From assembly GCA_023133415.1 (NCBI GenBank), contig JAGLWM010000004.1, forward strand, positions 3,574-67,573: a stretch of 64,000 nt of DNA, in the 5' to 3' direction. Below the pieces are notes generated by a model. That model did no database searches. It saw only the letters and a list, made by a program, of their open reading frames with translations, and had not been told where the DNA came from. The stretch's first letter is position 1. The number at the start of each line of letters is the position of its first letter. This DNA comes from Candidatus Pacearchaeota archaeon (GTDB lineage Archaea > Nanobdellota > Nanobdellia > Pacearchaeales > GW2011-AR1). The translations under genes were made by a program, and so were the position numbers. Positions 1 to 64,000 of this stretch are shown one piece after another.

Positions 1-704
1 TCGTAATTACATGAGCCATCTCCGAAACATTTTGATTTTATTTCTAACTCTATTGAGCCGAATGCTGGTGAGGATTCGGTTCCCTCTAGGACGTAGATTA
101 TTGGTGAATTTTTATTTCTGTAGATTAAATTTGCCATAAAGTCTTTGTTACATTCTATTATGAATTTTTTGTCATAACAGTTTTCGTTTACTTGTAGCCA
201 GAAGTTTGACTGGGCTCGAGTTAGGCAGGAGCCGGCGTCTTCATCAATTTTTTTGTCTGTGCCTATATTTATTGTGAAGTCTTTGCCGTCGTATCCGATG
301 TGGCATTCCGTTTCCTCATTGGAGTCTTGCTGAAGATACCATGTTAAATCTGTTGGTGTTTGGTTCTGTTTGATTAGCCATTCTTCTGCTCCCTCGGTAT
401 TTTTGCCCGCGTGTTTTAGTGCTAAGATTGCTAGTGCAGTATCACGAACGTTTCCCCAGTTATCTGAAGATTCTCTGTTTTGTAATTCGTCTACGCAGTC
501 GTCGAAAATGTTGTCTGGAGTTGCTAGGATTGTTAGGGCGACTTCTTGTGTTGTTAATCCAGAGCAGTCTTTGGCTTTTTCTTCTAGGCAATCGAATGCT
601 TGTTCAATTTTGGCTTGGTCTGTTGTTTCGTTGTCGGTAGCTAGAACTAGTGTTGATGCGAATAGTAGAAAGAATAATATTATTATTGTATACCTCTTTT
701 TCAT
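1..704 (-). CDS. secreted protein, partial (3' end beyond window), with prenyltransferase/terpene-cyclase-like alpha/alpha repeat motif
   Basis: Not in the ORF track because it runs off the edge. Reverse translation from ATG (rc of cat at 702-704) gives MKKRYTIIILFFLLFASTLVLATDNETT (signal peptide), then NWGNVRDTALAILALKHAG. The plus-strand ORFs 370..714 and 419..640 are shadows. Confidence 0.55.
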   Translation of the reverse strand, partial: MKKRYTIIILFFLLFASTLVLATDNETTDQAKIEQAFDCLEEKAKDCSGLTTQEVALTILATPDNIFDDCVDELQNRESSDNWGNVRDTALAILALKHAGKNTEGAEEWLIKQNQTPTDLTWYLQQDSNEETECHIGYDGKDFTINIGTDKKIDEDAGSCLTRAQSNFWLQVNENCYDKKFIIECNKDFMANLIYRNKNSPIIYVLEGTESSPAFGSIELEIKSKCFGDGSCNY

Positions 705-789
705 GTTAAGATGAGGAGTGGGATGTTTATAAAAGTTTAGAAAGATTTGGATTTTCTAGTTTACGGTTGGTAGGAGAGATAGGAGTGGG

Positions 790-2430
790 TTAAATTTCGT
801 TTTTGTTCTTTTGTTTTATGTGGAACTTTTCTGATGATTTAGTTTTAATTTGGAATGCTTTTCTTATTGTGTAGTTGATTGGATTTTTGATGCCTGAGGC
901 TGGGGGTGAGGTGATTCCAAATTCTTTGTAGATCGGTTTATCATAATTTGGTGGGAGGCGTTTGTTTTTGATTGACCATGCGATTTGGGATTTGATGTAG
1001 CCTTGTTTTAGTGGGGCGTAGTTTTTGCTGTTCCATATTTCTATTTTTTCTTCTATATAATCTTGGGGAAATTCGAGAGAGGTGAAAAATGCGAGCGATA
1101 GAGATAGGGCTCGTTTCCGGCCGTCGTTTGGGATTCCTTTGAGGAGTTTTTTGATGATTGGTGGGAACATGTCTTCTGTGATTGTTAGGCCTTTCAGATC
1201 AACTCCTTTACCGTCGTATTTTTTTGGGGCTTGCTCTGGTTTGTTTTGCTGGGCTTCTTCTAGTGCTTGGGTTAGAAGTTGGGATGCTTCGCCTTCGATT
1301 GAGTTTGGCATAAATGATTTGATTTTTGTTATTTTGAGTGGGTCTGCATCTGATGGTTTGAAGTCTTGGACTTGGGATTTGTCTAGGGGAATTGAAGCAT
1401 ATGCGGTTTTTTCGTGGAGGGAGTATGGAGCTCGGAATAGGTGACGTGGGGAAACTAGGACTATATCTACTGCATCTTGAGTTGATTTGATTGTGATTTC
1501 TTCTTTGAATTTTTGCTTGGTGTTTTCTTGTTGGATGCCTCCGAATGAACTCGTGGCTTCGAGTTTTGCGGTGTTGATTTTGCAGGTTTTGCAGTATTGG
1601 ATTTCTCTTTGGGAAGCTCTTTGCATTTTGCCGTTGCACGATGGGCAGAGCATTTCTTTTCTGTTTGATTTCATGGATTCTACTTCTGTCTTGCATTTGA
1701 TGTCGGGACAAATGTATTTGCCGATTGTTTTGGTTTTTGTTGGTTGGTTACATTTTGGGCAGAGATGTTCAGAGACTAGTTCACCTTGTTCTTTGAGTTT
1801 TTCTTTGCTTGAGAGTTTTAGGATTTCGTTATTCATTTTGTCTTTGATTTTTTTGAAAAGGTACTCGGCGATTGCTCGGGGCCAATCTGGAAATTGATCT
1901 TTTGTCAATTTGTCGCCAATTTTTTTAGGGAAGGCTTTGAATGGGACGATTATGTGGAATCCCTTTGAGCCTGAGAATTTGATGCCGACATTTTTTATAC
2001 CGTGGCGTTCGAATTGTTCGATGAGGAGTTTTGCTGCGATTTTTCCGTAGTCAAGGAAGGGGGAATCTATGTCGATTAGGAGATCCCAGCCTGTTTTGAT
2101 TTGGTTGTATTGTTCTGGTGTCATGTCTGTATTGATGTCAAGTGGGTTTTGCCAGATTTCTTCGGAGGTGTGGAAGGATGTTGCGCCTTGTTTTGCTTGG
2201 TTTAGGATGTCGGATGGGTAGTCGAATGTGTCAGGACGTTTGGCGAAGAAGCGGTTGTTGAAGTTGGCGACTGTTTCGCGGTCTTTGCAGAAGTCGAACA
2301 TGGCTTGTTGGATGTCGGCGCGAGCGTAATATGAAACTGCTATGTTTTCTGTTCGCGAGGGATTCGTATTTTGTGGGTTGGTGGTAGTTTTTGCGCTCTT
2401 CTTTCGCGCTTGTGGGTTGGCTTTATCCAT
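790..2430 (-). CDS. priS: archaeo-eukaryotic DNA primase catalytic subunit (PriS-like) with Zn-ribbon inserts and a C-terminal helical domain
   Basis: AEP motifs DLLIDIDS, FSGSKGFHIIVPF and RAPYSLHEKT. CxxC pairs CPKC..CPDIKC and CPSC..CKTC. TATA-like tttattaataaaa just upstream on the minus strand. Confidence 0.75.
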   Translation of the reverse strand: MDKANPQARKKSAKTTTNPQNTNPSRTENIAVSYYARADIQQAMFDFCKDRETVANFNNRFFAKRPDTFDYPSDILNQAKQGATSFHTSEEIWQNPLDINTDMTPEQYNQIKTGWDLLIDIDSPFLDYGKIAAKLLIEQFERHGIKNVGIKFSGSKGFHIIVPFKAFPKKIGDKLTKDQFPDWPRAIAEYLFKKIKDKMNNEILKLSSKEKLKEQGELVSEHLCPKCNQPTKTKTIGKYICPDIKCKTEVESMKSNRKEMLCPSCNGKMQRASQREIQYCKTCKINTAKLEATSSFGGIQQENTKQKFKEEITIKSTQDAVDIVLVSPRHLFRAPYSLHEKTAYASIPLDKSQVQDFKPSDADPLKITKIKSFMPNSIEGEASQLLTQALEEAQQNKPEQAPKKYDGKGVDLKGLTITEDMFPPIIKKLLKGIPNDGRKRALSLSLAFFTSLEFPQDYIEEKIEIWNSKNYAPLKQGYIKSQIAWSIKNKRLPPNYDKPIYKEFGITSPPASGIKNPINYTIRKAFQIKTKSSEKFHIKQKNKNEI

Positions 2431-2484
2431 GATGAAAATAGGGGTTTTTTATTAATAAATGATGTGTTACTCTGGTGCAATAAT

Positions 2485-2494
2485 GTTTAAATAA
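2485..2494 (+). promoter_or_regulatory. TATA box for pcn, centre about 26 nt upstream of ATG 2515
   Basis: gtttaaataa. The spacing matches the pattern seen at many other genes in the window. Confidence 0.45.
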
Positions 2495-2514
2495 GAAGTT
2501 GGGGTTTTTTGAAT

Positions 2515-3237
2515 ATGATATTAAAGTTGGATGAGCCGAAGTTATTAGGGGGTGCTATCGATATTATTTCAAATGTTGTTGTGGAGGTTCGGATTAAGTT
2601 GTTGGAAGATGGGTTGAGTATTATTGCGGTCGATCCGGCGAATGTTGCGTTGGTGATTTTTAGGTTGCCGAAGGAGAGTTTTGTTGAGTATGATGCTGGA
2701 AATGAGGTTTGGGGTGTGAATCTTGGGGATTTGAAGAAGATTTTGAAGAGAGCTAGTGGGGCTGCTAGTGTGACATTGGAGGAGGTTGAGGGGAAGCTGA
2801 AGATTAGCGTTTTTGATAAGGTGAAGCGGACTTTTAGTTTGGCGTTAATTGAGATAAGGAGTGAGGATAAGGATATTCCGGAGTTGAATTTTGGGGCGCG
2901 GGTTGAAATGGGATCTAGGGATTTTGCACAGGCTGTTGAGGATGCTAGTATTGTTGCTGACTCTTGCACGTTTGTTTTGAAGGATGATGTTTTTACGATT
3001 GAAGGAAACGGGAGCTTGAATTCGGCTAGGGCTGAGTTTGAAGGTGGAGAGCTTGAAATTTTTGGAAAGGGCAAGAGTAAGTACTCTCTTGATTATTTGA
3101 TGAAGTTTGTGAAGGGTGTGAATATCTCTGCGAATGTTGTTGTGAGTTTTTCTGACGATTATCCGTTGAGGTTGGATTTTCCTGGGGAAAGAATGGGGAT
3201 TGGTTTTGTGTTAGCACCGCGGGTTGAAAACGATTAA
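2515..3237 (+). CDS. pcn: DNA polymerase sliding clamp PCNA
   Basis: MILKLDEPKLLGGAIDIISNVVVEVRIKLLEDGLSIIAVDPANVALV.. has typical archaeal PCNA length and N-terminus. The track start 2509 is TTG; the ATG at 2515 fits the TATA spacing. Confidence 0.85.
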   Translation: MILKLDEPKLLGGAIDIISNVVVEVRIKLLEDGLSIIAVDPANVALVIFRLPKESFVEYDAGNEVWGVNLGDLKKILKRASGAASVTLEEVEGKLKISVFDKVKRTFSLALIEIRSEDKDIPELNFGARVEMGSRDFAQAVEDASIVADSCTFVLKDDVFTIEGNGSLNSARAEFEGGELEIFGKGKSKYSLDYLMKFVKGVNISANVVVSFSDDYPLRLDFPGERMGIGFVLAPRVEND

Positions 3238-3370
3238 TTGCTTGATGATTAGCTTCGTCTGTGGTAAAGTTGTATGTTTCTGCGTATGAGACGCAAAGTT
3301 TAGGTTTTAGCAACTTTTATATATGTGTATTCATAGTTGATTTTGTAGTGATATTAAACATTGTATTGTT

Positions 3371-3580
3371 ATGAATATCACTATTGGTATTGTTATGAAT
3401 ATTCATAGTAAAAAAATAATCGGGTTGATAAAAAAAGAGAAAGTGGTAACGAGTTCTGAGGTTGCGGATGTGCTTGGGTTGTCGTGGAATACGGCAGATA
3501 AATATTTGATGGAACTCCTTATTGAAGGAAAAATCGATAGAATAAAAAAAGCAGGAGTGAATTTATGGGCGCTGAAATGA
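3371..3580 (+). CDS. small winged-helix DNA-binding protein
   Basis: VTSSEVADVLGLSWNTADKYLMELLIEGKIDRIKK is a wHTH-like pattern. It is the first gene of the surface island. Confidence 0.5.
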   Translation: MNITIGIVMNIHSKKIIGLIKKEKVVTSSEVADVLGLSWNTADKYLMELLIEGKIDRIKKAGVNLWALK

Positions 3581-4395
3581 GTGCTTCGCACAGTAATGGG
3601 CAATGGGCAATGGGCAATGGGCATGTTGCGCTCTGTAGAGCGCTTGGAAGAAAGAGAGGACAGGTAACGATTTTTATTATTGTGGGGATTGTGATTGTTG
3701 TGGGGATTATTGCTTTTGCTTTTCTAATGCGGGATGTTGATATTGGACCAAAGCCTGATATTGATCCAAAGAATATTGTTCGAAGTTGTGTTAATGATTT
3801 GGTTAAAGATTCTATTGATAAGATGCTTATGAATGGTGGGGAAATTTTGCCGACGAGGGCTATTTCTTATGAGGGAGCTGAATGGAATTATTTATGTTAT
3901 CAGGCAGATTTTTATCAAGGATGTTATAATATTCATCCTATGTTAGAGATACAGATTGAGAAGGAAATTGAAAAGGATAGTTTGAGTGGAGTGCAGAATT
4001 GTTTTGATGTTATGAGGCAGGATCTTGAAAATCGTGGATTTAGTGTTGGGGGTGGAGCGACTGATTATTCCATTGATTTGCTGCCTGGATATGTTGATGT
4101 CAAGCTAGAAAAAAGGGTTGAAATTTCTAAGGAGGGGAGTTCGCAGGTTTTTGATGATTTTGGGTTTGAGGTGGTTTCGCCGATTTATGATTTGGTTCGG
4201 GTGGCTCGGCTTATTGTGAATGATGAGTCGCAGTTTTGTAATTTTGAGTATAATGGTTATATGCTTTTATATCCGAAATATGATATTAGGAGAATTGATT
4301 ATCGAGATAGTAAGATTTATCGGTTGATTGATCGGAGGAGTGGGGATGAGTTTCGATTTGCTATAAGGAGCTGTGCATTTGCGCCTGGAATATGA
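3565..4395 (+). CDS. pilin-like protein with class III signal peptide (RKRGQ + hydrophobic helix)
   Basis: ..GRKRGQVTIFIIVGIVIVVGIIAFAFL. Paralog of 8687..9430. The real start may be ATG 3610. The 5' end overlaps hairpin and aatgggc x3 repeat modules. Confidence 0.65.
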   Translation: MGAEMSASHSNGQWAMGNGHVALCRALGRKRGQVTIFIIVGIVIVVGIIAFAFLMRDVDIGPKPDIDPKNIVRSCVNDLVKDSIDKMLMNGGEILPTRAISYEGAEWNYLCYQADFYQGCYNIHPMLEIQIEKEIEKDSLSGVQNCFDVMRQDLENRGFSVGGGATDYSIDLLPGYVDVKLEKRVEISKEGSSQVFDDFGFEVVSPIYDLVRVARLIVNDESQFCNFEYNGYMLLYPKYDIRRIDYRDSKIYRLIDRRSGDEFRFAIRSCAFAPGI

Positions 4396-7300
4396 TGAGA
4401 GAAAAAATAGTTGCGAGTTTTGAATTGATTTTGATGGTTATGTCATTGTTTGCGTTTGCACATGGGGTTTATTTGAGTGATGAGGTATTTGAAAAACTTG
4501 ATGAAAAATATAAGGAAGCAAGGGATTCCAGACTTACTGAGATTGTTGAACTGAGTGAAAGAATTCAGCCTGAAAAATCGAAAATTGGACTCATTGGTGC
4601 TATTTTTAGGAGGTTGAGGGAGCCAATGATTCAGGTTGTTTCAGCGGCGGAAACTTCGTCTGGTATTGATGAACTGGGATGTTGTTTCATGGCTAAAGAT
4701 GGGTCGAAGTGTGGAACTTCGGAGCCTGGAAATTGTGTTGCGGATTCGCCTTTTGCTGAAGGAGTTTTGTGCGCTTATGCCTCATTTTGCCAAAAGGGTT
4801 GCTGTTTTGATGAGAAGTTGGGGATTTATGATAAAAATGTTTTGGAGGCGGATTGTTCGGCGAGTTGGGTGGGGGATCCTAATTGCAATATGCCCGAGGC
4901 GAAGCTTGGATGTTGTATTTTGGGAACAAGTTCGATTTTTGAGACATTGGGGCAATGTGAGATTGATACTTTAGCGAGGGCAATGGGAGATAGTCCAATT
5001 GTTGATTGGAGGAGTGATTTGGATGAAGGACAGTGTTTTTTAATGTCGGCGACACAGGATGAAGGGGCTTGCATTCTCGATGGAGGAGTTTGCACGTTTG
5101 GGAGTGGGGTTGATTGTTATGATTATGGGGGACAGTTTAGCGAAGGTTTTCTTTGCACTTCTTCTTTGTTGAATAGTAATTGTGAGATGACTGAACAAAC
5201 AACCTGTGTTGATGGTAAGGATGGTGTTTATTTTGTGGATTCTTGTGGGAATTATGCGAATATTTATGATTCGGCGAGGGTGAATGACCAGAGTTATTGG
5301 GAGAGAGTTATCGATCCGGAAAATGCCTGCGGAAATGACGATATTGAGGGAAATGCAGATTCTAAAGATTGTGGGAATTGTAATAGATTTTTTGGTGGAA
5401 TTTGTGGTTCGGCAACGGAGGATAATTTTGATGTTGATATTGGGAGTTTCTATTGTAAAGGGACGTCGTGCATGTTTGATGGAGTGAGTTATAAAAATGG
5501 AGAATCGTGGTGTGTTTATGATGGGGCGATTGGCAATGGGGATGATGTTGTAGGATCGAGGCATTGGAAATATGTGTGTTCACAAGGAGTGGTGCAAATA
5601 GAGCCTTGCGCGGATTATCGTAATCAGATTTGCATTCAGACGAATACTTTTGATGTTGAAGGGGAAGAGGTTGAGTTTCGAAATGCTGCTTGTATTGCTA
5701 ATAATTGGAGGGAGTGTATTGATTTGAATGGTGAGGAAGATGGGATAGACCAGTGTGTTGATGCTTTGAATTGTCGAGTTGAAAATGTTGATATTGCGGA
5801 CAAATTTAAGTTTGATGTGTGTCTTCCAAGGTATCCGGGGGGATTTAGTTTAATAGATGAGAGATATATGGTGACGGCGGAGAGCATTTGTGGGATGGCT
5901 GACCAGATATGTACGGTTGTGCGAGAACCGAAGACATGGGGAGGGTGTAAATATGTTGCGAATAAGGCGTGTCTGAGCGAGGGTTTTGCGCAAGAGATGA
6001 ATGATTTTTGCAGGGGACTTGGAGATTGTGGGGGGTCGGTTAATATTTTGGGGGAGTATTCTGAAAATTATAAAGTTACAAAATCTCCCATGTTGAGTCA
6101 GAGTTGGATTAATAAACTGAAAGCATTGGCTGAACCTGTGCCAGGGCAGTTTGCAGAGGTTGAGGATTATTCGGAGTATTTGGAAGCAGCTGGAGTCTGG
6201 GCGAATCCAGAAGAGGCGGCTGAGAGTGGGGATGCTAGGGGAATGGCTGACTTTCAGAATATAGGAATGGGACTTGCGGGAATTGGATATACCGCTGGGC
6301 TTTGGGCTACTGGTGGAAAACTTGCTCTTACTGGACTTATGGAAATAGCGGGGGGATCGTGGTCGGCGACTGTAGCAAGTTTCGCAGGTGTTGCGATTGG
6401 TGCGGGAATTGGTATGATTGCTGGAGCATATCTTGCTGAATATCTTGAATTGAGTCCGGGCGGAAGTATGTTGATGGCGGTAGGTGGGGCGATGGTCGGC
6501 GGGGCTGTTGTATATTTTAGTTTAACTCCAGCACTTTTAGCAAGTCCTTTCTTTTGGGTTGGTATTGCTCTTATTGTTGTATCTCTTTTTTTTGGTGGCG
6601 ATGATTGTCCTCCGATAGAAGTTATTTTTGAGTGTAAACCGTGGAAAGCTCCTTTGGGTGGGAGTGATTGTGAAAAGTGTAATGAAGATTTGTTGAAACC
6701 GTGCTCGGAGTATCGTTGCAATAGTTTGGGATCGGCATGCGAGTTGGTGAATAAGGGAACTGTCCAAGAGATGTGCGCGTCCTCAAGTGATGATGGAATT
6801 CCTCCTGTTTTAAGTCCGCAGTTTGGGACTATTTCCGCGGATGAAATTTATGGTGACATTAGTGATAGTAGATTTAGTTTGACATCCATAGATGGGGGAT
6901 GCATTGATGCTTATACCCCTTTAATGTTTGGCATTGTTACAAACGAGTTGGCATATTGTAGATTTGATATGGAGACAAAAGAGTTTGAGGAGATGGATTT
7001 CGATTTTGGGGGGAATTCTTATTTATATAATCATACGACTGTATTTAGTCTGCCAGACCCGAGTCATGGGCAGAGTCAAGGAGCGGATTGGAATGGAGAC
7101 TTGACTTTGTATATTAAGTGTGTTGATGTTCACGGGCATGAAAGTCCAGGTTTTTACACGATTGATATGTGTGTGAATCAGGGACCAGATAAAACAGCTC
7201 CGCGGATTGTTGCGACTGATCCTGTGAATAATGCGATTGTTGGATTTGATGTTTCGGAGAAGAGTGTTAGTATTTTCACGAATGAGCTTTCGACTTGTAG

Positions 7301-8621
7301 GTGGGACTTGTCTGATGTTGATTATTCTTCTATGTCTGATAATATGATTTGTGATGACATTTTTGGATCGCCTTCTTCGTCTCAGGGATATCTATGTGAA
7401 ACTGTTGTTCCTCTGGCGGGTGGAGATAGCGTTTATTATATTAAGTGTATGGATCAACCGTGGCTTGATAACATGTATGACCGGAATGTAGTGAGCATGA
7501 TTTACAAACTGCGGAAGCCGGAGAAGAAGATTGAGATTGACTGGATTGAGCCAAGTCAAGATTTTGAGAGTGTGACTGATATGACGACGATTGAGTTGCA
7601 GGTTCAGACTTCGGGTGGGGGAGGATTGCATTATTGTTCGTTTTCGTTTTCGGGATATGATAAAATGATTAAGATGTTTGAAACTGGAGCGGATAGAATA
7701 CATGTTCAACCATTAGAGCGACCTATCGGGACTAGTAAGATTTATGTTGAGTGTACTGATGAGACTGGAGATAGTGTTCAATCATGGACTGAGTTTGAGA
7801 TTATTAAAAGGGGAATTGAAATGGAAATTGAGCCGATTGAGGATTCCGTGAGTGCATTTGAAGAGGTGATTGTTGATTTATTGGTTCGAACTTCGGGTGG
7901 AGGTAACGAGCATAATTGTTCTTATTCGCTTAGTGAGGATGGTGTGGGTATTGAGTTTGAGAAGCAGGGAAATGTTGGTGTTCATGAGCAGGGGGTTACC
8001 GTGGCTGTTGGTAGTCGAACGATTTATGTCGAATGTTGGGACGAGGCAGGAAATTCGGCAAAGGATGATGTTTCGTTTGAGATTATTAGAAAAGGGATGG
8101 AGATTGAGATTGAGCCGATTGAGGATTTCGTGAGTGGATTCAAAGAGGTGGTTGTTTATTTACTGGTTCGAACTTCGGGTGGAGGTAACGAGCATAATTG
8201 TTCTTATTCGCTTAGTGAGGATGGTGTGGGTATTGAGTTTGAGAAGCAGGGAAATGTCGGTGTTCATGAGCAGGGGGTTACCGTGGCTGTTGGTAGTCGA
8301 ACGATTTATGTCGAATGTTGGGACGAGGCAGGAAATTCGGCAAAGGATGATGTTTCGTTTGAGATTGCTTATGATACTTCGGTGCCACAGGTTGCCAGAG
8401 TTTGGCAATCTGACAAAAGGCTTTATGTTGTTACAATCGGGGAAACTAATTGTGAGTATTCGACAGTAAGCTGTAAGTTTAATTGGGGTGATGGTGAGTC
8501 TGCTGGAAGTGGACAGGAGCATGTCATTAATGTTATTCGTGGTAAGACATATTATATCAAGTGTGAGGATGAATTCGGGAATGTGCCTTCGGGGTGTTCG
8601 ATAATAGCGCATACGTTATAA
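4392..8621 (+). CDS. giant cysteine-rich membrane/surface protein (N-terminal Cys-rich ectodomain, Gly-rich multi-TM segment, Cys knot, Ig-like repeats)
   Basis: 1409-aa ORF whose ATGA overlaps the upstream stop. Signal/TM at the N-terminus, dozens of Cys (CGNC, GESWCV, EPCADYRNQIC). TM block GMGLAGIGYTAGLWATGG..FFWVGIALIVVSLFFGG. C-terminal repeated beta-rich modules begin D-x-T-A-P. Confidence 0.85.
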   Translation: MMREKIVASFELILMVMSLFAFAHGVYLSDEVFEKLDEKYKEARDSRLTEIVELSERIQPEKSKIGLIGAIFRRLREPMIQVVSAAETSSGIDELGCCFMAKDGSKCGTSEPGNCVADSPFAEGVLCAYASFCQKGCCFDEKLGIYDKNVLEADCSASWVGDPNCNMPEAKLGCCILGTSSIFETLGQCEIDTLARAMGDSPIVDWRSDLDEGQCFLMSATQDEGACILDGGVCTFGSGVDCYDYGGQFSEGFLCTSSLLNSNCEMTEQTTCVDGKDGVYFVDSCGNYANIYDSARVNDQSYWERVIDPENACGNDDIEGNADSKDCGNCNRFFGGICGSATEDNFDVDIGSFYCKGTSCMFDGVSYKNGESWCVYDGAIGNGDDVVGSRHWKYVCSQGVVQIEPCADYRNQICIQTNTFDVEGEEVEFRNAACIANNWRECIDLNGEEDGIDQCVDALNCRVENVDIADKFKFDVCLPRYPGGFSLIDERYMVTAESICGMADQICTVVREPKTWGGCKYVANKACLSEGFAQEMNDFCRGLGDCGGSVNILGEYSENYKVTKSPMLSQSWINKLKALAEPVPGQFAEVEDYSEYLEAAGVWANPEEAAESGDARGMADFQNIGMGLAGIGYTAGLWATGGKLALTGLMEIAGGSWSATVASFAGVAIGAGIGMIAGAYLAEYLELSPGGSMLMAVGGAMVGGAVVYFSLTPALLASPFFWVGIALIVVSLFFGGDDCPPIEVIFECKPWKAPLGGSDCEKCNEDLLKPCSEYRCNSLGSACELVNKGTVQEMCASSSDDGIPPVLSPQFGTISADEIYGDISDSRFSLTSIDGGCIDAYTPLMFGIVTNELAYCRFDMETKEFEEMDFDFGGNSYLYNHTTVFSLPDPSHGQSQGADWNGDLTLYIKCVDVHGHESPGFYTIDMCVNQGPDKTAPRIVATDPVNNAIVGFDVSEKSVSIFTNELSTCRWDLSDVDYSSMSDNMICDDIFGSPSSSQGYLCETVVPLAGGDSVYYIKCMDQPWLDNMYDRNVVSMIYKLRKPEKKIEIDWIEPSQDFESVTDMTTIELQVQTSGGGGLHYCSFSFSGYDKMIKMFETGADRIHVQPLERPIGTSKIYVECTDETGDSVQSWTEFEIIKRGIEMEIEPIEDSVSAFEEVIVDLLVRTSGGGNEHNCSYSLSEDGVGIEFEKQGNVGVHEQGVTVAVGSRTIYVECWDEAGNSAKDDVSFEIIRKGMEIEIEPIEDFVSGFKEVVVYLLVRTSGGGNEHNCSYSLSEDGVGIEFEKQGNVGVHEQGVTVAVGSRTIYVECWDEAGNSAKDDVSFEIAYDTSVPQVARVWQSDKRLYVVTIGETNCEYSTVSCKFNWGDGESAGSGQEHVINVIRGKTYYIKCEDEFGNVPSGCSIIAHTL
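7797..8360 (+). repeat. in-frame tandem duplication, 2 x 282 bp (94 aa module) inside the giant protein
   Basis: EII(K/R)..IEPIED..LLVRTSGGGNEHNCSYSLSEDGVGIEFEKQGNVGVHEQGVTVAVGSRTIYVECWDEAGNSAKDDVSF occurs twice. The 3' roughly 195 nt of each copy differ at one position by eye. An older diverged copy lies just upstream. Confidence 0.9.
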
Positions 8622-8686
8622 GTTAAAGATACTATAATTTATAAATAAAAGATGATTAAAATACGCATGAAAAAGGTTGTGAAAAA

Positions 8687-9430
8687 ATGAATAAAAAAAA
8701 AGGGCAGGTAGCGATTTTTATTATTGTTGCGATAGTTGTGGTTTCGGCGATTTTAGTTTTTTTTCTGTGGGCACGACCGATTTATCTTGAAGAGAGAGAT
8801 GTGAGGTTTGGATTCGAGGGTTGTGTTGGAGATGCGTTGGAGCAGGGGATTGGAGAACTTGAGAAAAATGCTGGATTTGTAAACACTGATTTTAGTTACC
8901 CCTATGATGGTGAGGATTTTGTTTATCTTTGTTATACGAATGAATATTATAAGACTTGCACTGTGCAGGTTCCGTTCTTGAAGAATAATTTTGACGAGGA
9001 GTTGGAGATTTTTATGAGGGATAAAATTGATAGTTGTTATGATAATTCTCTTGAGAATTTGAGGGAACAGGGTTATGATGTGATTGCGGGAGAGGTTGAT
9101 TATAATGTTGAGATTGAGCCTGGTGTTGTTAGGATTGAGATTGAGGCGCCAACTAGCATTGGTGCGCAGAGATTTGTGAGGTTTAATGTCGAGGTGAATA
9201 GTCCGGTTTATGAAATGGTTATGATTGCGACTTCGCTTTTGCAGTTTGAGTCTAAGTATGGTGATTCGGATATTTCTGCGATTAATTTGCTTTATCCTGA
9301 TTATTATATTGATAAGATTAAAAGGGGAGATGGAACGACAGTTTATATTCTGGAACACAAGACTATGGGGAATAGATTTCTGTTTGCTAGTCGGAGTTTG
9401 GTCTGGCCGGCTGGATACGTGTTTGAATAG
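8687..9430 (+). CDS. pilin-like protein with class III signal peptide (KKKGQ)
   Basis: MNKKKGQVAIFIIVAIVVVSAILVFF. Alignable along its length with 3565..4395 (LCY..C, YP.Y motifs). Confidence 0.7.
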   Translation: MNKKKGQVAIFIIVAIVVVSAILVFFLWARPIYLEERDVRFGFEGCVGDALEQGIGELEKNAGFVNTDFSYPYDGEDFVYLCYTNEYYKTCTVQVPFLKNNFDEELEIFMRDKIDSCYDNSLENLREQGYDVIAGEVDYNVEIEPGVVRIEIEAPTSIGAQRFVRFNVEVNSPVYEMVMIATSLLQFESKYGDSDISAINLLYPDYYIDKIKRGDGTTVYILEHKTMGNRFLFASRSLVWPAGYVFE

Positions 9431-9621
9431 ATTGGGCGAGCGTAGAGCCTGAGTAGTATTTGCCGTGCCTGTTTTTTGATTGGGATAATTCTGTTGTTGC
9501 TTTGGAATGGTGACAAAGGAAAGTTTTTTAAAGTATTATGTGTGAGATTTTGTATAATATAATATACAAACCTAAATTGAACATTGACTACTCGCGTTTC
9601 TTGCGTGGTGACTACCAGAAA

Positions 9622-9903
9622 TTTGTATTAGAAAGATGATTTAGACATTGTTGTTTGTACCCGGAATATCTGGAAAGATGTTTTGAAGGTGGACGGAATA
9701 TGTTTGAAATTGGATTGTTTATGTAGTGGAATTTGTGTGTTTTTGTTTTTTAACTTTTTTAGAGGAGGAAAACGTTATGAAGATTGTTGTTTGTATTAGA
9801 AAACTGATTTAGACATTGTTGTTTGTGGACGGAATATGTTTGAAATTGGATTGTTTATGTAGTGGTGTGTTTTTGTTTTTTAACTTTTTTAGAGGAGGTT
9901 TTT
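9622..9903 (+). repeat. tandem duplicated non-coding block ending in a T-rich/Shine-Dalgarno leader cassette
   Basis: tttgtattagaaa..tgatttagacattgttgtttgt..ggacggaatatgtttgaaattggattgtttatgtagtgg + gtgtgtttttgttttttaacttttttagaggagg occurs twice. The first copy precedes only an 11-codon remnant (ATG 9777). Confidence 0.7.
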
Positions 9904-10173
9904 ATGTTTGGATTTGGAAATGAAATATTTATTCTTGTAATGGTTTTGGTTTCTGCGGGTTTGATAATTGGAATCGCGGACAATATTCCTAAATTAGGAA
10001 TAATCTTTTTTACCATCCTCGCTTTGGCTGCTTGTCCTATTGTGACCATTCTTGTTGAGATTTATAGTGATCTCAGTATGGCGTTACTCTTTTTGCCATA
10101 TGTTCTTATGGTATCAACAGTGGGAATTGTGAAATGTGCAGGTAACTTGTTGGGCAAGAAGAAAGATTACTAG
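9904..10173 (+). CDS. small integral membrane protein
   Basis: MFGFGNEIFILVMVLVSAGLIIG.. has 3 predicted TM helices. GGAGG lies 6 nt upstream of the ATG. Confidence 0.55.
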   Translation: MFGFGNEIFILVMVLVSAGLIIGIADNIPKLGIIFFTILALAACPIVTILVEIYSDLSMALLFLPYVLMVSTVGIVKCAGNLLGKKKDY

Positions 10174-10228
10174 GAGGAGGGTTTGTGTGTGTTTTTGTTT
10201 TTTTAACTTTTTTAGAGGAGGAAATATT

Positions 10229-11131
10229 ATGAAGAAGATGATTGTTGTTGGGATAGTTATTATGATGTTTGGAATGGCTGAGATTGTTTTTGCTGGAGGG
10301 ATTACTGGAGGTACAACTCGGAATACCACAAATCGGCAGAGGCAGCAGGCACAGCAAAGAATGGATAACCAGCAGTGCAAGGATCCTGGTGTTTCTCAGG
10401 AGACTCTTAACATGGGAAAGAAGATTCTTAATAAGGTTTATCCTGTAACTGAAACTATGGAGAGGTTGATTAGGGGAATGAAGTGGGCGGCTGATAAACA
10501 GAGAGATGGTGGAGGCGTTCCGCCTACTGGTTCTACGGTGAAGGGGAATCCTGAGCTTGTTGGGATAAAAAGCTCGAATTTTTATAACGAAACTAAAAGA
10601 TATGTGGAATCTGGGGCGCTATTTCGGGCCATGTGGAACAACTTAAATAAAGTTATTGGAGTAAAGGACATTTGCCCGGGCGGTTTTCTTGTAGCTGTGG
10701 ATTTTAATAGAGGCGGGAGACAATATTATGAAATCCGCTCTTTTGAATTTCCTCTTCCTGAAGAAGTTATTTCTAAAATTGAAGAAGTTAATAATACATA
10801 TTGGAATGTTAGAACGATTAGGGATAACAATCTTCAATCGCTTGGCTTTATTACCGTTAATCAGCTCCGTAAGCATGGAAGGCGGGGTCGTGACTTCAGG
10901 ACTGGTGCTCTTTATAAATGGGATCTGTGGAAATTTTCTTATAAAAGAAATAGTGGATACTGGTTTCTGGCTATAGATATAGCTAGTAAAATTTATATTC
11001 CATCTGCTGATTTTCAGGAAAAATTTCTTCGAGAAGAAACAATAGAATTTTTAAAGGATACCCAGCGATTTTCTGGATCTGAACATAAAGCTATCATGTA
11101 TAAAAAAATTCCAGATACTTGGAAAAAATAG
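10229..11131 (+). CDS. secreted hypothetical protein
   Basis: MKKMIVVGIVIMMFGMAEIVFAGG signal peptide. A third copy of the leader cassette with GGAGG precedes ATG 10229. The track start 10136 runs through the cassette. Confidence 0.6.
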   Translation: MKKMIVVGIVIMMFGMAEIVFAGGITGGTTRNTTNRQRQQAQQRMDNQQCKDPGVSQETLNMGKKILNKVYPVTETMERLIRGMKWAADKQRDGGGVPPTGSTVKGNPELVGIKSSNFYNETKRYVESGALFRAMWNNLNKVIGVKDICPGGFLVAVDFNRGGRQYYEIRSFEFPLPEEVISKIEEVNNTYWNVRTIRDNNLQSLGFITVNQLRKHGRRGRDFRTGALYKWDLWKFSYKRNSGYWFLAIDIASKIYIPSADFQEKFLREETIEFLKDTQRFSGSEHKAIMYKKIPDTWKK

Positions 11132-11340
11132 TAGCTTGCGTAAAGTTCCTGACATTGTTCTATTGTGAAGATTAAAATCCTTAATTCAAAAATAATCCTA
11201 TAAAATTTATGTGTGGAATATTAATACATTCCACACATAAATTTTTTTTGCTTATGTGGTTACCATTGATTACCACTAAAAGTTTTGCTTTCAGAGAAAC
11301 TAGAAAATAGATAGTGAGGGTGGATGATGGGAATAATAGA

Positions 11341-11350
11341 ATTTATAAAT
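11341..11350 (+). promoter_or_regulatory. TATA box, part of a roughly 40-nt block conserved with 14121-14160
   Basis: atagaatttataaataagggaatgctgtattgtttATG. TATA centre is about 26 nt from ATG 11371. Confidence 0.55.
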
Positions 11351-11370
11351 AAGGGAATGCTGTATTGTTT

Positions 11371-13182
11371 ATGGAGACTATTAGAGGTGTTGGGTTATTG
11401 CGGATTTGGTTGTTGGTTTTTGGAGTGTTTGGGTTTATGTTTGTGCTTACGGGGATGACGTCTGTTGTTGCGCAATCTGCAGTGTCGGAACCAAGTTTTT
11501 GTTGTGAGAAGACGGTAGATGGGGCTTGGTGTGTAAATGAGAAGGAAAGTGTTTGTGATGCTTCTTATAATGCTGCGCCTACCTCGTGTGAGACGACTTC
11601 ATATTGTAGGCTTGGGACTTGTTATGATTCGGTTGAGGGAATTTGTATGGAGAATACGCCGCAGAGAGTTTGTAACGATAATGGTGGGACTTGGGATGCT
11701 CGGGAGATTGAGGAGGTGGCACAGTGTCAGCTTGGATGTTGTGTGATTGCGGATCAGGCAGCATTTGTTTCGCTGGTTCGATGTAAGAGGTTGTCGACTT
11801 TGTATGGGGTTGAAAGTGATTATAGGACGGATGTTTTTAATGAGATTGATTGTATCGCTGAAGCACAGGCGCAAGATATTGGGGCGTGTGTTTATGAAAA
11901 GGAGTTTGAGAGAATTTGTGAGTTCACGACTCGGGGAGAATGTGGAGCTGGAGAGAGGGTTGAGACTTTGGATCAGACGAATATTAGTTTGGGTAGTGAG
12001 AGGACTTTTTATGAGGATTTTCTTTGTTCGGCGGAGGAGTTGAATACGGCTTGTGCGCGGCAGACTGGGACGACTTGTTATCAGGGGGATGTTTATTGGT
12101 TGGATTCTTGTGGGAATCGGGAGAATGTTTATTCGAGTGATAGAGTGAGGAGTTGGAATAATGGTCGAGTTGCGGAGGCGGATAAGGTTTGTAATAGGAA
12201 TGACGGGACGAATATGAATTGTGGGAATTGTGATTATTTGCTTGGGAGTCGGTGTGCGGAGTTTGAGGGCATAATTGGTGGACCTGCTGGGAGTGATCAT
12301 TATTGCCAGAAAACTGAGTGTGTGGATCGGGATGGAAACAAAAGGATGAATGGGGAGTCGTGGTGTGTGAGGGGCGCTTCGTTGATGGGTGACGGGTTGG
12401 ATGCTGTTGGATCAAGATATTTTAAGGAAGTTTGTATTGATGGCAATGTAAGGGTTGAACCATGCGCTGATTTTAGAAATGAGATCTGTTTAGAAGGGAG
12501 TATAGAAACAAGTGATGGTGATTTTGGGACGGCGGCTTGTCGTGTGAATAGATGGCAGGATTGTGTTTTGCAGGAAGAAGAGGAGGATTGTTTAAATATT
12601 GATCAGAGAGATTGTTTGTGGTTGCCTAGTGTTATGGGAATGATTTTGGGAGGTGGGCAGAGTGGAGAGGGGGTTAGTTATAGTAATCCGACAGCCAGTG
12701 AGCCGGCGTTTAGTAATCCTACGGCAACTGGGAGTGTTATTGCTTCGATAACTGGGTATTCGATTTTTGGGGATGATGAGGAAGAAGGGGAAGAGGGGAC
12801 TACGACGAATAGACCGGATGGAGTTTGTGTTGCGAATTTTCCTCCGGGTTTAGAGTTTTGGGAAGAGAGTAGTGCGCGGCAGATTTGTGGGCAGGCGAAT
12901 GCTAGGTGTGTTGTTGTTTATGAGAAAGGTTTGATTGGAGGGAGTAAAATTGTTGAGGGGAGAGAATGTTTGGAGGAGGTTTGGGCTTTGGGTGCGAATC
13001 GGGTTTGTGCTGGACTTGGGGATTGTGGCGGTTATGTGAATTATGGGGGTGTTTATAGCGATGACGGATATAAGTGGGTTGTTGATGGAGAAGATAAGGA
13101 GTTTAGTCCGAATGCAGTGAATATTGTGAGTGGTGGGTTTACGGGTCGGGTTATTAGTTTGGTCAGTGGATGGTTGGAATAG
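11371..13182 (+). CDS. secreted cysteine-rich protein, paralog of the N-terminal half of 4392..8621
   Basis: Shared blocks: Y(F/W)(V/L)DSCGN..N(I/V)Y, CGNC, NGESWCV, VGSR(H/Y)(W/F)K(Y/E)VC, EPCAD(Y/F)RN(Q/E)IC, GLGDCGG(S/Y)VN. Ends before any TM block. Confidence 0.8.
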   Translation: METIRGVGLLRIWLLVFGVFGFMFVLTGMTSVVAQSAVSEPSFCCEKTVDGAWCVNEKESVCDASYNAAPTSCETTSYCRLGTCYDSVEGICMENTPQRVCNDNGGTWDAREIEEVAQCQLGCCVIADQAAFVSLVRCKRLSTLYGVESDYRTDVFNEIDCIAEAQAQDIGACVYEKEFERICEFTTRGECGAGERVETLDQTNISLGSERTFYEDFLCSAEELNTACARQTGTTCYQGDVYWLDSCGNRENVYSSDRVRSWNNGRVAEADKVCNRNDGTNMNCGNCDYLLGSRCAEFEGIIGGPAGSDHYCQKTECVDRDGNKRMNGESWCVRGASLMGDGLDAVGSRYFKEVCIDGNVRVEPCADFRNEICLEGSIETSDGDFGTAACRVNRWQDCVLQEEEEDCLNIDQRDCLWLPSVMGMILGGGQSGEGVSYSNPTASEPAFSNPTATGSVIASITGYSIFGDDEEEGEEGTTTNRPDGVCVANFPPGLEFWEESSARQICGQANARCVVVYEKGLIGGSKIVEGRECLEEVWALGANRVCAGLGDCGGYVNYGGVYSDDGYKWVVDGEDKEFSPNAVNIVSGGFTGRVISLVSGWLE

Positions 13183-13289
13183 GGGATTTTTGTTTCTTTG
13201 GGTTGGGTAGATAATGTGAATGACCTTGTTGTTGCTTTGGAATGACAACTTATGGAAAGATTTATAAAATATTTTATCTTGGATATTGT

Positions 13290-14120
13290 ATGAGTCTTGT
13301 GGATTATGTCTCGAAAACTGGAGAAAAGGTTGGGGAATTTGGTAGTCGAATTTATGATGTTGCTTCTGCTTCAAAGAAGGCGGTGAATACGGGATTGGTT
13401 GGGTTGGCTATGTGTGGACTTGTTGCGACTTCTGGATGCTTGAGCACTTATGGGAAAATGGCTGCCAGGGATTTGGCTTATACTGGAATGCAACAGGCAG
13501 TTGTGAGTGGAGTTCGGAGTGAGCTTGAAGGAAGAAGGGATGGTCAGAGGGTGGTGGAGAGGAGTAGCAATACAAGAAGAAGGGATAACCAGAGGGAAGT
13601 GGGGAATAATCGTGGAGATGTGGCGAATGGGAATAGGGGGGTGCAATATGTGAGAGAGCGAGAATTAGTTGTGCAATATTATAAAGATTTTAATGGAAAT
13701 AGAATATTAGATACTGGGGAAATTTTAGGGGATGTTGAAGAATCAGTTAATTTGGATAGGTATGGATTGTTGGTTGGATTAGGGACGTCGTCTCCTTTAC
13801 CAATAATTTATTTTGTTTTGGATTCTAATGAAAACAAAGTTTCACAGGGAAGGAGTGAAGGAGAGAGAGTTGGGTGGGGATATATTACTTCTTCAAATGT
13901 TTTTGCAGGAGATTGGATAGATAACTTGAATGGAGCAAGTAAAGAAAGGCCTGGGGAATATACTATTTATGTTCAGCAAGATGGATGTTCTAAAATTTTT
14001 AAGAAAAAAATTAATATCACGAGGGATTCGATGGGGTCTTCTTCTGAGCAATCTTTTAATGAGTCTTTTATTAGGGATAATCCTGTTGAATCTTTTATTA
14101 ATGAATCTTCTATTTGGTGA
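13290..14120 (+). CDS. membrane-anchored hypothetical protein
   Basis: TATA gatttataaaat at 13259-13270 lies about 27 nt upstream of ATG 13290. Single hydrophobic segment GLVGLAMCGLVATSGC. Sits between the two halves of the split paralog. Confidence 0.55.
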   Translation: MSLVDYVSKTGEKVGEFGSRIYDVASASKKAVNTGLVGLAMCGLVATSGCLSTYGKMAARDLAYTGMQQAVVSGVRSELEGRRDGQRVVERSSNTRRRDNQREVGNNRGDVANGNRGVQYVRERELVVQYYKDFNGNRILDTGEILGDVEESVNLDRYGLLVGLGTSSPLPIIYFVLDSNENKVSQGRSEGERVGWGYITSSNVFAGDWIDNLNGASKERPGEYTIYVQQDGCSKIFKKKINITRDSMGSSSEQSFNESFIRDNPVESFINESSIW

Positions 14121-14127
14121 TGATAGA

Positions 14128-14137
14128 ATTTATAAAT
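14128..14137 (+). promoter_or_regulatory. TATA box, duplicate of the 11341 promoter block
   Basis: atagaatttataaataagggaatgttgtattgtttATG. Confidence 0.55.
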
Positions 14138-14157
14138 AAGGGAATGTTGTATTGTTT

Positions 14158-16242
14158 ATGAAGATTGGCATTAGAGGTATTGCATTGTTGCAAGTTTGGT
14201 TGTTGGTTTTTGGAGTTGTTGGATTTGTATTTATGATGGGGAGTGTGAGTGGGGTTAAGCATGGTCCATATATTGGGACTGTTGATATTACTCCTTATGA
14301 CATAATTGATTATTCCTCTGACCCTAAACCCTCTTCTCTTAATACCCCTGTTCCAGGGGAGACTGTTGTAAAGGAGACTGTTATAGAGGAGACTGTTGTA
14401 GAGGGGGCTGTTTCTGGTTCTGATTCTTATCTTTCTAAATTATTCGGATTACAAAAAGGTGGTGGACCGAGTGCTCTTGCTACTGGTTTGCAGTGGGCGG
14501 TAGTTGCTTATTTTGCTGGGACGATGATTGGAGATCTTGTCGGGTTGAATGAGGATAACAGTAAGGCTTTGGGTGCGGCGATGGCGGCTGGTGTTGGGAC
14601 TTATGTTTTTTTAGATACTTATACGAGTAGTGCTTTGCTTGGGGAAGGTGGTCAGCTTGCGTTTTTGGGAGCTAATCCTCCTTTGGTTGGCTTGGGTGTT
14701 GGAGTTGTTGTTTTTGCTTTGATGTATAAGGATGTTGATACGGAGGTTGTGACATTTAATTGTATGCCGTGGCAGGCGCCGATTGGTGGGGATGATTGTG
14801 AGATTTGTAATGATGAGGAGTTGCCTTGTAGTGAGTATAGATGTAGATCTTTAGGGCAGAATTGTGAGATTGTGAATGTGGGAACTACCGACGAGAAATG
14901 TGTGAATGTGAATCCTGGGGATGTTAATCCTCCGGTGATTGCGCCTAAGTATGATGCTTTGACTGCTGGATATGAATATCGGAATGTGAAGCTTTCGCCA
15001 CCGGGGCCTGGTTTTGAAATTGTGAATGTTGCATCCGCAGATGGTTGCTTGAAGGCTTTTACTCCGTTGGAATTTGGTTTGACTTTGAATGAGCCGGGAC
15101 AGTGTAAGATTGATTTTAATCATACGGAAAAGTTTGACGATATGGTTGCGTTTGTTGGGGGGAGTAATTTGTTTTCTTATAATCATAGTGAGGCATTTAG
15201 TTTGCCTGGGGCGAAGGATTTGAGTGATAATGGTTTTGTTTTGGAGAATGGGAAGGATTTGACTTTCTTTGTGAGGTGTCGAGATAAGAATGGGAATGAG
15301 AATTCGGCTGAGTATGCTATTAATTTTTGTATTGACCCTAGTCCTGATAATACGGCTCCAAAGATTGAGGCGACTTCGATTGTGAATGGTGGGTGTGTTG
15401 CGGAGGAGCAAGATACCGCGAATGTTGTGTTTTATACTAACGAGCCGGCGAATTGTAGATGGGATTTTCAGGATCAGGATTATGATTTGATGGCTAATGG
15501 CATGGATTGTGAGAATCAGTTTTGGCAGGCTAATGCGGCGCAGTTGTTTGGGTGTTCTGCGGAGTTGACTGGGATTGCGAGAGATGGCACGACTTTTTAT
15601 GTGAGATGTAAGGATCAGCCTGGGAAAGATGAGGCGGATAGGAATGAAAATAGGGAAAGTTTTGAGTTTAATTTGAGAGGAAGTGTGGGCTTGGTTTTGA
15701 GGAACTTGAAGCCGAATGAGACTATTTTTAGTGGGGTGAGTCCTAGTCCGATTGAGCTTTATGCCGAGACATTGTTTGGTTGTAATAATGGGAGAGCTAT
15801 TTGTGCGTGGTCTGATGATGGAACGAATTATATTCAGTTTTTTGATACGGATAATGAGGATGGGATTCATACTCAGAGATTAGATTTGGTGGGTGGTGAG
15901 CATAAATATTTTGTGAGATGTGTTGACGCTGGAGGAAATTTGGTTGAGGATGTTGCAAGTTTTAGGTTGGATATTGATGTGGATGCTCCGGTGATTGCGA
16001 GAGTTTATGAGGAAGGGCAGATGTTGAAGATTGTGACTGTTCGGAATAGTGAGTGTTCTTATAGTCATGATAATTGTGACTTTATGTTTGGTGAGGGGAT
16101 AGAGATGCCTTATGGGAATACGACTGTTCATGTTGCGGAGTGGGATGAGAAGAAGACTTATTATATCAAATGTCGAGATGAGTTTAGGAATGAGGACGCT
16201 GATTGTTCTATAGTGGTGCGGCCTACTAGTGATTTTATTTGA
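14158..16242 (+). CDS. membrane/surface protein, paralog of the C-terminal half of 4392..8621
   Basis: Gly-rich TM block, then F(N/E)C(M/K)PW(Q/K)AP(I/L)GG(D/S)DCE.CN..(L)PCSEYRC.SLG..CE(I/L)VN, and Ig-like modules with the ..CRWD.. motif. The signal peptide is almost identical to that of 11371..13182. Confidence 0.8.
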   Translation: MKIGIRGIALLQVWLLVFGVVGFVFMMGSVSGVKHGPYIGTVDITPYDIIDYSSDPKPSSLNTPVPGETVVKETVIEETVVEGAVSGSDSYLSKLFGLQKGGGPSALATGLQWAVVAYFAGTMIGDLVGLNEDNSKALGAAMAAGVGTYVFLDTYTSSALLGEGGQLAFLGANPPLVGLGVGVVVFALMYKDVDTEVVTFNCMPWQAPIGGDDCEICNDEELPCSEYRCRSLGQNCEIVNVGTTDEKCVNVNPGDVNPPVIAPKYDALTAGYEYRNVKLSPPGPGFEIVNVASADGCLKAFTPLEFGLTLNEPGQCKIDFNHTEKFDDMVAFVGGSNLFSYNHSEAFSLPGAKDLSDNGFVLENGKDLTFFVRCRDKNGNENSAEYAINFCIDPSPDNTAPKIEATSIVNGGCVAEEQDTANVVFYTNEPANCRWDFQDQDYDLMANGMDCENQFWQANAAQLFGCSAELTGIARDGTTFYVRCKDQPGKDEADRNENRESFEFNLRGSVGLVLRNLKPNETIFSGVSPSPIELYAETLFGCNNGRAICAWSDDGTNYIQFFDTDNEDGIHTQRLDLVGGEHKYFVRCVDAGGNLVEDVASFRLDIDVDAPVIARVYEEGQMLKIVTVRNSECSYSHDNCDFMFGEGIEMPYGNTTVHVAEWDEKKTYYIKCRDEFRNEDADCSIVVRPTSDFI

Positions 16243-16246
16243 AAAT

Positions 16247-16346
16247 CACTGGGGGTTCATAAAAGCTTTGCTTTTATGGAGGGGTTCAGCTTTGCTGGAG
16301 GGGTTCAATCACTTCGTGATTGGGGAGTTCATGCTTCGCATGGAGA
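16247..16346 (+). repeat. array of four GGTTCA-[variable stem]-CTT(T/C)G-[stem']-TGGAG hairpin units
   Basis: ttcataaaagctttgcttttatgga, ttcagctttgctgga, ttcaatcacttcgtgattgg, ttcatgcttcgcatgga. Confidence 0.8.
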
Positions 16347-16388
16347 TTTGGCGGAGGGTTTTTAACTTTGTGAGTTTTTTGTTTTCTT

Positions 16389-16751
16389 ATGTGGAATATT
16401 GAGGGGTTAGATGTTTATAGAAAAATTTGTGATTTAATAAAGAAAGTTTATGGGTTAATTGGGATGCTGCCTAGCGAGGAGAAGTTTGCACTTGGTGATC
16501 AGATGCGGCGAGCTGTTACGAGTGTTAAATTGAATATTATTGAGGGGTCGGGGAAGAGGACGAGCAAAGAATTTATTTCTTATTTGAATAATGCAATGGG
16601 GAGTTTGCGTGAGGTTCGTGGGTGCGTTGAAGTTGGGGTTGATTTGGGATATTTTGTAAAGAGTGGGAGAAAAGAGACTAATGAGATTAAACGGATTGAA
16701 AGATTGTTGGCTGGATACATCAAATATGTTGAAAAGAAAAATGTTAAGTGA
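16389..16751 (+). CDS. four-helix-bundle protein (23S rRNA intervening-sequence protein / Avd-like family)
   Basis: DVYRKICDLIKKVYGLIGMLPSEEKFALGDQMRRAVTSVKLNIIEGSGKRTSKEFISYLNNAMGSLREV is the family hallmark pattern. Confidence 0.8.
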   Translation: MWNIEGLDVYRKICDLIKKVYGLIGMLPSEEKFALGDQMRRAVTSVKLNIIEGSGKRTSKEFISYLNNAMGSLREVRGCVEVGVDLGYFVKSGRKETNEIKRIERLLAGYIKYVEKKNVK

Positions 16752-16868
16752 GTTACAAAAGCTTTGCTTTTGTGGAGGGGTTCAATCACTTCGTGATTGG
16801 AGAGGTTCAGCTTTGCTGGAGGGGTTCAATCACTTCGTGATTGGGAAGGTTCATGCTTCGCATGGAGA
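16752..16868 (+). repeat. second array (five units) of the same hairpin family, flanking the four-helix-bundle gene
   Basis: Units as at 16247-16346 in a different order. ORF 16663..16881 is an artefact of it. Confidence 0.8.
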
Positions 16869-16886
16869 CTTGGTGGATTAAGTAGT

Positions 16887-16896
16887 TTTATAAAAT
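16887..16896 (+). promoter_or_regulatory. TATA box about 25 nt upstream of ATG 16916
   Basis: ttttataaaa. Confidence 0.5.
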
Positions 16897-16915
16897 GTGT
16901 GTGCTTTTGTTTTAG

Positions 16916-17413
16916 ATGGAGATGATAAATAAGAGGGGACAGCAGACTATGGGGATGCCGTTTGGGATGATTTTTGCGATTTTTTTGATTGTGGTTTTTG
17001 TTGTTATTGCTTTTGTTGCGGTTGGGTATTTTTTGGATATTGGGAGGAGTGCGAGTGTTGGGTTGTTTTATGATGAGTTGCAGACGGCGGTTGATGATGC
17101 AGTGAGGGGACAATCAAGTGAGAGAAGCTTTGATGTGGATTTGCCTTCGGGAATTGAGAAGGTTTGTTTTGCGAATTTGAGTGGGATGATTACGAATCCC
17201 GGGGCTGATTATGATGCGATTCGGAATTATGATGTTTATGATGCGAATGTTTTTTTGGTGCCGCCGGAGTATGCTCAGAATATGCAGTGGAAAAGGATTG
17301 ACCGGATTAATGTAACGCGGATTACACAGGTTGAGAATCCTTATTGTGTTGAGGTCGAGGATGGGTTGAAGATTAAGAAGGGGTTTTATGATCGATTGGT
17401 TTTTATTGAATAA
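16916..17413 (+). CDS. pilin-like protein with class III signal peptide (NKRGQQ)
   Basis: MEMINKRGQQTMGMPFGMIFAIFLIVVFVVIAFVAVGYF. Confidence 0.7.
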   Translation: MEMINKRGQQTMGMPFGMIFAIFLIVVFVVIAFVAVGYFLDIGRSASVGLFYDELQTAVDDAVRGQSSERSFDVDLPSGIEKVCFANLSGMITNPGADYDAIRNYDVYDANVFLVPPEYAQNMQWKRIDRINVTRITQVENPYCVEVEDGLKIKKGFYDRLVFIE

Positions 17414-17422
17414 AACTAATGT

Positions 17423-17530
17423 TGGCGAGAAGCGAGACTTCTCGGGGATTTGGGATTAGGTATTTGGTATTTGCGGGAAGGGGAATTGTTGCGCTCTGTG
17501 TTCGCGCTTTTGGAGACATTTTGGAAACTG
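17423..17530 (+). repeat. intergenic hairpin/GT-rich modular repeat
   Basis: gcgagaagcgagacttctcg hairpin, gatttgggattaggtatttggtatttg and ttgcgctctgtgttcgcgc modules. The last two are shared with 26590-26650. Confidence 0.65.
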
Positions 17531-17579
17531 GGAAGTAGAAAGATTTAAAATAACTATTATTGTGGTTATTATAACCTTT

Positions 17580-18098
17580 ATGGTGATTATTATGGAATTT
17601 AAGATTTTTATTGAGAAGAGCCCATTGGCTCGAAAAGTTTTTGGGAAACGGGAGATTGTGATTATTCGTAAACAGATTGCTGGGATTAATTTGACGCAGT
17701 CGGAGAAAAATAGGCTTTCCAGGGATATTCGACCGAAGTTAAGATTTATTCTGGAGGCTTCAAAATTTAGAGATGAGTTTGATTTGAAGAAGGGAAGTGA
17801 GAATAGAAAAATTGTTGAGAACGTTTTGGAGGTAATTAGGAAAGATGAGGATTTTGGGAAAATTTTGGAGATTTGGTTGTTTGGCTCGATGGTAGAGAAC
17901 AAGATGACGATTCGTTCTGATGTCGATGTTTGTGTTTTATTTGATAGGATTGGTCAAGTTGGTGCTGATAAGTTTAGATTGAGGATTTTGGGATGGCTTA
18001 GTGATAAGGCTGATGTTCAAGTGTTTAATATTTTGCCTAATAAGATTAAAAAGTCAATATTAAAAAGTCATAGGGTATTGTATAAGAGAAATGGGTGA
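17580..18098 (+). CDS. mntA: nucleotidyltransferase-domain protein (MNT-type antitoxin candidate) with N-terminal extension
   Basis: LFGSMVENKMTIRSDVDVCVLF (GS..SDxD) motif. Start uncertain (17562, 17580 or 17592). Confidence 0.7.
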   Translation: MVIIMEFKIFIEKSPLARKVFGKREIVIIRKQIAGINLTQSEKNRLSRDIRPKLRFILEASKFRDEFDLKKGSENRKIVENVLEVIRKDEDFGKILEIWLFGSMVENKMTIRSDVDVCVLFDRIGQVGADKFRLRILGWLSDKADVQVFNILPNKIKKSILKSHRVLYKRNG

Positions 18099-18492
18099 TA
18101 GAAAAGGTGATAAGATTGTTGAGATAGAAGAGTATTCGGATAAGTTGACTGAATTTTTTCCTTCTGATTTTAAAAATTATACTTCTGACGAGAAAACCAA
18201 AGCGGCATGTGAGAGATATTTTGAGAAGATTGTCGAGAGTGTTGTTGATTTGGCATTCTTTACTATTAAAGAAGAAAATTTTAGGGCGCCAGAATTTGAT
18301 AGGGAGGCATTTGAAATTTTAGCTGGGAAAAATCTAATTTCTGAGAAACTTTCTTTGAATCTTGGCAATGCGAAATCTATGCGAAATTGGTTGGCACACA
18401 GATATGGGAAAGTTGACGATAAAAAGGTGTTTGAGGCTATTCGTGATAAGTTGTTTTATGATGTTAGAGATTTTTTGGAGGCAATAAAATGA
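18091..18492 (+). CDS. hepT: HEPN/DUF86-domain protein (HepT-type toxin candidate)
   Basis: RNWLAHRYG (R-x4-H-x-Y) motif. Overlaps the MNT gene by 8 nt. Confidence 0.75.
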   Translation: MGDRKGDKIVEIEEYSDKLTEFFPSDFKNYTSDEKTKAACERYFEKIVESVVDLAFFTIKEENFRAPEFDREAFEILAGKNLISEKLSLNLGNAKSMRNWLAHRYGKVDDKKVFEAIRDKLFYDVRDFLEAIK

Positions 18493-19424
18493 AAAGGGGG
18501 CAGTTTAGTTTTGTCTGGTTGTTTGCGATTTTGGCGGGTGGGGCGATTTTGGCTTTGGCGATTTGGGGTGCGATGCAAGCTGGAGGCACATTGAGATTTC
18601 AAAGTGAGACCGAGGCTGCCAAGAGTATTTCGATTTTGACTGATCCTTTGCAGACTGGTTTTGCCGAAGGGTCTTTTGGGAAGATTTCTTTTCGGCAGAA
18701 AGCTCGATTAAATAATATTTGTTTGGATTCTGGATTTGGGAAGAATGATATTTCGGTCGCAATACGAAGCAGTGTTGGGAAAGAATGGAATTTGGCTGGA
18801 GGTGCGACATCTGTTCACAATAAATATATCTTTTCTGAAGAGGTGAATGAGGGTTTTGATTTTTTTGTTTTTTCTAAGTCTTTTAATTTTCCGTATGAGG
18901 TTAGTGATTTGATTTTTTTGAGTTCTGGAAATTATTGTTTTTTGAATTCGCCCGAAAGTGTTGAGGAGGATGTTTTGGGATTGGGAATTGATAATGTTGT
19001 TCTTGATAATTGCAGTATTGGGGATATTCGAGTTTGTTTTGGAGGCGGTGTTGATTGTGATATTTTTGTTTATGGGTCGTGTTCGGGAAATTGTGATTCA
19101 ATTTATGATGAGGGGACTGTTGCGAAGGAGGGTGGGGATTCTGATTATGTTGGGAATTTGATGTATGCTGCGATTTTTTCTGATAAGGAAGTTTATGATT
19201 GTAATGTTAGACGGTTGTTGTACCGAGCGAAAAGTATTGCAGATATTTTTGTGGAGAAGAGTGATTTGATGAATGCTCGGAATTGTAATACTAATTTGAA
19301 GGGTGATTTGATTGTTTGGAGTGCGATGCTGGAGGGTGCTGGTTCTGAGGATTTGGTTTTGTTGAAGGGGTTTGCTAAGAATTTAGGAAGGAAGGAAGAC
19401 AGGGAGTTGTGTAGGGTATGGTAA
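18489..19424 (+). CDS. pilin-like protein with class III signal peptide (MKRGQF)
   Basis: MKRGQFSFVWLFAILAGGAILALAIWG. ATGA overlap with hepT. Confidence 0.7.
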   Translation: MKRGQFSFVWLFAILAGGAILALAIWGAMQAGGTLRFQSETEAAKSISILTDPLQTGFAEGSFGKISFRQKARLNNICLDSGFGKNDISVAIRSSVGKEWNLAGGATSVHNKYIFSEEVNEGFDFFVFSKSFNFPYEVSDLIFLSSGNYCFLNSPESVEEDVLGLGIDNVVLDNCSIGDIRVCFGGGVDCDIFVYGSCSGNCDSIYDEGTVAKEGGDSDYVGNLMYAAIFSDKEVYDCNVRRLLYRAKSIADIFVEKSDLMNARNCNTNLKGDLIVWSAMLEGAGSEDLVLLKGFAKNLGRKEDRELCRVW

Positions 19425-19588
19425 AAAAGCTTTGCTTTTTTACCGGTGGTCGGGGGTCGGTGGTCGGTAGTCGGGATGACTTGGGCAACTTGCGGGGGTC
19501 GGGAGTTGGGGGTCGTGAGTCGTGGGTCGTGAGTCGTGGGTTGGGGGTCGTGAGTCGTGGGTTGGGGGTCGGGGGGAAGGGGGGGCAG
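19425..19588 (+). repeat. G-rich GGTCGG-type modular repeat (hairpin aaaaagctttgcttttt, 26-nt core, gacttgggcaacttg module, gtcgtgagtcgtgg subrepeats, G runs)
   Basis: Core ggtcgggggtcggtggtcggtagtcgg at 19448-19473 is identical to 57612-57637. Open in frame with the downstream CDS (track ORF 19418..20074). Confidence 0.85.
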
Positions 19589-20074
19589 ATGAAGATTATG
19601 CAGATGTCGTTTATGATTATTGCTGTGTTTTTCTTTTTTATTTTGGTTGGTTTGTTTTTTTTGGGAATTGCATTTAAAGATATTCGGAGTGGGGCTGAGC
19701 AGCTGCAAAGGGAGCAGGCTATTTCTTCTTTGGAGGTTATTGCTGGGATGAATGAGCTTGCTTATTATTCGGGTGAGTCGATGAGTGTTGATGAGGATAA
19801 GTTGCGGATTATGTCGGGGAGCTTGAGCGTGGATTATGGAGAATTTTGGCCGATTGCTTCGTTGGAATTTCATAAGGTTTATCCGGCTTTTGATGAAGTT
19901 GTGAAATGTCCTGCTGTGGGGTGTAATTATTACGAGATTTTTGATTCTGGGCAGAGGGATGTTGAGAAGTTTTCTTCTTATGTTTCTATTTGTAAAAGGG
20001 TTAGGGAGTTTGATAGTGTTTATAATCGGTGTGAGATTGGGAAAATTGTTGTGGGCATGAGGATTTTAGAATGA
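19589..20074 (+). CDS. membrane-anchored pilin-like protein; possibly translated from 19418 with a repeat-encoded leader ending KGGQ
   Basis: MKIMQMSFMIIAVFFFFILVGLFFLGIAF. The alternative ATG 19418 overlaps the upstream stop by 7 nt. Confidence 0.6.
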   Translation: MKIMQMSFMIIAVFFFFILVGLFFLGIAFKDIRSGAEQLQREQAISSLEVIAGMNELAYYSGESMSVDEDKLRIMSGSLSVDYGEFWPIASLEFHKVYPAFDEVVKCPAVGCNYYEIFDSGQRDVEKFSSYVSICKRVREFDSVYNRCEIGKIVVGMRILE

Positions 20075-20604
20075 AATTGAGAAATGAAATAAATAATATG
20101 AAAAATAAAATAAATAGAAAGGGGCAGCAGGAGATTGTGGGGTTTGTTTTGATTGTGGTCTTGGTGATGGTTGGGCTGATGGTTTTTTTGGTGATTTCGG
20201 TTCGGGATGTTACGGAGACGGAAGATAGTCTTGAGGTTTTGAATATGATTGGTGTTTTGATGAGGACGACTAGTGAGTGCGCGATTGTTTATGAGCCGGA
20301 TTATGATGATTTTGAGGATTTGTTTAAGAGTTGTCATAAAAATGATCGGTGTAGTAATTTGGATAGGTCTGCTTGTGATTATTTGAACGAGAGTTTTGGT
20401 GATGTTGTTGATGCTCTGATGAGAAGTGAGGCGGATGTTGAGGCTTGGGATGTTGAGTTTTTTGTTAAGGATGGAGGTGAGATGCTTGGTTTTTGGGATT
20501 CGGAATCTGGTAATTGCACGGGACGAGTTGAGGGGGCGCAGAGGAGTATAGTTTCTGGAGGAGAGAGTTTGGTTGTTAGAATGAGGGTCTGTCGTGGGAG
20601 TTAG
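20071..20604 (+). CDS. pilin-like protein with class III signal peptide (NRKGQQ)
   Basis: ..KINRKGQQEIVGFVLIVVLVMVGLMVFLVI. ATGA overlap with the upstream gene. Confidence 0.7.
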   Translation: MKLRNEINNMKNKINRKGQQEIVGFVLIVVLVMVGLMVFLVISVRDVTETEDSLEVLNMIGVLMRTTSECAIVYEPDYDDFEDLFKSCHKNDRCSNLDRSACDYLNESFGDVVDALMRSEADVEAWDVEFFVKDGGEMLGFWDSESGNCTGRVEGAQRSIVSGGESLVVRMRVCRGS

Positions 20605-20658
20605 GGGTCGGTAGTTGGGGGTGGGTAGTCGGTAGTCGGTGACTTGTTCGGCTTTGCT
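20604..20658 (+). repeat. G-rich GGTCGG repeat + gacttgttcggctttgct module
   Basis: aggggtcggtagttgggggtgggtagtcggtagtcggtgacttgttcggctttgct. Confidence 0.75.
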
Positions 20659-21013
20659 ATATTTCTATTATGATTTGTAGTTTATCAATTATTAGGACTG
20701 GTTTTAGGGATTCTCGTTTGCCTGTTTTTTCTGCGTGGAATTCTATGAATCCGAATCTTTCCAGTACTTTGATATCTTCTCTAACTGACTTAAAATCTCT
20801 TCCTAGGATTTTGGCTAAGGCGTATATTGACTTGGGGTTTTTGTGTTTTAGGGCGTAGAGGATTCTGGATTTTTCGTTTGTCAGGAGATTACGAAGGAGT
20901 TTGACATCTGAGAAGTCGTGAGGTTTTTTTTCTCCGATTAGTTTTGAGACGAAGTTTTCTTTGCTTACATTCACATCGACATATCGTGTTTTGGTTCGTT
21001 TTTTATTTGCCAT
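20657..21013 (-). CDS. winged-helix transcriptional regulator
   Basis: LLTNEKSRILYALKHKNPKSIYALAKILGRDFKSVREDIKVLERFGFIEF is an ArsR/MarR-like wHTH. Confidence 0.6.
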   Translation of the reverse strand: MANKKRTKTRYVDVNVSKENFVSKLIGEKKPHDFSDVKLLRNLLTNEKSRILYALKHKNPKSIYALAKILGRDFKSVREDIKVLERFGFIEFHAEKTGKRESLKPVLIIDKLQIIIEI

Positions 21014-21160
21014 GGGGGAGGGAGCGAAGCTTATGCTTCGCGTTTTTGGTTTTTGGTTGTTGGTTTTTGGTGGGGGGGAGCGAAGCTTTGCTTCGCGTTT
21101 TTGGTGGTAATTGTTGCGCGCTGTGGCGCGCTGTGGGCAGGGGAGGTCTTGGGATTTGGA
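21014..21160 (+). repeat. hairpin + T/GGT-tract modular repeat (two gcgaagc-ttt-gcttcgc units, ttgcgcgctgtggcgcgc module)
   Basis: Same modules as at 24788, 26514, 27226 and 30801. Plus-strand orientation although it lies upstream of a minus-strand gene. Confidence 0.75.
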
Positions 21161-21373
21161 TATTTCATATGTATGGTAAGTTTACTTAGATATATAAATC
21201 TTATGTTTTATTGATATATGTTATTTTGTGCCATATATATCGGTTTTAGAAAATCTGTTAACAATACTCATCTTGAAAATTTGTTGTGTTTTTTTGTGAT
21301 AACGGAAGCTTTATAAGTAAACTATTAAAAATGGGTTATTTTTGGGAATTATCGCCGTTGGGTGGATGGCAAG

Positions 21374-21383
21374 CTTTATATAG
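21374..21383 (+). promoter_or_regulatory. TATA box of the S-layer gene (second similar box at 21309-21318), implying a roughly 180-nt 5' UTR; GGAGG at 21574-21578
   Basis: aagctttatataga and aagctttataagta duplicated boxes. aaaggaggtttaaaaaataATG. Confidence 0.45.
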
Positions 21384-21589
21384 AGAAAATGGATAGTATG
21401 TTTAGCGTTGTTGTTAATCAATAATGTTGACTAGTCAGTGTTCATATAGGGACCCCTAGTGATGACACTTATAACGCTCCCTAAGTTATAAGACCTGCCA
21501 GACTGTTAGAAACGTTGAACTCGGGTTGATTCTCGAGGCCTTGAATAAGGCGGCTAAACTAATAGTGCTGAAAGGAGGTTTAAAAAATA

Positions 21590-23878
21590 ATGAAAAAAAT
21601 ATTTAGAAAAGCTGTTACAGTTTTGGGAAGCACTGCTTTGATTGGTGCTACAGTTGGTATGGCTGCTGCTGCATCCTACCCTGAGCCTTTCACAAGTAAT
21701 ACTGCTATCGTTGTTGGTGCTAATGCTGCTCCTTCCGATAACATTGCTGCTGCTTCCATTGCTTCTAACCTAGACGCTAGTGCGGTAGGCGTAGGAGTTA
21801 TAACTGTTACAGATGGCGATTCTTACAAGTTTGAGAAGACATCCACTAAGTATCACTTAGGTGATGCTATTACTACGGTTGTTTCTTCAGATTTAGACGA
21901 AGACCAGATGCCTGTTCTTTTGAACGATGGAACTTTTACTGATGATGATAATGATGAATTTGATTACACTCAGAAAATTAACTTATCTTCTGGTTTAACA
22001 TTATCTATGTTTGATGATAATGACTATAGGACAGATGATCCTAGTATTGGTTTTAAGATTAATTCAGGTGCTGATGTTTTAACATATACACTTGAATTTA
22101 GCGATGAGCCTTTATTTACTGATTTGCCTACTGCAGATATGACTATCATGGGTAAGACATACTATGTTCTTGCTTCTACTGCTACCAAGTTAACTTTGCT
22201 TGACTCTGCTGCTGACGCAATTGTTGCGGAAGGAGAGACTGCAACTATTACTGCCGGCGGAAAGACATATACTGTTAGTATTGAATTTGTAGATTCTGAT
22301 TCGGCTAAATTGAATGTTAATGGTGAAATTACTAATGACATTGCATCTACTGAAACATACAAGCTTGATGACGGATCTTATTTGGGTATGAAAGAAATTT
22401 TATATTCGGCTAAGGATACTGGAATCAGTAAGGTTGAATTTAGTATTGGTAGTGGAAAGTTGGTTTTGGAGAATGGAAATGAGATCAAGATGAATGAAGA
22501 TTCTATTGATGGAATGACATCTACTATTACTAACACAACTGATGCTACACATCTAACTAGTGTAATTATCGATTGGGCTGCTGACGATGAACTTTTCATC
22601 GCAGAAGATTCTGTTGTTACTATGCCTGGATTTGAGGCTGTTTCTTTAGTTTTCGGAGGATTAGATTATCCTGCTGAAGAGGCTATTGAAGTTGGTTACG
22701 ATGGATCCGATAGTGCTGTTTTAAACAACTTCCCATTAAAAGATTCTGTAGAAGATATTAATCTTCTATATAGCGACGGAACTAGCTTTACGCTTCTTGG
22801 AAAAGATAGTGATGAGAGATTAGTTACGCATGCTACAAATCTTACTTTCGATGGTGATACAGATAGTTACTTTGTAGCTTCTTGGACTGACGGAAGAGAT
22901 GCTGAATCTTACTTAATGAGAGCGACTAACTTTAAGGTTGATAATAATGTTAACAAGACTACTTTCCAATATAGGAAAGATGGTTCTTGGACTGACGCTA
23001 AAGTAGACCGAAAAGATACAGATACATTCTCTGTTGGAAATGTTGAATTAGATATTGGCTATATTGATAAGTTAGGAAAGTCCGTTGTTGTTCAAAACAA
23101 TAGCGCACAGACTAGCTTCAATACTCTTTACTCTAATGAGGGCATGAAGGTGTTTCTGCCTGTTGTTAGTGCTACTGAAACCGGTAATGGTTATATCAAT
23201 TCAACTGATGGTACACCATCCAGTTGGAACTTAACTATGGTTGAGGAAGACAAAGATGGCGATATTGCACAAGGTGATACTATCTATACAACTCTTGGAT
23301 TAAATAGTCAAACTCCTGCGGAGGTTACTGTTACGACTATTACAACTTCGAATGCAGATGCAACTAGCTCTGAAATCGGAGATACTGATGTATACAGAGA
23401 TTTCACATATTCTGCTCTTGCTACTGAGATCTTATTCGATCAAGGTGGAGATCAGGACTTTGTGACTTTAGTTTATCATGGTGATGAAGTTGCTGCTGAT
23501 GTGTATATCACATCCGCTGAAGCTGTTATTACAACTACAGACGCTGGTGTTATGACAGTTATGGACGATGCTGTGTCGACTGTTGCTGGAAAGAACTTGA
23601 TTGTTGTTGGTGGTTCTGCTATCAACTCTGTTGCTGCTGATTTACTAGGTGGTGCTTTCAGTGAAGGTGCATTTACATCCGCTACGGGTGTTGGCGCTGG
23701 TGAGTTTTTGATCCAATCCTTTGATAGGGCTGGAAAGACTGCTCTATTGGTTGCTGGTTACAATGCTGCTGATACTGAAAAGGCTGCTACTTACTTGTTG
23801 AATTACGATGTTGATACAACTATCGGAAATAAGTACAAGGGTACATCTGCCAGTGAAGCTAGTTTAGTTGTTGCTTAA
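21590..23878 (+). CDS. S-layer protein (Methanococcales-type N- and C-terminal signatures)
   Basis: Signal peptide MKKIFRKAVTVLGSTALIGATVGMAAAASYPEPF. Also IVVGANAAPSDNIAAASIASNL and C-terminal GKNLIVVGGSAINSVAADLLGG..LLVAGYNAADTEKAA. Codon usage is distinct from its neighbours. Confidence 0.7.
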   Translation: MKKIFRKAVTVLGSTALIGATVGMAAAASYPEPFTSNTAIVVGANAAPSDNIAAASIASNLDASAVGVGVITVTDGDSYKFEKTSTKYHLGDAITTVVSSDLDEDQMPVLLNDGTFTDDDNDEFDYTQKINLSSGLTLSMFDDNDYRTDDPSIGFKINSGADVLTYTLEFSDEPLFTDLPTADMTIMGKTYYVLASTATKLTLLDSAADAIVAEGETATITAGGKTYTVSIEFVDSDSAKLNVNGEITNDIASTETYKLDDGSYLGMKEILYSAKDTGISKVEFSIGSGKLVLENGNEIKMNEDSIDGMTSTITNTTDATHLTSVIIDWAADDELFIAEDSVVTMPGFEAVSLVFGGLDYPAEEAIEVGYDGSDSAVLNNFPLKDSVEDINLLYSDGTSFTLLGKDSDERLVTHATNLTFDGDTDSYFVASWTDGRDAESYLMRATNFKVDNNVNKTTFQYRKDGSWTDAKVDRKDTDTFSVGNVELDIGYIDKLGKSVVVQNNSAQTSFNTLYSNEGMKVFLPVVSATETGNGYINSTDGTPSSWNLTMVEEDKDGDIAQGDTIYTTLGLNSQTPAEVTVTTITTSNADATSSEIGDTDVYRDFTYSALATEILFDQGGDQDFVTLVYHGDEVAADVYITSAEAVITTTDAGVMTVMDDAVSTVAGKNLIVVGGSAINSVAADLLGGAFSEGAFTSATGVGAGEFLIQSFDRAGKTALLVAGYNAADTEKAATYLLNYDVDTTIGNKYKGTSASEASLVVA

Positions 23879-23998
23879 GATACAAAAATTATGGGGATTT
23901 TCCCCTTTTTTCTTTTTTTCTTTTTTTCTTTTCTTAAAATGGAACGAGAGTTTCGAATTTTTAGAAATGTTTTTTAATTGGTCTGTTTTGTTGTAATT

Positions 23999-24787
23999 AT
24001 GACTATTAAGAAAAGCCCTAAGGTACTCGTCGCTGGTCCTACATTCGATGGGATGGAATACTGTCATGAGAAATTTATTAATAGGCTAAAAAATTTATCT
24101 TATGATAATTACGATGTTCTCTTGGTTGATAATTCGGAAAGTAATGAATTTTTTAAGAAGTTGAAGAAGGAGTCTGGGATTAAGGCTATTAGATTGCAGT
24201 TGGAAAATATTTCGAATATTAATAGAATTGTTAGAAGTCGGAATAGGATTTTGAATTATGCTATTATGAATTTTTATGATTATGTTTTAATGATGGATGT
24301 TGATGTTATTCCTCCTGTGGATGTTGTCGAGAGGCTTTTGGCTCATAAAAAAGATATTGTGAGTGGGATTTATTACAACGTTTTTATGGTTGACCGAAAA
24401 AAGAAAATTTGTCCGGTGGCATGGAAGGGTTTTAGTGATGAGGAGTTTGAGGAGATTCGGTCTCAGGTGTCTTCGGAGTTTGTGACTTCGCCTGATCATC
24501 TTAGGCGTCATTTAAGTCCTGAGGAGGCTAATGGAGGAGAGTTGCAAGAAGTCCTTATCCCTTCGTGTGGGTGCATGTTGCTTAATCGGGATGTTTTCAA
24601 GAAAATTCAGTATGGTGTGTTGGATGTACCTGATGGGTTTAGTACGACGGATGATATTTATTTTTGCAGGAAGGCTCGTGAGGCTGGGTTTAAACTGTAT
24701 TGTGATACTGGTTTACAGTGTGAGCATTTGTTGAATGGTAAGTTTCAGAGGAATGGTGATGAGTGGGTGCATCCGTTGCATCGGTAG
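23999..24787 (+). CDS. family 2 glycosyltransferase (GT-A fold)
   Basis: VLVAGPTFDGMEYC..YDVLLVDNSESNEF..MMDVDVIPP (DxD). TATA gttttttaattgg lies about 24 nt upstream of ATG 23999. Confidence 0.7.
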   Translation: MTIKKSPKVLVAGPTFDGMEYCHEKFINRLKNLSYDNYDVLLVDNSESNEFFKKLKKESGIKAIRLQLENISNINRIVRSRNRILNYAIMNFYDYVLMMDVDVIPPVDVVERLLAHKKDIVSGIYYNVFMVDRKKKICPVAWKGFSDEEFEEIRSQVSSEFVTSPDHLRRHLSPEEANGGELQEVLIPSCGCMLLNRDVFKKIQYGVLDVPDGFSTTDDIYFCRKAREAGFKLYCDTGLQCEHLLNGKFQRNGDEWVHPLHR

Positions 24788-24790
24788 GGA

Positions 24791-24830
24791 GTGAAGCTTT
24801 GCTTCGCGTTTTTGGTTTTTGGTTTTTGGT
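24791..24830 (+). terminator. hairpin + T-tract terminator-like module
   Basis: gtgaagc-ttt-gcttcgc followed by gtttttggtttttggtttttgg, directly after the GT2 stop. Confidence 0.45.
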
Positions 24831-25075
24831 TAAGGCATCAAAGATGCCCAACTTGTTCGGCTTTGTTATTTTGTGACTTGTAAAAATATTATGTTTATGG
24901 AAATTGTTTTAAAATTTGATTTTGGGAATTGGGTAATTTTTAGCCATGGATTTCACGGACGAGCACGGATTTTTTGTGGGACATGCGACTTTTATTAATA
25001 AATCTATTAGACTATTTTCGCTTAGGCATTTTAATTTGAATCCGTCAGTTATGGTCTTTTTGTTTTAGGGTAAGG

Positions 25076-25083
25076 TTTATATT
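25076..25083 (+). promoter_or_regulatory. TATA box 26 nt upstream of the first (ancestral) ATG copy at 25106
   Basis: tttatatt. Confidence 0.45.
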
Positions 25084-25098
25084 CAGTGGATTGTTTTT

Positions 25099-25189
25099 TT
25101 TTAGGATGAGAAGGATAGAATCGGGGGTCGGTGCTCGGTAGTCGGAGGTCGGGAGACTTGGGCAACTAATTTTTAGGATGAGAAGGATA
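25099..25189 (+). mobile_element. 53-bp G-rich GGTCGG element flanked by a 19-bp direct duplication that contains the start codon
   Basis: ttttaggatgagaaggata at 25099-25117 and 25171-25189. Between them: gaatcgggggtcggtgctcggtagtcggaggtcgggagacttgggcaactaat. Confidence 0.7.
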
Positions 25190-25807
25190 AAGAGTGTTGT
25201 GGATAAGGAAAGCGTTCAGCGGCGGAATAGTATGATTATGGGAGTTGTGATGGTTGGTATTTTGGTTTTTGCGAGTTTGGGATATTCTTTGATGAGTGCG
25301 GATGGGGAGGATGAGAATGTTGTTAGGGAGTTGGGTTTTGATTTTGTTCGGGATGGTGGACTTTGGAAGGTTGAGATTGCTGGGGGAATTTTTGGTTTTC
25401 AGTATTTGCCTTCGGAGGTTGATGATATTGATGTTAATTTGACGAAAGAGTTGGGTGAATATTCTGGGGAAGTTTTGTATTTTGTGAATCCGAATGAGGG
25501 CGTGGGTGAGGTTTTGAACAATCTTGGACGCTATATTTTGAGGTACCAGGAATCTTGCTTGCAGCAAGATTCTGGGGAGTCGAGGGTCGGGGGTCGGGGG
25601 TCGGATGACTTGGGCAACTTGACTAGTAAGGGGAGTGAATATGTTTGTGAGGGGGATTTGCCGGTGAAAGATTGTAGTAGTAATTTGATTATTTTTGAAA
25701 GTGGGAATGAGACGAGGGTTTATGGAGATGGGGGTTGTGTTCATATTGTTGGGGATAGTATTCGGGGCGTCGATGCTTTTTTATATGAGGTTTTGAATGT
25801 AAAGTGA
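25178..25807 (+). CDS. membrane-anchored hypothetical protein carrying an in-frame G-rich repeat insertion
   Basis: N-terminal TM MIMGVVMVGILVFASLGY. Nucleotides 25575-25625 (ESRVGGRGSDDLGNLT) are a copy of the GGTCGG/gacttgggcaacttg element. Confidence 0.6.
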   Translation: MRRIKSVVDKESVQRRNSMIMGVVMVGILVFASLGYSLMSADGEDENVVRELGFDFVRDGGLWKVEIAGGIFGFQYLPSEVDDIDVNLTKELGEYSGEVLYFVNPNEGVGEVLNNLGRYILRYQESCLQQDSGESRVGGRGSDDLGNLTSKGSEYVCEGDLPVKDCSSNLIIFESGNETRVYGDGGCVHIVGDSIRGVDAFLYEVLNVK

Positions 25808-25811
25808 GAAG

Positions 25812-26513
25812 ATGGCTAAGAGAAAAAATAAAATAGAAAAGAATAAAATAGTGAAGGAAAAAGAGGGGGAGGTTGAGAAAGAAGTTGGGGTTGGGAAGGT
25901 GACGATTGAGAGAGAGAATCGACAGATGGGTTGGTTTATTTTTACTGTCATTGCTGTCTTTGCTTTGGTTTTGATTCCGTATTTTTGGGTTGAGAGCTCT
26001 AAGAGTTTTGAATTTGGTAATATTGATTGGGTGATCGAGGATTATGAGAATCTGAGAATTTTTCATGGAAGGTTCTTGTCTTTTACTAATTCGAACTTGT
26101 ATTACAATGTTTTTTTAAGAGGGGATCCGAGGAAGAATGATATTTATACGGAGGGGAATTTTGATAGTTTTAAGTATGGTGGGATTATCTCGGTAAGTCC
26201 TGAGGTTGATTCTTGTCGTGGAGAATTATCGAGAGTTATGCTTGATTTGGGAGCTTTCTTGAAACGAGGGGCTGGGGTTGGTGTTTTGGAAAGTGGTTCG
26301 ACTGACGAGGGTGTTGCTAATGAGAGTGGTCGGAGATTTGTGACTTGTGGGAATGTTTTTGATAGGACTGTTGTTATTGTTGAGATTGGAGAGGCTAGAG
26401 TTTTGCAGGACGATGATAATTCTTTTTGTTATACTGTTTATGCTGAAGATTGTAATGATGTTCGTGGTGTTGAGAGGTTTATGGTGAAGGCTGTTGAGGA
26501 TTTCAGGGATTAG
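25812..26513 (+). CDS. membrane-anchored hypothetical protein
   Basis: Lys/Glu-rich N-terminus, then TM GWFIFTVIAVFALVLIPYFWV. Confidence 0.6.
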   Translation: MAKRKNKIEKNKIVKEKEGEVEKEVGVGKVTIERENRQMGWFIFTVIAVFALVLIPYFWVESSKSFEFGNIDWVIEDYENLRIFHGRFLSFTNSNLYYNVFLRGDPRKNDIYTEGNFDSFKYGGIISVSPEVDSCRGELSRVMLDLGAFLKRGAGVGVLESGSTDEGVANESGRRFVTCGNVFDRTVVIVEIGEARVLQDDDNSFCYTVYAEDCNDVRGVERFMVKAVEDFRD

Positions 26514-26655
26514 GGGGAGAGCGAGGTTTTGCTTCGCGTTGTTGGTTTTTAGTTTTTGGTTTTTGGTAGAATGTTGCGCTCTTGGTTCGTGCTTGGTATT
26601 TGGTATTTGTGGGAATAGAATTGCTACGCTCTGTGTTCGCGTTTGGGATTAGAAA
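26514..26655 (+). repeat. hairpin + T-tract + ttgcgctc..gttcg(t/c)gc + tatttggtatttg modular repeat
   Basis: Sits in the convergent intergenic spacer. Modules are shared with 17423-17530 and 27226-27375. Confidence 0.7.
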
Positions 26656-26675
26656 ATGTTGTACTGTCTGTGTTT

Positions 26676-27194
26676 TTATTTGGTTAGAGATCTGAGATAT
26701 TTTAGGTCTGAATGTATTGGGATTGATTTTATTTTGTGAATTTTCATTGTTGCGAACCAGGTTGCTAGGACGAATATTGTTGATACTAGGTGCCAGAATA
26801 TCCAGTGTACTGTGGTGAAATAGGGTGTTGTAGCGATGGGAATTAGGATTAGAATTCTTGTTATGTTTAAGACGAAGAATATTGCGACGGCTGTGAGTGT
26901 TGCGTTGAGTCTGGTTTTGGGTTTTATGTTTGAAGTTGAAAAGATGAGGAAGAGGAGGAGGTAGAATGCTGATGTGGCGACGCAAGATGGGACGATTTGA
27001 ATTGTGAGGAAACTTGTGTAGATTGTGTCTATTACTAGGATTGTGTTTGTGAAGATTTTGAGGATTATGTTTGTCGTATGAATTGTTAATGGGTTTAAGA
27101 TTTTTTGTAGAATGTAAAAGTTTCCTAAGCCTAGTATTAGAATTGATAGATATCTTATACCAAGTCCTATGAGTCTTTTGTGCTGTTTGTTCAT
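26676..27194 (-). CDS. exosortase/archaeosortase-family protein, short form
   Basis: Polytopic 172-aa protein with IVPSCVATSAF (Cys), NITRILILI (Arg) and VHWIFWH (His) in the order expected for the family. Confidence 0.55.
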   Translation of the reverse strand: MNKQHKRLIGLGIRYLSILILGLGNFYILQKILNPLTIHTTNIILKIFTNTILVIDTIYTSFLTIQIVPSCVATSAFYLLLFLIFSTSNIKPKTRLNATLTAVAIFFVLNITRILILIPIATTPYFTTVHWIFWHLVSTIFVLATWFATMKIHKIKSIPIHSDLKYLRSLTK

Positions 27195-27225
27195 ATTGTA
27201 TTGTGATTTCTGAATTTAAAAAGCT

Positions 27226-27375
27226 TGGGGGAGCGAAGCTTTGTGTTGTTGGTTTTTGGTTAGGGGGAGCGAAGCTTTGCTTCGCGTTTTTGGTTGTTGG
27301 TTGTTGGTTTTTGGTTTTTGGTTTTTGGTAGTGTGTTGCGCTCTTAGTTCGCGCGATTTGTTCGGCTTTGCTATT
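27226..27375 (+). repeat. hairpin + (tggtt)n + gttgcgctcttagttcgcgc + gatttgttcggctttgct modular repeat
   Basis: Plus-strand orientation between two minus-strand genes. Nearly identical 3' modules at 30850-30891. Confidence 0.75.
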
Positions 27376-27416
27376 TTTTATTATTATTTGATTATTGGGA
27401 CTGAATGATTTTAGAA

Positions 27417-29072
27417 TTATGCGGATGGCGTTCTTTTGGAAATTTTTACTATTAACACCAGGAAGATTAAAACCAGAAGTGCCACTATTCCGATGACTGT
27501 GTAGAATATCACATTGTTCATTTCTGAGGCAAATCCGAAGATTCCTGGTTTCTCTGTGATGTTTACGGAGATTGTTTGCTCATGCGAGGAGCCGTCTACT
27601 ATTGTGTTAATTTTGAATGATTGTGATCCTGCTTCCATAGGAGATAGTGTGATTAAGACTTCTTGAAATTCTCCTTTTTCAATCGAAGTAGTTTGCGGGT
27701 TGATGCTTACCATGCTTGCCCATGAGTCGAAATCAGAAGCCGATATTATGAAGTCATTGGTTTTTCCGTTGTTCGTTATCTTGGCTTTTACTACTAAGTC
27801 TTGACCTACTTGAGCCGAGGATTCTAAGTTTGCTGTAATTGTCGGGGTTGGAGCTTTGCATCCTAATATATTTAGTCTGATTGATGTGTCGGAAGTTTCT
27901 TCGTCGTATGACAATGGGTCTTCGTCGTCTTCGTCGTCATCCCAGTCAAAACTTACTATTACATCTAGAGTGTATTTTTCTTTGCTTAGTTCTGATGGAA
28001 TATTTATGAAGAATGTTATCACTTCTCTGTCGCCGTTATCTAGGTCGTCGATTATTATGTATTCATCAATTCCCATTTCTGAATCATAAAGATTTACTAG
28101 GATTTTTTCTTCGTCATCTTCTCCTAGATTGTAGACTGGTATTACAATTTCTAGGTTTTGTTGACCGCAGTATGTGTTGATTATGTTTTCGAATTCCGAG
28201 CCTCTTACTACTATTGATTCTTCGTAATCTACTGATTCAACTGTGAACTCAAAGTAGTAGTCTCCGCTGTCTATTTCAGATGCGCATTGGTTTGCTTCAT
28301 TACCATCTTCATAGGCCATTATGTACATATAGTATGTTCCGTCGTCTAGGTCTGAAGGTAATTCATCAATTATGAATGTTACTGTTTCTTGATCTCCGTC
28401 TTTTAATTTTCCTATGTCATCTAGCACTTCGTCGTCTATATCGAAGTCATTTGTTATATCGTTTCCGTCGTCTTCTATTTTATTGTCTAGTATCATTATC
28501 ATCACTTCTACATCTTCGATGTCGTCATCATTGTCTGTATTTTCTACTTCTACTTGGATTTCGATTTGGTCTAGGTATTGCCATTCGTCGTCTTTGCCTT
28601 CTCCGTTATTGTTTACATCGAAGTCTGTGATTTCTAGTTTGCCTTTTTCAGTATAGCCTTCTAGTTCGCAGAGGGTGTCGGATGTTGGAGTTACCTGAAA
28701 GTTAACCTGTTCTGATATGACATACAGTTCAGTTAAAGTTGAGGCATCATATACATGTGCTTTTATTGTGACAGAAGTCCCACTTGTGGGAATTGTAAGG
28801 TTGAATCCTGAAACTGTATGACTATTCCCTGCGGTATAATTATTCGCCTCGGCAAGACTTGTGATTCTTTCGGGATTTGTAGTAGTCCAGTTAACATAAA
28901 CTTCATTAGTTTCGTTAGATGTAAGATTAACTGTAAATGGAATAATGTCTCCAGCTTCACCAATTAATGTTCCTCCAATAATATCGAGTTGGAACTCTGT
29001 TGCACTTGTAATTCCAAAGCTTAATAATAAAACTACAAGAATTCCTAAGGATGCAAACATCTTTTTTGCCAT
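27417..29072 (-). CDS. acidic cell-surface protein with signal peptide and C-terminal TM + basic tail (candidate archaeosortase substrate)
   Basis: MAKKMFASLGILVVLLLSFGITSA. D/E-rich beta-rich modules and many N-x-T/S sites. C-terminus KPGIFGFASEMNNVIFYTVIGIVALLVLIFLVLIVKISKR. Confidence 0.7.
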   Translation of the reverse strand: MAKKMFASLGILVVLLLSFGITSATEFQLDIIGGTLIGEAGDIIPFTVNLTSNETNEVYVNWTTTNPERITSLAEANNYTAGNSHTVSGFNLTIPTSGTSVTIKAHVYDASTLTELYVISEQVNFQVTPTSDTLCELEGYTEKGKLEITDFDVNNNGEGKDDEWQYLDQIEIQVEVENTDNDDDIEDVEVMIMILDNKIEDDGNDITNDFDIDDEVLDDIGKLKDGDQETVTFIIDELPSDLDDGTYYMYIMAYEDGNEANQCASEIDSGDYYFEFTVESVDYEESIVVRGSEFENIINTYCGQQNLEIVIPVYNLGEDDEEKILVNLYDSEMGIDEYIIIDDLDNGDREVITFFINIPSELSKEKYTLDVIVSFDWDDDEDDEDPLSYDEETSDTSIRLNILGCKAPTPTITANLESSAQVGQDLVVKAKITNNGKTNDFIISASDFDSWASMVSINPQTTSIEKGEFQEVLITLSPMEAGSQSFKINTIVDGSSHEQTISVNITEKPGIFGFASEMNNVIFYTVIGIVALLVLIFLVLIVKISKRTPSA

Positions 29073-29140
29073 GTTGTAATTTTAGGATTACTACACTTTA
29101 TAAAGATTTCTATGATTGTTAGATAATTGGGCTTTTGTAA

Positions 29141-29786
29141 TTAAAGAGTTGCATTCCTGTTTCCCAATAAGACTTGGCCAGAATAGTTGTTCCAAAGAAT
29201 TTCTGCAATTGCTTGAGAATCTTTGTCTCCTCGAATTAATGCCTTTTTGATGCCTTTTAATATAGCTCTTTTGGAATTATCGTTTGCTTGCTTGGCGGTA
29301 TGACCTTTTATTATTCCTATGGGTAGCTGATTTGAAGTCTTAAAGAAAATTTCTGCGATTTTATCTTTTATTGGATTCGTCGCTCTTGTTGTGTCCATTA
29401 AGAACATGAATGGAATATTGTATCCTATGAAGCAACTTTTTTCGTCTTCATTATAGCAATTTCCCAGTCCTGCAGCAGCCCAGCAAGACCTTGCATAAGT
29501 TATTCTATTATTTAAGATACTGTCATTTTCTCCTTTTTTTTATTATTGTTTTATTTTGATGTCCTGTAACACGATTTTCTTCGCCATGTCCATTGAGGAT
29601 AATAAAATTATAATCATAACTTTTTATCGAGGATTCAAATTCTGTTTTATTAGCTTTTTCTTTTTTTAGTTCGTGAAAATTTATAGACCTTTTCTTGCAT
29701 TCATTGATTATAGGTTTGGAAAAAACTGCAAGATATTCTGTGACATCATCAGATTGTGGGAGAGTTATGATTAGACCTTTTTTCAT
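29141..29786 (-). pseudogene. clan CD (caspase/gingipain-like) cysteine peptidase-like gene interrupted by a frameshift at an A8 run
   Basis: ORF 29523..29786 ends ..ILNGHGEENRVTGHQNKTIIKKRRK*. The next frame continues KKGENDSILNNRITYARSCWAAAGLG.. into ORF 29141..29407. Deleting one A in the run at 29534-29541 joins them. Confidence 0.5.
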
Positions 29787-30040
29787 TATACTGTATTTAG
29801 GGCGGTTGTTAATTGACCTGTTGCTTGGGCTCTCATGAAATTAAGATGAGTTTGGATAATCCTTTTACCTATATTATCTCCTCCCATAACGTGTTCTATC
29901 ATTTGATTCTTGGTTAGGCTTCCATCTGAACCGATAGAGAGTTTTAGTGTTGATGACATACTTGCCTCAATTCTAGCAACAACTAATTTTTTCAATGTTT
30001 CATTTAGCTCTTTTTCTTTAGAAATAATATTTTTGTTCAT
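29786..30040 (-). CDS. hypothetical small protein
   Basis: 84-aa ORF overlapping both neighbours by 1-4 nt. AT-rich cassette. Confidence 0.45.
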   Translation of the reverse strand: MNKNIISKEKELNETLKKLVVARIEASMSSTLKLSIGSDGSLTKNQMIEHVMGGDNIGKRIIQTHLNFMRAQATGQLTTALNTV

Positions 30041-30222
30041 ATTATTTTTAGTTCTGAAAGAGTATTTAAAAGTTTTTCTGAGAGTTTGGTATTATTTTTA
30101 ACTTCAAAATAGGTTGAGTCCCATGTGTAAGTCTTTTCGTCTGCAATAATAATGATTTCTTTTCGCAATGAGTTTGGAATATCTGCGTAGGCACTAAGAA
30201 ATTTTTCCCTTAATTGTTCCAT
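30037..30222 (-). CDS. hypothetical small protein
   Basis: 61-aa ORF, first gene of the 3-gene cassette. Confidence 0.4.
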   Translation of the reverse strand: MEQLREKFLSAYADIPNSLRKEIIIIADEKTYTWDSTYFEVKNNTKLSEKLLNTLSELKII

Positions 30223-30345
30223 GTAATACGGATGCTATCAATCTTTAAAACTCTTCGCATATTTGTTTTTTTAGATTTTATGAAGATTTAATAATTGGGC
30301 TTTTGTTATCGTTAAGTTTAAATATTATATTCTCGTCGGAAAATT

Positions 30346-30432
30346 ATGGTAAATAAAATTTTGGAGGCAGGTTTTTTAGATTATGCAATGACATCCATTC
30401 TTGCGGATCAAAAAACTAAAGTTTTTTGCTAA
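30346..30432 (+). CDS. 28-codon leaderless small ORF/uORF ending in TAATG overlap with the next gene
   Basis: TATA gtttaaatatta at 30316-30327 lies about 25 nt upstream of ATG 30346. MVNKILEAGFLDYAMTSILADQKTKVFC*. Confidence 0.35.
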   Translation: MVNKILEAGFLDYAMTSILADQKTKVFC

Positions 30433-30800
30433 TGGTAAGGTCGAAGGAGAATCTGGTTGGGGCGTATGCGTTTTTGATTGGTGTGGTTTTGGCTGTTATA
30501 TTTGGGTTGTTCAATGAGTCATTGGAGCAAGCTGGAGGGTTATTTTATTCGGCACTTGTTTTGATTGGTTTGGTTGTTGGTTTTATGAATACTAGTGATC
30601 GTGACTCGGGGACTTTTTTGTTGGCAAGTGTTTCTTTGGTAATTGTTGCTGCACTTGGGATGGAGCCTTTGAAATATATTGCTTTGAATAATCTTGTTGT
30701 TGATTCGTTGCGGAATGTTTTGGGTAGTCTATTGTTGTTGTTTGTTCCGGCGACGATTATTGTTGCATTGAAAAGTGTTTTTGCTATGGCGAAGATTTAG
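30432..30800 (+). CDS. small integral membrane protein
   Basis: MVRSKENLVGAYAFLIGVVLAVIFGLF.. has 4 hydrophobic helices. Confidence 0.65.
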   Translation: MVRSKENLVGAYAFLIGVVLAVIFGLFNESLEQAGGLFYSALVLIGLVVGFMNTSDRDSGTFLLASVSLVIVAALGMEPLKYIALNNLVVDSLRNVLGSLLLLFVPATIIVALKSVFAMAKI

Positions 30801-30804
30801 GGGA

Positions 30805-30835
30805 GCGAAGCAAAGCTTCGCGTTGTCGGTTTTTA
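30805..30835 (+). terminator. hairpin + T-tract terminator-like module
   Basis: gcgaagc-aaa-gcttcgc, then gttgtcggttttt. The loop differs from other copies but the stem is kept. Confidence 0.45.
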
Positions 30836-30846
30836 GTAGTTGGTTT

Positions 30847-31095
30847 TTAGTAGTGTGTTGCACTCTTAGTTCGCGCGATTTGTTCGGCTTTTTGAGTTAT
30901 TGAGAATGAGGATGTTTCTAAGGAGGATGTTTCTAAAAGATGGAGGGAAGTTTTGAGAGGATCTGGTATAAATCTTATTGATGTCCATTCTCCTCTTTGG
31001 TTTTGGAGTCGTAATGGATTCTTGTTTGAGTTATAAAAATAGAGCATACTGATTCCATAATAGACCGTAGTTTTTTCAATACCACATCTTCTCAT
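30847..31095 (-). CDS. doubtful small ORF
   Basis: 82-aa ORF whose C-terminal third is encoded by repeat modules. Confidence 0.2.
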   Translation of the reverse strand: MRRCGIEKTTVYYGISMLYFYNSNKNPLRLQNQRGEWTSIRFIPDPLKTSLHLLETSSLETSSFSITQKAEQIARTKSATHY

Positions 31096-31125
31096 GGATG
31101 TTTAGATTAATTATAGGTGTTATAT

Positions 31126-31779
31126 TTATTTTAGAAATTGTTGGATGTCTGCCAAATTTATGATTCGCATATCATCCCTTGCTAGGCCGAAACAGGCCGT
31201 ATTCACCCAGATTTGGATTTGTGGGAAGTTTTCAAATTCTGATATGTTGATATTATTGGATTCGAAGACGTAGACCTTTTTATTTAGTGCTTCGATTTTC
31301 TTTTTTATTTTGTGAGCTTGTTTATAGTGTTGGCCGTATTTTGTTGAGAGGATGATTCCTACGGTGTCTGCCATGAGAAATTTTTTTTGTTTGGTGAGGG
31401 TTTTTTTATTGTGGATGTCGATTTCTTTTTGAGTGATTTTGCCTAGGGTTTTGCCCGAGAAGATGTAGATTGGTTTTTGGATTTGGATTGCGTTGTTGAT
31501 TGCGTGGAATTTTCCATCGGTTATTATTAGGATGGTGTCTGCTGTTTTGTCTAGGGCGGAGGAGTTGCAGCCTAGGATGTGGGCTTTGTAATAAGCGCCT
31601 TGTTTGATGATGACTTTTTTATTTTTGGATTCTAGATAAGATTTGATTTTTGGGATGAGGTCGATGTATTGGATTGTTGCGGCAAGGGAGACTGTTCTGC
31701 CTGAAAGAGAATTTAAGAGGGAAAGGTCTATATCGGAATTTTTGAATTTGCGTTTTGCTTCTATAAATAGTCTTTTCAT
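31126..31779 (-). CDS. dph2: diphthamide synthesis protein Dph2-like (short form)
   Basis: AATIQYIDL.., HILGCNS, ITDGKFHA and IWVNTACFGLA resemble Dph2 motifs. At 217 aa it is shorter than typical archaeal Dph2. Confidence 0.5.
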   Translation of the reverse strand: MKRLFIEAKRKFKNSDIDLSLLNSLSGRTVSLAATIQYIDLIPKIKSYLESKNKKVIIKQGAYYKAHILGCNSSALDKTADTILIITDGKFHAINNAIQIQKPIYIFSGKTLGKITQKEIDIHNKKTLTKQKKFLMADTVGIILSTKYGQHYKQAHKIKKKIEALNKKVYVFESNNINISEFENFPQIQIWVNTACFGLARDDMRIINLADIQQFLK

Positions 31780-31822
31780 AAAATAATATAGGGGAAGTGG
31801 TTTTTAAGTTTTTAAGAATTTG

Positions 31823-32062
31823 GAATCGTTCGATTTCGTCAGGCTCTTTCTTTTTTAGAAAAAAAGAAATTCCCTGGAAGTAGAAAAAACTATAATTCCA
31901 ATGCTTCGCATTGGTTTTGACGAAATCTTTTTAGAATCGTTCGATTTCGTCAGGCTTTTTCTTTTTTAGAAAAAAAGAAATTCCCTGGAAGTAGAAAAAA
32001 CTATAATTCCAATGCTTCGCATTGGTTTTGACGAAATCTTTTTAGAATCGTTCGATTTCGTC
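31823..32062 (-). repeat. 111-bp tandem repeat (2 full copies + partial) that includes the last about 20 nt and stop codon of sepF
   Basis: gaatcgttcgatttcgtc recurs at 31823, 31934 and 32045. The unit contains tttctttttt-aga-aaaaaagaaa and ccaatgc-ttc-gcattgg hairpins, closed by tttcgtca/tgacgaaa. Confidence 0.9.
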
Positions 32063-32434
32063 GGATCTGGGTTTTGGGACTTCTGTTACGCCTTTTTGGA
32101 TGTCGAAAACCTTTGATGGTGTAGCGATGATGGTATTCTCTCCGAAGCCTGCGATTTTTCCTTCTAACGCTTCGACTGTTTTCTTGATTTTGGAGATTGC
32201 TCTTTTTAATTCGATTACGTCTTTAGATTTTAGGGTTCTGATGTCTATTACTGCGATTGTGTAGCCTTCTCGCAAAGAGTTTAAGATTGGGTTGATGTCT
32301 TCGTAAACTTTTAGGGTGAATGTTTTGATTAGGATTTTGGAATCGGATTTTTCTTGCTCTAAGTCAATTTCGATGAAATCTGGGGAGATTTCTTCGTTGT
32401 TTCCCATCATTTTTTTGAATATGTCGAAAGCCAT
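32042..32434 (-). CDS. sepF: cell division protein SepF
   Basis: ..LIKTFTLKVYEDINPILNSLREGYTIAVIDIRTLKSKDVIELKRAISKIKKTVEALEGKIAGFGENTIIATP is a DUF552/SepF pattern. Confidence 0.75.
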   Translation of the reverse strand: MAFDIFKKMMGNNEEISPDFIEIDLEQEKSDSKILIKTFTLKVYEDINPILNSLREGYTIAVIDIRTLKSKDVIELKRAISKIKKTVEALEGKIAGFGENTIIATPSKVFDIQKGVTEVPKPRSDEIERF

Positions 32435-32529
32435 AATGTAGTTTCATAATTTCAGTATTTAAATATTTATGTGACGGAGTATATTCTGAGATAAATATTG
32501 AATATTTTTTATCATATTTATAATGGAAA

Positions 32530-33084
32530 CTATTTCCAAACTTCGTAGATTTTACCCTGATATATTTTATGAATCGCTTTGTCTAATCTTTCTGAGCTAA
32601 TATCTGAAATTAAAATTTTGTCTTGTGATAATTTGTCTGATTGAAATGGACCGGCCCAAAATGGATTATAATTCTTTGTGAGATGTTCTATTATAGCATC
32701 TTTTTCTGCCCCATTTCCTTGGTGGGACATTTCTAAGGTGTATAGTGTTTCTTTATTAGAAAGAATGGATATTGGTTCATTATAATTAAATCTGGCAAAC
32801 CATTGACTCTTCAGCAGTAAATCATTAAAAGGATCAGGAAAGTTATTGAATCTTAATCCCTTATGAAATTTTCCTTGTTGTATTATTCTGCACATATTCT
32901 CAAGAGATAAATTGTAAGATAATTCTCTGCCGGTTATGTCTTTATTACAAACAATAAGAAAAGACTTATTATGATTTTCAATTTTTCCTCGAAGGAGATA
33001 GTTCTCCATCATTGTTTCGGGAACAAAGGTTTGTTCTTTAAAATCAAAAAGATATTCTTTCTGATTATTTTCTTTTCTAGCCAT
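32530..33084 (-). CDS. hypothetical protein
   Basis: 184-aa ORF, AT-rich, no recognisable motif. Confidence 0.5.
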   Translation of the reverse strand: MARKENNQKEYLFDFKEQTFVPETMMENYLLRGKIENHNKSFLIVCNKDITGRELSYNLSLENMCRIIQQGKFHKGLRFNNFPDPFNDLLLKSQWFARFNYNEPISILSNKETLYTLEMSHQGNGAEKDAIIEHLTKNYNPFWAGPFQSDKLSQDKILISDISSERLDKAIHKIYQGKIYEVWK

Positions 33085-33143
33085 TAGATAAAAAATAATA
33101 GAATATTTATAAATTTATATAATAAATAAATTTCAACTCAAAT

Positions 33144-33509
33144 TTATCCCTGAATCTTCTTCATTACTTCTTCTCGGATGGATTCTATTTTTGTGGAGAA
33201 TTCTTTTTCTTGTTCATCGATTGTCTTCATTCTCGTATCGATTAATTTCTTTTTCTTTTCCATGTCTTCAAGAATTGCTTCTTTTGTCGTTTTGATTACG
33301 ACTTGGTTTCCGATGATTCTGGAGACTTCGCCTGAAGTTTTTTCGACTTCTTTGATTATGAGGCTTGTTTCATTGGCTTCCATTGAAAAGGCATTTTTTT
33401 GCATTAGGAGTTGCTGAAAACTCTGCTCCATCATTTGAAGTTCCTGGATTTTCCTCTGAGTTTCTTCGTCCAAATTCGCTAGTGGGTTTAGTGGTGCTTC
33501 TTCTGTCAT
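33144..33509 (-). CDS. pfdB: prefoldin beta subunit
   Basis: Coiled coil - beta hairpin - coiled coil: QELQMMEQSFQQLLMQKN..IIGNQVVIKTTKEAILEDMEKKKKLIDTRMKTIDEQEK. Confidence 0.75.
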   Translation of the reverse strand: MTEEAPLNPLANLDEETQRKIQELQMMEQSFQQLLMQKNAFSMEANETSLIIKEVEKTSGEVSRIIGNQVVIKTTKEAILEDMEKKKKLIDTRMKTIDEQEKEFSTKIESIREEVMKKIQG

Positions 33510-33510
33510 T

Positions 33511-33648
33511 TTAATCTGAGCTTACGGTTTTCATTTTAGTTCGTGGTTTGTAAAAAATTCTTGAGCCACATTCTGGACAGACAAATCGTTTTTTTAAGTC
33601 TTTCGACTTTAGTTTATTCCCACAGTGAAAACATTTGTATTCTGCCAT
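33511..33648 (-). CDS. rpoP: DNA-directed RNA polymerase subunit P (Rpo12)
   Basis: Below the track cut-off. MAEYKCFHCGNKLKSKDLKKRFVCPECGSRIFYKPRTKMKTVSSD with CxxC..CxxC..IFYK. Confidence 0.7.
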   Translation of the reverse strand: MAEYKCFHCGNKLKSKDLKKRFVCPECGSRIFYKPRTKMKTVSSD

Positions 33649-33649
33649 T

Positions 33650-33880
33650 TTATTTCTTAGTTTTTTGGTTTTTTAAATGATACGCTCCGGATGCGAATTC
33701 TCTTTTGCATTTTACGCAGTTCCAGATGGATTTGACTTTTCGTTTTACATGACCTTTGCAGAATGGACATTCCTGTTTGACTCGCTGCTTTCTTTCTACG
33801 GCTATGAGTTTTTGCTTTATCTTACCATAACCTGCGCCTAATCTTCCTGCGCTTCCGATTTTTTTTCTTTTTACTGCCAT
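33650..33880 (-). CDS. rpl37ae: 50S ribosomal protein L37Ae (eL43)
   Basis: KKIGSAGRLGAGYG..CPFCKG..WNCVKCKREFASGAY. Confidence 0.85.
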   Translation of the reverse strand: MAVKRKKIGSAGRLGAGYGKIKQKLIAVERKQRVKQECPFCKGHVKRKVKSIWNCVKCKREFASGAYHLKNQKTKK

Positions 33881-33892
33881 TTTATTTTTGTT

Positions 33893-34014
33893 TTTGAATG
33901 GGGCTTATCTCATAATTTGCATCTCGAAACGGTATTTAACCTTTTGTGTTTCTCGAAGCGAATTACTCGCCACAGACTTGAACTCCGTTCAAATCTCCGT
34001 GTCCTTTTGAATTT
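33893..34014 (-). repeat. 110-bp element downstream of tRNA-Pro, bounded by a 12-bp direct repeat of the tRNA 3' end
   Basis: tttgaatggggc at 33893-33904 and 34003-34014. The interior has a tRNA 3'-half-like segment (ACGGAGTTCAAGTCTGTGGCGAGTA) and aattcgcttcgag..gcaaatt motifs shared with the tRNA-Ser elements. Confidence 0.6.
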
Positions 34015-34081
34015 GAATGGGGCCACGCAGATTTGAACTGCGGTCGCGAAGTCCCAAACCTCGAATCATACCAGGCTAGAC
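34009..34081 (-). tRNA. tRNA-Pro (anticodon UGG)
   Basis: GGGGCCA/TGGCCCC acceptor stem, CGAGG-TTTGGGA-CTTCG anticodon arm, CGCAG-TTCAAAT-CTGCG T arm. 73 nt, no encoded CCA. Confidence 0.85.
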
Positions 34082-34122
34082 CATGGCCCCATGAGTTTGA
34101 GGTGATTTGTTGATTAATAAAG

Positions 34123-34755
34123 TTATTTCTTTTCTGTTTCTACTTCGGCTTCGACTTTCTTTTCTTCTTCGGCTGCCTTTTCTGCGTCTTCAGCCTTCTT
34201 GATTTCTTCTTGTTTTGCGGTAATCGTTGCAAAGTAATCGTCTAATATTTTTCGTTTTTCTGGATCAATTTCTGTTTTTTTGGCTGAAATTTCTTCTGCA
34301 AATTTTCCTTCGTTAATCTCTTGCATAATTTCTCTTGTTTCCTTGTTCTCGATTAATATGCCTAAAGCTTGACATGTTCCAATTACGGATTTTAGCGTTG
34401 CCATAAAATCGTTTGAAAGCATTGAATCGTGTTTCGCTTTTGCTACTGCAATTACTTGTTCAATTGCAAAGTTTCCGACTCGTTGTTTTAATCTTGCGCT
34501 GGATGCTTTTTCTATTCCGAGTTCTTTTTTGATTAATTCTGAAGTTGGTGGGGACAATACCTTGATTGAAACTTCTTTTGTGTCAGGGTCAATTGTTAGA
34601 TGAACCGGAAGTGTTACGCCTTTGAATTCTTGTGTTGCCGCATTTATGTCGGAGATTACCTGTCCTATGTTGATTCCCATTGGTCCGAGTTGTTGTGCCA
34701 CGGCTGGACCTGGTGTCATGTTTCCGCCTTCGACTAATAATTTAATAATTGCCAT
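34123..34755 (-). CDS. rpl11: 50S ribosomal protein L11 (uL11) with Lys/Glu/Ala-rich C-terminal extension
   Basis: KLLVEGGNMTPGPAVAQQLGPMGINIGQVISDINAAT..; tail ..KKAEDAEKAAEEEKKVEAEVETEKK. Confidence 0.85.
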   Translation of the reverse strand: MAIIKLLVEGGNMTPGPAVAQQLGPMGINIGQVISDINAATQEFKGVTLPVHLTIDPDTKEVSIKVLSPPTSELIKKELGIEKASSARLKQRVGNFAIEQVIAVAKAKHDSMLSNDFMATLKSVIGTCQALGILIENKETREIMQEINEGKFAEEISAKKTEIDPEKRKILDDYFATITAKQEEIKKAEDAEKAAEEEKKVEAEVETEKK

Positions 34756-34756
34756 G

Positions 34757-34838
34757 ATTTCTTTCTTTTTAGAAAAAATAAATTTCTCGCAAGTAGAAAA
34801 ACTTTTCTTCCAAAACTTCGTTTTGATTTAATTCCATG
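34757..34838 (-). mobile_element. 82-bp hairpin element between duplicated CATG sites at the rpl11 start; encodes a 22-codon uORF
   Basis: CATG at 34753-34756 and 34835-34838. TATA (rc of gtttaaaaga, 34858-34867) lies about 25 nt upstream of the distal ATG. uORF MELNQNEVLEEKFFYLREIYFF*, with its stop 13 nt before the rpl11 ATG. Confidence 0.7.
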
Positions 34839-34871
34839 CTAAATTTTTGAGGAGTTAGTTTAAAAGATTAA

Positions 34872-35546
34872 CTACTCTTCGTCTTCGAGTTCCTCCCTTC
34901 TGATTACTCTGATGTTATCTAATTTTACTGTAACTGGAATTGGTACTGCTGCTCCCAAAAGAGATACAACACATTCGTTCTTTGGCTTGTCGACTCGAAC
35001 GACCTTTGCCTTTTCGTTTTTGAATGGTTCGGAAATAATTTCTATGATGTCATTCTTTTCAATTTTGATATCGGCTGCCACTGGCTCTAGCATTTGTTTG
35101 ACTTTGTCATATGTTACAGTTTCGCCGATGATTCCTTTAACATATGGTAGATTGAATACTGCGTCTTCTGCACATTTGTGATCTGGGGATTCTAGGAAAA
35201 TGTAGCCTCGTAGTCCGTGAGGTCGTGCGATTGCGTAGATTTCGATATTCTTTTTCTTAACTTTGTCTGCAATCATTTCTATGGCCTTGTCTTCTTTATT
35301 TGTTGTAACTTTTACGATGTAGATTTGTGAGTCGAATTTTCTTTTTGGTTTTTCTTCTATTCCAGCTTCTTTTTCAATCTCTTTTTCTTCTTCTTCTAGT
35401 TCTACTGCTGGTTCTGTATCGACTTTTTCTTCAGGGATTAGAGATGGTGAAATTGCTCCTTTGATTTTTGGAGCGAAGGTTTCTTCGGTTGCGAGGCTAT
35501 CGTCCTCTTCGAGGTAGTCGAATTCATCGTCATATCCAATTGCCAT
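34872..35546 (-). CDS. spt5: transcription elongation factor Spt5 (NusG) with acidic N-terminal extension
   Basis: NGN + KOW: IYIVKVTTNKEDKAIEMIADK..LRGYIFLES..KNDIIEIISEPFKNEKAKVVRVD. The first roughly 70 aa are D/E-rich. Confidence 0.8.
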   Translation of the reverse strand: MAIGYDDEFDYLEEDDSLATEETFAPKIKGAISPSLIPEEKVDTEPAVELEEEEKEIEKEAGIEEKPKRKFDSQIYIVKVTTNKEDKAIEMIADKVKKKNIEIYAIARPHGLRGYIFLESPDHKCAEDAVFNLPYVKGIIGETVTYDKVKQMLEPVAADIKIEKNDIIEIISEPFKNEKAKVVRVDKPKNECVVSLLGAAVPIPVTVKLDNIRVIRREELEDEE

Positions 35547-35547
35547 G

Positions 35548-35629
35548 ATTTCTTTCTTTTTAGAAAAAAGAAATTTCTCGCAAGTAGAAAAACTTTTCTT
35601 CCAAAACTTCGTTTTGATTTAATTCCATG
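35548..35629 (-). mobile_element. second copy of the start-codon element (spt5)
   Basis: CATG at 35544-35547 and 35626-35629. TATA-like tcataaaaat at 35646-35655. uORF MELNQNEVLEEKFFYLREISFF*. Confidence 0.7.
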
Positions 35630-35716
35630 ATTTGTTTGCACTAGTTCATAAAAATCTAAGAACTAGATATAATTTATTGAAAGTTTGGGTTTAAAAAAGT
35701 TTTGGTGTTCGAAATT

Positions 35717-35899
35717 TTAGAAGGCTAGTTTCATTACAATGGAAATTGCGAAGCCGACTGCGCCTATCACGAGGAGTCCGATAGCAGAGACTTTTGAGAT
35801 TGTTTTGAATTCTTCCATTGTCGGTTTTTTTAGAAGACGCCAGACTCGGAGATACTTGTGATATTGGGACGAGATTTTTCGGGATAGTTTTTTTATCAT
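35717..35899 (-). CDS. secE: protein translocase subunit SecE (Sec61 gamma)
   Basis: 60 aa, LKKPTMEEFKTISKVSAIGLLVIGAVGFAISIVMKL. Conserved ftsZ-secE-spt5-rpl11 order. Confidence 0.75.
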   Translation of the reverse strand: MIKKLSRKISSQYHKYLRVWRLLKKPTMEEFKTISKVSAIGLLVIGAVGFAISIVMKLAF

Positions 35900-35928
35900 A
35901 TAATTAGATAAATTGTTGGTTTTTAAAA

Positions 35929-37041
35929 TTATTCCTCGAAGAATTCGATTCCGAGTTCTCCTTCTATGTCTTTTCTTCGGGCTTCTTCGATTGGGAGTCT
36001 CTCGCCTGAAATTTGCGGGGATTTTACTCCTGTTATTATAACCATTACTTTTAGAGATTTTTCTAGATCTTTTGAAATTTGTGCTCCTGAGATTAGCTTT
36101 GCGTCTGGGGAAAGTTGTTCGCCTATTTTTTGGATGACCTGTTTGTATTCGTCGAGAGCCAGGTCTGTTCCGCCGATTACGTTTACTAGAGCGCCTTGAG
36201 CATTTTTTATATCGACGTCTAAAAGTGGGTTGTTTAGCGCCTTGTCGACTGCTTCTGCGGCTCGGTCGTTTGAATCGGATTCGCCCATGCCGATTAGTGA
36301 GACTCCACCATTTGCCATGATTGCTTTGATGTCTGCAAAGTCTAGGTTGACTAGTCCCGAGGATGTTACTAATTCGGTGATTCCTTTGACTGCATTTGTT
36401 AGGATTTCGTCAGCGACTTTGAATGCTGTTGGTAGAGGTAGATCTGGTGCGAGGTCTAGGAGTTTGTCGTTTGGGATTACGATTAGTGTGTCGACGATTC
36501 CTTCCATTCTTTCGAGTCCTTCCATCGCGTTTTCAATTCGTTTTGCGCCTTCAACGGTGAAGGGTAGGGTTACGACTCCGATTACTAGGGATCCTTGTTT
36601 TTTTGCCATTTCGGCTACTACTGGGGCTGCTCCTGTTCCGGTTCCGCCTCCGAGTCCACATGTTACAAAGATTAAATCTGAATTGGAAAGTTTTTTCTTG
36701 ATGTCTTGTGCCTGTTCTTTTGCGGCTTCGGCTCCGATTCGTGGATTTGATCCAGCACCTAGACCTTTTGAGATTTCTCGTCCGATTAGAATTTTTTGGT
36801 CAGCATTTGCATATAGAAGATCTTGTGCGTCGGTGTTTATTGCGATTATTTCTCCTCCCTTAATTCCAATTTCGCGCATTCGGGATGTTGTGTTTCCGCC
36901 TCCTCCGCCGACTCCGATGACTTTGATTCTTGCGGATTGTTTTTTGAGAATTTGCTCCAGTTCTTTGTCTATCTCGGCGTTTGTATTGGGCTGTGAGATT
37001 GATTGCATCTCTGGGATATCATCTCTTAGTATGTCTTCCAT
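35929..37041 (-). CDS. ftsZ: cell division GTPase FtsZ
   Basis: VIGVGGGGGNTTSRM and GLGGGTGTGAAPVVA tubulin signature. Confidence 0.95.
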   Translation of the reverse strand: MEDILRDDIPEMQSISQPNTNAEIDKELEQILKKQSARIKVIGVGGGGGNTTSRMREIGIKGGEIIAINTDAQDLLYANADQKILIGREISKGLGAGSNPRIGAEAAKEQAQDIKKKLSNSDLIFVTCGLGGGTGTGAAPVVAEMAKKQGSLVIGVVTLPFTVEGAKRIENAMEGLERMEGIVDTLIVIPNDKLLDLAPDLPLPTAFKVADEILTNAVKGITELVTSSGLVNLDFADIKAIMANGGVSLIGMGESDSNDRAAEAVDKALNNPLLDVDIKNAQGALVNVIGGTDLALDEYKQVIQKIGEQLSPDAKLISGAQISKDLEKSLKVMVIITGVKSPQISGERLPIEEARRKDIEGELGIEFFEE

Positions 37042-37042
37042 G

Positions 37043-37125
37043 GATTTCTTTCTCTTTAGAAAAGAGAAATTTCTCGCAAGTAGAGAAACTTAAATTCCAA
37101 AACTGCGTTTTGATTTAATTCCATG
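37043..37125 (-). mobile_element. third copy of the start-codon element (ftsZ), with compensatory change in the TAGA-loop hairpin
   Basis: CATG at 37039-37042 and 37122-37125. TATA tttataatta at 37146-37155 lies 26 nt upstream of the distal ATG. uORF MELNQNAVLEFKFLYLREISLF*. Confidence 0.7.
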
Positions 37126-37175
37126 AGATAAAAGGTGGATTTGGGTTTATAATTATTTGTGGGATTGGGTGGATA

Positions 37176-38096
37176 TTAAAGGTGTTTTGCAATGTCCTCT
37201 AATATTTCATGACCAGCCCTAACTCTTGCCTCTGACGTTTTTTGCCCTGTAATTGTTCTTCCTATAACTTCTATATCCGAACCATCTTGGGCAGCATTTC
37301 CTGGAGTAAAGACTCTTTTTTGATCTTCTCCTGCGGGGGTATTCGGTCCTTTTATTCCTGGAGTTACAAACATAAAATTACTAGGCATTTTGTCTTTTAC
37401 TGCGTATAAATCTGCTGCAGAACAAACAATCCCATCGAGACCTGCGTTGTGAGCCATTTTTGCATAATTTAAAACGGAGTCAGGAACTATATCGTCTAAA
37501 TTCAATCTCTTTAGCAGGGAGTCGAACGGGTTTCCATATACTTCCAAAAAAAGTTTTTGAAGTTTAAGTTTTTCATATTCATTTTTTTCTTCTCTAATTC
37601 TTATATCGGCATTAATCGCTTGTGAAAATGGGAAATTGCATAATTCCGTTCTTGTCTTTTCATATAGTGACCCTACCGGCAATTTTTCTATTATTGGAAG
37701 TGTATTTTGTATGTATCTTAGATTATCAAGACTAGTAAGAATAGTAACTGCTGTTATTTTTGGAGTCACTGTTCCATATTGTTTTGTTCCTTCCATTGCA
37801 CCTTTAACTGCTGCCTGCATCATCTCTTGACCTCCCGAGGCATGAACATTAAACATATAGACTCCTAATTGAGCTGCGGCATTTGCAGCCCCCCTTACAG
37901 TATTTGGGATATCGTGATATTTTAAGTCCAAAAAAACATCCGCCCCATATTCTTGAACCATTTTTATTGCATCTGGTCCAAATCTAGTATAAGTTTCTTT
38001 GCCAACTTTAAATAATCCAACTACCGGACTTAATTCCTTAACTCTATTTTCTGCGGCATTCATAGTTGACAAACCATCAAGTGGCATGCAAACCAT
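37176..38096 (-). CDS. pyrF: orotidine 5'-phosphate decarboxylase
   Basis: FLDLKYHDIPNT, FNVHASGG. Start uncertain (38096, 38132 or 38159). Confidence 0.8.
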   Translation of the reverse strand: MVCMPLDGLSTMNAAENRVKELSPVVGLFKVGKETYTRFGPDAIKMVQEYGADVFLDLKYHDIPNTVRGAANAAAQLGVYMFNVHASGGQEMMQAAVKGAMEGTKQYGTVTPKITAVTILTSLDNLRYIQNTLPIIEKLPVGSLYEKTRTELCNFPFSQAINADIRIREEKNEYEKLKLQKLFLEVYGNPFDSLLKRLNLDDIVPDSVLNYAKMAHNAGLDGIVCSAADLYAVKDKMPSNFMFVTPGIKGPNTPAGEDQKRVFTPGNAAQDGSDIEVIGRTITGQKTSEARVRAGHEILEDIAKHL

Positions 38097-38100
38097 TTTT

Positions 38101-38949
38101 CTAGCTTGTTGTTGTTTTGCTGTTAATTTCATTTTGAGATAGAAGCTCTTTGGGTACATTTAATTTTTGTAATCTATCCGTAAGCTCTTCTTTTAAATAG
38201 GGATAGCCTACTCTTAAAATCTTTTGACCCTTTCTTAAAGTTTTTTTATCCATTAATATTTTTTTTAGTTTTTGGACTCCCGCGTCACTTCTTAACATTT
38301 TTTCTGCCCAAGAATCTTTATCTTCCATTCTCGCTTTAAGATTCCAATAACAATCATTATTAACCGCACCCTTGGCGTATAAGTAATCCCATGCATGTCC
38401 ATCCAATTTGACAACTGCATGACCTTTGAGACCAAGATTTTCTACCACTTGAACTCCATTTTCCATTCTTTCTACATAAAAGAAAACATCTGATATTTCG
38501 CCTCCAGCTTTTTTTATTATTGGTATCCAATAATCTCTAACGGATGACCCTTCATTATTTAAATCTGCAACATGCAAAATTCTTTTTCCAGCCATAGAAG
38601 CCCCTACAGTCTTTTCGTTTTTATATAACATAACATGAGCTTTTGAAATGTCGTGGTCTCTTACAAGATTATTGACCACTAAATTTGAAAATATCCAATC
38701 CCTCGTTTCGCCTCCAGATATAATATCTATTTTATCCAAGGAAACTGTATCATGAATTAAGTCTGTCATATCTCTTGCAGCTGATGCATAATTTCTTCCG
38801 TTATTCATAACCGCTCCACTTTGAACAAAATATGGACCTATTTTCCCGGAAGTGTATGGAAAAAAAGTATCCGTAAAGTCGAATCCGTCATTCGTTACGA
38901 GAATATTAAGATTTTTCTCTTGTAATTTTTTTTTATTGGCCATAGGCAA
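38101..38949 (-). CDS. phosphoribosyltransferase-fold protein, PyrE-like paralog
   Basis: FPYTSGKIGPYFVQSG.., ISGGETRDW, RILHVADLNNEGSS (PRPP-loop-like). Confidence 0.55.
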   Translation of the reverse strand: MPMANKKKLQEKNLNILVTNDGFDFTDTFFPYTSGKIGPYFVQSGAVMNNGRNYASAARDMTDLIHDTVSLDKIDIISGGETRDWIFSNLVVNNLVRDHDISKAHVMLYKNEKTVGASMAGKRILHVADLNNEGSSVRDYWIPIIKKAGGEISDVFFYVERMENGVQVVENLGLKGHAVVKLDGHAWDYLYAKGAVNNDCYWNLKARMEDKDSWAEKMLRSDAGVQKLKKILMDKKTLRKGQKILRVGYPYLKEELTDRLQKLNVPKELLSQNEINSKTTTS

Positions 38950-39004
38950 ATTTTAGGAAATCAAGTTTTTAAGAATTTATATATTAAATTAATAGAGTTA
39001 TTTT

Positions 39005-39251
39005 TTCTTTTCTTCAACAACTTCGCTCTCTACTTTCAATCCTAATATTTCCTCGAATTTTGGTGAGAACATTTTTATGAATTGCTCGGCTTCTTTTGGT
39101 ACTTTGAATGTGATTGTTTTTTCTTTGACTTCGTAGTCAAATATCTGTTGGAATAAAAAATCTTGAAGTGCGTTGATTTTTTCTTTTTGGTCGGTTATGA
39201 TTTTATTGATTTTGAATGAACATGCATATGGAGATAATCTTTGTGACCACT
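39005..39251 (-). pseudogene. chimeric gene fragment: FKBP C-terminal tail fused to a pyrF N-terminal scrap
   Basis: 39005-39214 is identical by eye to 43805-44014 (3' end of the FKBP gene). 39215-39251 matches 42755-42791. Confidence 0.8.
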
Positions 39252-39413
39252 AAGCTAAAACTTTGTTTGAAAGGTGTGCAAGTTTACGCAAGAATTATTC
39301 TTCACAATAATTAAGTTATTTTGAGAGACTAAAGAATTAATTTATGCACAATGTCTATCACATAACAATCTTTATAAACTATTGACGATATAAACCATTA
39401 TTAAAATTAAAAA

Positions 39414-42362
39414 ATGGTGAGTAAAAAAAGATTTTTTGTTTTAGGCATAATGTTTTTGTTTGCTTTGAGTTTTATTTCTTCTTCATCAACAGGTCTTAAA
39501 ATCCTCCCGCCTGATAATGGTATTTATTTAGGGTCTTATGATTTTGATAATGGTCTTGATGTATTTGAACAGGCAATTGGAAAAAAAGTGGCGATTGCTC
39601 CAAATGTCTGTTTTAATGCAGAAGCTACTATTCCTAAATTTGATATCAATTGCTATGAAAAATTATATCAGAAGGGCTATGTAAGTGTCTTTGGTTTTGA
39701 GGGTACTCCAGATCCTAAAAATCCAAATCCAAACAAGGGAGACTTTACTTCTCAACAAATAATTGATGGGGATGCAGATTATATTTTTCAAGATATGGCA
39801 AAAGATATTAAACAATTTGGCAAACCAATTTTTTGGGATTATCCAAGGGAGCCAAGGGTTCAACCAGGTTTTGGTTATGATGGTGGGGGTTATGGACATA
39901 AAGCTGATGAAACTTATAGTGAAGTTTTAGAAAGAGGGGGCAATCCTAAAGCAGAATACGGTAATACTAATGCACTTGATGGACCAGAACGCTACAGAGA
40001 TATGTGTAGGCATATTCATGATGTGGTTGAAGCAGAATGTTCTGGCTGTGTAACTTGGATTATGGGAGCCATAATAAACGACGTGCAGGTATTTGGAGTA
40101 AATAGCAAGTCTCAACTTCCTCCTCCACTTAATGAATTGACTTATATTGATTTTTATCCTGGTGATAATTATGTAGACTGGCATGCTATTGATATCTACA
40201 GTTCGAGTCTGGAAACAGGTGTTAATATGGATTTTGATTCATCTGCTGGTGAATCATTTCAGGAAATTATTGCTGTAAGTTCCAATAAGCCAATTATGAT
40301 ACTGGAGTTTGGAGTATTTGATTCAGTTAATGATAGATCAAATTGGTTTAAAGATTTTTTTAATCATGTGAAAAATGATCCTAAAAAGAAAGGTTATGAC
40401 AAAATAGGTGCATTTAATTATTGGCAAATGGGTGTAAATGTATTTGATGATATGATATTCAATATGTATACTAGAATTAATTCAACATACCCCTCCGCCC
40501 AAGCATGGCAAACGGAAATTCAGGCAAATTCTAATTTTTGGATTTCAAATGTGAATACTGGAACGCCACCAACAAAAACCTGCTCCCAACAAAACGGCTA
40601 CATCTGTTCGGCTTCTGAAACTTGTTCCGGAAATTGGCTGACAGCTTCGGATACAAGTAGGTGTTGTGATGTGGAGTGCAGTTCTTCGTCGAGCATAACC
40701 AAAACTTCAGGAACATACACCTGTCTCACTTGCGCCAAAGCGCATCACTGGGAGATTGATGAAAATCATATGCTTTGGTGGGACAACCAGCCATATATCC
40801 CTTATGGAGGATTTGGAGTGCAGAGCATTAATAATCAATTTGGTATCACTGATTTCAACAATTGGATTGATAGGGAGAATAACAATGATCCAGCATATAT
40901 CCAGCAACATATTAAAGATTTTGATAAATGGACTACAGAGATTTCTGATGGTGGTGGGACTTATATTATTCAGTGGTCTATAAATAGCCCTCCAAATAAT
41001 GATGCTTCAAAACTTGCAGACCCAAGTGTTAAGCAGCAGATAGTTGATGAATGGAAACTTTATGTTCCAGCAGTGGCAAAAGAGGGGCTTAGAGGAATGG
41101 TAATCTGGAACGAAATTGATGTTGATTTTAGCTGGCCAAATACTTTTACTAATGATGAATATGGAAACATTTTGGGGGAATACGCCAAAGAATTAAAAAA
41201 TATGGTTGGTGATGTGCCAATTTCGCTTAAGGCGACAGGGAGTTTTATTTACGGATACGGGAAAGTGAATCCGGTTGTTGCAGGAGCAACAAATGAATAT
41301 GCCGGAGGGTTGGGATTTGATATATTCCCAACAACATGTAGTAGTTCAAATTTTGATTCAGTAAGTCAAATCAAAACAAAAATAGAACAAAATCAGAAAA
41401 AAACAACATGGTTTTGGATTGCTGAATTTGGAGTTGGAAGAGAGGAAGGTGAAATAGAGGGAGAATTAGGGTGTTATTGGGATAGTTTCCCACCGTTTCA
41501 GTCTAAACAGGATATGAAGTGTTATTTGGAAAATTTAGTTAATGCTGGTGCCAAAGGATTTATTTACAATGGTCCAAATAGTGTTCAAAACCCTGCTGGT
41601 TGCGAGCAAAGTTATTATCAAAGTTATGTCTGGTATTCAGAATTAAAGAATGAGATTATTCAAAAAACGATCTCAACGAATAATAAAGAGACCTGCAACA
41701 ACAACGGAATTTGCGAAGCTCATCTGGGAGAAACTCAACAGAATTGCCAGAGTGATTGCGAAGAAATAAATGAACACGAAGGAGAAACGGGAGAGATAAC
41801 AAGTTCTCAATGCTACACTGATTGTATGGCAGAAGCAGGAAATACAGATGCTGGTTGCAAGAGTTGGTGTAGTGGTCAAGGCACAGAAGAACAAGAAGGA
41901 GAAGTTAGCAATAGTGAAAGTGAGAATGGAGAAAAAGATAAAAGTTTTTTTGGAAAAATTATTGATTGGATAAAAAGAATTTTATTTGGAGAAAGTAATA
42001 AAGATGTTGAGAAAATAGAATACGAAATTCAAGAAAACGAAGATCAAACAGGTGAGAATGAAGATCAGCTTAATGGAATAAGAGAAAGTGATGAGTTAGT
42101 TTCTGAAAGCGGTAGAGTAATTTCTAATCAATGCTACACTGATTGTATGGCAGAAGCAGGAAATACAGCAGATTCATGTCGTGCTTGGTGTGATAGAGAA
42201 GAAGTTAGTGAAGAAGGCGAAGAAGAACCTGGCAAGGAAGAAGATATTACTCAAACACAATGCTACACTGGTTGTATGGCAGAAGTAGGAAATACCGATG
42301 CTGGATGCAGAAACTGGTGCAATAGTCAAAGTGATGAAGATTTTGCTGAAGAGATAGGATAA
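39414..42362 (+). CDS. secreted two-domain glycoside-hydrolase-like (TIM-barrel) protein with three C-terminal 4-Cys repeats
   Basis: Signal peptide MVSKKRFFVLGIMFLFALSFISSSS. PIMILEFGV and WFWIAEFGV nucleophile-like motifs. (S/N/T)QCYT(D/G)CMAE(A/V)GNT..(G/S)C(K/R).WC occurs three times. Base composition differs from the flanks. Confidence 0.6.
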   Translation: MVSKKRFFVLGIMFLFALSFISSSSTGLKILPPDNGIYLGSYDFDNGLDVFEQAIGKKVAIAPNVCFNAEATIPKFDINCYEKLYQKGYVSVFGFEGTPDPKNPNPNKGDFTSQQIIDGDADYIFQDMAKDIKQFGKPIFWDYPREPRVQPGFGYDGGGYGHKADETYSEVLERGGNPKAEYGNTNALDGPERYRDMCRHIHDVVEAECSGCVTWIMGAIINDVQVFGVNSKSQLPPPLNELTYIDFYPGDNYVDWHAIDIYSSSLETGVNMDFDSSAGESFQEIIAVSSNKPIMILEFGVFDSVNDRSNWFKDFFNHVKNDPKKKGYDKIGAFNYWQMGVNVFDDMIFNMYTRINSTYPSAQAWQTEIQANSNFWISNVNTGTPPTKTCSQQNGYICSASETCSGNWLTASDTSRCCDVECSSSSSITKTSGTYTCLTCAKAHHWEIDENHMLWWDNQPYIPYGGFGVQSINNQFGITDFNNWIDRENNNDPAYIQQHIKDFDKWTTEISDGGGTYIIQWSINSPPNNDASKLADPSVKQQIVDEWKLYVPAVAKEGLRGMVIWNEIDVDFSWPNTFTNDEYGNILGEYAKELKNMVGDVPISLKATGSFIYGYGKVNPVVAGATNEYAGGLGFDIFPTTCSSSNFDSVSQIKTKIEQNQKKTTWFWIAEFGVGREEGEIEGELGCYWDSFPPFQSKQDMKCYLENLVNAGAKGFIYNGPNSVQNPAGCEQSYYQSYVWYSELKNEIIQKTISTNNKETCNNNGICEAHLGETQQNCQSDCEEINEHEGETGEITSSQCYTDCMAEAGNTDAGCKSWCSGQGTEEQEGEVSNSESENGEKDKSFFGKIIDWIKRILFGESNKDVEKIEYEIQENEDQTGENEDQLNGIRESDELVSESGRVISNQCYTDCMAEAGNTADSCRAWCDREEVSEEGEEEPGKEEDITQTQCYTGCMAEVGNTDAGCRNWCNSQSDEDFAEEIG

Positions 42363-42514
42363 AAATAAAAAATAATTTTTTTAGAGAAATAACAACTAAC
42401 AAAAAACTTGACAAGGAGTTTTTAAGAGAAACATCGAGAAGGCAATTTGAACATATGAATAAAAATTTAAAACAAAATAAAAAAATTTAATTTCTGAAAC
42501 TTGCCAAAAAACAT

Positions 42515-42883
42515 TTGATTTTGCGATATTACTTTTTTGGCTTTTTCTTTTATTCGACTGCTTTTGTTTCGATTTTTAGATTAAGTATTTCTTCGAATTT
42601 TGGCGAGAACATTTTTATGAATTGCTCGGCTTCTTTTGGTACTTTGAATGTGATTGTCTTTTTTTCTATCTCGAAATTGAAAACTTGTTGGAATAAGAAA
42701 TCTTGGAGTGCGTTAATTTTTTCTTTTTGGTCGGTTACGATTTTATTAATTTTGAATGAACCTGTATATGGAGATAATCTTTGTGACCACTCTAGTGCTT
42801 GTTCTACACTATCGGTATCTAATGCTATACAGACCCTTTCTCTTGCTAGTTTTTCTTGTGGTGTTAGTCATCTTAGGTTAAAA
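42515..42883 (-). pseudogene. frameshifted pyrF-N-terminus / FKBP-C-terminus chimeric remnant
   Basis: ATG at 42883 gives MTNTTRKTSKRKGLYSIRYR*. The +1 frame reads ..VCIALDTDSVEQALEWSQRLSPYTGSFKINKIVTDQKEKINALQDFLFQQVF..FIKMFSPKFEEIL... The plus-strand track ORF 42515..42973 is a shadow. Confidence 0.7.
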
Positions 42884-42929
42884 GTGCAATTTTTTTCAAT
42901 TACTTCTAATGATTTATTTCTGAAATCCC

Positions 42930-43727
42930 TTATTTACTTTTCTCTCTTCCGTATAATTTCATATACTTATTAAATTCATTATATATTTTAGAGTTTAGTG
43001 GTTGTTTTTTATCATTAATCATTAAAGGATGTTTTAAATTAAAAAGATAGTCAATCACTTCTCTTATCCCTACTATTGAATCAACCGGGATTCCTGTTTT
43101 TTTAACAAAGTTGCCAATTGCATCTTCTCCCTTTACCCCGTGAATAACTCTTTCCTTATTTGATAATTCTTTTGACTTGGATTCATCATAGACGGGACCC
43201 ACTTGTTCTCTATCAACAGCTATTCCTACTTCTACTACTTTGGTTTTTATACCTAAGGATTTACTTTCATGTGCTATTTTTTCAAGACCTTCAAATTTTG
43301 TAGCCATTGATGTGCCAACATCATCAATTAGATAGATGTTGCAGCCGTCATAGAATTTTGCTCCTACAAACATACTATCCTTTAGAGAAGACTCTCCATG
43401 TGTTTTTGCCTCTTTCCTATCATAACAACATCCAATATCAATATTGTAATTTTTTAAAAGAGCGAGTGTTGTATCTCCTGCAATTAAACTTGCTTTATAT
43501 GATGGACCAAAAATAATATCTATCTTCATGCCATTATCCATTTTCTGTTTAATCATTCCTGCATAAGCATTTGCAAGCTCCCATCTAAGACTAGCTTTAT
43601 CCGCAAAATTGCCTATATTCACAAAGTAAGGTGTATTTCTTCCGTCTTTCAGAAAAAGGTTGTCTTTCAGAAAAAGCGCGCCTGAATCTGCTAAAATTTT
43701 TGAGAAATTTTCTTTATATTTTTCCAT
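42930..43727 (-). CDS. pyrE: orotate phosphoribosyltransferase
   Basis: FLKDGRNTPYFVNIGNF, IIFGPSYKASLIA, IYLIDDVGTSMATK. Confidence 0.75.
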   Translation of the reverse strand: MEKYKENFSKILADSGALFLKDNLFLKDGRNTPYFVNIGNFADKASLRWELANAYAGMIKQKMDNGMKIDIIFGPSYKASLIAGDTTLALLKNYNIDIGCCYDRKEAKTHGESSLKDSMFVGAKFYDGCNIYLIDDVGTSMATKFEGLEKIAHESKSLGIKTKVVEVGIAVDREQVGPVYDESKSKELSNKERVIHGVKGEDAIGNFVKKTGIPVDSIVGIREVIDYLFNLKHPLMINDKKQPLNSKIYNEFNKYMKLYGREKSK

Positions 43728-43788
43728 ATTCTATTAGTTTATCAGAAAAATTGGGTTTATAATAATTATTGGGATTGAGTTTGCGATA

Positions 43789-44442
43789 TCATTCTTCCGG
43801 CTTCTTCTTTTCTTCAACAACTTCGCTCTCTACTTTCAATCCTAATATTTCCTCGAATTTTGGTGAGAACATTTTTATGAATTGCTCGGCTTCTTTTGGT
43901 ACTTTGAATGTGATTGTTTTTTCTTTGACTTCGTAGTCAAATATCTGTTGGAATAAAAAATCTTGAAGTGCGTTGATTTTTTCTTTTTGGTCGGTTATGA
44001 TTTTATTGATTTTGTAGGTGTAGGTTATGGGTTTTCCGGCTAGTGGGTTATTGAAGTCGACAAGTGTTCGGCCTCTGTCTGATGATAGGATTTTTACGAT
44101 TTGCCCGTCGAGGTTTAGCTGCATGCCTCTAACTGGGTTGATTTTTTGTTCGTGGAAATGTTTTGTTGGGATCATTCTGACTAATTGGGGGTTTCTTTTT
44201 CCGAAGGCTTCTTCTGATTTTAGATTGACCTCATAATCTTTTCCGACTTCTTTTCCAGTTAGATTGTTGTCGAAACCTTTTGGGAGCATTTTGTGTCCGA
44301 CTGATAGAATGAGTGGTTTGATTCCTTCTGTTTTGAAGTTGGCGGATTTTGCGTCGGCTTTTATATTTGTGTCAAAGATTTCATTTGTATCTGTGATTTT
44401 TCCGGTGAATTCAATTTCTATGAAATCGTTTTTGTTTATCAT
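43789..44442 (-). CDS. FKBP-type peptidyl-prolyl cis-trans isomerase (long archaeal/SlyD-like type)
   Basis: DFIEIEFTGKITDTNEIFDTN.., LPKGFDNNLTGKEVGKDYEVNL..AFGKRNPQLV. Confidence 0.8.
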   Translation of the reverse strand: MINKNDFIEIEFTGKITDTNEIFDTNIKADAKSANFKTEGIKPLILSVGHKMLPKGFDNNLTGKEVGKDYEVNLKSEEAFGKRNPQLVRMIPTKHFHEQKINPVRGMQLNLDGQIVKILSSDRGRTLVDFNNPLAGKPITYTYKINKIITDQKEKINALQDFLFQQIFDYEVKEKTITFKVPKEAEQFIKMFSPKFEEILGLKVESEVVEEKKKPEE

Positions 44443-44501
44443 AGTTTAGGAAAATTGTTTGGGTTTTTAAAATTGGTGGTTTGGCTGAAATAGTAGCAAA
44501 G

Positions 44502-44511
44502 TTTTATAAAA
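44502..44511 (+). promoter_or_regulatory. TATA box about 25 nt upstream of the aIF5A ATG
   Basis: ttttataaaa. Confidence 0.5.
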
Positions 44512-44531
44512 GGATTGAATTTTAGTTGAAT

Positions 44532-44918
44532 ATGGTCGCTAGAGTTATTGACGCTACGGAGATGAGGGTTGGAACATTTTTATTGCTTGATGGTGTTGCG
44601 CATCAGGTGAAAAAGATGGATATTTCTAAGACAGGGAAGCATGGGCATGCGAAAGTTCGGTTTGAAGCGATTAATGTTTTTAGTGGAAAGAAAAAAGTTT
44701 CGGTTATTCCTGGACATGATAAGTTTGAGGTTCCTATGATTGATAAGAGGACTGCACAGGTTTTGTCGGTTTCTGGGAATACAGCAAGTTTGATGGATAG
44801 TGAGAATTTTGAGAATTTTGATTTGGAGATTGGAGAGGGAGTTGAAGGGGTTGTTGAGGGTGGAAATGTTGAGTATTGGGATATTGAGGGAGAGAAATTA
44901 TTAAAGCGTTCGCTTTAG
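44532..44918 (+). CDS. eif5a: translation initiation factor 5A
   Basis: ISKTGKHGHAKVRFEA hypusination loop. Confidence 0.9.
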   Translation: MVARVIDATEMRVGTFLLLDGVAHQVKKMDISKTGKHGHAKVRFEAINVFSGKKKVSVIPGHDKFEVPMIDKRTAQVLSVSGNTASLMDSENFENFDLEIGEGVEGVVEGGNVEYWDIEGEKLLKRSL

Positions 44919-44958
44919 TTATCGGTAACTTTTTAAAGTAAATTTTTTATGGTTGATT

Positions 44959-45123
44959 ATGGCGACTAAAATTCCGGCTGCACAGAATCGGTTATATAAG
45001 AATGCGTTTGTTTGCAAGGTTTGTAAACATAAGATGAAAGTTGAACCGTTGAAGATTGCGGACGGGAAGGTTAGATGTCGGAAATGTAAGGGGCAGGATT
45101 TTCGACCGGTTAGGAAGAAGTAG
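44959..45123 (+). CDS. rpl40e: 50S ribosomal protein L40e
   Basis: Below the track cut-off. MATKIPAAQNRLYKNAFVCKVCKHKMKVEPLKIADGKVRCRKCKGQDFRPVRKK. The minus-strand ORF 44919..45146 is a shadow. Confidence 0.75.
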   Translation: MATKIPAAQNRLYKNAFVCKVCKHKMKVEPLKIADGKVRCRKCKGQDFRPVRKK

Positions 45124-45206
45124 ATATTTTTGTAATAATTAGACATAAGTAGAATTTTGTTGAAAGGAGTGAATAGTTTTTTAAAGAGAATTTGTATTAT
45201 GTTTAG

Positions 45207-46589
45207 ATGGTGAGCTTTTGGGTTTATGACGTCGCGTTTTTGATTTTATTTAGCTTAGGTGTGTTTTGGTTTTTGCGGAATCGTCGGGAGGAGTTGTCGA
45301 GGGAAGGGATTATTTTTATGTGGCGGACGCGATTTGGAATAAATGCCATTAAATGGTTTGCTAAAAAATTTGCTAGGATTCTGAGGAAAATGAAGTGGGT
45401 TGTTATTGGGATTGGAGGTATCTTGATGGTGGGTATGATTTGGATGTTAGGGCAGACTGTTGCGATTTATTTGTTGCATCCTGAGATTACAAAAATAATA
45501 AAGGCGCCACCGATTGCTCCGTTGATTCCGTATTTTCCGAAGCTGTTTGGGATGGAGAGTTTTTTTCCGCCGTTTTATTTTACGTATTTTATTGTGGCGT
45601 TGGCGATTGTTGCAATTGTTCATGAGTTTTCGCACGGGATTTTTATGAGATTGTTTCGGATAAAAATTAAGTCGACGGGACTTGTTTTTTTGGGGCCGAT
45701 TTTGGGAGCGTTTGTTGAGGAGAAGAAGAGCACGTTTCATAAGAAGAAAAAGTCGGAGCAGATGACGGTTTTAGGAGCTGGTGTTTTCGCGAATATTTTG
45801 ATGGCGTTATTATTTTATGGGCTTTATGTTGGATTCTTTTTTAGTTCGTTTACGGCGTCAGGATATGAGTTTAATTCGTATGGAATTGCAGTAATTCCGT
45901 TAGAAAATATAACTGGGTTTTCTAATAATACTCAAGGATTGGTGAAGGTGACGACGACGAATGGAAATTATTATTTGGATGAGGTACTGGCTGTTCAGCA
46001 AACTCAAAATAATGGTGAGTATTTGATTGCCTATTCTGAGGCACCGGCGGTTTTGGCTGGGATGCGTGGGGCGATTATTCAGGCTGATGATGTGAAGATT
46101 ACTGGGCAAGATAGTTTGAGGGAATTTATGGAGAGTAAGGATCCTGGAGATGAGGCTAGGTTTGTTACTGAAGATAGTGAGGGGATAAATGAATACGATA
46201 TTGTTTTGGGTGAGCATCCTGAGATTGCGGGTCGCGCATATTTAGGAGTTGGGCATAATGTTATGGAACCAAGAGGTTTGATTCAGAAATTTTTGACGAA
46301 GTTTATGGGATTCAAAGAATCGTCGAGTTATTATAAACCGACGTGGGATGGGGATTTTGTTTATTTTGTTTATCATTTGCTCTGGTGGATTATGGTTATT
46401 AATTTGCTTGTGGCGTTGTTTAATATGATGCCGCTTGGTATGCTCGACGGTGGGAGGTTTTTTTACTTGGCTGTTTTAGGAATTTTTGGTTCGGAAAAAG
46501 TTGCGAAGGGTGCATATAAGGTCGCGACTTATTTGATTTTGTTAATGTTTGCTTTGATGATGTTTTTTTGGTTTGTTCGAATTATGTAA
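45207..46589 (+). CDS. site-2 protease family (M50) membrane metalloprotease with PDZ-like insert
   Basis: HEFSHG and NLLVALFNMMPLGMLDGG motifs. TATA ttttttaaag lies 26 nt upstream. Confidence 0.85.
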   Translation: MVSFWVYDVAFLILFSLGVFWFLRNRREELSREGIIFMWRTRFGINAIKWFAKKFARILRKMKWVVIGIGGILMVGMIWMLGQTVAIYLLHPEITKIIKAPPIAPLIPYFPKLFGMESFFPPFYFTYFIVALAIVAIVHEFSHGIFMRLFRIKIKSTGLVFLGPILGAFVEEKKSTFHKKKKSEQMTVLGAGVFANILMALLFYGLYVGFFFSSFTASGYEFNSYGIAVIPLENITGFSNNTQGLVKVTTTNGNYYLDEVLAVQQTQNNGEYLIAYSEAPAVLAGMRGAIIQADDVKITGQDSLREFMESKDPGDEARFVTEDSEGINEYDIVLGEHPEIAGRAYLGVGHNVMEPRGLIQKFLTKFMGFKESSSYYKPTWDGDFVYFVYHLLWWIMVINLLVALFNMMPLGMLDGGRFFYLAVLGIFGSEKVAKGAYKVATYLILLMFALMMFFWFVRIM

Positions 46590-46656
46590 TAAGATATTTA
46601 AAGGAAAGTGTCGTTATATTTTTGAGTTTCGGCTCTAACTAAATGAGGTGTATAAT

Positions 46657-46812
46657 ATGGTTTTACCAAAAACTCCAAAGCAATGTGACATTAAGATTAA
46701 GTCTCTTAAGAAGCAAGTAATTGTAATGGAACAAAGGAAAAAGAAACTTACTGAGGCAGCTAAGAAGAAGACAGTTGTTAAGAAGAAAGTTTCTCGAAAA
46801 AAGAAGAGATAA
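46657..46812 (+). CDS. small lysine-rich protein
   Basis: GAGGTG lies 8 nt upstream. MVLPKTPKQCDIKIKSLKKQVIVMEQRKKKLTEAAKKKTVVKKKVSRKKKR. Confidence 0.4.
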   Translation: MVLPKTPKQCDIKIKSLKKQVIVMEQRKKKLTEAAKKKTVVKKKVSRKKKR

Positions 46813-46907
46813 TCTTCTGAATTTTTATTTTATTTTTTGATTAATTAATTAAATCTACTGATGAGATTATTGGTTAATTTTATAAGTGACTGTTTGATTT
46901 CGTTTTT

Positions 46908-47936
46908 ATGGATAAGTGTAATTTAGAAAAGGTTCGTGAGAAACTGACGAAGATGAATTATGGGCTTGTTGGGGAAACGAGTGCGGTGCAGATTTGTCGG
47001 TGGACGAAGAATTCTTTACGTGGGGATAGTGGATGTTGGAAGGAGAAGTTTTATGGGATTTCGAGTGCAGGATGTTGTCAAATGACGCCGAGTGTGATGT
47101 GGTGTGAGAACAAATGTATTCATTGCTGGAGGCCAATTGAAATGAATCTTGGGACGGATTTACCGATGGTGGATGATCCGGTTGAGATTTTGGATGGGAT
47201 TATTGAGAAGAGGAAGGATATGCTGATGGGGATGAAAGGGAATAAGAAAGTTGATTTGGAGAAATTTGAGGAAGCGTTGACGCCGAAGCTTTTTACGATG
47301 AGCCTTAGTGGGGAGCCGACGCTTTATCCTCGGATTGGTGAGATGTTTAAAGAGATTCGTCGACGGGGAGCTGTAAGTTTTTTGGTGACGAATGGATTGA
47401 ATCCGGAGGTTTTGAGAAATTTGGATAAGAATGGCGGTGAGTTTCCGACGCAACTTGTTATTTCTACTAATGCTCCGAATGAGGAATTGTTTTTGAAGTG
47501 GCATCGGTCGAGTAGGAAGAATGCTTGGAAAACTTTTTTGGAGAGTTTGGATGTGATGCGGGAGTTGAGAGATCGAACTAGGAGGGTGGTACGTTTGACG
47601 GTTGCGAAGAGCGGTGAGGAGGGTGAGTTTGCGGCGATGACGAATATGAATGATGAAAATGTCGGGGAGTATTGTAATTTGATTAAGAGGGCTGAGCCTG
47701 ATTTTGTTCATGTTAAAGGGTATAAGGCTGTTGGATATGCGAAGGATAGGATGGGTTATGATAATCAGGTTTGGCATGATGAAGTTAGGAGTTATGCGGA
47801 GAGGATTTGTGAGGGGTTGTCCTCGAAGGATGACTCTGGTGACCCCGATGGGTATTCGATTAAGGCTGAAGATGAGAGGAGTTGTGTTGTGATGATTGCG
47901 AGAGATGGGGTTGAGATGAAGATTAAGAAAGTTTGA
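46908..47936 (+). CDS. taw1: tRNA 4-demethylwyosine synthase Taw1 (radical SAM)
   Basis: CQMTPSVMWCENKCIHCWR, SGEPTLYP. TATA attttataag lies 26 nt upstream. Confidence 0.8.
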   Translation: MDKCNLEKVREKLTKMNYGLVGETSAVQICRWTKNSLRGDSGCWKEKFYGISSAGCCQMTPSVMWCENKCIHCWRPIEMNLGTDLPMVDDPVEILDGIIEKRKDMLMGMKGNKKVDLEKFEEALTPKLFTMSLSGEPTLYPRIGEMFKEIRRRGAVSFLVTNGLNPEVLRNLDKNGGEFPTQLVISTNAPNEELFLKWHRSSRKNAWKTFLESLDVMRELRDRTRRVVRLTVAKSGEEGEFAAMTNMNDENVGEYCNLIKRAEPDFVHVKGYKAVGYAKDRMGYDNQVWHDEVRSYAERICEGLSSKDDSGDPDGYSIKAEDERSCVVMIARDGVEMKIKKV

Positions 47937-48213
47937 ACTCGAGACCATTTATCTTGCACAATGTTTCCTTGCACAATGTTAAATATTCAAAAGCATTTTC
48001 AAGTTCCCTCTTATTGTTACTATTATGATATCTCACCTTAATCTGGGTTTCGTATAAATGTTCTCCTGAAGGAATTTCTACAGAATGTCCCCAAATTGGA
48101 TGCCAGTGGAGTTTGTATCCCTCCTTTCTTAGTTCCTTTCCTCTGCTATTAATTTCGGCATCATTTGCGAATTTAATCATTACTTTTGATTTTAATATAG
48201 GGTGATTTGTCAT
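47923..48213 (-). CDS. hypothetical protein
   Basis: 96-aa ORF, AT-rich. Confidence 0.4.
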   Translation of the reverse strand: MTNHPILKSKVMIKFANDAEINSRGKELRKEGYKLHWHPIWGHSVEIPSGEHLYETQIKVRYHNSNNKRELENAFEYLTLCKETLCKINGLEFKLS

Positions 48214-48214
48214 C

Positions 48215-48568
48215 TTATAAAAATATTATTCCGTCTTTTGTCAAGGCGGTGAATCTGACTCCGACTGGGAGGTTTAGTAGTGCGGATTGGAGCGCCATAT
48301 GTTCTTTGCCGTTGCCTGATGCGATTGATAGTGCGACTTCTAGCCCATCGAATTTGCCTTTAAGTTTTGTTGAAAATTCTTTTTTGAGTTGAACTAGGGA
48401 TTTGTTGGGATCGAATTCTATGAAGTCGAAGGGTTCGTCGTGGACTGTGAATTCTTTTGCGAAGGGTGGACCGACTACGATGACTTTTTCCCATTCGCCT
48501 TTTTGGATTAGGCCGGAGATTTGTCCCCATGTTCCTTTGCCGGTCGATAGGAGTGCGATTAGTTCCAT
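48215..48568 (-). CDS. conserved hypothetical protein
   Basis: 117-aa ORF, MELIALLSTGKGTWGQISGL... TATA-like atttaataatt lies about 27 nt upstream. Confidence 0.55.
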   Translation of the reverse strand: MELIALLSTGKGTWGQISGLIQKGEWEKVIVVGPPFAKEFTVHDEPFDFIEFDPNKSLVQLKKEFSTKLKGKFDGLEVALSIASGNGKEHMALQSALLNLPVGVRFTALTKDGIIFL

Positions 48569-48680
48569 TATGGAAAATGATGAAGTGGGTATTTAATAAT
48601 TTGTGTGATAGGCTTGAATTTTTGAAGTAGTAAGTTTTATAAAGTAAAATTTTGATTGGTTAGTACTACTGTTAGTAGAA

Positions 48681-48768
48681 GGCAGGCTCCCTTTCTTTAG
48701 AAAAGAAAGGTTCCCTGGAATCAAAGAAACTAAGTTTCTGGAACTCCGTTCCAACATTGGAGCGCCGA
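48681..48768 (+). repeat. divergent copy of the TAGA-loop hairpin element (candidate small structured RNA)
   Basis: cctttcttt-aga-aaagaaagg, agaaac-taa-gtttct and ggaac-tcc-gttcc hairpins between complementary ggctcc / ggagc(g)cc. TATA gttttataaag lies at 48634-48644. Confidence 0.4.
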
Positions 48769-48794
48769 AAAATAATTCTAACAGTTTGATATAT

Positions 48795-49412
48795 ATGGAA
48801 ACGATAAAGGCTATACAAGAGTTAAGGAAAGAGAGGAAGCGGAAGTTTGACCAATCGGTGGACTTGATTGTGAATCTGAAGAATTTTGATGTTCGTCGTG
48901 AGGCTTTGAATACTTTTATTTTTGTTCCACATAAGTTGGAGAAGAAGTTTGCTGCGTTTTTTGCGAAGAGGAGTAAGTTTGTTGATACGATTACTCAGGA
49001 GGATTTTGTGAAGTATAAGGATTTGAAGGATTTTAAGAAGTTAGCGAAGAAATATGATGCGTTTTTGGCTGCTGCGCCGATGATGGGTAAGGTTGCGACT
49101 AAGTTTGGTCGAGTCTTCGGTCCGATGAATAAGATGCCGTCGCCTTTGGCTGGGATTGTTCCGAAGGAGGATGATGAAGTTGTTGAGGCTATGCTTGAGA
49201 AGATGGGCAAGGCTATTAGGGTGAAGAATAAGGAGATGTCGATTAAGATTTCGGTTGGGAAGGAGAACATGGATGATGATAGGTTGGTTGCGAATGTTGA
49301 GGCTGCAATTAAAGAGATTGAGAAGAAGTTGCCGAAGGGTCGGGATAATGTGAAGGATGTTTTGGTTAAATTTACGATGACCAAGCCGGTCGTTGTTGTG
49401 GAGAGAAAGTAA
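48795..49412 (+). CDS. rpl1: 50S ribosomal protein L1 (uL1)
   Basis: FDQSVDLIVNLKNFD.., VATKFGRVFGPMNKMPSP. Confidence 0.9.
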   Translation: METIKAIQELRKERKRKFDQSVDLIVNLKNFDVRREALNTFIFVPHKLEKKFAAFFAKRSKFVDTITQEDFVKYKDLKDFKKLAKKYDAFLAAAPMMGKVATKFGRVFGPMNKMPSPLAGIVPKEDDEVVEAMLEKMGKAIRVKNKEMSIKISVGKENMDDDRLVANVEAAIKEIEKKLPKGRDNVKDVLVKFTMTKPVVVVERK

Positions 49413-49413
49413 A

Positions 49414-50301
49414 ATGGTCGGTGGACAAAAGGTCGAAGCGCATGTCAGTGAAGTGAAGAAGTCGAAGGTTAAAGAGTTGGTGGAGTTAATGAAGAGGAAG
49501 ACTGTTATGGTTATTTCGATTAAGGGTTTGCCGTCTGCGCAGTTTCAGGACATTAAGAAAAAACTGAGGGATAAGGCTGGGGTTCAGGTTACGAAGAAGA
49601 ACTTGGTGAATCTTGCTTTTGAGGAATCTGGGATTGGCGGGTTGAAAGAGTTGGGATCTTATGTTGATGATTCGACTGCTATGTTATTTAGTGATGAGGA
49701 TGCTTTTGTTATTTCTGGAATTCTGGCTGATGAGAAGAGTCCGGCGAAGGCGAAGGCTGGGCAAATTGCTCCGTTTGATATTGAAGTTAAGGCTGGTCCA
49801 ACTGAGCTATTACCGGGTCCTGATATTTCGGCTTTGAGTGCCGTCGGTTTGGCGCCTAAGGTTGAGAGTGGGAAAATTGCAATTATGAAGGATAAAGTTA
49901 TTTTGGGAGGGGGAAAGGAAGTTACAGAAGCGATTGCTTCAATTATGGCTAAGTTGGATATCATTCCGTTTGAAGTTGGCGTTGAGCCTGTTGCTGCTTA
50001 TATGGATGGGAAGGTTTATGTTGATATTAAGATTGATAGGGAAAAGGCTATTTCGGATTTGGAGTATGATTTTGGGAGAGCTTTTGCTTTTGCTGTTGAT
50101 TTGGGGATTGTCAATTCAGAGACACTTAATTCTATATTAGGGAAGGCTTCTGTGCATGAAGGTGTGGTTAGCAGGATTATAAGCGGGGAGCCAGAGCCGG
50201 TAGTGGAAGTTGTTCAGCAAAAAAAGGTTGAAGTTAAGGAAGAAACTAAAAAGGAGAAGCCAGTAGAGGCCGCAGCGGGTCTTGCTAGTTTGTTTGGATA
50301 A
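49414..50301 (+). CDS. rpl10: 50S ribosomal protein L10 (uL10/P0)
   Basis: KSKVKELVELMKRKTVMVISIKGLPSAQFQDIKKKLR.. with C-terminal GLASLFG. Confidence 0.9.
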   Translation: MVGGQKVEAHVSEVKKSKVKELVELMKRKTVMVISIKGLPSAQFQDIKKKLRDKAGVQVTKKNLVNLAFEESGIGGLKELGSYVDDSTAMLFSDEDAFVISGILADEKSPAKAKAGQIAPFDIEVKAGPTELLPGPDISALSAVGLAPKVESGKIAIMKDKVILGGGKEVTEAIASIMAKLDIIPFEVGVEPVAAYMDGKVYVDIKIDREKAISDLEYDFGRAFAFAVDLGIVNSETLNSILGKASVHEGVVSRIISGEPEPVVEVVQQKKVEVKEETKKEKPVEAAAGLASLFG

Positions 50302-50352
50302 TGAAAATGTTTAATGCTGAAGGAATAAATACTTCGGAGGAAATGGAATAAA

Positions 50353-50643
50353 ATGGAATACACATATGCGGCTCTTTTGTTGCACAAGGTTGGCAAGGAT
50401 ATCAACGAAGATAACTTGAAGGCTGTTATTTCCGCGACTGGCGCTGAGGTTGACGAGGCGAAGGTTAAGGTTATGGTTGCGTCTTTGAGTGGTGTTGATA
50501 TCGCTGATAAGTTGGCGAATGCGTCTGTTGCTGCGGCTCCGGCTGCTGGAAGCACACCTGCTGAGGAAGCACCAAAAGAAGAGAAGAAGAAAGAAGAACC
50601 AAAAGCTGAAGCGGCTGAAGGTTTGGCTTCGTTGTTCGGATAA
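50353..50643 (+). CDS. rpl12: 50S ribosomal stalk protein P1 (L12)
   Basis: [26 protein letters not shown].. with C-terminal EGLASLFG. Confidence 0.9.
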
Positions 50644-50795
50644 AGTCTTAACTGATTTTTGAGGAGTGGTGGAGTCGGATGGCTTGGCTACTCTGTTAGG
50701 AAGGCGAGGTCGGTTTGGCTTGGCTTTTTGGGATGATGGGGTTAGTTTGGTTTGGAGTAGGAAATTTTATAAAAAGGATTTTATTAGTGAATTCA

Positions 50796-51299
50796 ATGAA
50801 AGGAAAAATTATTTTAGTTATTTCCATTATTGTCTTGGCAGTTTTGGCTACATTTGTTGTTTTGTATAAAGACACATTGGAAGAAACCCGTAGTGAAGAG
50901 TATTACAACACCCTTTCAGAAATTCAAAAAGGTAATAATTATATTTTAGAAAAGGGACTTTCTGATAATTGTTTTCCTTATCGCTACTTTCATAGGGGAT
51001 GTTATTATGGGGGAAAAGTACATTATGAGGGACTGGTAATTAGTCATCTTTTAGATAGAAACCTTACTCATGAGGAAAGAATTAATCTGTGTTATGAGTT
51101 TGCTTTTAATGGCTCTGTTGCTTATTGTTTGCAACAGAATAAGGAGATTGGGAAGTGTAATGAGTTTGCAAAAGATGATGAATATCTTGAAAGAATTTGC
51201 GGACTAAAAGAAAATGAAACAATTCCTACTGAAGGATTCTATAGTTCGGAATATAAAGACAATCCCATTCCTATAAAGACGGTTGCACCTCAACTTTAA
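50796..51299 (+). CDS. membrane-anchored Cys-containing hypothetical protein
   Basis: TATA ttttataaaa at 50765-50774 lies 26 nt upstream of ATG 50796. MKGKIILVISIIVLAVLATFVVLY. Confidence 0.55.
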   Translation: MKGKIILVISIIVLAVLATFVVLYKDTLEETRSEEYYNTLSEIQKGNNYILEKGLSDNCFPYRYFHRGCYYGGKVHYEGLVISHLLDRNLTHEERINLCYEFAFNGSVAYCLQQNKEIGKCNEFAKDDEYLERICGLKENETIPTEGFYSSEYKDNPIPIKTVAPQL

Positions 51300-51304
51300 T
51301 ATTA

Positions 51305-51581
51305 CGCTCACACCCTATTCGCACTTTGCATTTCGCAAAAATATTTATCTGAATTTTTATTTTTATTTTACTCAAAGCGAAGATCCTCAGAATCGAATTT
51401 CTGTCCCATTATTGATGAAAAATAAATGGTGTCTATGACACCATGAACGTTCACACCTTGCTCACACTTCACTCTAAAATTTTGTCAATTTTATTTTTTC
51501 TTTAGGCAAAATTCGAGCAAAGATGTTCGGAATCGAATTTCGGTTCTAATAAGAATTTATGGGATTTATAATCCCATTAAA
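51305..51581 (-). repeat. two tandem 134-143 bp elements downstream of tRNA-Ser(UGA), each ending in a copy of the tRNA 3' end
   Basis: cgctcacacc at 51582, cgttcacacc at 51448 and cgctcacacc at 51305. Internal ggaatcgaatttc(g/t)g and ttgcatttcgcaaa motifs. Confidence 0.6.
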
Positions 51582-51662
51582 CGCTCACACCAGGAATCGA
51601 ACCTGGAAGCCCCGAAGGGCCTGGTTTTCAAGACCAGTGCACTACCATTATGCGATGTGAGC
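51582..51662 (-). tRNA. tRNA-Ser (anticodon UGA)
   Basis: GCTCACA/TGTGAGC acceptor, CTGGT-CTTGAAA-ACCAG anticodon arm, long variable arm GCCCTTCGGGGCTT, CCAGG-TTCGATT-CCTGG T arm. Confidence 0.9.
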
Positions 51663-51784
51663 ATATCCTAATAATAGGACGCCCATACCCTAGCTCGCAA
51701 TTTGCATTTCGCAAACTATTTTTAATTTTCGTTTGCTCGAAGCGAATTGTTCGGAATCGAAACTTCGATTAGTGGTCTAGGCTA
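51663..51784 (-). repeat. 105-bp element downstream of tRNA-Ser(CGA), ending in an 11-bp copy of that tRNA's 3' end
   Basis: cgcccataccc at 51785-51795 and 51680-51690. The interior aligns with the tRNA-Pro element (aattcgcttcgag..aaa..gtttgcgaaatgcaaattgcgag). Confidence 0.6.
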
Positions 51785-51865
51785 CGCCCATACCCCGAAT
51801 CGAACGGGGATGCCCCGGGGGGCCGCGGGTTCGAGCCGCGTGCAATACCATTATGCGATATGGGC
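51785..51865 (-). tRNA. tRNA-Ser (anticodon CGA)
   Basis: GCCCATA/TATGGGC acceptor, CGCGG-CTCGAAC-CCGCG anticodon arm, variable arm GCCCCCCGGGGCAT, CCCCG-TTCGATT-CGGGG T arm. Confidence 0.9.
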
Positions 51866-51888
51866 TTGGTATTTTTGAGCAGGGAAGG

Positions 51889-51898
51889 TTTTTAAATT
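51889..51898. promoter_or_regulatory. shared A/T box about 25 nt from both the tRNA-Ser(CGA) 5' end and ATG 51918
   Basis: gtttttaaat. Confidence 0.35.
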
Positions 51899-51917
51899 TT
51901 GACAGTGTTGTGTTTTG

Positions 51918-52487
51918 ATGAATAAAGAGTTGATTCCTTCGGTGATTGTTGGTCTTGTGTCTTTAATGTCTTTGATTCGTTTCGCTTTAACAAAAAATTG
52001 GGAATTTATTTTTTATGTCCTTGCTGTTATGATTTTCTTTTATTCAGTAATTCGTAGCGATAAAATCTTTAATTATCCTAGAATTGCAATTTGGGGATTG
52101 GCTGCTTGGGTTGTTATGCATATGGCTGGTGGAGTTGTTTATATCAAGGGAATAAGGCTTTATGATTTTATACTAATTTCGTTAGTTGGAGAGCCTTATA
52201 ATATTTTGAAATATGATCAACTTGTTCACTTCTTTTGTTATATTGTGATTGGGTTGTTGGTTTGTTCGATAACTAAAAAATATTTTGGGAAAATGGATGG
52301 GGTGAAAATAATTATATTAATATTGATAGTTTTGGGAACTGGTACTTTTTACGAATTGCTTGAATTTGGTACGGTTGTGATGCTCGCGTCGACTGGCGTT
52401 GGCGGATATTATAATCTGATTTTGGATCTCTTTTTTGATTTAATAGGTGCAACTATTGGGGTGTTGATTGGGAAGAGGATTTCTTAG
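51918..52487 (+). CDS. integral membrane protein (5-6 TM)
   Basis: Hydrophobic 189-aa ORF. Confidence 0.6.
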   Translation: MNKELIPSVIVGLVSLMSLIRFALTKNWEFIFYVLAVMIFFYSVIRSDKIFNYPRIAIWGLAAWVVMHMAGGVVYIKGIRLYDFILISLVGEPYNILKYDQLVHFFCYIVIGLLVCSITKKYFGKMDGVKIIILILIVLGTGTFYELLEFGTVVMLASTGVGGYYNLILDLFFDLIGATIGVLIGKRIS

Positions 52488-52561
52488 AGATGTAATATTC
52501 GTGAGTTCTGTATTGTGGGAGGTTGGAATAATTTTATAAAGTTCCTGTGGTTTTGTTTCGG

Positions 52562-53149
52562 ATGAAGAGGAGAAGTATTTTGAAGAATAAGGTTGTCGCA
52601 ATCTTTTTAATAGTGGTTTTGTTGGTTTTGTTTACGCTGTTTGTGATGAAGATGGTTGATAATATTGATGGAAAGACGAGGGTGAAGTTGGAGACGAATC
52701 ATGGGGATATTGTGATTGAGTTGTATCGGGATATGCCGGTGACTGCTGGGAATTTTGAGAGGTTGGTTCGTGAGGGTATTTATGATGGTGTGATTTTTCA
52801 TCGGGTGATTTCTGGTTTTATGATTCAGGGTGGGGATCCGACTGGAACTGGGATGGGAGATCCAAAGATCCCTAAGATTAAGGATGAGTTTGTTGCTGGA
52901 CATTCTAATGTTCGTGGGACGATTTCGATGGCTAATGCTGGACCGAATACCGGGTCGAGTCAGTTTTTTATTAATTTGGCTGATAATAGTTTTTTGGATT
53001 ACGATAAGCAGCCTTTGGGCAGTAAGCATCCGGTGTTTGGTGAGGTTGTTAAGGGGATGGATGTTGTGGATGTGATTGCTGGTGTTGCAACGGGGGCTGG
53101 GGATCGGCCGATTGAGGATGTTGTGATTTTAAAGGCTGTAATTATTTAA
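52562..53149 (+). CDS. ppiB: cyclophilin-type peptidyl-prolyl isomerase with N-terminal membrane anchor
   Basis: TNHGDIVIELYRDMPVTAGNFERLVREGIYDGVIFHRVISGFMIQGGDP. TATA attttataaa lies 26 nt upstream of ATG 52562. Confidence 0.85.
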   Translation: MKRRSILKNKVVAIFLIVVLLVLFTLFVMKMVDNIDGKTRVKLETNHGDIVIELYRDMPVTAGNFERLVREGIYDGVIFHRVISGFMIQGGDPTGTGMGDPKIPKIKDEFVAGHSNVRGTISMANAGPNTGSSQFFINLADNSFLDYDKQPLGSKHPVFGEVVKGMDVVDVIAGVATGAGDRPIEDVVILKAVII

Positions 53150-54614
53150 TTTCAATCGGCTTGAATTCTTCTAGAAATCTTAGGGCGTCTTTCATTTTTG
53201 TTTTGGATTCTGTATAAAGCGTTAGGAGCGGTTCGCCTTTTTTGACTTTGCTAAGGTGTCTATGCAGATAAACTCCAGCGGAAATTGTTTCTGGAGTTCC
53301 GAGGATTCGACAAAGTGAATTGATTCCTTTATTGCTTATGTAAATTATCTCTCCTGATTTTTTTGCGGGAATGATTTTTTCGAATTTTGCTAGTTTCAAT
53401 TTTGATACTTTTTTGTCGAAGTTCTTTTTCCCGTTTTGCGCATTGATTATTTCTTTGAATTTTTCGTATGCTTTTCCTGAAAAAAAAGCATCCTCAACTT
53501 TTTTCTTTGCGTTTTTTATTCCGCAAAGTTTTGTTAGTTCTGTTGCAAGATAGAGTGATTTTTGTTTTAAGTCTTCGGGACCGTTTCCCTGTAAGACTGC
53601 TAAGACATCTAGCATTTCTAGAACTGGGCCGATTCCGTTTCCGACGGGTTGGTCTCCAGAGGTGTAAACAACTTTCATTTTAAGTTTGAAGCGTTTTGCT
53701 ATTTTGTAGAATTTTCTTCCTAATCGTTGCGCGCGCGCCAGATCTCTTACTTTTGCGCCATGTCCATATGGGATGTCGATTAAGATATGCTTTGCGCCAG
53801 TTGCTATTTTTTTGGACATAATTGAGGCTAGAAGTTGTGGTTCAATGTCGAGATTTAGGAGTCGTTCGACTTGGATAATCTTGTCGTCTGAGGGAGCCAG
53901 TCCTAGAGAGCCACCCCATGCTAAACAGGCGTTTTGTTTTTCAACCATTTTGGTTATTTTTTTTAGGGAGAGTTTTACGTCTGCAATTGTTTCTATTACG
54001 TCGGCTGTTCCGGAGGCTGAGGTTATTGCTCTCGAAGAGGTTTTTGGAAGTTTGATTCCGATACTTGCGCATATCGCTATTATGATTGGAGTGGTTCTGT
54101 TTCCGGCGACACCTCCAATACAATGTTTGTTTGCCACATATTTTCCTTTGAATTTTAGCTTCGATCCTGTTTTGACCATTGCTTTTGTTAGATTGATTGT
54201 TTCTTCGAATTCCATCCCGTTTAGTTTTTGTGCCGCTGTGAAGAATGCGATTTCGGCTTCAGTTAAATTATTGTGGACGATTTCCGAGATGAGGAAGTTT
54301 AGATCTTTTTGAGAGAGCGTCTTGCCATTTAGTTTTTTCTTGATTAGAAAGGATGCATCAGATATCTCGGAAGATGAGACTTCAACTAATGATCCACTTT
54401 TTAGTTTTATAATTCGGTTCAATTCGTGAGAAACCCCGATTTCGTTTTGTTTTACCATTTTTGAAAATATATCAACGATTGCATAGATTTTTTTACTATT
54501 TGTTATAGCTACTCTGTCGTCCACAAAAACATTCATCTTTATTGCAGTTTTTTCGTTTAGAAAGACTACAGGTTTGCCTGCATGCCAGTTAAAGTTTTTT
54601 ATTTTTAGTTTCAT
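53142..54614 (-). CDS. deoA: AMP phosphorylase / thymidine phosphorylase family (archaeal long form)
   Basis: N-terminal extra domain MKLKIKNFNWHAGKPVVFLNEKTA.., HCIGGVAGNRTTPII, GGSLGLAPSDD. Confidence 0.8.
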   Translation of the reverse strand: MKLKIKNFNWHAGKPVVFLNEKTAIKMNVFVDDRVAITNSKKIYAIVDIFSKMVKQNEIGVSHELNRIIKLKSGSLVEVSSSEISDASFLIKKKLNGKTLSQKDLNFLISEIVHNNLTEAEIAFFTAAQKLNGMEFEETINLTKAMVKTGSKLKFKGKYVANKHCIGGVAGNRTTPIIIAICASIGIKLPKTSSRAITSASGTADVIETIADVKLSLKKITKMVEKQNACLAWGGSLGLAPSDDKIIQVERLLNLDIEPQLLASIMSKKIATGAKHILIDIPYGHGAKVRDLARAQRLGRKFYKIAKRFKLKMKVVYTSGDQPVGNGIGPVLEMLDVLAVLQGNGPEDLKQKSLYLATELTKLCGIKNAKKKVEDAFFSGKAYEKFKEIINAQNGKKNFDKKVSKLKLAKFEKIIPAKKSGEIIYISNKGINSLCRILGTPETISAGVYLHRHLSKVKKGEPLLTLYTESKTKMKDALRFLEEFKPIEIK

Positions 54615-54615
54615 T

Positions 54616-54834
54616 GATTTCTTTCTTTTTTAGGCAGTTCTGCACACCTCAAATTGTTTGGCAGTTCTGCACACCTCAAATTGCGGAATGCTGGGGCGAG
54701 TATTGGGGCGAATTTTGGGGCGAATTTTGGGGCCAAAAAAGAAATTTCTCGCCGCCGCTCGACACACCCCTCTTGCTGGGGCGAGTAGAAAAAACTTCTT
54801 TTCCAAAACTATGTTTTGATTTAATTCTATCATT
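54616..54834 (-). mobile_element. expanded copy of the start-codon element with nested insertions (27-nt direct repeat x2, T4G4-like 12-mer repeats); flanked by CATT duplication
   Basis: CATT at 54612-54615 and 54831-54834. Element ends gatttctttcttttttag.. and ..ccaaaactatgttttgatttaattc. Track ORF 54630..54845 (MKKRMIELNQNIVLEKKFF..) stays open through the inserts and stops 15 nt before the deoA ATG. Confidence 0.65.
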
Positions 54835-54841
54835 CTTTTTT

Positions 54842-55861
54842 TCACTGTCTATTGAATAGATCTTTTAGTTTACCGTGTCGATAAAATTCTATTATGATTA
54901 ATGTATATGCAATAACAAGTGGACCTAGGACTATACCTGCGATTCCGAAGAAAAAGAGTCCTCCTATTGTTCCGATTAGACTTAGAGCGATTGGGAGAGT
55001 GGATTTTTTCGAGAGAATGTATGGTCGTAAAAGATTATCAATTGACGAAACGAATAGCATCCCGTAAAGTAAAAGAAATATCCCTGCGAATATTTGGTTT
55101 GTAATTAAGAGAAAGATGCTTATTGGAAGCCAGATGAGCCACGAGCCTAGAACTGGAATTATTGATATGATTGCTGCTATAAATGTTAGGACTAGTGCAT
55201 TTGGTATGCCTAGTAAAAATAGTCCTAGCCCTAAGGCTAAACCTTGGATTATTCCAATGAGGACTTGTCCAATGACGATTGCATCTGTTATTCTTCGGAA
55301 CTCTTGTAGAAATCTTGTTTCTGTTGCTTTGGAGAATGGTGAGAGGGATCTTATATAGGATGCTAGATCGTTGGCGTCCCGTGTCGCAAAATAGAATGTA
55401 AAGAGAAATACTACGAACTGGAAGGCTAGGGATGGGATATCTAGTAGAAGTTTTTTGAATTGATTTAGGAATATTAAAAAAGATTGTCCGATGATGTTAT
55501 CTATGTTTATTGCTAGGGTTGAAGCTATGTCAGTTTTGATGAAGTTGTTGATTATTTCTGTGAGATTTAGATTTTGAATTATGACGTAAATTTTGAATGC
55601 TTGATTGACTATGATTGGGACGAAATATATTATTGGAATTGCGACTATTAAGATAAGACCTAAGACTAGGATGAAGACTGCGAGATTTTTATTTTTGACG
55701 ATTTTTTGAATTGATTTGTAGACTGGAATGAAAACGTAGGCAAAAAGAAGACCTAAGATGATTGGCATAATAATCGGTTTTAGGATGAAGAATGTTAGAG
55801 TGAATATTCCAAGGATTAGAAATATTACTATCACTCTCTTTATGTCTTTTGACTCTATCAT
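54842..55861 (-). CDS. AI-2E family transporter (PerM/UPF0118)
   Basis: 339-aa polytopic protein with a typical AI-2E pattern: ..FLQEFRRITDAIVIGQVLIGIIQGLALGLGL.. Confidence 0.7.
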   Translation of the reverse strand: MIESKDIKRVIVIFLILGIFTLTFFILKPIIMPIILGLLFAYVFIPVYKSIQKIVKNKNLAVFILVLGLILIVAIPIIYFVPIIVNQAFKIYVIIQNLNLTEIINNFIKTDIASTLAINIDNIIGQSFLIFLNQFKKLLLDIPSLAFQFVVFLFTFYFATRDANDLASYIRSLSPFSKATETRFLQEFRRITDAIVIGQVLIGIIQGLALGLGLFLLGIPNALVLTFIAAIISIIPVLGSWLIWLPISIFLLITNQIFAGIFLLLYGMLFVSSIDNLLRPYILSKKSTLPIALSLIGTIGGLFFFGIAGIVLGPLVIAYTLIIIEFYRHGKLKDLFNRQ

Positions 55862-55931
55862 GGTATTATATGTTTAACTAGCTTATAAATTTAGTGGGAA
55901 ATTTTATAAAGAGAATTTGTTTAGCAAGGGA

Positions 55932-56636
55932 ATGATTATAAAAAAGATTTTTAATGGGGTGTTTGATGAGGAGGTGCATATTGCCTTTTTGAAGTTTGGT
56001 CGAGGGAGTTATAAGAACAAGTATTTAATTGAAGGGAAGAGGCAGGCTAAGAATTGGGCAGTGAAGACTGGGGCTGAGTACGCGAATTCTTTGGTGAGAT
56101 GGTGTTTAGGCACTTCGGAAAAGAGAGTGAAGATGAGTGGAGTGATTGTTTCGACATTGGATTTGAGGGATGATATTAATTTTGAATTGAAGAAAGTTGG
56201 TAATTTTCAGGGAGTTAGGAAGCATGTCGTTGATTGTGAAGTTGAAGGAAAGGAGATATTTAGGTTGATGGATAAATATCCGAAGGCTTTTTTTGCTCTT
56301 TCGTTTAAGGGGAATGATTTTGTTTTGAAGATTAAGCCCAAGACGCCGACGAGCGGGAAACCAGGAAAAGAGAAAGGTGCTGGACCTCTCGCTGATTTTT
56401 GTTCTTTGAAAACTTCAGATAAGACGATTATTGATGAATTGTTTTTTGATATTTCGAGTTTTGAGAGAGTGAGAGTTTCGCATGAGATTGAGATTAGTGA
56501 TATTGTTTATCCTTCTGATATGGAGAATTTGAAACCGGCGAAGATTCGGGAGTTGGCGAAGAGAAGAGGTGTTTTGAAGAGGGTGGCGGATGTTGACGGA
56601 GAAGAAAGGGCGAGTCAGGCAGAGTTTGTGGCGTGA
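55932..56636 (+). CDS. hypothetical protein
   Basis: TATA attttataaa at 55901-55910 lies 26 nt upstream of ATG 55932. Confidence 0.6.
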   Translation: MIIKKIFNGVFDEEVHIAFLKFGRGSYKNKYLIEGKRQAKNWAVKTGAEYANSLVRWCLGTSEKRVKMSGVIVSTLDLRDDINFELKKVGNFQGVRKHVVDCEVEGKEIFRLMDKYPKAFFALSFKGNDFVLKIKPKTPTSGKPGKEKGAGPLADFCSLKTSDKTIIDELFFDISSFERVRVSHEIEISDIVYPSDMENLKPAKIRELAKRRGVLKRVADVDGEERASQAEFVA

Positions 56637-56671
56637 ATAAGATTTATATAGTTTAGATATTTGGGTTTATT

Positions 56672-57043
56672 ATGAGAGTTGATTGGCTGGTTGTTCTTGG
56701 AATTTTTGTTGCGTTGCTTTTGCTTGGCGGTATTCTTTGGGCGATTCCGAATTATAAGGTTTATACTCGAGAGATGAATGGAAAGGCGCAGTTGAGGGAG
56801 GCTGAATGGAATAGGCAGATTGCGGTTGAGGAAGCTGCGGCAATGAAGGAGTCAGCGAAGTTGAAGGCGGATGCTGAGATTTTGAGAGCTGAGGGGATTG
56901 CTAAAGCGAATGAGATTATTGCGGGAAGTATTACGGATGAGTATATTAGATATAAGTTTGTCGAGGGATTGAATGATGGGAATACTGAAGTGATTTATGT
57001 GCCGACCGAGGCGAATTTGCCGATTTTAGAGGCTCGGGGATAA
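56672..57043 (+). CDS. membrane-anchored coiled-coil protein (band-7/SPFH-associated-like tail)
   Basis: N-terminal TM, then AEILRAEGIAKANEIIAGSIT... TATA gatttatata lies 26 nt upstream. Confidence 0.5.
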   Translation: MRVDWLVVLGIFVALLLLGGILWAIPNYKVYTREMNGKAQLREAEWNRQIAVEEAAAMKESAKLKADAEILRAEGIAKANEIIAGSITDEYIRYKFVEGLNDGNTEVIYVPTEANLPILEARG

Positions 57044-57253
57044 AGAGTAAAAACTTAATTCTAATTTATTGGTACTAACCTGAGAAAGTACTTCTTCTGA
57101 TTTTTTTTGACTGCAATATGGCACACACTGATTTCTCATTTTGTACGCATTCTCAATAACGGATTCTGGGTTTATTTCATTTAAGGAATCGTCTTTCCAT
57201 GATGGTCCAGAAAATACACATAAACCCATGTTATTATTTATATTAGAAACTAA

Positions 57254-57706
57254 TTAAAGTTTTGCTTTAGAATTAAACCAGTTTAATTTATCCCATTTGT
57301 ATAATGTTTTGATATGGCATTCTGCTTTTTGTGCGTCGGATTTTGATTCGCATTGTTTTGTTCGGAGTAGTTTTTTGAATTTTTTGTTTCGGACATATTT
57401 ACTACCTTTACCTTCGGCGTGTATTTTCATTCGTCTGTCTAGGTCGTTTGTGACGCCGGTATAGAAAGAGCCGTCTTGGCATTCAAGGATGTAGACGAAC
57501 CAAGGAGTTGGTGCTTGGTGGTTGGGAATTGGGACCGCTCGGCACACCCCAAATACTCTTGGTAGTTCTGCACACCCCAAATTGCAGGGTATTGGGGCGA
57601 GTTCTGGGGCGGGTCGGGGGTCGGTGGTCGGTAGTCGGTGATTTGTTCGGCACTTGTTAGTTTTAAAAATCATTAATTTCCTTTCTGATGTTGGAACTTC
57701 TACCAT
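57254..57706 (-). CDS. GIY-YIG nuclease-family protein whose N-terminal roughly 65 aa are encoded by repeat modules
   Basis: WFVYILECQDGSFYTGVTNDLDRRMKIHAEGKGSKYV. There is no ATG/GTG/TTG between the repeats and the domain. ATG 57706 overlaps the upstream stop (TAATG). Confidence 0.65.
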   Translation of the reverse strand: MVEVPTSERKLMIFKTNKCRTNHRLPTTDPRPAPELAPIPCNLGCAELPRVFGVCRAVPIPNHQAPTPWFVYILECQDGSFYTGVTNDLDRRMKIHAEGKGSKYVRNKKFKKLLRTKQCESKSDAQKAECHIKTLYKWDKLNWFNSKAKL

Positions 57707-58344
57707 TAGAGATTTAGATTTTTTTGTTTAGCGCAGGCGGCGCAGAGGAGGGCGGTGTCTTTTAGGGACATATAATATCGGTTGCCTTCTTCGAGGATGT
57801 TGTTGAATTTTTCCCATCCTTTTTCTATTGTTAGTTTTCCTGCAATGACTTCTTCTGGGACTTTTGCTGCTTTTTCTAGAAGATCTGTTCTGAATTTGAA
57901 CATGTTATAGTGATAGAGATTTGGTTTTGCGGATTTGGAAATTTTTTTTAAACAGAGGTAACATTGTTTTTGAGTCATTAGGAGCTCTTGTTCACGGATT
58001 GCCCATTGTAGTTGGAAATCGGCATCTTGGATTAAATGTTTAAAGTTTCCGATTCCTCCAAGACGTTTAAATGTAAGTGTGATTTTGTTTTCTGGAGTTA
58101 TTATGATTTCTCCTATTCTTTTTGAATATCTCCAGATTGGGTATTTTTGTTCTTTTCGTGGAGTTAGTGTTAATTTGCCTATTCGATAGCCTTTTGCGCC
58201 TGTTTTAATTTTGCCGATTATTTTGTCTTTTTTTCTTTGAATAGCTTTTTCTTTTTTTTCAGACTTTTTTTTGAGTGCGGTTTTTTCTTTTTTTGAGACA
58301 TAGCCTTTTTCGCCAGGGAGGAGTTGGGGAGTTTTTATGGTCAT
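57706..58344 (-). CDS. hypothetical basic protein with CxxC..CxxC (possible Zn-binding/HNH-like) C-terminal region
   Basis: CYLC..NLYHYN..CAAC. Confidence 0.5.
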   Translation of the reverse strand: MTIKTPQLLPGEKGYVSKKEKTALKKKSEKKEKAIQRKKDKIIGKIKTGAKGYRIGKLTLTPRKEQKYPIWRYSKRIGEIIITPENKITLTFKRLGGIGNFKHLIQDADFQLQWAIREQELLMTQKQCYLCLKKISKSAKPNLYHYNMFKFRTDLLEKAAKVPEEVIAGKLTIEKGWEKFNNILEEGNRYYMSLKDTALLCAACAKQKNLNL

Positions 58345-58509
58345 TATGTTATTGGAACGGAAAGAGGGTTTTTAAAATTTAGTGAAGATTTTTATAGATA
58401 GATATCGTCGATGTTGTATGGAAAAGAAAGTGTGGTTGCGTGAGATGGCTAGGGATATTGTTTCGTTGGGAGGCTTTCCGTTTTTTTTTTGGTTTTGGTT
58501 AGGGTTTGG

Positions 58510-58818
58510 ATGCTTGATAACCTTGTATATTTTTCGCAGTTTGTTGTTGCTGGGATTGTTGTTGGTTTGGTGTTTTTGATTTTGCGACAAAATATTTATT
58601 CTGGTTTGGGTTTGATTGTTTTGGTTTTTACTTCGCTTTATTATGATGATTTTAATTTTACCATATTTGGAATAGTTGCCTATGTCTTGCTTTTGGTGTC
58701 TCTTTTTTATTTAAAAGAAGATAAAAAGAAAATCTTGCTTGGAGTTGTTCTGGGAGCTCTTGGAGTTGCTGTTAGTTATGTGATTTTGGGCATAAGCTTT
58801 AAATACCCTAATTTCTGA
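58510..58818 (+). CDS. small membrane protein; possibly the 3' part of a gene split at a T10 run
   Basis: ORF 58418.. (MEKKVWLREMARDIVSLGGFPFFF) would join this frame if the T10 run at 58481-58490 were T11. Confidence 0.45.
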   Translation: MLDNLVYFSQFVVAGIVVGLVFLILRQNIYSGLGLIVLVFTSLYYDDFNFTIFGIVAYVLLLVSLFYLKEDKKKILLGVVLGALGVAVSYVILGISFKYPNF

Positions 58819-58950
58819 TAATTTCTAATGGTTCCATCCAAAACTTGACTGTTTGGATGAGGAGAATTTTGTGATTGGTTGGTCACGATAACGAACTCGA
58901 GTGCTATCGAGAAAATTATCAGATAGTTAGAGCTATCAGGAAAAACAAGC

Positions 58951-59895
58951 ATGACAGATAACAACGGAATACACAGTGGAAGTTTGCAGTTTTACCCGAG
59001 GGTTCGTGCAAAGAAGGTTGTGCCTAGTGTGAATTGGAAACCAGTAGATAAAGATGGCGTTGGATTTTTGGGTTTTGTTGGATATAAGGTTGGGATGGTT
59101 TCCGTTTGGACTAAGGATAATAGCGAGCATTCAATGACTAAGGGAAAGAGAATTGTGGTTCCTGCGACTTTGATTGAATGTCCTGCTATGAAGATTTATT
59201 CGGTTAGATTTTACAAGAATGGGAAGGCTTCTAAGGATGTTGTTGTTTCGAATGATAAGATTTTGAAGAAGTCTGTTGGGATTTCTAAAAAGATTGGTGA
59301 ACTGGGAGAGGATATTGATTTTGATGATGTAAGAGTGATTATGTATTCGGGTGTTGGGAAAACTGGTGTTGGGAAGAAGAAATGTGATTTGATTGAGATT
59401 GGTGTTTCGGGGGACAAGGATGAAAAGTTAGCTTTTATTAGGGATAATTTGGGTAAGGAGATTTCGGTTACAGATGTTTTTAGTGATGGGCTGGTTGATG
59501 TTCGTGGTGTGACTAAAGGATTTGGTACGCAGGGTCCTGTGAAGCGATTTGGGATTGCATTGAAGGATCATAAGAGTGAGAAGGGGCAGAGAAGGCCTGG
59601 TTCGTTGGCTCCATGGCATCCGGCGAGGGTAACTTTTAGGGCTCCGCAGGCTGGGCAGACTGGTTATCATAATAGGATTGGTTATAATAATTTGATTTTG
59701 GAAGTTGGGAAGGTGGCTGATAAGGATATTAATAGGAAGGGTGGATTTAAGCATTATGGAGTTGTGAAGACGGATTATTTGATTTTGAAGGGTTCGGTTC
59801 CTGGTCCTGCGAAGAGGGGTATTGTTGTTACATATGCCTTGAGACCGACTAAATATACTGCGAAGAAGAAGTTTGAGGTGCTTGAGTTGAGATGA
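58951..59895 (+). CDS. rpl3: 50S ribosomal protein L3 (uL3)
   Basis: GSLQFYPRVRAKK.., GVTKGFGTQGPVKRFG. Confidence 0.95.
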   Translation: MTDNNGIHSGSLQFYPRVRAKKVVPSVNWKPVDKDGVGFLGFVGYKVGMVSVWTKDNSEHSMTKGKRIVVPATLIECPAMKIYSVRFYKNGKASKDVVVSNDKILKKSVGISKKIGELGEDIDFDDVRVIMYSGVGKTGVGKKKCDLIEIGVSGDKDEKLAFIRDNLGKEISVTDVFSDGLVDVRGVTKGFGTQGPVKRFGIALKDHKSEKGQRRPGSLAPWHPARVTFRAPQAGQTGYHNRIGYNNLILEVGKVADKDINRKGGFKHYGVVKTDYLILKGSVPGPAKRGIVVTYALRPTKYTAKKKFEVLELR

Positions 59896-60677
59896 AGGTT
59901 AAATTTTATGATAAAAATGGGAAAGTGAAGGGGGACGTTAATTTGCCTAAGTGTTTTTCTGCTAAGATTCGAGCGGATATTCTGTTGAAGGTTTTTGAAG
60001 CACAAAAGAGTGTTTTTGCTCAGCCTTATGGTTCGATGGATGGAGCTGGTGCACAGTATTCGGCTTCGGGTATTTCGAAGAAGAAAAGGCATGATTGGAA
60101 GGGAACTTATGGGAAGGGAATTTCTAGGGTTCCTAGGAAGATTATGTCGAGGCATGGTGCGAGTTTTAATTGGATTGGTGCGACTGTTGCGTCGACTAGG
60201 GGCGGTAGAAGACCGCATGCTCCGAGAAGTGAGAAGAATTTATTTAAGAAAATTAATAAGAAGGAATTGTTGATTGCTTTGAAGTCGGCTTTGATTGGGA
60301 CGCTTGATGCTAATAGTTTGGAGAAGAAATTTGAAAGGAAGATGAATGTGGGCGGGGTTTTTGATTCTGGTATTTTGAATGTTAAGACGAAAGATTTTGT
60401 TTTGGCAATGAAGGCTATTTTTGGAGATTCGTTTGAGAGCGTTTTGAAGAAAAAATCAATTCGAGCCGGGATTGGGAAGATGAGGGGTCGAAAGTATAAG
60501 TCGAATGCTGGGTTATTGTTTGTTGTTGGGAGCGATGAGGAGATGAAGAGAAAGGGTGTTGAGATTGTGAAGGTTTCGGATTTGGCTATTAAGGATTTGG
60601 CGCCGAATGGGGTTGTGGGTCGATTGACTTGTTATAGTGAGAAAGCTATTGAGGAAATTGGAGGAAGGTTCGCATGA
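59892..60677 (+). CDS. rpl4: 50S ribosomal protein L4 (uL4)
   Basis: Operon position; ..QPYGSMDGAGAQYSASGISKKKRH.. Confidence 0.9.
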   Translation: MKVKFYDKNGKVKGDVNLPKCFSAKIRADILLKVFEAQKSVFAQPYGSMDGAGAQYSASGISKKKRHDWKGTYGKGISRVPRKIMSRHGASFNWIGATVASTRGGRRPHAPRSEKNLFKKINKKELLIALKSALIGTLDANSLEKKFERKMNVGGVFDSGILNVKTKDFVLAMKAIFGDSFESVLKKKSIRAGIGKMRGRKYKSNAGLLFVVGSDEEMKRKGVEIVKVSDLAIKDLAPNGVVGRLTCYSEKAIEEIGGRFA

Positions 60678-60928
60678 AGACGATAATTTTGGAGAAGGTG
60701 AAGTCGACGGAGAAGGTTGTTCGGCAGATTGAAATTGAGAATATTTTGGTTTTTGTTGTTGATAGGGCTGTGAACAAGTTTGAGATAAAGGCTGAGGTTG
60801 AGGACTTATTTGATGTTAAGGTTGAAAAGGTGAGGACACATACATTGAAGAATAAGAAGTTGGCTTATGTTAAATTGAAGTCGGAGTTTCCAGCTATGGA
60901 TCTTGCGACTAAGTTGGGGATGATGTAA
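60674..60928 (+). CDS. rpl23: 50S ribosomal protein L23 (uL23)
   Basis: Operon position; ILVFVVDRAVNKFEIKAEVEDLFDVKVEKV. Confidence 0.9.
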   Translation: MKTIILEKVKSTEKVVRQIEIENILVFVVDRAVNKFEIKAEVEDLFDVKVEKVRTHTLKNKKLAYVKLKSEFPAMDLATKLGMM

Positions 60929-61626
60929 TGGGAAAGAGAATTATTCAGCAGCGACGTGGAAGAGGCGGACATACTTACAAGGTTAGAGAGAAGGCGAGTG
61001 AGGTTCGACCTGGGTATTTGGTTGATTTGAGTGGGGATTTTGAATGTGTGAAATTGGTTTCGAGTATTGGGCATTCGGTTCCGATTGCAAAGTTTGTAAA
61101 CAATGAAGGGAAGGTTTTTTCTAATTTTGCGGTTGACTTGCTTTATGTTGGACAGAAGATTTCGGTTGGTGGTAATAGTAATGGGGATATTTCGAAACTT
61201 GGGGATTTGAAAAATGGGACGGAAATTTTTAACATTGAACATAATCCTGGGGACGGTGGGAAGTTTGTTCGGAGTGGTGGGAATGCTGCGACTATTATGG
61301 CGAAAGAGGGCGATATTGTTAAGGTTATGATGCCGTCGAAGAGGATCAAGAAGTTTAAGGTAAATTGTAGGGCAACAATTGGTAGGGCTGCTGGGGATGG
61401 TCGTGTTAGTAAGCCGATTTTGAAGGCAGGTAAGAAGTTTTATATAATGAAGATGAAATCTAAATTGTGGCCGAGAACTTCTGCTGTTAAGATGAATGCC
61501 ATTGACCATCCGTTTGGATCTGGACGAGGGAAGCGTATTAAGAGTAAGATTGCTAAGCGAAATGCTTCGCCTGGTAAGAAGGTTGGATTGTTGAGGCCGA
61601 GTCGGACTGGGAGGAAGAAAAGATAA
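60928..61626 (+). CDS. rpl2: 50S ribosomal protein L2 (uL2)
   Basis: MGKRIIQQRRGRGGHTYK.., DHPFGSGRGKRI. Confidence 0.95.
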   Translation: MGKRIIQQRRGRGGHTYKVREKASEVRPGYLVDLSGDFECVKLVSSIGHSVPIAKFVNNEGKVFSNFAVDLLYVGQKISVGGNSNGDISKLGDLKNGTEIFNIEHNPGDGGKFVRSGGNAATIMAKEGDIVKVMMPSKRIKKFKVNCRATIGRAAGDGRVSKPILKAGKKFYIMKMKSKLWPRTSAVKMNAIDHPFGSGRGKRIKSKIAKRNASPGKKVGLLRPSRTGRKKR

Positions 61627-61627
61627 G

Positions 61628-62014
61628 ATGGCAGAAGAATTAGTTAAGAAAAGTAAGGAAAAGTTTTTTCGAGGAAAGAATGTTGAGGACTTGAAAGCTG
61701 TTAATACGAGGGAGTTTGCCAAGTTGGTTAAATCTCGGGCTCGTAGGACGATTTTGAGGAATTATGATGTAATTGAAGCATTTGTTAGAAAGCTTGAGGA
61801 GAGGACTGCGAATGGGAAGATGGCGAAGACGCATGATAGGTCGCTTGTGATTGTTCCACGAATGGTCGGGAAAATAGTTGGAGTTCATAATGGGAAGGAA
61901 TTTGTGAAGGTTGCGATTACACACGATATGCTTGGTCATAGATTAGGAGAGTTTTCGATGACGAGGAAAATAGCTAAACATACATCTTTAGGGAAGAAGA
62001 AAGAAGTAAAATAA
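61628..62014 (+). CDS. rps19: 30S ribosomal protein S19 (uS19)
   Basis: VGVHNGKEFVKVAITHDMLGHRLGEFSMTRK. Confidence 0.95.
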   Translation: MAEELVKKSKEKFFRGKNVEDLKAVNTREFAKLVKSRARRTILRNYDVIEAFVRKLEERTANGKMAKTHDRSLVIVPRMVGKIVGVHNGKEFVKVAITHDMLGHRLGEFSMTRKIAKHTSLGKKKEVK

Positions 62015-62530
62015 ATGGTAGAGGAAAAGAAAATGGAAACTGAGAAAAAAATGAAGACTGAAGAGAAAGTGGAAGAGAAAGTGGAGAAGAAAGTTAAGAC
62101 TAAGAAGAAGGAAGTTGTCAAGAAAGATGTAGCGGTTGCTAATGGATTTAGTTTGAAGATTTCGCCGAGGCAGTCCAAATATACTTGTAGGGTAATTCGA
62201 GGAAAGAGTCCTGAGGGTGCAGTTGCGAGATTGCAGGCTGTGATTGATGAGAAGAGGCCGGTGCCTATGGCTGCGATGGAAGTTGGGCACAGGAAAGGAA
62301 AAGGTTTGGCTGGGGGTAGGTTTCCGAAAAATGCATGTATGGCGATTATGGAGATTGTAAAGCAGGCTGGTGCGAATGCAGTTGTTGCTGGAATTGAGAA
62401 TCCGGTGATTTCGATTGCTAGGAGCGATAGGGCTTCTGCTCCGTATAGAAAGGCAGGACGGAAAGCGAAGAGAGCGCACATTCATATTGAGATTCGAGAT
62501 AAAACTAAATTAATTGGGAAGGTAAAATAA
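62015..62530 (+). CDS. rpl22: 50S ribosomal protein L22 (uL22) with Lys/Glu-rich N-terminal extension
   Basis: ISPRQSKYTCRVIRGKSPEGAVARLQAVI..GHRKGKGLAGGRFPKNA. Confidence 0.9.
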   Translation: MVEEKKMETEKKMKTEEKVEEKVEKKVKTKKKEVVKKDVAVANGFSLKISPRQSKYTCRVIRGKSPEGAVARLQAVIDEKRPVPMAAMEVGHRKGKGLAGGRFPKNACMAIMEIVKQAGANAVVAGIENPVISIARSDRASAPYRKAGRKAKRAHIHIEIRDKTKLIGKVK

Positions 62531-63255
62531 TGGAAGAGAAGCAGTTTGTTGGTGTTAGGAAGGATGAGTATAATGTGAAGCAGTTTGTAAAGGGAATGTT
62601 CGGGAAAGGGAAGGTTTCGAGTGTGACGATTGAATATACGCCCGTTGGAGAGCGAATTGTTGTTGCGACACATAGACCTGGTTGGATTATTGGGCGGAAG
62701 GGTGAAAAGATTGCTGAGTTAACTGAGATTTTGAAGAGACGGTTTAAGATGGAGAATCCGCATGTTGATATTGAAGAGATTAGCCGACCTGAGTTTGATG
62801 CACAATTGGTTGCTGATGATATTGCTTTGACTCTTGAAAGGTTCGGTTCGCAGAAGTATAAGGCTTCAAGTTATCGGGCACTTGGAAGGATTAAGAATGG
62901 TGGAGCTTTGGGAGCTGAGATTAGGGTTGCTGGGAAGTTGCCTAGTGATAGGGCTCGTGTTTGGAGATTTGCATTTGGTTATTTGAAGAAGACTGGAGAT
63001 GCGGCGAAGCTGGTTGATAGGGCGGAGACTGTTGCTCAGACGAAACAGGGTATTGTTGGAATCAAGGTTGCGATTTTGGCGCCTGGTGTTAAAATGTGTG
63101 ATCAGATTAGTGTGGATGAAGAGTTGCTTGAGGCTGTTAGAAAGAATGCGACTTTTGAGAAAGTTGAGGAGACTGTGAAGAAGGTTAAGAAGAAGCGCAA
63201 GTCGGGAGTCAAGGCTAAACCAACTAAGAAGAAGGCTAAGGAGGAAGGGAAGTAA
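62530..63255 (+). CDS. rps3: 30S ribosomal protein S3 (uS3)
   Basis: KH domain PGWIIGRKGEKIAELTEILKRRF. Confidence 0.95.
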   Translation: MEEKQFVGVRKDEYNVKQFVKGMFGKGKVSSVTIEYTPVGERIVVATHRPGWIIGRKGEKIAELTEILKRRFKMENPHVDIEEISRPEFDAQLVADDIALTLERFGSQKYKASSYRALGRIKNGGALGAEIRVAGKLPSDRARVWRFAFGYLKKTGDAAKLVDRAETVAQTKQGIVGIKVAILAPGVKMCDQISVDEELLEAVRKNATFEKVEETVKKVKKKRKSGVKAKPTKKKAKEEGK

Positions 63256-63449
63256 TGGCAGAGAAAAAATTAACAGAGAAGGAAGTTAAGAAGAAGATTC
63301 GAGATTTGAAGATTGAGTTGTTGAGGAGTCCAACGAAGAAGGGAAGGGTTAAAAAGGAAATTGCGCGACTTTTAACTGTGAGAAATGAAGAGTCAAGAGT
63401 CAGTGGAAAAAAGCAAACTGAGACTAAATTAGCGGAGGATAAGGAGTAA
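63255..63449 (+). CDS. rpl29: 50S ribosomal protein L29 (uL29)
   Basis: LTEKEVKKKIRDLKIELLR; operon position. Confidence 0.85.
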   Translation: MAEKKLTEKEVKKKIRDLKIELLRSPTKKGRVKKEIARLLTVRNEESRVSGKKQTETKLAEDKE

Positions 63450-63749
63450 GTGGAAATTTGTCCAAAGTGTGGTTTACCCGAGGCTGCTTGTGTTTGTGGC
63501 GAGATTGCTAAGACGCAGCAGAATATCGAGGTTAAAACTGAGAAAAGGCGCTTTGGAAAAGTTAACACGATAATTTCGGGATTTGACGACGGAGTTGACA
63601 TCAAGGCTATCGCGAAGAAGCTCAAAGCAAAACGGGCTTGTGGTGGTACGATTAAAAACAAAGTAGTTGAATTGCAAGGAAATCATAAGGGCTTCATTAA
63701 ACCAATCTTGGTGAGCGAGGGTTTTAGCGAGGATCAAATTAAAGATTAA
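63450..63749 (+). CDS. sui1: translation initiation factor SUI1 (aIF1)
   Basis: GTG start; KRRFGKVNTIISGFDD..IKAIAKKLKAKRACGGTIKNKVVELQGNH. Confidence 0.85.
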   Translation: MEICPKCGLPEAACVCGEIAKTQQNIEVKTEKRRFGKVNTIISGFDDGVDIKAIAKKLKAKRACGGTIKNKVVELQGNHKGFIKPILVSEGFSEDQIKD

Positions 63750-63750
63750 A

Positions 63751-64000
63751 ATGGAAGAAAAGAAAAAAATGGAAAATAGTATTGAATGTAAGGACAGGTT
63801 TTGCCCTGTGCATGGAGATAAGAAATTAAAGATGCGTGGGCGGACATTTCAAGGAAAGGTTATAAAGAAGTTGGCTGGACGTGTGACGATTCAGTTTGAT
63901 CGGATGTTGAAGCTACCTAAATATGAGCGGTACGAGAAAAGGCGGACGAAGATTCATGCGAGATTACCTGATTGTATGAGTGGGGATGTCAGTGTTGGGG
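63751..64000 (+). CDS. rps17: 30S ribosomal protein S17 (uS17), partial (runs off window)
   Basis: CKDRFCPVHGDKKLKMRGRTFQGKVIKKLAGRVTIQFDRMLKLPKYERYEKRRTKIHA. Confidence 0.85.
   Translation, partial: MEEKKKMENSIECKDRFCPVHGDKKLKMRGRTFQGKVIKKLAGRVTIQFDRMLKLPKYERYEKRRTKIHARLPDCMSGDVSVG

Follow-up and report, generated by a model that had tools for sequence, protein, structure and literature searches.

REP-like elements are classically bacterial. The pneumococcal BOX element (boxA-boxB(n)-boxC) is modular, intergenic, probably transcribed and without a transposase of its own. Proteins of the 23S-IVS/Avd-like type are very common in bacteria and archaea, and to our knowledge they have no known function outside DGRs. 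REP and BIME sequences are short, foot-tagged hairpins that occur in clusters in intergenic DNA, mostly downstream of coding regions (PMC3733652, PMC6006769). In DGRs, Avd works by binding the reverse transcriptase and a structured RNA (PMC10053308).

The 64-kb stretch of archaeal DNA analyzed here (the window) contains two arrays of small hairpins, with the gene for a 23S rRNA-IVS protein (IVP) in between. The upstream array (16254-16345) has four hairpins and the downstream array (16752-16867) has five. The features of the locus are as follows.

14152-16242, + strand: upstream host gene, a 696-aa Cys-rich secreted protein of a pilus-like operon (ORF list)
16228-16250, + strand: hairpin hp0, AGTGATTTT-ATTTG-AAAATCACT, across the TGA stop codon of the preceding gene
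16254-16281, + strand: upstream unit 1, stem ATAAAAGC/GCTTTTAT, loop TTT
16283-16300, + strand: upstream unit 2, stem AGC/GCT, loop TTT
16302-16325, + strand: upstream unit 3, stem AATCAC/GTGATT, loop TTC
16326-16345, + strand: upstream unit 4, stem ATGC/GCAT, loop TTC; a short terminal unit, typical of the family
16346-16354, + strand: upstream array tail ATTTGGCGG, family consensus (G/A)(C/T)TTGG(C/T)GG
16359-16365, + strand: TATA-like box TTTTTAA, starting 30 nt before the IVP ATG
16389-16751, + strand: IVP gene, a 120-aa four-helix-bundle protein (PF05635/TIGR02436)
16744-16749, + strand: left copy of the TTAAGT duplication (a single GTTAAGTAGTTTTATAAAA in array-less relatives)
16752-16777, + strand: downstream unit 1 (A′), stem ACAAAAGC/GCTTTTGT
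16779-16802, + strand: downstream unit 2, stem AATCAC/GTGATT
16804-16821, + strand: downstream unit 3, stem AGC/GCT
16823-16846, + strand: downstream unit 4, stem AATCAC/GTGATT
16848-16867, + strand: downstream unit 5, stem ATGC/GCAT
16868-16877, + strand: downstream array tail ACTTGGTGGA
16878-16883, + strand: right copy of the TTAAGT duplication
16886-16895, + strand: exit TATA-like box TTTTATAAAA, putative promoter of the next host gene and part of the inserted cassette
16916-17413, + strand: downstream host gene, a 165-aa pilin-like protein (ORF list, synteny)

A first-pass annotation of this DNA had described nine units in two arrays and listed their stems, and this description was confirmed by the sequence, by chance tests and by a covariance model. 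The pattern GGTTCA..TGGRG has nine matches against 1.7 expected, a number reached in none of 100 shuffles; six of the nine matches are array units, with upstream unit 4 (U4) and downstream units 1 and 4 (D1, D4) unmatched because their flanks diverge. Two clusters of at least four adjacent foot-tagged hairpins were observed, compared with 0.1 expected from 100 Markov resamples. When the covariance model was built from the units of other loci, the nine window units were among its ten best matches in the window. For the segment 16226-16356, the folding z-score is −7.6 when the + strand is folded as DNA and −9.6 for the − strand, and a thermodynamic comparison shows the two strands folding equally well, each giving the same five hairpins. 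The fifth upstream hairpin, hp0, lacks the constant flanks; its 5′ arm consists of the last codons of the 696-aa host gene, and the 3′ arm repeats that gene end in inverted orientation. Rfam has no match in 16150-16950 even at E≤10, and at the gathering threshold the whole window gives tRNAs only and no rRNA.

The two window arrays are direct repeats of each other, with 94% identity over 80 nt. Because the downstream array is an approximately 94% copy of the upstream array, the window offers only four independent stems plus one compensatory pair, a T-A to C-G change that distinguishes downstream unit 1 (A′) from upstream unit 1 (A). Thus, the earlier argument that covariation excludes simple duplication does not hold within the window, where the arrays duplicate each other. 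It does hold across relatives. From 43 DPANN loci we parsed 204 units in 49 arrays and found 100 distinct stems (inner sequences), although the unit parser demands pairing, so that covariation counts on parsed units are partly circular; array-level chance tests and a slid-partner control were added for this reason. Stem positions in the parsed units are Watson-Crick paired in 97% of cases, a near-perfection that is no proof of selection at the RNA level because palindrome correction at the DNA level would give the same pattern. The mispairs, 6 G.T and 2 A.C in 472 positions, are too few for wobble asymmetry to serve as a test of the folding strand. Among 19 units of equal length, both sides are changed in seven of nine pairs, pairing reaches 94% (72% in shuffles), and the covariation score is 0.64, compared with 0.18 in shuffles, none of 500 attaining the observed value. 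These comparisons support the view that the hairpin units constitute a structure-conserving family, one that extends beyond local duplication.

In relatives, a unit reads G-Y-T-C-(A)-stem-TTY loop-stem′-(T)-G-G-R-R, and an array is composed of three to five such hairpins placed head to tail, with a constant foot, a freely varying perfect stem, a T-T-Y triloop and a short terminal hairpin, before it closes with CTTGG ahead of the TATA box of the gene. The constant flanks had been proposed to pair with each other. The foot is indeed present, with T-C...G-G invariant in all 19 aligned units and G-Y-T-C before nearly all of the 204, but its outermost Y...R is unpaired in 8 of the 19. Most of the 21 IVP-adjacent arrays tabulated have four canonical units and the rest have three to five; the loop of the terminal unit is TTC in 15 of them. 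Across arrays, the 3′ unit and the tail are conserved (the tail follows the last unit in nearly all arrays of the family) while the number of 5′ units varies, and units are shuffled among loci and genomes. One locus (L024) has a run of identical units, six ACTTCGT, and close relatives (L018/L137 versus L019/L021) differ in the order and number of units, not in point changes. The feet and the CTTGG tail are nonetheless conserved across MAGs labelled Pace-, Woese- and Nanoarchaeota.

Further copies of the arrays, which the first reading had made a test of its proposal, are absent from the 64-kb window and from 9 kb more of the contig (73 kb in total), where the only arrays are the two at the IVP gene; they are found in relatives. 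A genome-wide pattern scan returned 105 matches, among them 18 real arrays, every one in DPANN MAGs. One Nanoarchaeota MAG (JAHIEP01) carries arrays on nine contigs and other MAGs carry them on two or three. A regular expression for the CTTGG tail proved too loose, matching mostly coding sequence, such that only its long forms are meaningful, and a scan of viral contigs for arrays gave one match, by chance, in a high-GC phage gene. The G-rich strand carries 49 of 49 arrays, most of which start 0-35 nt past a same-strand stop codon. At least four arrays have no preceding same-strand gene; two at one locus (L064) are antisense to all adjacent genes, and three (L067a, L083, L134) lie between divergent genes. 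In 15 of the 18 arrays found by the scan there is no IVP in the locus and the genes downstream are unrelated. Within one MAG, IVP-adjacent and solo arrays differ in the flavor of their constant foot.

The association of the arrays with a gene of the four-helix-bundle family is both real and general. The window IVP matches PF05635 with E=1.1e-25 (90.4 bits, cut-off 33.8) and TIGR02436 with E=5.9e-27 (94 bits, cut-off 24). For comparison, the NCBIfam model for Avd gives E=1.8e-6, below its cut-off and far poorer than the IVP models; the window protein is a distant relative of Avd. Its PDB relatives, 2gsc (E=5.5e-13) and 2rld, have five chains in each entry. A same-strand array lies upstream in 23 of 23 subfamily IVP loci for which upstream sequence is available, in at least eight genomic contexts, and these arrays end 5-20 nt ahead of the TATA box. 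Arrays are kept at orthologous sites across an IVP divergence of 60-70% identity, with the unit number held at four. Upstream of a second IVP paralogue (L006, L082) lies an element of another kind, with a single hairpin or no hairpin, and distant bacterial IVP homologues (L032, L033) are flanked by 45-55-nt inverted repeats. The tie between arrays and IVP may offer a first handle on what this enigmatic family acts on, and the archaeal arrays and bacterial inverted repeats share a theme: in both, structured nucleic acid surrounds an IVP gene. We considered whether solo arrays are decayed IVP cassettes and rejected this idea: blastn of IVP genes against 21 array-bearing loci revealed a single case, L082, of an otherwise solo array with a remnant next to it; there, the array and promoters are kept and IVP has decayed to 10 codons. 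Neither of two further candidates qualified as a remnant: the TGGAATGG motif behind the L057 arrays is too weak, and the L098 promoter that resembles the IVP promoter matches a general strong promoter consensus.

Two relatives (L144, L145) have empty sites, without the hp0 arm, array, IVP gene and exit promoter. Comparison with such relatives shows the array, IVP gene and putative exit promoter to be an insertion of ∼650 nt into an operon whose genes are tightly coupled in relatives. The 696-aa host protein has 506 DPANN homologues, and its C-terminus, ...VRPT(E/S)(N/D)F(L/I)*, is present in the empty-site relatives as well; there, the exit box is missing and the next ATG follows 6-7 nt after the stop codon. 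The order within the cassette is hp0 3′ arm, four hairpins, CTTGGCGG, TATA box, IVP gene and exit TATA box. In L002, L003, L005, L006 and L082, changes in the 3′ arm of hp0 go along with changes in the coding arm, and the exit box is conserved as AGTTTTATAAAA past the IVP stop codon in L003, L005, L006 and L082. In the IVP loci that were inspected by eye, a T/A-rich box precedes the ATG by ∼24-32 nt; archaeal promoter geometry suggests a separate promoter for the IVP gene, giving a leaderless mRNA. Taken together, filled and empty sites illustrate what might be called a polite insertion into an operon, with a structured stop for the gene in front and putative promoters for both the cassette and the gene behind.

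The downstream window array is flanked by two copies of TTAAGT. Likewise, a solo array in L002 sits between two copies of ATGAGA, where L144 has only one. In these two cases the duplications measure 6-7 bp and resemble target duplications; in others they measure ∼25, 55-75 and 100 nt, L006 and L067 being among the loci with such longer ones. No terminal inverted repeats are seen at the ends of the two best-defined insertions. The best explanation of the downstream window array is that it is a later local copy of the upstream array, probably inserted with a 6-bp duplication.

Of the described systems, REP/BIME elements and REPtrons are similar in several respects. Both they and the arrays have short hairpins with a conserved, partly unpaired foot tag, in clustered intergenic units that lie mostly downstream of coding regions; as in a REPtron, a small single-copy gene is itself flanked by the repeats. 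REPs reach many copies in some genomes, as the arrays seem to do in relatives but not in the 73 kb covered here. Also like REPs, the arrays are probably both mobile DNA and a transcribed structure. In contrast to REPs, whose stems are conserved within a family, array stems are hypervariable (100 in 204 units), the tag is GYTC...GGRR rather than GTAG or CGTC, there is a defined terminal unit with a CTTGG tail, and the hosts are DPANN archaea. Array units all run head to tail on one strand, whereas REPINs are inverted pairs, and the flanked gene encodes a four-helix-bundle IVP instead of an HUH Y1 transposase (RAYT). The search for an HUH/Y1 enzyme proposed earlier was unsuccessful in the window: Pfam scans of its ∼50 ORFs detected neither Y1_Tnp nor any other transposase, and no reverse transcriptase or integrase. 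The interpretation in the first-pass annotation, of a structure-selected motif, is partly supported.

BOX elements resemble the arrays in having a variable number of internal hairpin modules between distinct 5′ and 3′ modules, but BOX modules are conserved in sequence, whereas the arrays conserve only feet, loop and tail. In the 23S rRNA IVS of Leptospira and Coxiella, a PF05635/TIGR02436 protein is likewise the sole gene of a small insertion that is bounded by structured repeats and leaves the transcribed unit intact around it. The repeats that bound the cassette are direct rows of small hairpins, however, and not the inverted halves of one long stem, and the cassette lies outside rRNA, in an archaeal host, with its own apparent entry and exit promoters. 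An IVS element proper was rejected, because Rfam finds no rRNA in the window (tRNAs only) and the flanks are direct repeats. The array-flanked gene is a relative of Avd, the DGR protein, but a DGR was also rejected, because the window encodes no reverse-transcriptase domain and self-BLAST gives nothing like a TR/VR repeat around 14-18 kb.

Several other identities were tried and set aside. IS200/IS605 is disfavored by the failure to find TnpA in the window, by the direct hairpin rows and by two insertions with 6-bp duplications. Integron attC sites are disfavored by the absence of an integrase from the window and by an element of four to five perfect mini-hairpins upstream of the gene. CRISPR was rejected because the constant part of the window units spans only ∼11-12 nt (TGGAGGGGTTCA), the "spacers" are 7-19-nt palindromes, and the window has no cas domains. 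A MITE should have terminal inverted repeats, which the two best-defined insertions lack, and a target-site duplication of fixed length, whereas the duplications here are of unequal length. A resemblance of GGTTCA(A) to the tRNA T-loop was discounted because most relatives have GCTCA; bulge-helix-bulge motifs, K-turns and the cUUCGg tetraloop do not apply to these units, which are simple stems, free of bulges, with loops of 3 nt. In the literature that could be searched, we found no description of the hairpin-array repeats of DPANN archaea, which to that extent are a previously undescribed family.

We tentatively favor the view, while holding it at less than even confidence, that each of the two arrays, nine hairpins in total, is a copy of a REP/BIME-like repeat, dispersed and strand-specific, here called a "foot-tagged hairpin array", which bounds cassettes or transcription units and has IVP as its likely partner. 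Arrays would arise and spread at the DNA level, through insertion that leaves target duplications either short or long, together with unit slippage and palindrome correction, and would then be retained for an effect exerted when the G-rich strand is single-stranded. Whereas the anatomy, distribution, insertion polymorphism and IVP association of the arrays are observed, we infer that they are transcribed at the end of the upstream gene, where the row of stem-loops would provide a structured 3′ end for that mRNA, and that they insulate the leaderless promoter of the cassette itself. A structured mRNA 3′ end and an insulated promoter could, as proposed here, make the insertion harmless to its neighbors. 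IVP, as a pentameric relative of the nucleic-acid-binding Avd, would be the probable trans-acting partner that recognizes the constant feet, although its binding to the hairpins is conjecture. Arguing against an RNA or terminator-type role, the arrays are without the T-runs of archaeal terminators, and G.U pairs are rare although the strand is strongly C-poor. Further points against the favored view are the arrays with no same-strand gene before them, the equal folding of the two strands, and the foot flavors that differ between IVP-adjacent and solo arrays of one MAG.

It is also possible, if unlikely, that the arrays are a purely DNA-level mobile element whose hairpins form when the G-rich strand, the template for the lagging strand, is present as single-stranded DNA, any effect on RNA being incidental. 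Such arrays would be non-autonomous, like REP, MITE and SINE copies, and their hairpins would be recognized by a hairpin-specific enzyme from another locus, HUH/Y1-like or else a reverse transcriptase acting with the Avd-like IVP. The orientation of 49 of 49 arrays follows the GC-skew strand, even against opposite-strand genes (L064), and pairing that is 97% Watson-Crick with few wobbles and 3-nt loops closed by C-G is typical of DNA hairpins. Filled and empty sites, duplications of 6 bp and of 25-100 nt without terminal inverted repeats, a conserved 3′ unit and tail beside a variable number of 5′ units, and the shuffling of units among loci and genomes all fit the same account, as does the role of Avd as a known reverse-transcriptase cofactor (PMC10053308). 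Conversely, the ∼50 window ORFs encode no HUH enzyme, reverse transcriptase or integrase, and the duplications could be repair scars at fragile hairpins. Persistence at orthologous sites at 60-70% IVP identity, with four units held, looks like retention for function. We know of no catalytic activity for IVP.

An improbable third account makes the array a cis-acting platform for IVP, in which four units plus hp0, five hairpins in all, bind an IVP pentamer either as DNA or as read-through RNA, for autoregulation or for assembly of a ribonucleoprotein; solo arrays would be additional binding sites. The five chains each of 2gsc and 2rld are suggestive here, as are the upstream array of all 23 IVP loci, 5-20 nt from the TATA box, the four canonical units of most of the 21 arrays despite wholly different stems, and the structured repeats (45-55-nt, inverted) around the bacterial IVP genes L032 and L033. 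Yet IVP is missing from the vicinity of most arrays that the scan recovered, the element in front of the second paralogue (L006, L082) is of another type and has at most one hairpin, and the unit count could be mere inheritance from a common ancestral cassette.

A bolder proposal, which we regard as decidedly speculative, is that IVP is the dedicated hairpin-foot binder of a new archaeal mobile element. By analogy with the partnership of Avd and reverse transcriptase, the arrays might be non-autonomous SINE/REP-like copies spread through a single-stranded intermediate by IVP together with a host polymerase or reverse transcriptase. This mobile-element reading of IVP would explain the conserved 3′ unit and tail, the variable number of 5′ units and the very unequal duplication lengths. 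If it were true, the 23S-IVS family would be a general partner of structured insertion elements, marked by long inverted repeats in the bacterial case and by hairpin arrays in DPANN archaea.

We give little credence to the arrays as a non-functional mutational by-product, in which intrastrand template switching (quasipalindrome correction) and replication slippage act on T/G-rich, skewed intergenic DNA, such that short palindromes with a slippage-prone constant linker arise and stay perfect without any function. Perfect arms with almost no intermediates, runs of identical units (the six ACTTCGT of L024), relatives that differ by unit order or number (L018/L137 versus L019/L021), an hp0 that is an inverted copy of the host flank and the many other G/T-rich intergenic repeats of the window would all be expected of such a process. 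It does not readily account for asymmetric feet and a CTTGG tail conserved across Pace-, Woese- and Nanoarchaeota-labelled MAGs, for the strict association with one gene family, for retention at orthologous loci over deep divergence, or for defined element ends and target duplications.

Ordinary intrinsic terminators of the upstream genes are very improbable: most arrays do start right past a stop codon and end before the next promoter, but no oligo-T tract follows the hairpins (no T-run after any window unit), certain arrays occupy gaps between divergent genes or run antisense to neighboring genes, and operon ends of the same genome have a distinct GCGAAGC-TTT-GCTTCGC hairpin with (GTTTTTG)n.

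These latter hairpin-plus-(GTTTTTG)n elements are separate features at operon ends in the window, which is also full of other G/T-rich intergenic repeats. In DPANN MAGs, the arrays can mislead gene callers, as the spurious ORFs called in L001 and L006 illustrate, and in principle also CRISPR and repeat finders.

The contig (ENA ERZ23498665 scaffold_51, 119.9 kb) belongs to a metagenome bin of Candidatus Pacearchaeota, a DPANN archaeon. The ORF at window positions 16389-16751 specifies a member of the 23S-rRNA-IVS family (termed IVP), 120 aa long and a four-helix bundle, which matches the profiles PF05635 (E=1e-25) and TIGR02436 (E=6e-27) and scores below the cut-off of the model for Avd, a distant relative. 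Its relatives in the PDB are 2gsc and 2rld, with five chains per deposited entry. The first-pass annotation described rows of hairpins with constant flanks ("feet") on both sides of this gene, and four such units upstream and five downstream are indeed present.

Hairpins and associated elements beside the IVP gene (window positions)
16228-16250: hairpin hp0, without constant flanks, across the TGA of the preceding 696-aa gene
16254-16281, 16283-16300, 16302-16325, 16326-16345: upstream array, four units, with tail ATTTGGCGG
After the upstream tail: TATA-like box TTTTTAA, starting 30 nt ahead of the IVP ATG
16752-16777, 16779-16802, 16804-16821, 16823-16846, 16848-16867: downstream array, five units, with tail ACTTGGTGGA
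After the downstream tail: TATA-like box TTTTATAAAA, starting 30 nt ahead of the next gene's ATG

The hairpin arrays exceed chance in pattern, row and folding tests. The flank pattern matches nine times in the window versus 1.7 expected, with six of the nine being array units, and two rows of at least four adjacent foot-tagged hairpins are observed versus 0.1 expected from Markov resamples. In folding predictions, five hairpins form in the upstream region, with z-scores of -7.6 (+ strand) and -9.6 (- strand) as DNA, and of -3.4 (+ strand) and -7.2 (- strand) as RNA. The two arrays are mutual direct repeats, 94% identical across 80 nt, which leaves the window with no more than four independent stems plus a single compensatory change, T-A to C-G. 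Read from the window alone, the structure-conserving covariation originally claimed is therefore a weak argument, but it finds support among relatives.

Exact look-up and a metagenome scan with protein alignment provided the homologue loci; close homologues of the IVP protein number about 28. A same-strand array lies directly upstream of the IVP gene in 23 of 23 loci with enough upstream sequence, in at least eight genomic contexts, and most of the 21 tabulated arrays have four canonical units. The unit consensus is G-Y-T-C, usually A, a 2-11 bp stem, a loop, the complementary arm, usually T, and G-G-R-R. Of 100 distinct units, 31 have a TTT loop and 13 a TTC loop. The last unit is short, and in 15 of 21 arrays its loop is TTC. 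In IVP-adjacent arrays, the last unit is followed by (G/A)(C/T)TTGG(C/T)GG. At IVP loci inspected by eye, a TATA-like box lies 5-20 nt past the array tail and ~24-32 nt ahead of the ATG, an archaeal promoter geometry suggesting that the IVP gene may have its own promoter and a leaderless mRNA.

Across 43 DPANN loci, a parser recovered 204 units in 49 arrays, with 100 distinct inner sequences. Watson-Crick pairs make up 97% of 472 stem positions, a count that, like the covariation counts, is partly circular because the parser selects for pairing; independent support comes from array-level tests and a slid-partner control. Among 19 equal-length units from 15 loci, 94% of cells are paired, compared with 72% when shuffled and 31-44% with slid partners. 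Both sides have changed in seven of nine pairs, and none of 500 shuffles attained the covariation score of 0.64 (0.18 in shuffles). Within the foot, the T.G and C-G pairs are invariant and the outermost Y/R is unpaired in 8 of the 19 units, which gives the feet the appearance of a sequence tag and not of a helix alone.

A scan of 185,579 species-representative genomes for two adjacent units returned 105 matches. About 87 are scattered single bacterial matches, approximately the number estimated for chance, and 18 are real arrays, all in MAGs labelled Nanoarchaeota, Woesearchaeota, Pacearchaeota or "archaeon"; in JAHIEP01, a Nanoarchaeota MAG, nine contigs carry arrays. The further copies by which the first-pass annotation proposed to judge its motif thus occur in related genomes, but none was found in the 73 kb comprising the window and 9 kb more of the contig, either by the parser or by a covariance model run with its filters off. 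Only three of the 18 array loci include an IVP gene. The remaining 15 sit between unrelated genes, including those for aldolase, PfkB kinase, ribonucleotide reductase, NAC, phosphoglycerate mutase and tRNA.

All 49 arrays are carried on the locally G-rich strand. Ahead of most, a same-strand ORF stops within 0-35 nt, with frequent overlap between its stop codon and the first hairpin. At one DPANN locus (L064), two arrays lie on the G-rich strand while all real neighbours (S15, tRNA, Bud32) are on the other strand, and at three more (L067, L083, L134) an array sits between divergent genes. Orientation therefore tracks the compositional strand perfectly, and upstream-gene transcription only mostly. 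In the window, + strand GC skew is extreme, about +0.5 across most of its length: about +0.4 to +0.6 at 1-27000 and 44000-64000, where genes are on the + strand, and about 0 at 28000-44000, where genes are on the - strand. At L064, the + strand is G-rich (+0.2 to +0.4) even over - strand genes, so part of the skew is independent of coding direction. This locus also has a tandem duplication (1057-1590) of a ~260-nt segment that comprises an array and, antisense to it, the Bud32 kinase gene's 3' end. Local duplications seem to have arrays at their edges.

DPANN homologues of the 696-aa gene number 506, and two empty sites (L144, L145) reveal the extent of the insertion. There, 6-7 nt separate the stop codon of this gene from the start ATG of a 163-aa pilin-like gene, and the junction contains no hp0 3' arm, array, IVP or TTTTATAAAA box. 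The C-terminal PTENFL* is identical at empty and filled sites; thus, the hp0 5' arm is native coding sequence and the 3' arm is an added inverted copy, which has co-varied with the coding arm across filled loci. The inserted module of ~650 nt comprises the hp0 arm, four units, CTTGGCGG, a TATA box, IVP and the next gene's TATA box. At a syntenic locus in archaeon SI039_bin30 (L082, - strand, about 7540-7700), the four-unit array and both TATA boxes are kept despite decay of the IVP ORF to ten codons (MWNVEGRGVK*).

Signs of mobility extend to single arrays. The downstream array is flanked by TTAAGT copies (16744-16749 and 16878-16883), and relatives without it have a single GTTAAGTAGTTTTATAAAA. 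At L002, a solo array sits precisely where the stop of one gene and the start of the next overlap (ATGA) and is flanked by two ATGAGA(A) copies, whereas the L144 site has one copy and no array. Other insertions duplicate the neighbouring gene start over about 25 nt (L006) or about 55-75 nt (L067), and in L006 direct repeats of ~100 nt enclose a second IVP paralogue, the repeat holding a hairpin, a CTTGGC tail, a promoter and the initial 26 nt of the ORF. The two best-defined array insertions show no terminal inverted repeats. Close relatives (L018/L137 versus L019/L021) differ by unit order and number, not by point changes, and the stems AATCAC, ATGC, AGC and AC reappear across different loci and MAGs.

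The ~50 window ORFs encode ordinary chromosomal functions (primase, PCNA, FtsZ, SepF, Spt5, ribosomal proteins), an MNT/HepT pair and a GIY-YIG nuclease. The hairpin-recognising transposase envisaged in the first-pass annotation is not among them, nor is any other transposase, reverse transcriptase or integrase, and no TR/VR-like repeat lies near the IVP gene. The MNT (nucleotidyltransferase)/HepT toxin-antitoxin pair (17562-18492) is inserted in the host pilus-like operon. Pairs of this type occupy other positions of the operon in L003 and L145, so that small selfish modules seem to accumulate in this operon.

Among known systems, bacterial REP/BIME elements with their REPtron come closest: short hairpins with a tagged foot are scattered through intergenic regions, for the most part downstream of genes, and a gene present in one copy is flanked by its own repeats (PMC3733652, PMC6006769). 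However, the conserved stems, inverted pairing and HUH Y1 transposase of REP all fail for the DPANN arrays, which we therefore do not class as REP. Second closest is the IVP-encoding IVS of bacterial 23S rRNA. Two distant bacterial IVP genes are enclosed by 45-55-nt inverted repeats (L032, about 1300-1420 and 1730-1790; L033, about 1280-1340 and 1770-1815), and are IVS-like cassettes that, judged by flanking sequence, apparently lie outside rRNA. An IVP gene enclosed in structured repeats is thus a recurring theme, though the structure is not the same. Full-text literature searches found no description of archaeal arrays of such hairpins or of an IVP-hairpin link; a CRISPR-discovery paper includes "23S rRNA IVP" among figure-legend abbreviations (new CRISPR adaptation module associations), its text giving no detail. 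The arrays are best described as a form of the dispersed palindromic-repeat theme that is new and specific to DPANN, and that in this window bounds an inserted IVP cassette. Their family, anatomy, distribution, insertion and IVP association are secure. The original observation is confirmed, and its interpretation is supported in part.

The strand that folds might be RNA or DNA, with arguments on each side. RNA would be favoured by the placement of arrays after stop codons and ahead of promoters, by the foot T.G pair that forms on this strand only, and by long retention at orthologous sites. DNA would be favoured by the near absence of wobble pairs (6 G.T versus 2 A.C) though the strand is C-poor, by 3-nt loops closed by C-G, by an orientation tied to GC skew even where genes run the other way, by insertion scars, and by the equal foldability of both strands. 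We tentatively propose, with slightly more doubt than belief, a joint reading in which the arrays would act as a structured 3' end of transcripts or an insulator, spread at the DNA level, and have IVP as partner. Canonical terminators are rejected for the arrays, which have no T-run; separate hairpin-plus-(GTTTTTG)n elements stand at gene-cluster ends in the window.

Other repeats and ORFs (window positions unless a locus is named)
21013-21110, 24788-24831, 26512-26567, 27228-27330, 30800-30850: GCGAAGC-TTT-GCTTCGC hairpin plus (GTTTTTG)n
19445-19580, 20598-20673, 24851-24880, 25120-25170, 25579-25621, 27356-27385, 30878-30890, 57599-57651: G-rich short tandem repeats
31819-32062: tandem 111-nt repeats, between - strand genes
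34747-34838, 35538-35629, 37038-37125, 54781-54830: ~90-nt intergenic repeat, between - strand genes
39002-39251, 42515-42791, 43775-44014: 210-250-nt repeat, three copies, 83-99.5% identical, round a 982-aa gene and overlapping neighbouring ORF ends
7793-8366: 292-nt tandem duplication, 94.5% identical, within a 1409-aa ORF
57254-57706, - strand: small GIY-YIG nuclease gene, adjoining the G-rich repeat 57599-57651 with its ATTTGTTCGGC tail
16229-16402, 16663-16881; L001 10338-10493; L006 3377-3580, 5053-5175: spurious small ORFs over arrays in gene callers or ORF lists

The (GTTTTTG)n family, GGGGGAGC-GAAGC-TTT-GCTTC-GCG, sits at convergent junctions and just behind gene ends, in many cases with GTGTTGCGCTCTTAGTTCGCGCG-ATTTGTTCGGCTTTGCTAT coming next, and looks like this genome's hairpin-plus-T-run terminator. 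The G-rich tandem repeats are (GGTCGGTAGTCGG)n or GGGGTCGGGGGTCGG, ending in ACTTGGGCAACT or A(C/T)TTGTTCGGCTTTGCTAT, and their CTTGG-type end resembles the hairpin-array tail. A second IVP paralogue directly follows such an element in L006 (5053-5175) and L082 (around 5180-5300, - strand). The 111-nt and ~90-nt repeats hold hairpins such as CCAATGC-GAA-GCATTGG (gene sense), which have a TTC loop on the G-rich + strand, as do arrays. The GIY-YIG gene is the only nuclease-like candidate in the window.

A further hairpin, GTAAAAAAGC-TTT-GCTTTTTTAC (19421-19443), overlaps the stop codon of a 311-aa gene; hairpins with different stems occupy the same place in L003 and L006. The called 218-aa ORF at 19418-20074 probably has its true start only at MKIMQM, around 19590. 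The spurious ORFs over arrays arise because the G/T-rich strand has few stop codons, and N-terminal over-extension of this kind may also explain the length of some IVP entries in databases (P0003, P0008, P0009; 149-166 aa).

What the first reader, a model, noticed from the sequence alone, without database searches (positions are those of the whole stretch)
17423..30891. Mosaic intergenic repeats built from a shared module set, always G/T-rich on the plus strand whatever the gene orientation
The spacers at 17423-17530, 20604-20658, 21014-21160, 24788-24875, 26514-26655, 27226-27375 and 30801-30891 are different concatenations of the same short modules. One module is the gcgaagc-ttt-gcttcgc hairpin, with an aaa loop at 30.8 kb. 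The others are (t)ttttgg(t) tracts, gttgcgctct(t/g)(a/t)gttcgcgc, gatttgttcggctttgct and tatttggtatttg. After plus-strand genes the hairpin plus T-tract resembles an intrinsic terminator. The same orientation is kept at 21.0 and 27.3 kb, where the neighbouring genes are on the minus strand. Later G-rich repeats (50644-50760, 54634-54780, 57520-57657) are also G-rich on the plus strand. Orientation linked to the chromosome strand rather than to transcription is typical of elements that move via ssDNA at the replication fork, such as REP/RAYT and IS200/IS605. No transposase is present in this window.
Basis: partly seen in the sequence, partly recalled or inferred. Interest (0 to 1): 0.65.

Follow-up and report, generated by a model that had tools for sequence, protein, structure and literature searches.

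The report
Strand-locked hairpin repeats, skewed archaeal genome
The repeats are real, short insertion elements (hairpin, 7-base G/T-rich array, conserved end box) of a Pacearchaeota-type DPANN archaeon that always lie the same way on a chromosome strand which is itself extremely G/T-rich, so their composition is ordinary for this genome but their fixed orientation and precise insertion at gene ends are not.

Summary
The named modules occur at the stated coordinates far more often than chance and only on the + strand.

Two points change the reading. First, G/T-richness is not a property of the repeats. At four-fold degenerate sites, + genes have G 30%, T 46%, A 18%, C 5%. Minus-strand genes show the mirror image on their own coding strand. 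The whole + DNA strand is therefore G/T-rich at neutral sites.

Second, the repeats are insertions. The plan is a 5' stem-loop, then 7-nt G/T-rich tandem units, then an optional second hairpin, then a GAYTTG box. Sister genomes lack them at orthologous sites. Two clean filled/empty pairs show insertion right after TTAG with no target duplication. One copy sits in frame inside a conserved protein.

Every copy in about 1 Mb from relatives lies on the G-rich strand. That includes about 8 loci next to minus-strand genes.

An ssDNA/HUH (REP/RAYT-like) mechanism fits but is unproven. No transposase was seen in the sequence examined, and REP-style inverted pairs are absent.

Verdict: a REP/BIME/BOX-like element family, apparently new for DPANN archaea, probably reused as hairpin plus oligo-T terminators.

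The parts
16243..16388 (+). Array of four short hairpins (AAAAGC-TTT-GCTTTT, CAGC-TTT-GCTG, AATCAC-TTC-GTGATT, CATGC-TTC-GCATG) after a + gene. Related copy at 16752-16915.
   Evidence: D16, D20; minus-strand fold z -5.2
16752..16915 (+). Second copy of the multi-hairpin array, on the other side of the 23S_rRNA_IVP-family gene 16389-16751.
17423..17530 (+). Element made of hairpin CGAGAAG-CGAGA-CTTCTCG, (GGGATTT)n, TATTTGGTATTTG and GTTGCGCTCTGTGTTCGCGC.
   Evidence: (CD profile E 2e-6)
19420..19588 (+). Intercistronic element. An 11-bp hairpin GGTAAAAAAGC-TTT-GCTTTTTTACC contains the upstream stop codon. It is followed by (CGGTGGT)n, the box GACTTGGGCAACTTG and (CGGGGGT)n, and then by the ATG of the next gene at 19589.
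   Evidence: Orthologous sites: filled in L059, empty in L060.
20605..20658 (+). (GTCGGTA)n plus end box GACTTGTTCGGCTTTGCT, inserted between the convergent stops of 20071-20604(+) and 20657-21013(-).
   Evidence: empty in L058/L059/L060 at this junction: TTAG|A(C/T)TTCTATTATT
21014..21160 (+). Two tandem hairpin units (GCGAAGC-TTAT/TTT-GCTTCGC plus GTTTTTG arrays), then hairpin GCGCGC-TGTG-GCGCGC and GGTCTTGGGATTTG. It abuts the ATG of the minus-strand HTH gene.
   Evidence: (empty in L058, L060; filled in L059, L061)
24788..24875 (+). Hairpin unit, (GTTTTTG)3, hairpin GGCATC-AAA-GATGCC and box AACTTGTTCGGCTTTG, directly after the TAG stop at 24785-24787.
25098..25189 (+). (TCGGTGG)n plus GACTTGGGCAACT (25118-25169), flanked by a 20-nt direct repeat TTTTTAGGATGAGAAGGATA (25098-25117 and 25170-25189). 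The repeat duplicates the start of gene 25178-25807.
25550..25640 (+). In-frame copy inside gene 25178-25807: hairpin GAATCTTGCT-TGC-AGCAAGATTC, (GGGGGTC)n and GATGACTTGGGCAACTTGAC, translated as ...QQDSGESRVGGRGSDDLGNLT...
   Evidence: absent from 185-aa homologues; insert about 90% identical in L058/L059, absent in L060
26514..26655 (+). Hairpin unit with two G-T wobble changes, (GTTTTTG)n, two C-type modules and TATTTGGTATTTG. It lies between convergent genes that overlap in relatives.
27226..27375 (+). A truncated plus a complete hairpin unit, (GTTTTTG)6, GTTGCGCTCTTAGTTCGCGC and GATTTGTTCGGCTTTGCT, between two minus-strand genes.
   Evidence: 40-45 nt spacer without element in L058, L060
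30801..30894 (+). Complete element with a flipped (AAA) loop, inserted directly after the TTAG of gene 30432-30800.
   Evidence: empty sites in L058 and L060: TTAG|T...
57503..57657 (+). G-rich element ((GGTCGG)n plus GATTTGTTCGGCACTTG, preceded by CACACCCCAAAT/ATTGGGGCGAG repeats) between two minus-strand genes. It is read through by the GIY-YIG ORF 57254-57706.
   Evidence: F profile E 0.008
54634..54780 (+). G-rich inserts (GGGGCGAATTTT units; GCAGTTCTGCACACCTCAAATTG x2, shared with 57.5 kb) nested inside a copy of the second, minus-oriented repeat family.

Best explanation
The spacers hold copies of a lineage-specific family of short (50-160 nt) non-autonomous insertion elements.

Each element has:
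1. a 5' Watson-Crick stem-loop of 6-11 bp with a 3-4 nt loop;
2. a variable array of 7-nt G/T-rich units (GTTTTTG, GGTGGTC, GGGGGTC and others);
3. often a second small hairpin;
4. a 3' box (GAYTTG-TTCGGC/GGCAAC-TTTG).

Shown: they are insertions. Orthologous sites in sister genomes are empty, and one copy is in frame within a protein. They land exactly at gene boundaries, after TAG stops of + genes or against the ATG of minus genes. The two clean cases show no target duplication. Every copy in every species examined has the same polarity on the G-rich DNA strand, whatever the neighbouring gene's direction. Their G/T-richness is simply the composition that all neutral sites of that strand have.

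Inferred: the + strand is the strand exposed as single-stranded DNA during replication (the lagging-strand template). The elements are copied into it by a strand-specific, hairpin-dependent process, either of the IS200/IS605-REP/RAYT type or by template switching at the fork. The 7-mer arrays then grow locally by slippage.

Also inferred: once in place behind + genes, the hairpin plus T5 runs serve as transcription terminators or 3'-end stabilisers. Inside operons the hairpin acts as an intercistronic RNA structure.
For: - Modules are non-random and all on +.
- 7-nt periodicity holds in every array.
- Filled versus empty orthologous sites were seen in L058, L059, L060, L062 and L063.
- Insertion is precise, after TTAG and without duplication, at 20604|20605 and 30800|30801.
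- All four + genes directly followed by an element end in TAG, against 10 of 44 overall (p about 0.003).
- The in-frame insert is absent from 185-aa homologues and more conserved at DNA level than its coding flanks.
- Different r-protein junctions are occupied in different species. The same junction (S14|S8) holds unrelated copies in three species.
- nhmmer profiles against 956 kb plus 62 kb of relatives hit the + strand only. L061 has 6 hairpin units, 5 of them against the ATG of three minus-strand genes.
- The hairpin units are the top terminator-like sites in 15-32 kb.
- The strand asymmetry is chromosome-strand linked.
Against: - No transposase of any kind was found in about 80 kb of this contig or in about 100 kb of syntenic loci with Pfam tables.
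- Two copies (window 25098-25189; L058 5342-5531) are flanked by 20- and 26-nt direct duplications of the downstream gene start. IS200/IS605-type insertion does not produce these.
- The GCGAAGC hairpin subfamily was seen only within 10 kb of this contig and at syntenic places in L059 and L061. Local spread by recombination is therefore not excluded.
- Exact-pattern scans of public genome and metagenome collections found no further copies.
- Copies in the 5' region of minus genes cannot be terminators for those genes.
- On the + RNA the folds are no better than shuffled G/U-rich sequence, so an RNA-level role is not demonstrated.
- Replication direction is inferred from skew alone.
Confidence: 0.5

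Rival explanations
1. Not mobile. The units are transcription terminators or intercistronic RNA hairpins that evolved in place at each gene end. They look alike because of convergent selection, slippage, and the extreme G/T mutational equilibrium of the + strand.
For: - The units lie directly after stop codons, with T5 runs, and give the top terminator-like scores.
- Stem substitutions are G-U compatible (24791, 26521).
- A compensatory G-C to A-T change in the stem separates the window 19420 hairpin from its L059 orthologue.
- Neutral + strand composition is already 76% G+T.
Against: - 31-70 nt stretches are 91-100% identical at unrelated sites (D3, D9).
- Copies occur where no + transcript should end: against the ATG of minus genes in three species, and in frame in an ORF.
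- Sister genomes show clean presence/absence.
- Operon-internal copies have no T-tract.
Confidence: 0.15
2. Strand-specific DNA-level signals, or by-products, of an unusually asymmetric replication mode. On this view the hairpins are used on single-stranded DNA, for example as priming or ssi-like sites or as SSB-free landmarks. Alternatively, stalling and template switching at the fork generates them. They would then be strand-locked by function rather than by transposition.
For: - G:C at four-fold sites is extreme, about 6:1. The skew is monotonic over 80 kb.
- Polarity is independent of gene direction.
- On the C/A-rich strand the palindromes are the only structure (z -3 to -7).
- GCTTCGC on the + strand is the complement of d(GCGAAGC). 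It is found 13 times against 1.1 expected in the window, and 69 against 10 expected in relatives.
- d(GCGAAGC) is the 'extraordinarily stable mini-hairpin' motif. It has been reported at primase sites of ssDNA phages and near ssiA of RSF1010 (PMC13037366).
- Hairpin arms sometimes extend into pre-existing coding sequence (19420, 25550), as template switching would give.
Against: - Occurrence is irregular. Related genomes with equal skew (L010, L017, L022) have few or none in the same operon.
- The elements cluster at gene ends rather than at regular intervals.
- There is no experimental link between archaeal primase and such motifs.
- The mini-hairpin heptamer lies mostly on the strand that is not inferred to be exposed.
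Confidence: 0.15
3. attC-like recombination sites of an integron-type cassette array (a CALIN, as reported in Nanoarchaeota MAGs). Small genes, including inverted ones and a toxin-antitoxin pair, would each be bounded by a same-orientation hairpin site.
For: - Same-orientation hairpin repeats bracket small genes: HTH 20657-21013(-), 26676-27194(-), and the IVP-family gene 16389-16751.
- MNT/HepT pair lies at 17580-18492.
- In L061 two extra minus-strand genes (IVP-like, Bro-N) sit between hairpin units.
- Archaeal CALINs are known (PMC9668308).
Against: - Gene order is conserved across six species while the repeats come and go. That is the opposite of a cassette array.
- There is no tyrosine recombinase in the Pfam tables.
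- The elements consist of two local hairpins separated by 7-mers. They are not one long imperfect palindrome with R''/R' (RYYYAAC/GTTRRRY) cores (sequence).
- Copies occur inside operons and inside an ORF.
Confidence: 0.04
4. Chance resemblance among low-complexity G/T-rich spacers.
For: - Background is 61% G+T overall, and 76% at neutral sites.
- 7-mer arrays differ between loci.
Against: - Dinucleotide-preserving shuffles give 0.00-0.2 expected matches against 4-5 observed for each C-containing module.
- Profile hits reach E 1e-10 to 1e-13 in other species.
Confidence: 0.02

Closest known systems
REP / BIME elements and REPINs with RAYT (TnpA_REP) transposases of Proteobacteria
   Same: - Short extragenic palindromes with 5-13 bp stems and tiny loops.
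- Mosaic combinations with other motifs.
- Placement after coding regions, between unidirectional and convergent genes.
- G-T pairs in stems, occasional intragenic copies, and a short tag next to the stem (GTAG there, TAG/TTAG here) (PMC3733652).
   Different: - Here all copies are in direct orientation. The head-to-head or tail-to-tail pairs that make REPINs and BIMEs are absent.
- A 7-nt tandem array and a 3' box are part of the unit.
- The host is an archaeon.
- No RAYT was found in the sequence available.
IS200/IS605-family insertion and its derived miniature elements (PATEs)
   Same: - Hairpin-containing ends.
- Insertion immediately 3' of a fixed tetranucleotide without target duplication (two clean cases).
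- Polarity tied to one DNA strand, as expected for insertion into the lagging-strand template. The mechanism is established knowledge; here it is an inference.
   Different: - No Y1 transposase was seen.
- Two copies carry 20-26 nt flanking duplications.
- Internal 7-mer arrays are not a feature of that family.
- Target specificity rests on few sites, several of which are stop codons.
BOX elements of Streptococcus pneumoniae (boxA-(boxB)n-boxC)
   Same: Modular plan: a conserved 5' module, a variable number of tandem middle units, and a conserved 3' module. Intergenic, non-autonomous, structured. This comparison rests on my own knowledge and was not tested here.
   Different: BOX modules are 45-60 nt, not 7 nt. 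BOX elements occur in both orientations. They are bacterial and show no strand lock.
Rickettsia palindromic elements (RPE)
   Same: A palindromic repeat inserted in frame into protein-coding genes and kept as extra peptide. The comparison to RPE rests on my own knowledge.
   Different: RPEs are 100-150 nt and their insertions are not strand-locked. Here only one in-frame site was found.
Whole-chromosome G/C strand disparity of CPR Microgenomates (Kadnikov et al. 2020, PMC7143001)
   Same: One DNA strand has about twice or more G than C over long distances, independent of gene distribution. Unidirectional replication has been proposed.
   Different: That case is bacterial and shows no AT skew. 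Here T>A accompanies G>C, and the four-fold-site skew reaches +0.72. No repeat family was linked to the asymmetry there.

Membership tests
REP/REPIN-RAYT | Short imperfect palindrome (20-40 nt) repeated in extragenic space | tested here: met
   17-25 nt hairpins, 6-11 bp stems, 3-4 nt loops, in 12 or more spacers
REP/REPIN-RAYT | Conserved unpaired tetranucleotide tag (GTAG or variant) at one end of the stem | tested here: inconclusive
   TAG/TTAG precedes G(3-5)A plus stem in 6 of 9 GCGAAGC-type copies. In 3 of these TAG is the upstream gene's stop codon, which pre-exists in empty sites.
REP/REPIN-RAYT | Units paired in inverted orientation (REPIN doublets; alternating REPs in BIMEs) | tested here: not met
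   All units are direct, including tandem ones (21014-21110, 27226-27295, L061 3534-3735). nhmmer found no minus-strand hits apart from the palindromic core.
REP/REPIN-RAYT | Cognate single-copy RAYT (Y1 HUH) gene, usually flanked by REPs | tested here: inconclusive
   None in the Pfam tables for about 80 kb of this contig and about 100 kb of syntenic loci, and none by a weak tblastn over about 1 Mb. The rest of the genome is not available.
REP/REPIN-RAYT | High copy number spread over the whole genome | not testable with these tools
   Only 80 kb of a 120 kb contig could be read. Exact-pattern scans of public collections found no other contig.
IS200/IS605-type (ssDNA, peel-and-paste) derivatives | Insertion 3' of a specific 4-5 nt target without target-site duplication | tested here: inconclusive
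   Met at 20604|20605 and 30800|30801 (TTAG|, no duplication). Two other copies have 20- and 26-nt flanking duplications. Other sites are not alignable.
IS200/IS605-type (ssDNA, peel-and-paste) derivatives | Orientation bias relative to replication direction (top strand on the lagging-strand template) | tested here: inconclusive
   All copies are on the G/T-rich strand in all species. Replication direction is known only from skew, and no skew switch is available to test for a flip.
Classical MITE | Terminal inverted repeats and a short fixed-length target-site duplication | tested here: not met
   The 5' end (GGGGAGCGAAGC) and 3' end (TTCGGCTTTGCT) are not inverted copies of each other. No flanking repeat of 9 nt or more in 35 of 37 elements, and none at the clean empty/filled pairs.
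Integron attC / CALIN | Single imperfect palindrome with R''-L''...L'-R' cores (RYYYAAC...GTTRRRY), variable cassettes between sites, IntI recombinase | tested here: not met
   The architecture is two local hairpins with no core sites. Gene order is conserved across six species. There is no integrase in the Pfam tables. An attC covariance model was not available.
Intrinsic/archaeal oligo-T terminator | Stem-loop and/or run of 5 or more T on the non-template strand just downstream of a stop codon | tested here: met
   GCGAAGC-type units are the 5 best terminator-like sites in 15-32 kb. They lie 0-3 nt after the stops at 24787, 26513 and 30800. Function was not tested, and copies beside minus genes do not fit.
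Known RNA families (Rfam 15) | Match to a curated covariance model | tested here: not met
   Only tRNAs at gathering score over the window. Nothing relevant at E<=1 in 16-31.5 kb.

The most novel reading that the evidence does not exclude
A sub-lineage of Pacearchaeota replicates with one strand exposed as ssDNA for unusually long, either unidirectionally or in a strand-displacement-like mode. That would produce the 6:1 G:C ratio at neutral sites. The hairpin-7mer-box elements would be made on, or inserted into, that exposed strand by a hairpin-dependent enzyme. Candidates are an HUH/RAYT-like enzyme, which would be the first REP-like system in Archaea, or the replication machinery itself through fold-back and slippage. 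The elements may serve as ssDNA landmarks built around the complement of the d(GCGAAGC) mini-hairpin.
Probability: 0.15. Interest if true: 0.85.

Novelty: new variant of a known kind. Interest (0 to 1): 0.6.

Why it matters
DPANN archaea have tiny, compact genomes and are thought to carry few repeats. My paper searches found no description of REP/BIME-like elements in them, or of strand asymmetry in Pacearchaeota.

Here a family of miniature elements reshapes gene boundaries. It adds 3' hairpin/oligo-T units, lengthens the 5' leaders of minus-strand genes, splits tightly packed ribosomal-protein operons and adds peptide to a conserved protein. It also obeys a strict strand rule, in a genome with one of the strongest strand asymmetries I know of.

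If the strand rule reflects ssDNA-dependent insertion, these elements are a natural marker of replication direction in uncultured archaea. They would also point to an unknown enzyme.

In practice, the asymmetry misleads gene callers. Real minus-strand genes were missed and spurious + ORFs were called through the repeats.

Tried and rejected
- **Genome-wide census by exact pattern GAGYGAAGCWWWGCTTCGCGTT.** There were 0 hits in genome contigs. The single metagenome hit, L005, has no skew and an unrelated context, so it is a chance match.
- **Translating the repeats and searching the protein database for spurious ORFs elsewhere in the genome.** Only the window's own ORFs came back, plus one weak (GGTTTTT)-type translation, P0003.
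- **Viral-contig scans.** The hairpin pattern gave 0 hits. The degenerate box pattern gave more than 120 single hits, with no contig holding more than one listed match. I took these as chance and did not inspect them.
- **C/D-box sRNA idea.** UGAUGA at the 5' hairpin of operon copies comes from the TGA-ATG junction. The 3' CUGA is not conserved, and Rfam gives nothing.
- **Promoter idea for the GACTTGGGCAAC box.** Copies sit 20-28 nt before the ATG, upstream of an SD, with no TATA box. This organism's real promoters read TTTATAAA.
- **General target-site duplication.** Only 2 of 37 elements have one.
- **+ strand RNA structure beyond the palindromes.** z-scores run from -1.8 to +0.7.
- **G-U compatible stem changes as evidence for RNA function.** This is not discriminating, because the C>T and A>G bias of the + strand gives the same pattern.
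- **HUH transposase search.** There were no hits, but the test is weak.
- **Integron/CALIN reading.** Rejected on architecture and conserved synteny.

Full report
**Source and setting**

The window encodes PCNA, a PriS-type primase, an S-layer protein, diphthamide synthase, SepF, FtsZ, Spt5 and the archaeal ribosomal-protein operon. It matches a 119.9-kb metagenomic scaffold. The closest genomes by uS3 are MAGs labelled Pacearchaeota, Woesearchaeota or Nanoarchaeota. It is therefore a chromosomal piece of a DPANN archaeon. With flanks L001 and L006, about 80 kb of the contig could be read.

**The observation**

- The hairpin GCGAAGC-WWW-GCTTCGC has 5 matches at up to 2 mismatches, against 0.01 expected from shuffles. 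There is also a 4-nt-loop copy at 21024 and a truncated one at 27233.
- GTTGCGCTCTTAGTTCGCGC has 5 matches against 0.00 expected.
- GATTTGTTCGGCTTTGCT has 4 matches against 0.2 expected.
- A further box, GACTTGGGCAACT, occurs 3 times exactly.

All matches are on the + strand. Tandem Repeats Finder shows that the G/T tracts are arrays with a 7-nt period: GTTTTTG, CGGTGGT, CGGGGGT, GTCGGTA, GGGATTT, TTGGTAT.

The hairpin units are the five best terminator-like sites between 15 and 32 kb.

The minus-strand neighbours are genuine genes. 20657-21013 is an HVO_A0114-type HTH. The orthologue of 26676-27194 has a weak exosortase match.

**What the G/T-richness really is**

The window as a whole has G 16663 and C 8120, and T 22636 and A 16581.

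At four-fold degenerate sites, + genes have G 30%, T 46%, A 18%, C 5% (GC skew +0.72, AT skew -0.43). Minus-strand genes, read on their own coding strand, have GC skew -0.57 and AT skew +0.49.

So at sites nearly free of protein constraint, the + DNA strand is G- and T-rich whichever way the gene points. This is a chromosome-strand, mutational asymmetry. It is stronger than the whole-chromosome G/C disparity described for some CPR bacteria (PMC7143001).

The skew keeps one sign over all 80 kb.

A few genes lack it: 37176-43727, the S-layer gene, 50715-51299 and the GIY-YIG gene. The first block is probably a recent acquisition, though I did not test this.

The repeats' composition (G 37%, T 35%, A 14%, C 13.5%) is therefore unremarkable, except that they keep more C than neutral sites do. 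That extra C sits in the stems.

**Anatomy**

Comparing all copies in the window and in relatives gives one plan.

1. A perfect or near-perfect stem-loop. It often includes the upstream stop codon, as in GGTAAAAAAGC-TTT-GCTTTTTTACC at 19420 and CTGATGAAATT-AAA-AATTTCATCAG in L009.
2. A 7-nt (sometimes 8-nt) G/T-rich array whose unit differs from locus to locus.
3. Often a second small hairpin: GCGC..GCGC, GCGCGC-TGTG-GCGCGC, GGCATC-AAA-GATGCC, or GGGC-TTC-GCCC in L061.
4. A 3' box, either GAYTTGTTCGGCTTTG or GACTTGGGCAACTTG.

In L061 the complete unit is 78 nt and occurs three times in tandem.

The GACTTGGGCAAC box is conserved in at least seven species. There it sits 20-28 nt before the start codon of operon-internal genes, followed by a Shine-Dalgarno sequence.

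**They are insertions**

Six syntenic loci from other species (L058-L063) keep the same gene order, but their spacers differ.

| Window site | State in relatives |
|---|---|
| 20605 | Relatives have overlapping convergent stops |
| 26514 | Relatives have overlapping or abutting convergent genes |
| 27226 | L058 and L060 have 40-45 nt spacers with no element |
| 30801 | Empty sites read ...GATTTAG\|T... in L058 and L060; the window reads ...GATTTAG\|GGGAGCGAAGC...GGCTTT\|TTGAG |
| 21014 | Element lies between the ATG of the HTH gene and its conserved promoter block. L058 and L060 are empty; L059 and L061 are filled |

No target duplication is seen at 20605 or 30801.

In the ribosomal-protein operon, different junctions are occupied in different species. 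One junction (S14|S8) holds unrelated copies in three species, and most relatives have 0-10 nt there.

The gene 25178-25807 belongs to a conserved family that is typically 185 aa. The window's copy, like those of L058 and L059, carries hairpin, 7-mers and box in frame between LRYQE(A/S)C and C.GDLP. The insert is about 90% identical at DNA level between species whose flanking codons are about 80% identical. L060 lacks it.

Only 2 of 37 elements have long flanking direct repeats. One is 20 nt at 25098/25170 and the other 26 nt in L058. Both duplicate the SD-ATG-first codons of the downstream gene.

All four + genes that are directly followed by an element end in TAG. Overall, TAG is 10 of 44 + stops.

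**Orientation**

Profiles of the three module groups were searched on both strands against 956 kb of relatives and then three further loci. Every hit is on the + strand, which is the G-rich strand.

- window 21014-21160, 27226-27375, 57503-57657, and the nested insert at 54634-54780;
- L059 6174;
- L061 2178, 2641 and the triple unit 3534-3735. These abut the ATGs of three consecutive minus-strand genes (HTH, an IVP-family gene, a Bro-N gene).

None is inverted, so polarity follows the DNA strand and not the gene.

This is not true of every repeat. A second family (34747, 35538, 37034, 54783; also in L060) lies at the ATG of minus-strand genes, flanked by CATGG, and is C>G on the + strand.

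**Mechanism: shown and inferred**

Shown:
- insertion;
- gene-boundary placement;
- lack of duplication at clean sites;
- strand lock;
- 7-nt arrays that differ per locus;
- Watson-Crick palindromes as the only non-random structure. The C/A-rich strand folds with z -3 to -7, while the G/U-rich strand folds no better than shuffles.

Inferred:
- The G/T-rich strand is the one exposed as ssDNA in replication. This follows the classical deamination explanation of skew.
- A hairpin-dependent, strand-specific process places the elements there.

The IS200/IS605-REP/RAYT route fits the missing duplication, the TTAG context and the strand lock. However, I found no Y1 transposase in what could be read (Pfam tables; weak tblastn). 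REP-style inverted pairs are absent, and two copies carry long duplications.

Fold-back or template switching at the fork is an alternative. It would also explain why some stems use pre-existing coding sequence as their 5' arm (19420; 25550, where Ala-to-Ser goes with the stem). It would explain the one flipped loop (30805) as well.

Behind + genes, the hairpin plus T5 runs are plausible archaeal terminators. This is untested. It cannot apply to copies in the leaders of minus genes.

**A lead, not a result**

GCTTCGC is among the most over-represented heptamers on the + strand. It occurs 13 times against 1.1 expected in the window and 69 times against 10 in relatives. Many stems have a GC-TTY-GC apex.

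Its complement, d(GCGAAGC), is the 'extraordinarily stable mini-hairpin' of the DNA literature. That motif has been reported at primase sites of ssDNA phages and near RSF1010 ssiA (PMC13037366).

Whether this matters here is unknown.

**Comparison with known systems**

The closest kinds are bacterial REP/BIME elements (PMC3733652), IS200/IS605-derived miniature elements, pneumococcal BOX elements (modular with a variable middle) and Rickettsia RPEs (in-frame copies).

The family fails the REPIN/BIME test of inverted pairing. It also fails the MITE test (no TIR, no TSD) and the attC test (architecture and conserved synteny; PMC9668308). No Rfam family matches.

Searches of the held literature found no description of such elements, or of this strand asymmetry, in Pacearchaeota or DPANN.

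**Verdict**

The 'mobile, strand-locked, hairpin-dependent' part is supported by new comparative evidence, but the enzyme and the link to replication remain unproven.

I rate it a new variant of a known kind of element, in an unusual genomic setting.

Noticed in passing
window 1-64000 (also L001, L006, L058-L063): Extreme chromosome-strand asymmetry. At four-fold sites G:C is about 6:1 and T:A about 2.5:1 on the + strand, in genes of both orientations. The skew is monotonic over 80 kb. A subset of related MAGs (L009, L010, L027, L035, L037, L038) shares it and others do not.
   Followed up: yes
window 37176-43727; also 21590-23878, 50715-51299, 57254-57500: Genes with about zero skew at four-fold sites, embedded in the skewed background. 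The 37-44 kb block also holds three copies of a 213-nt repeat (39002, 42542, 43802). This probably reflects recent acquisition or, for the S-layer gene, different constraints.
   Followed up: partly
window 34747-34838, 35538-35629, 37034-37125, 54615-54633 plus 54783-54841; L060 16963-17110: A second dispersed repeat (about 83 nt, several small hairpins) sits exactly at the ATG of minus-strand genes (L11, Spt5, FtsZ and others), bracketed by CATGG. It is absent at the same junctions in L058 and L059. On the gene strand it starts with its own ATG and a 22-codon ORF.
   Followed up: partly
window 31819-32040: A 111-nt unit is present twice in the window but once in the ENA version of the same scaffold. 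The coordinate offset changes by 111 between 31779 and 32042. This is either copy-number polymorphism or assembly collapse.
   Followed up: partly
L010, L009, L008 (ribosomal-protein operons): Many junctions between ribosomal-protein genes hold 200-340 nt inserts that look like small protein-coding ORFs (70-110 aa), with starts overlapping the upstream stop. The window's operon has none.
   Followed up: no
window 790-2430(-), 20657-21013(-); L054, L001 gene tables: Public gene calls miss real minus-strand genes (primase, HTH) in the G-rich region. They call + ORFs through stop-poor G/T-rich sequence instead, and several called 'proteins' are translated repeats.
   Followed up: partly
window, 13 sites (e.g. 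16333, 16855, 21035, 31903); relatives L035, L061, L030: GCTTCGC is strongly over-represented on the + strand. Its complement d(GCGAAGC) is the known ultra-stable DNA mini-hairpin. Many stems have a GC-TTY-GC apex.
   Followed up: partly
L061 2171-3783: Relative to the window, two extra minus-strand genes lie between the HTH gene and its promoter block. They are a 23S_rRNA_IVP-like four-helix-bundle protein and a Bro-N protein. Each is bounded by + oriented hairpin units, with three tandem 78-nt units upstream of Bro-N.
   Followed up: partly
window 25562-25640 and homologues P0004-P0049 (alignment A1): The insertion point in the 25178-25807 protein family is a length-variable hot spot. Inserts range from 0 to about 50 residues, and many contain DDLGNLT, the translated end box.
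   Followed up: yes
window 7591-8356 and 9734-10235: There are 282-nt tandem coding repeats in the 1409-aa protein. Three copies of a 50-nt promoter/SD-like block (TGTGTGTTTTTGTTTTTTAACTTTTTTAGAGGAGG) lie before small + genes.
   Followed up: no
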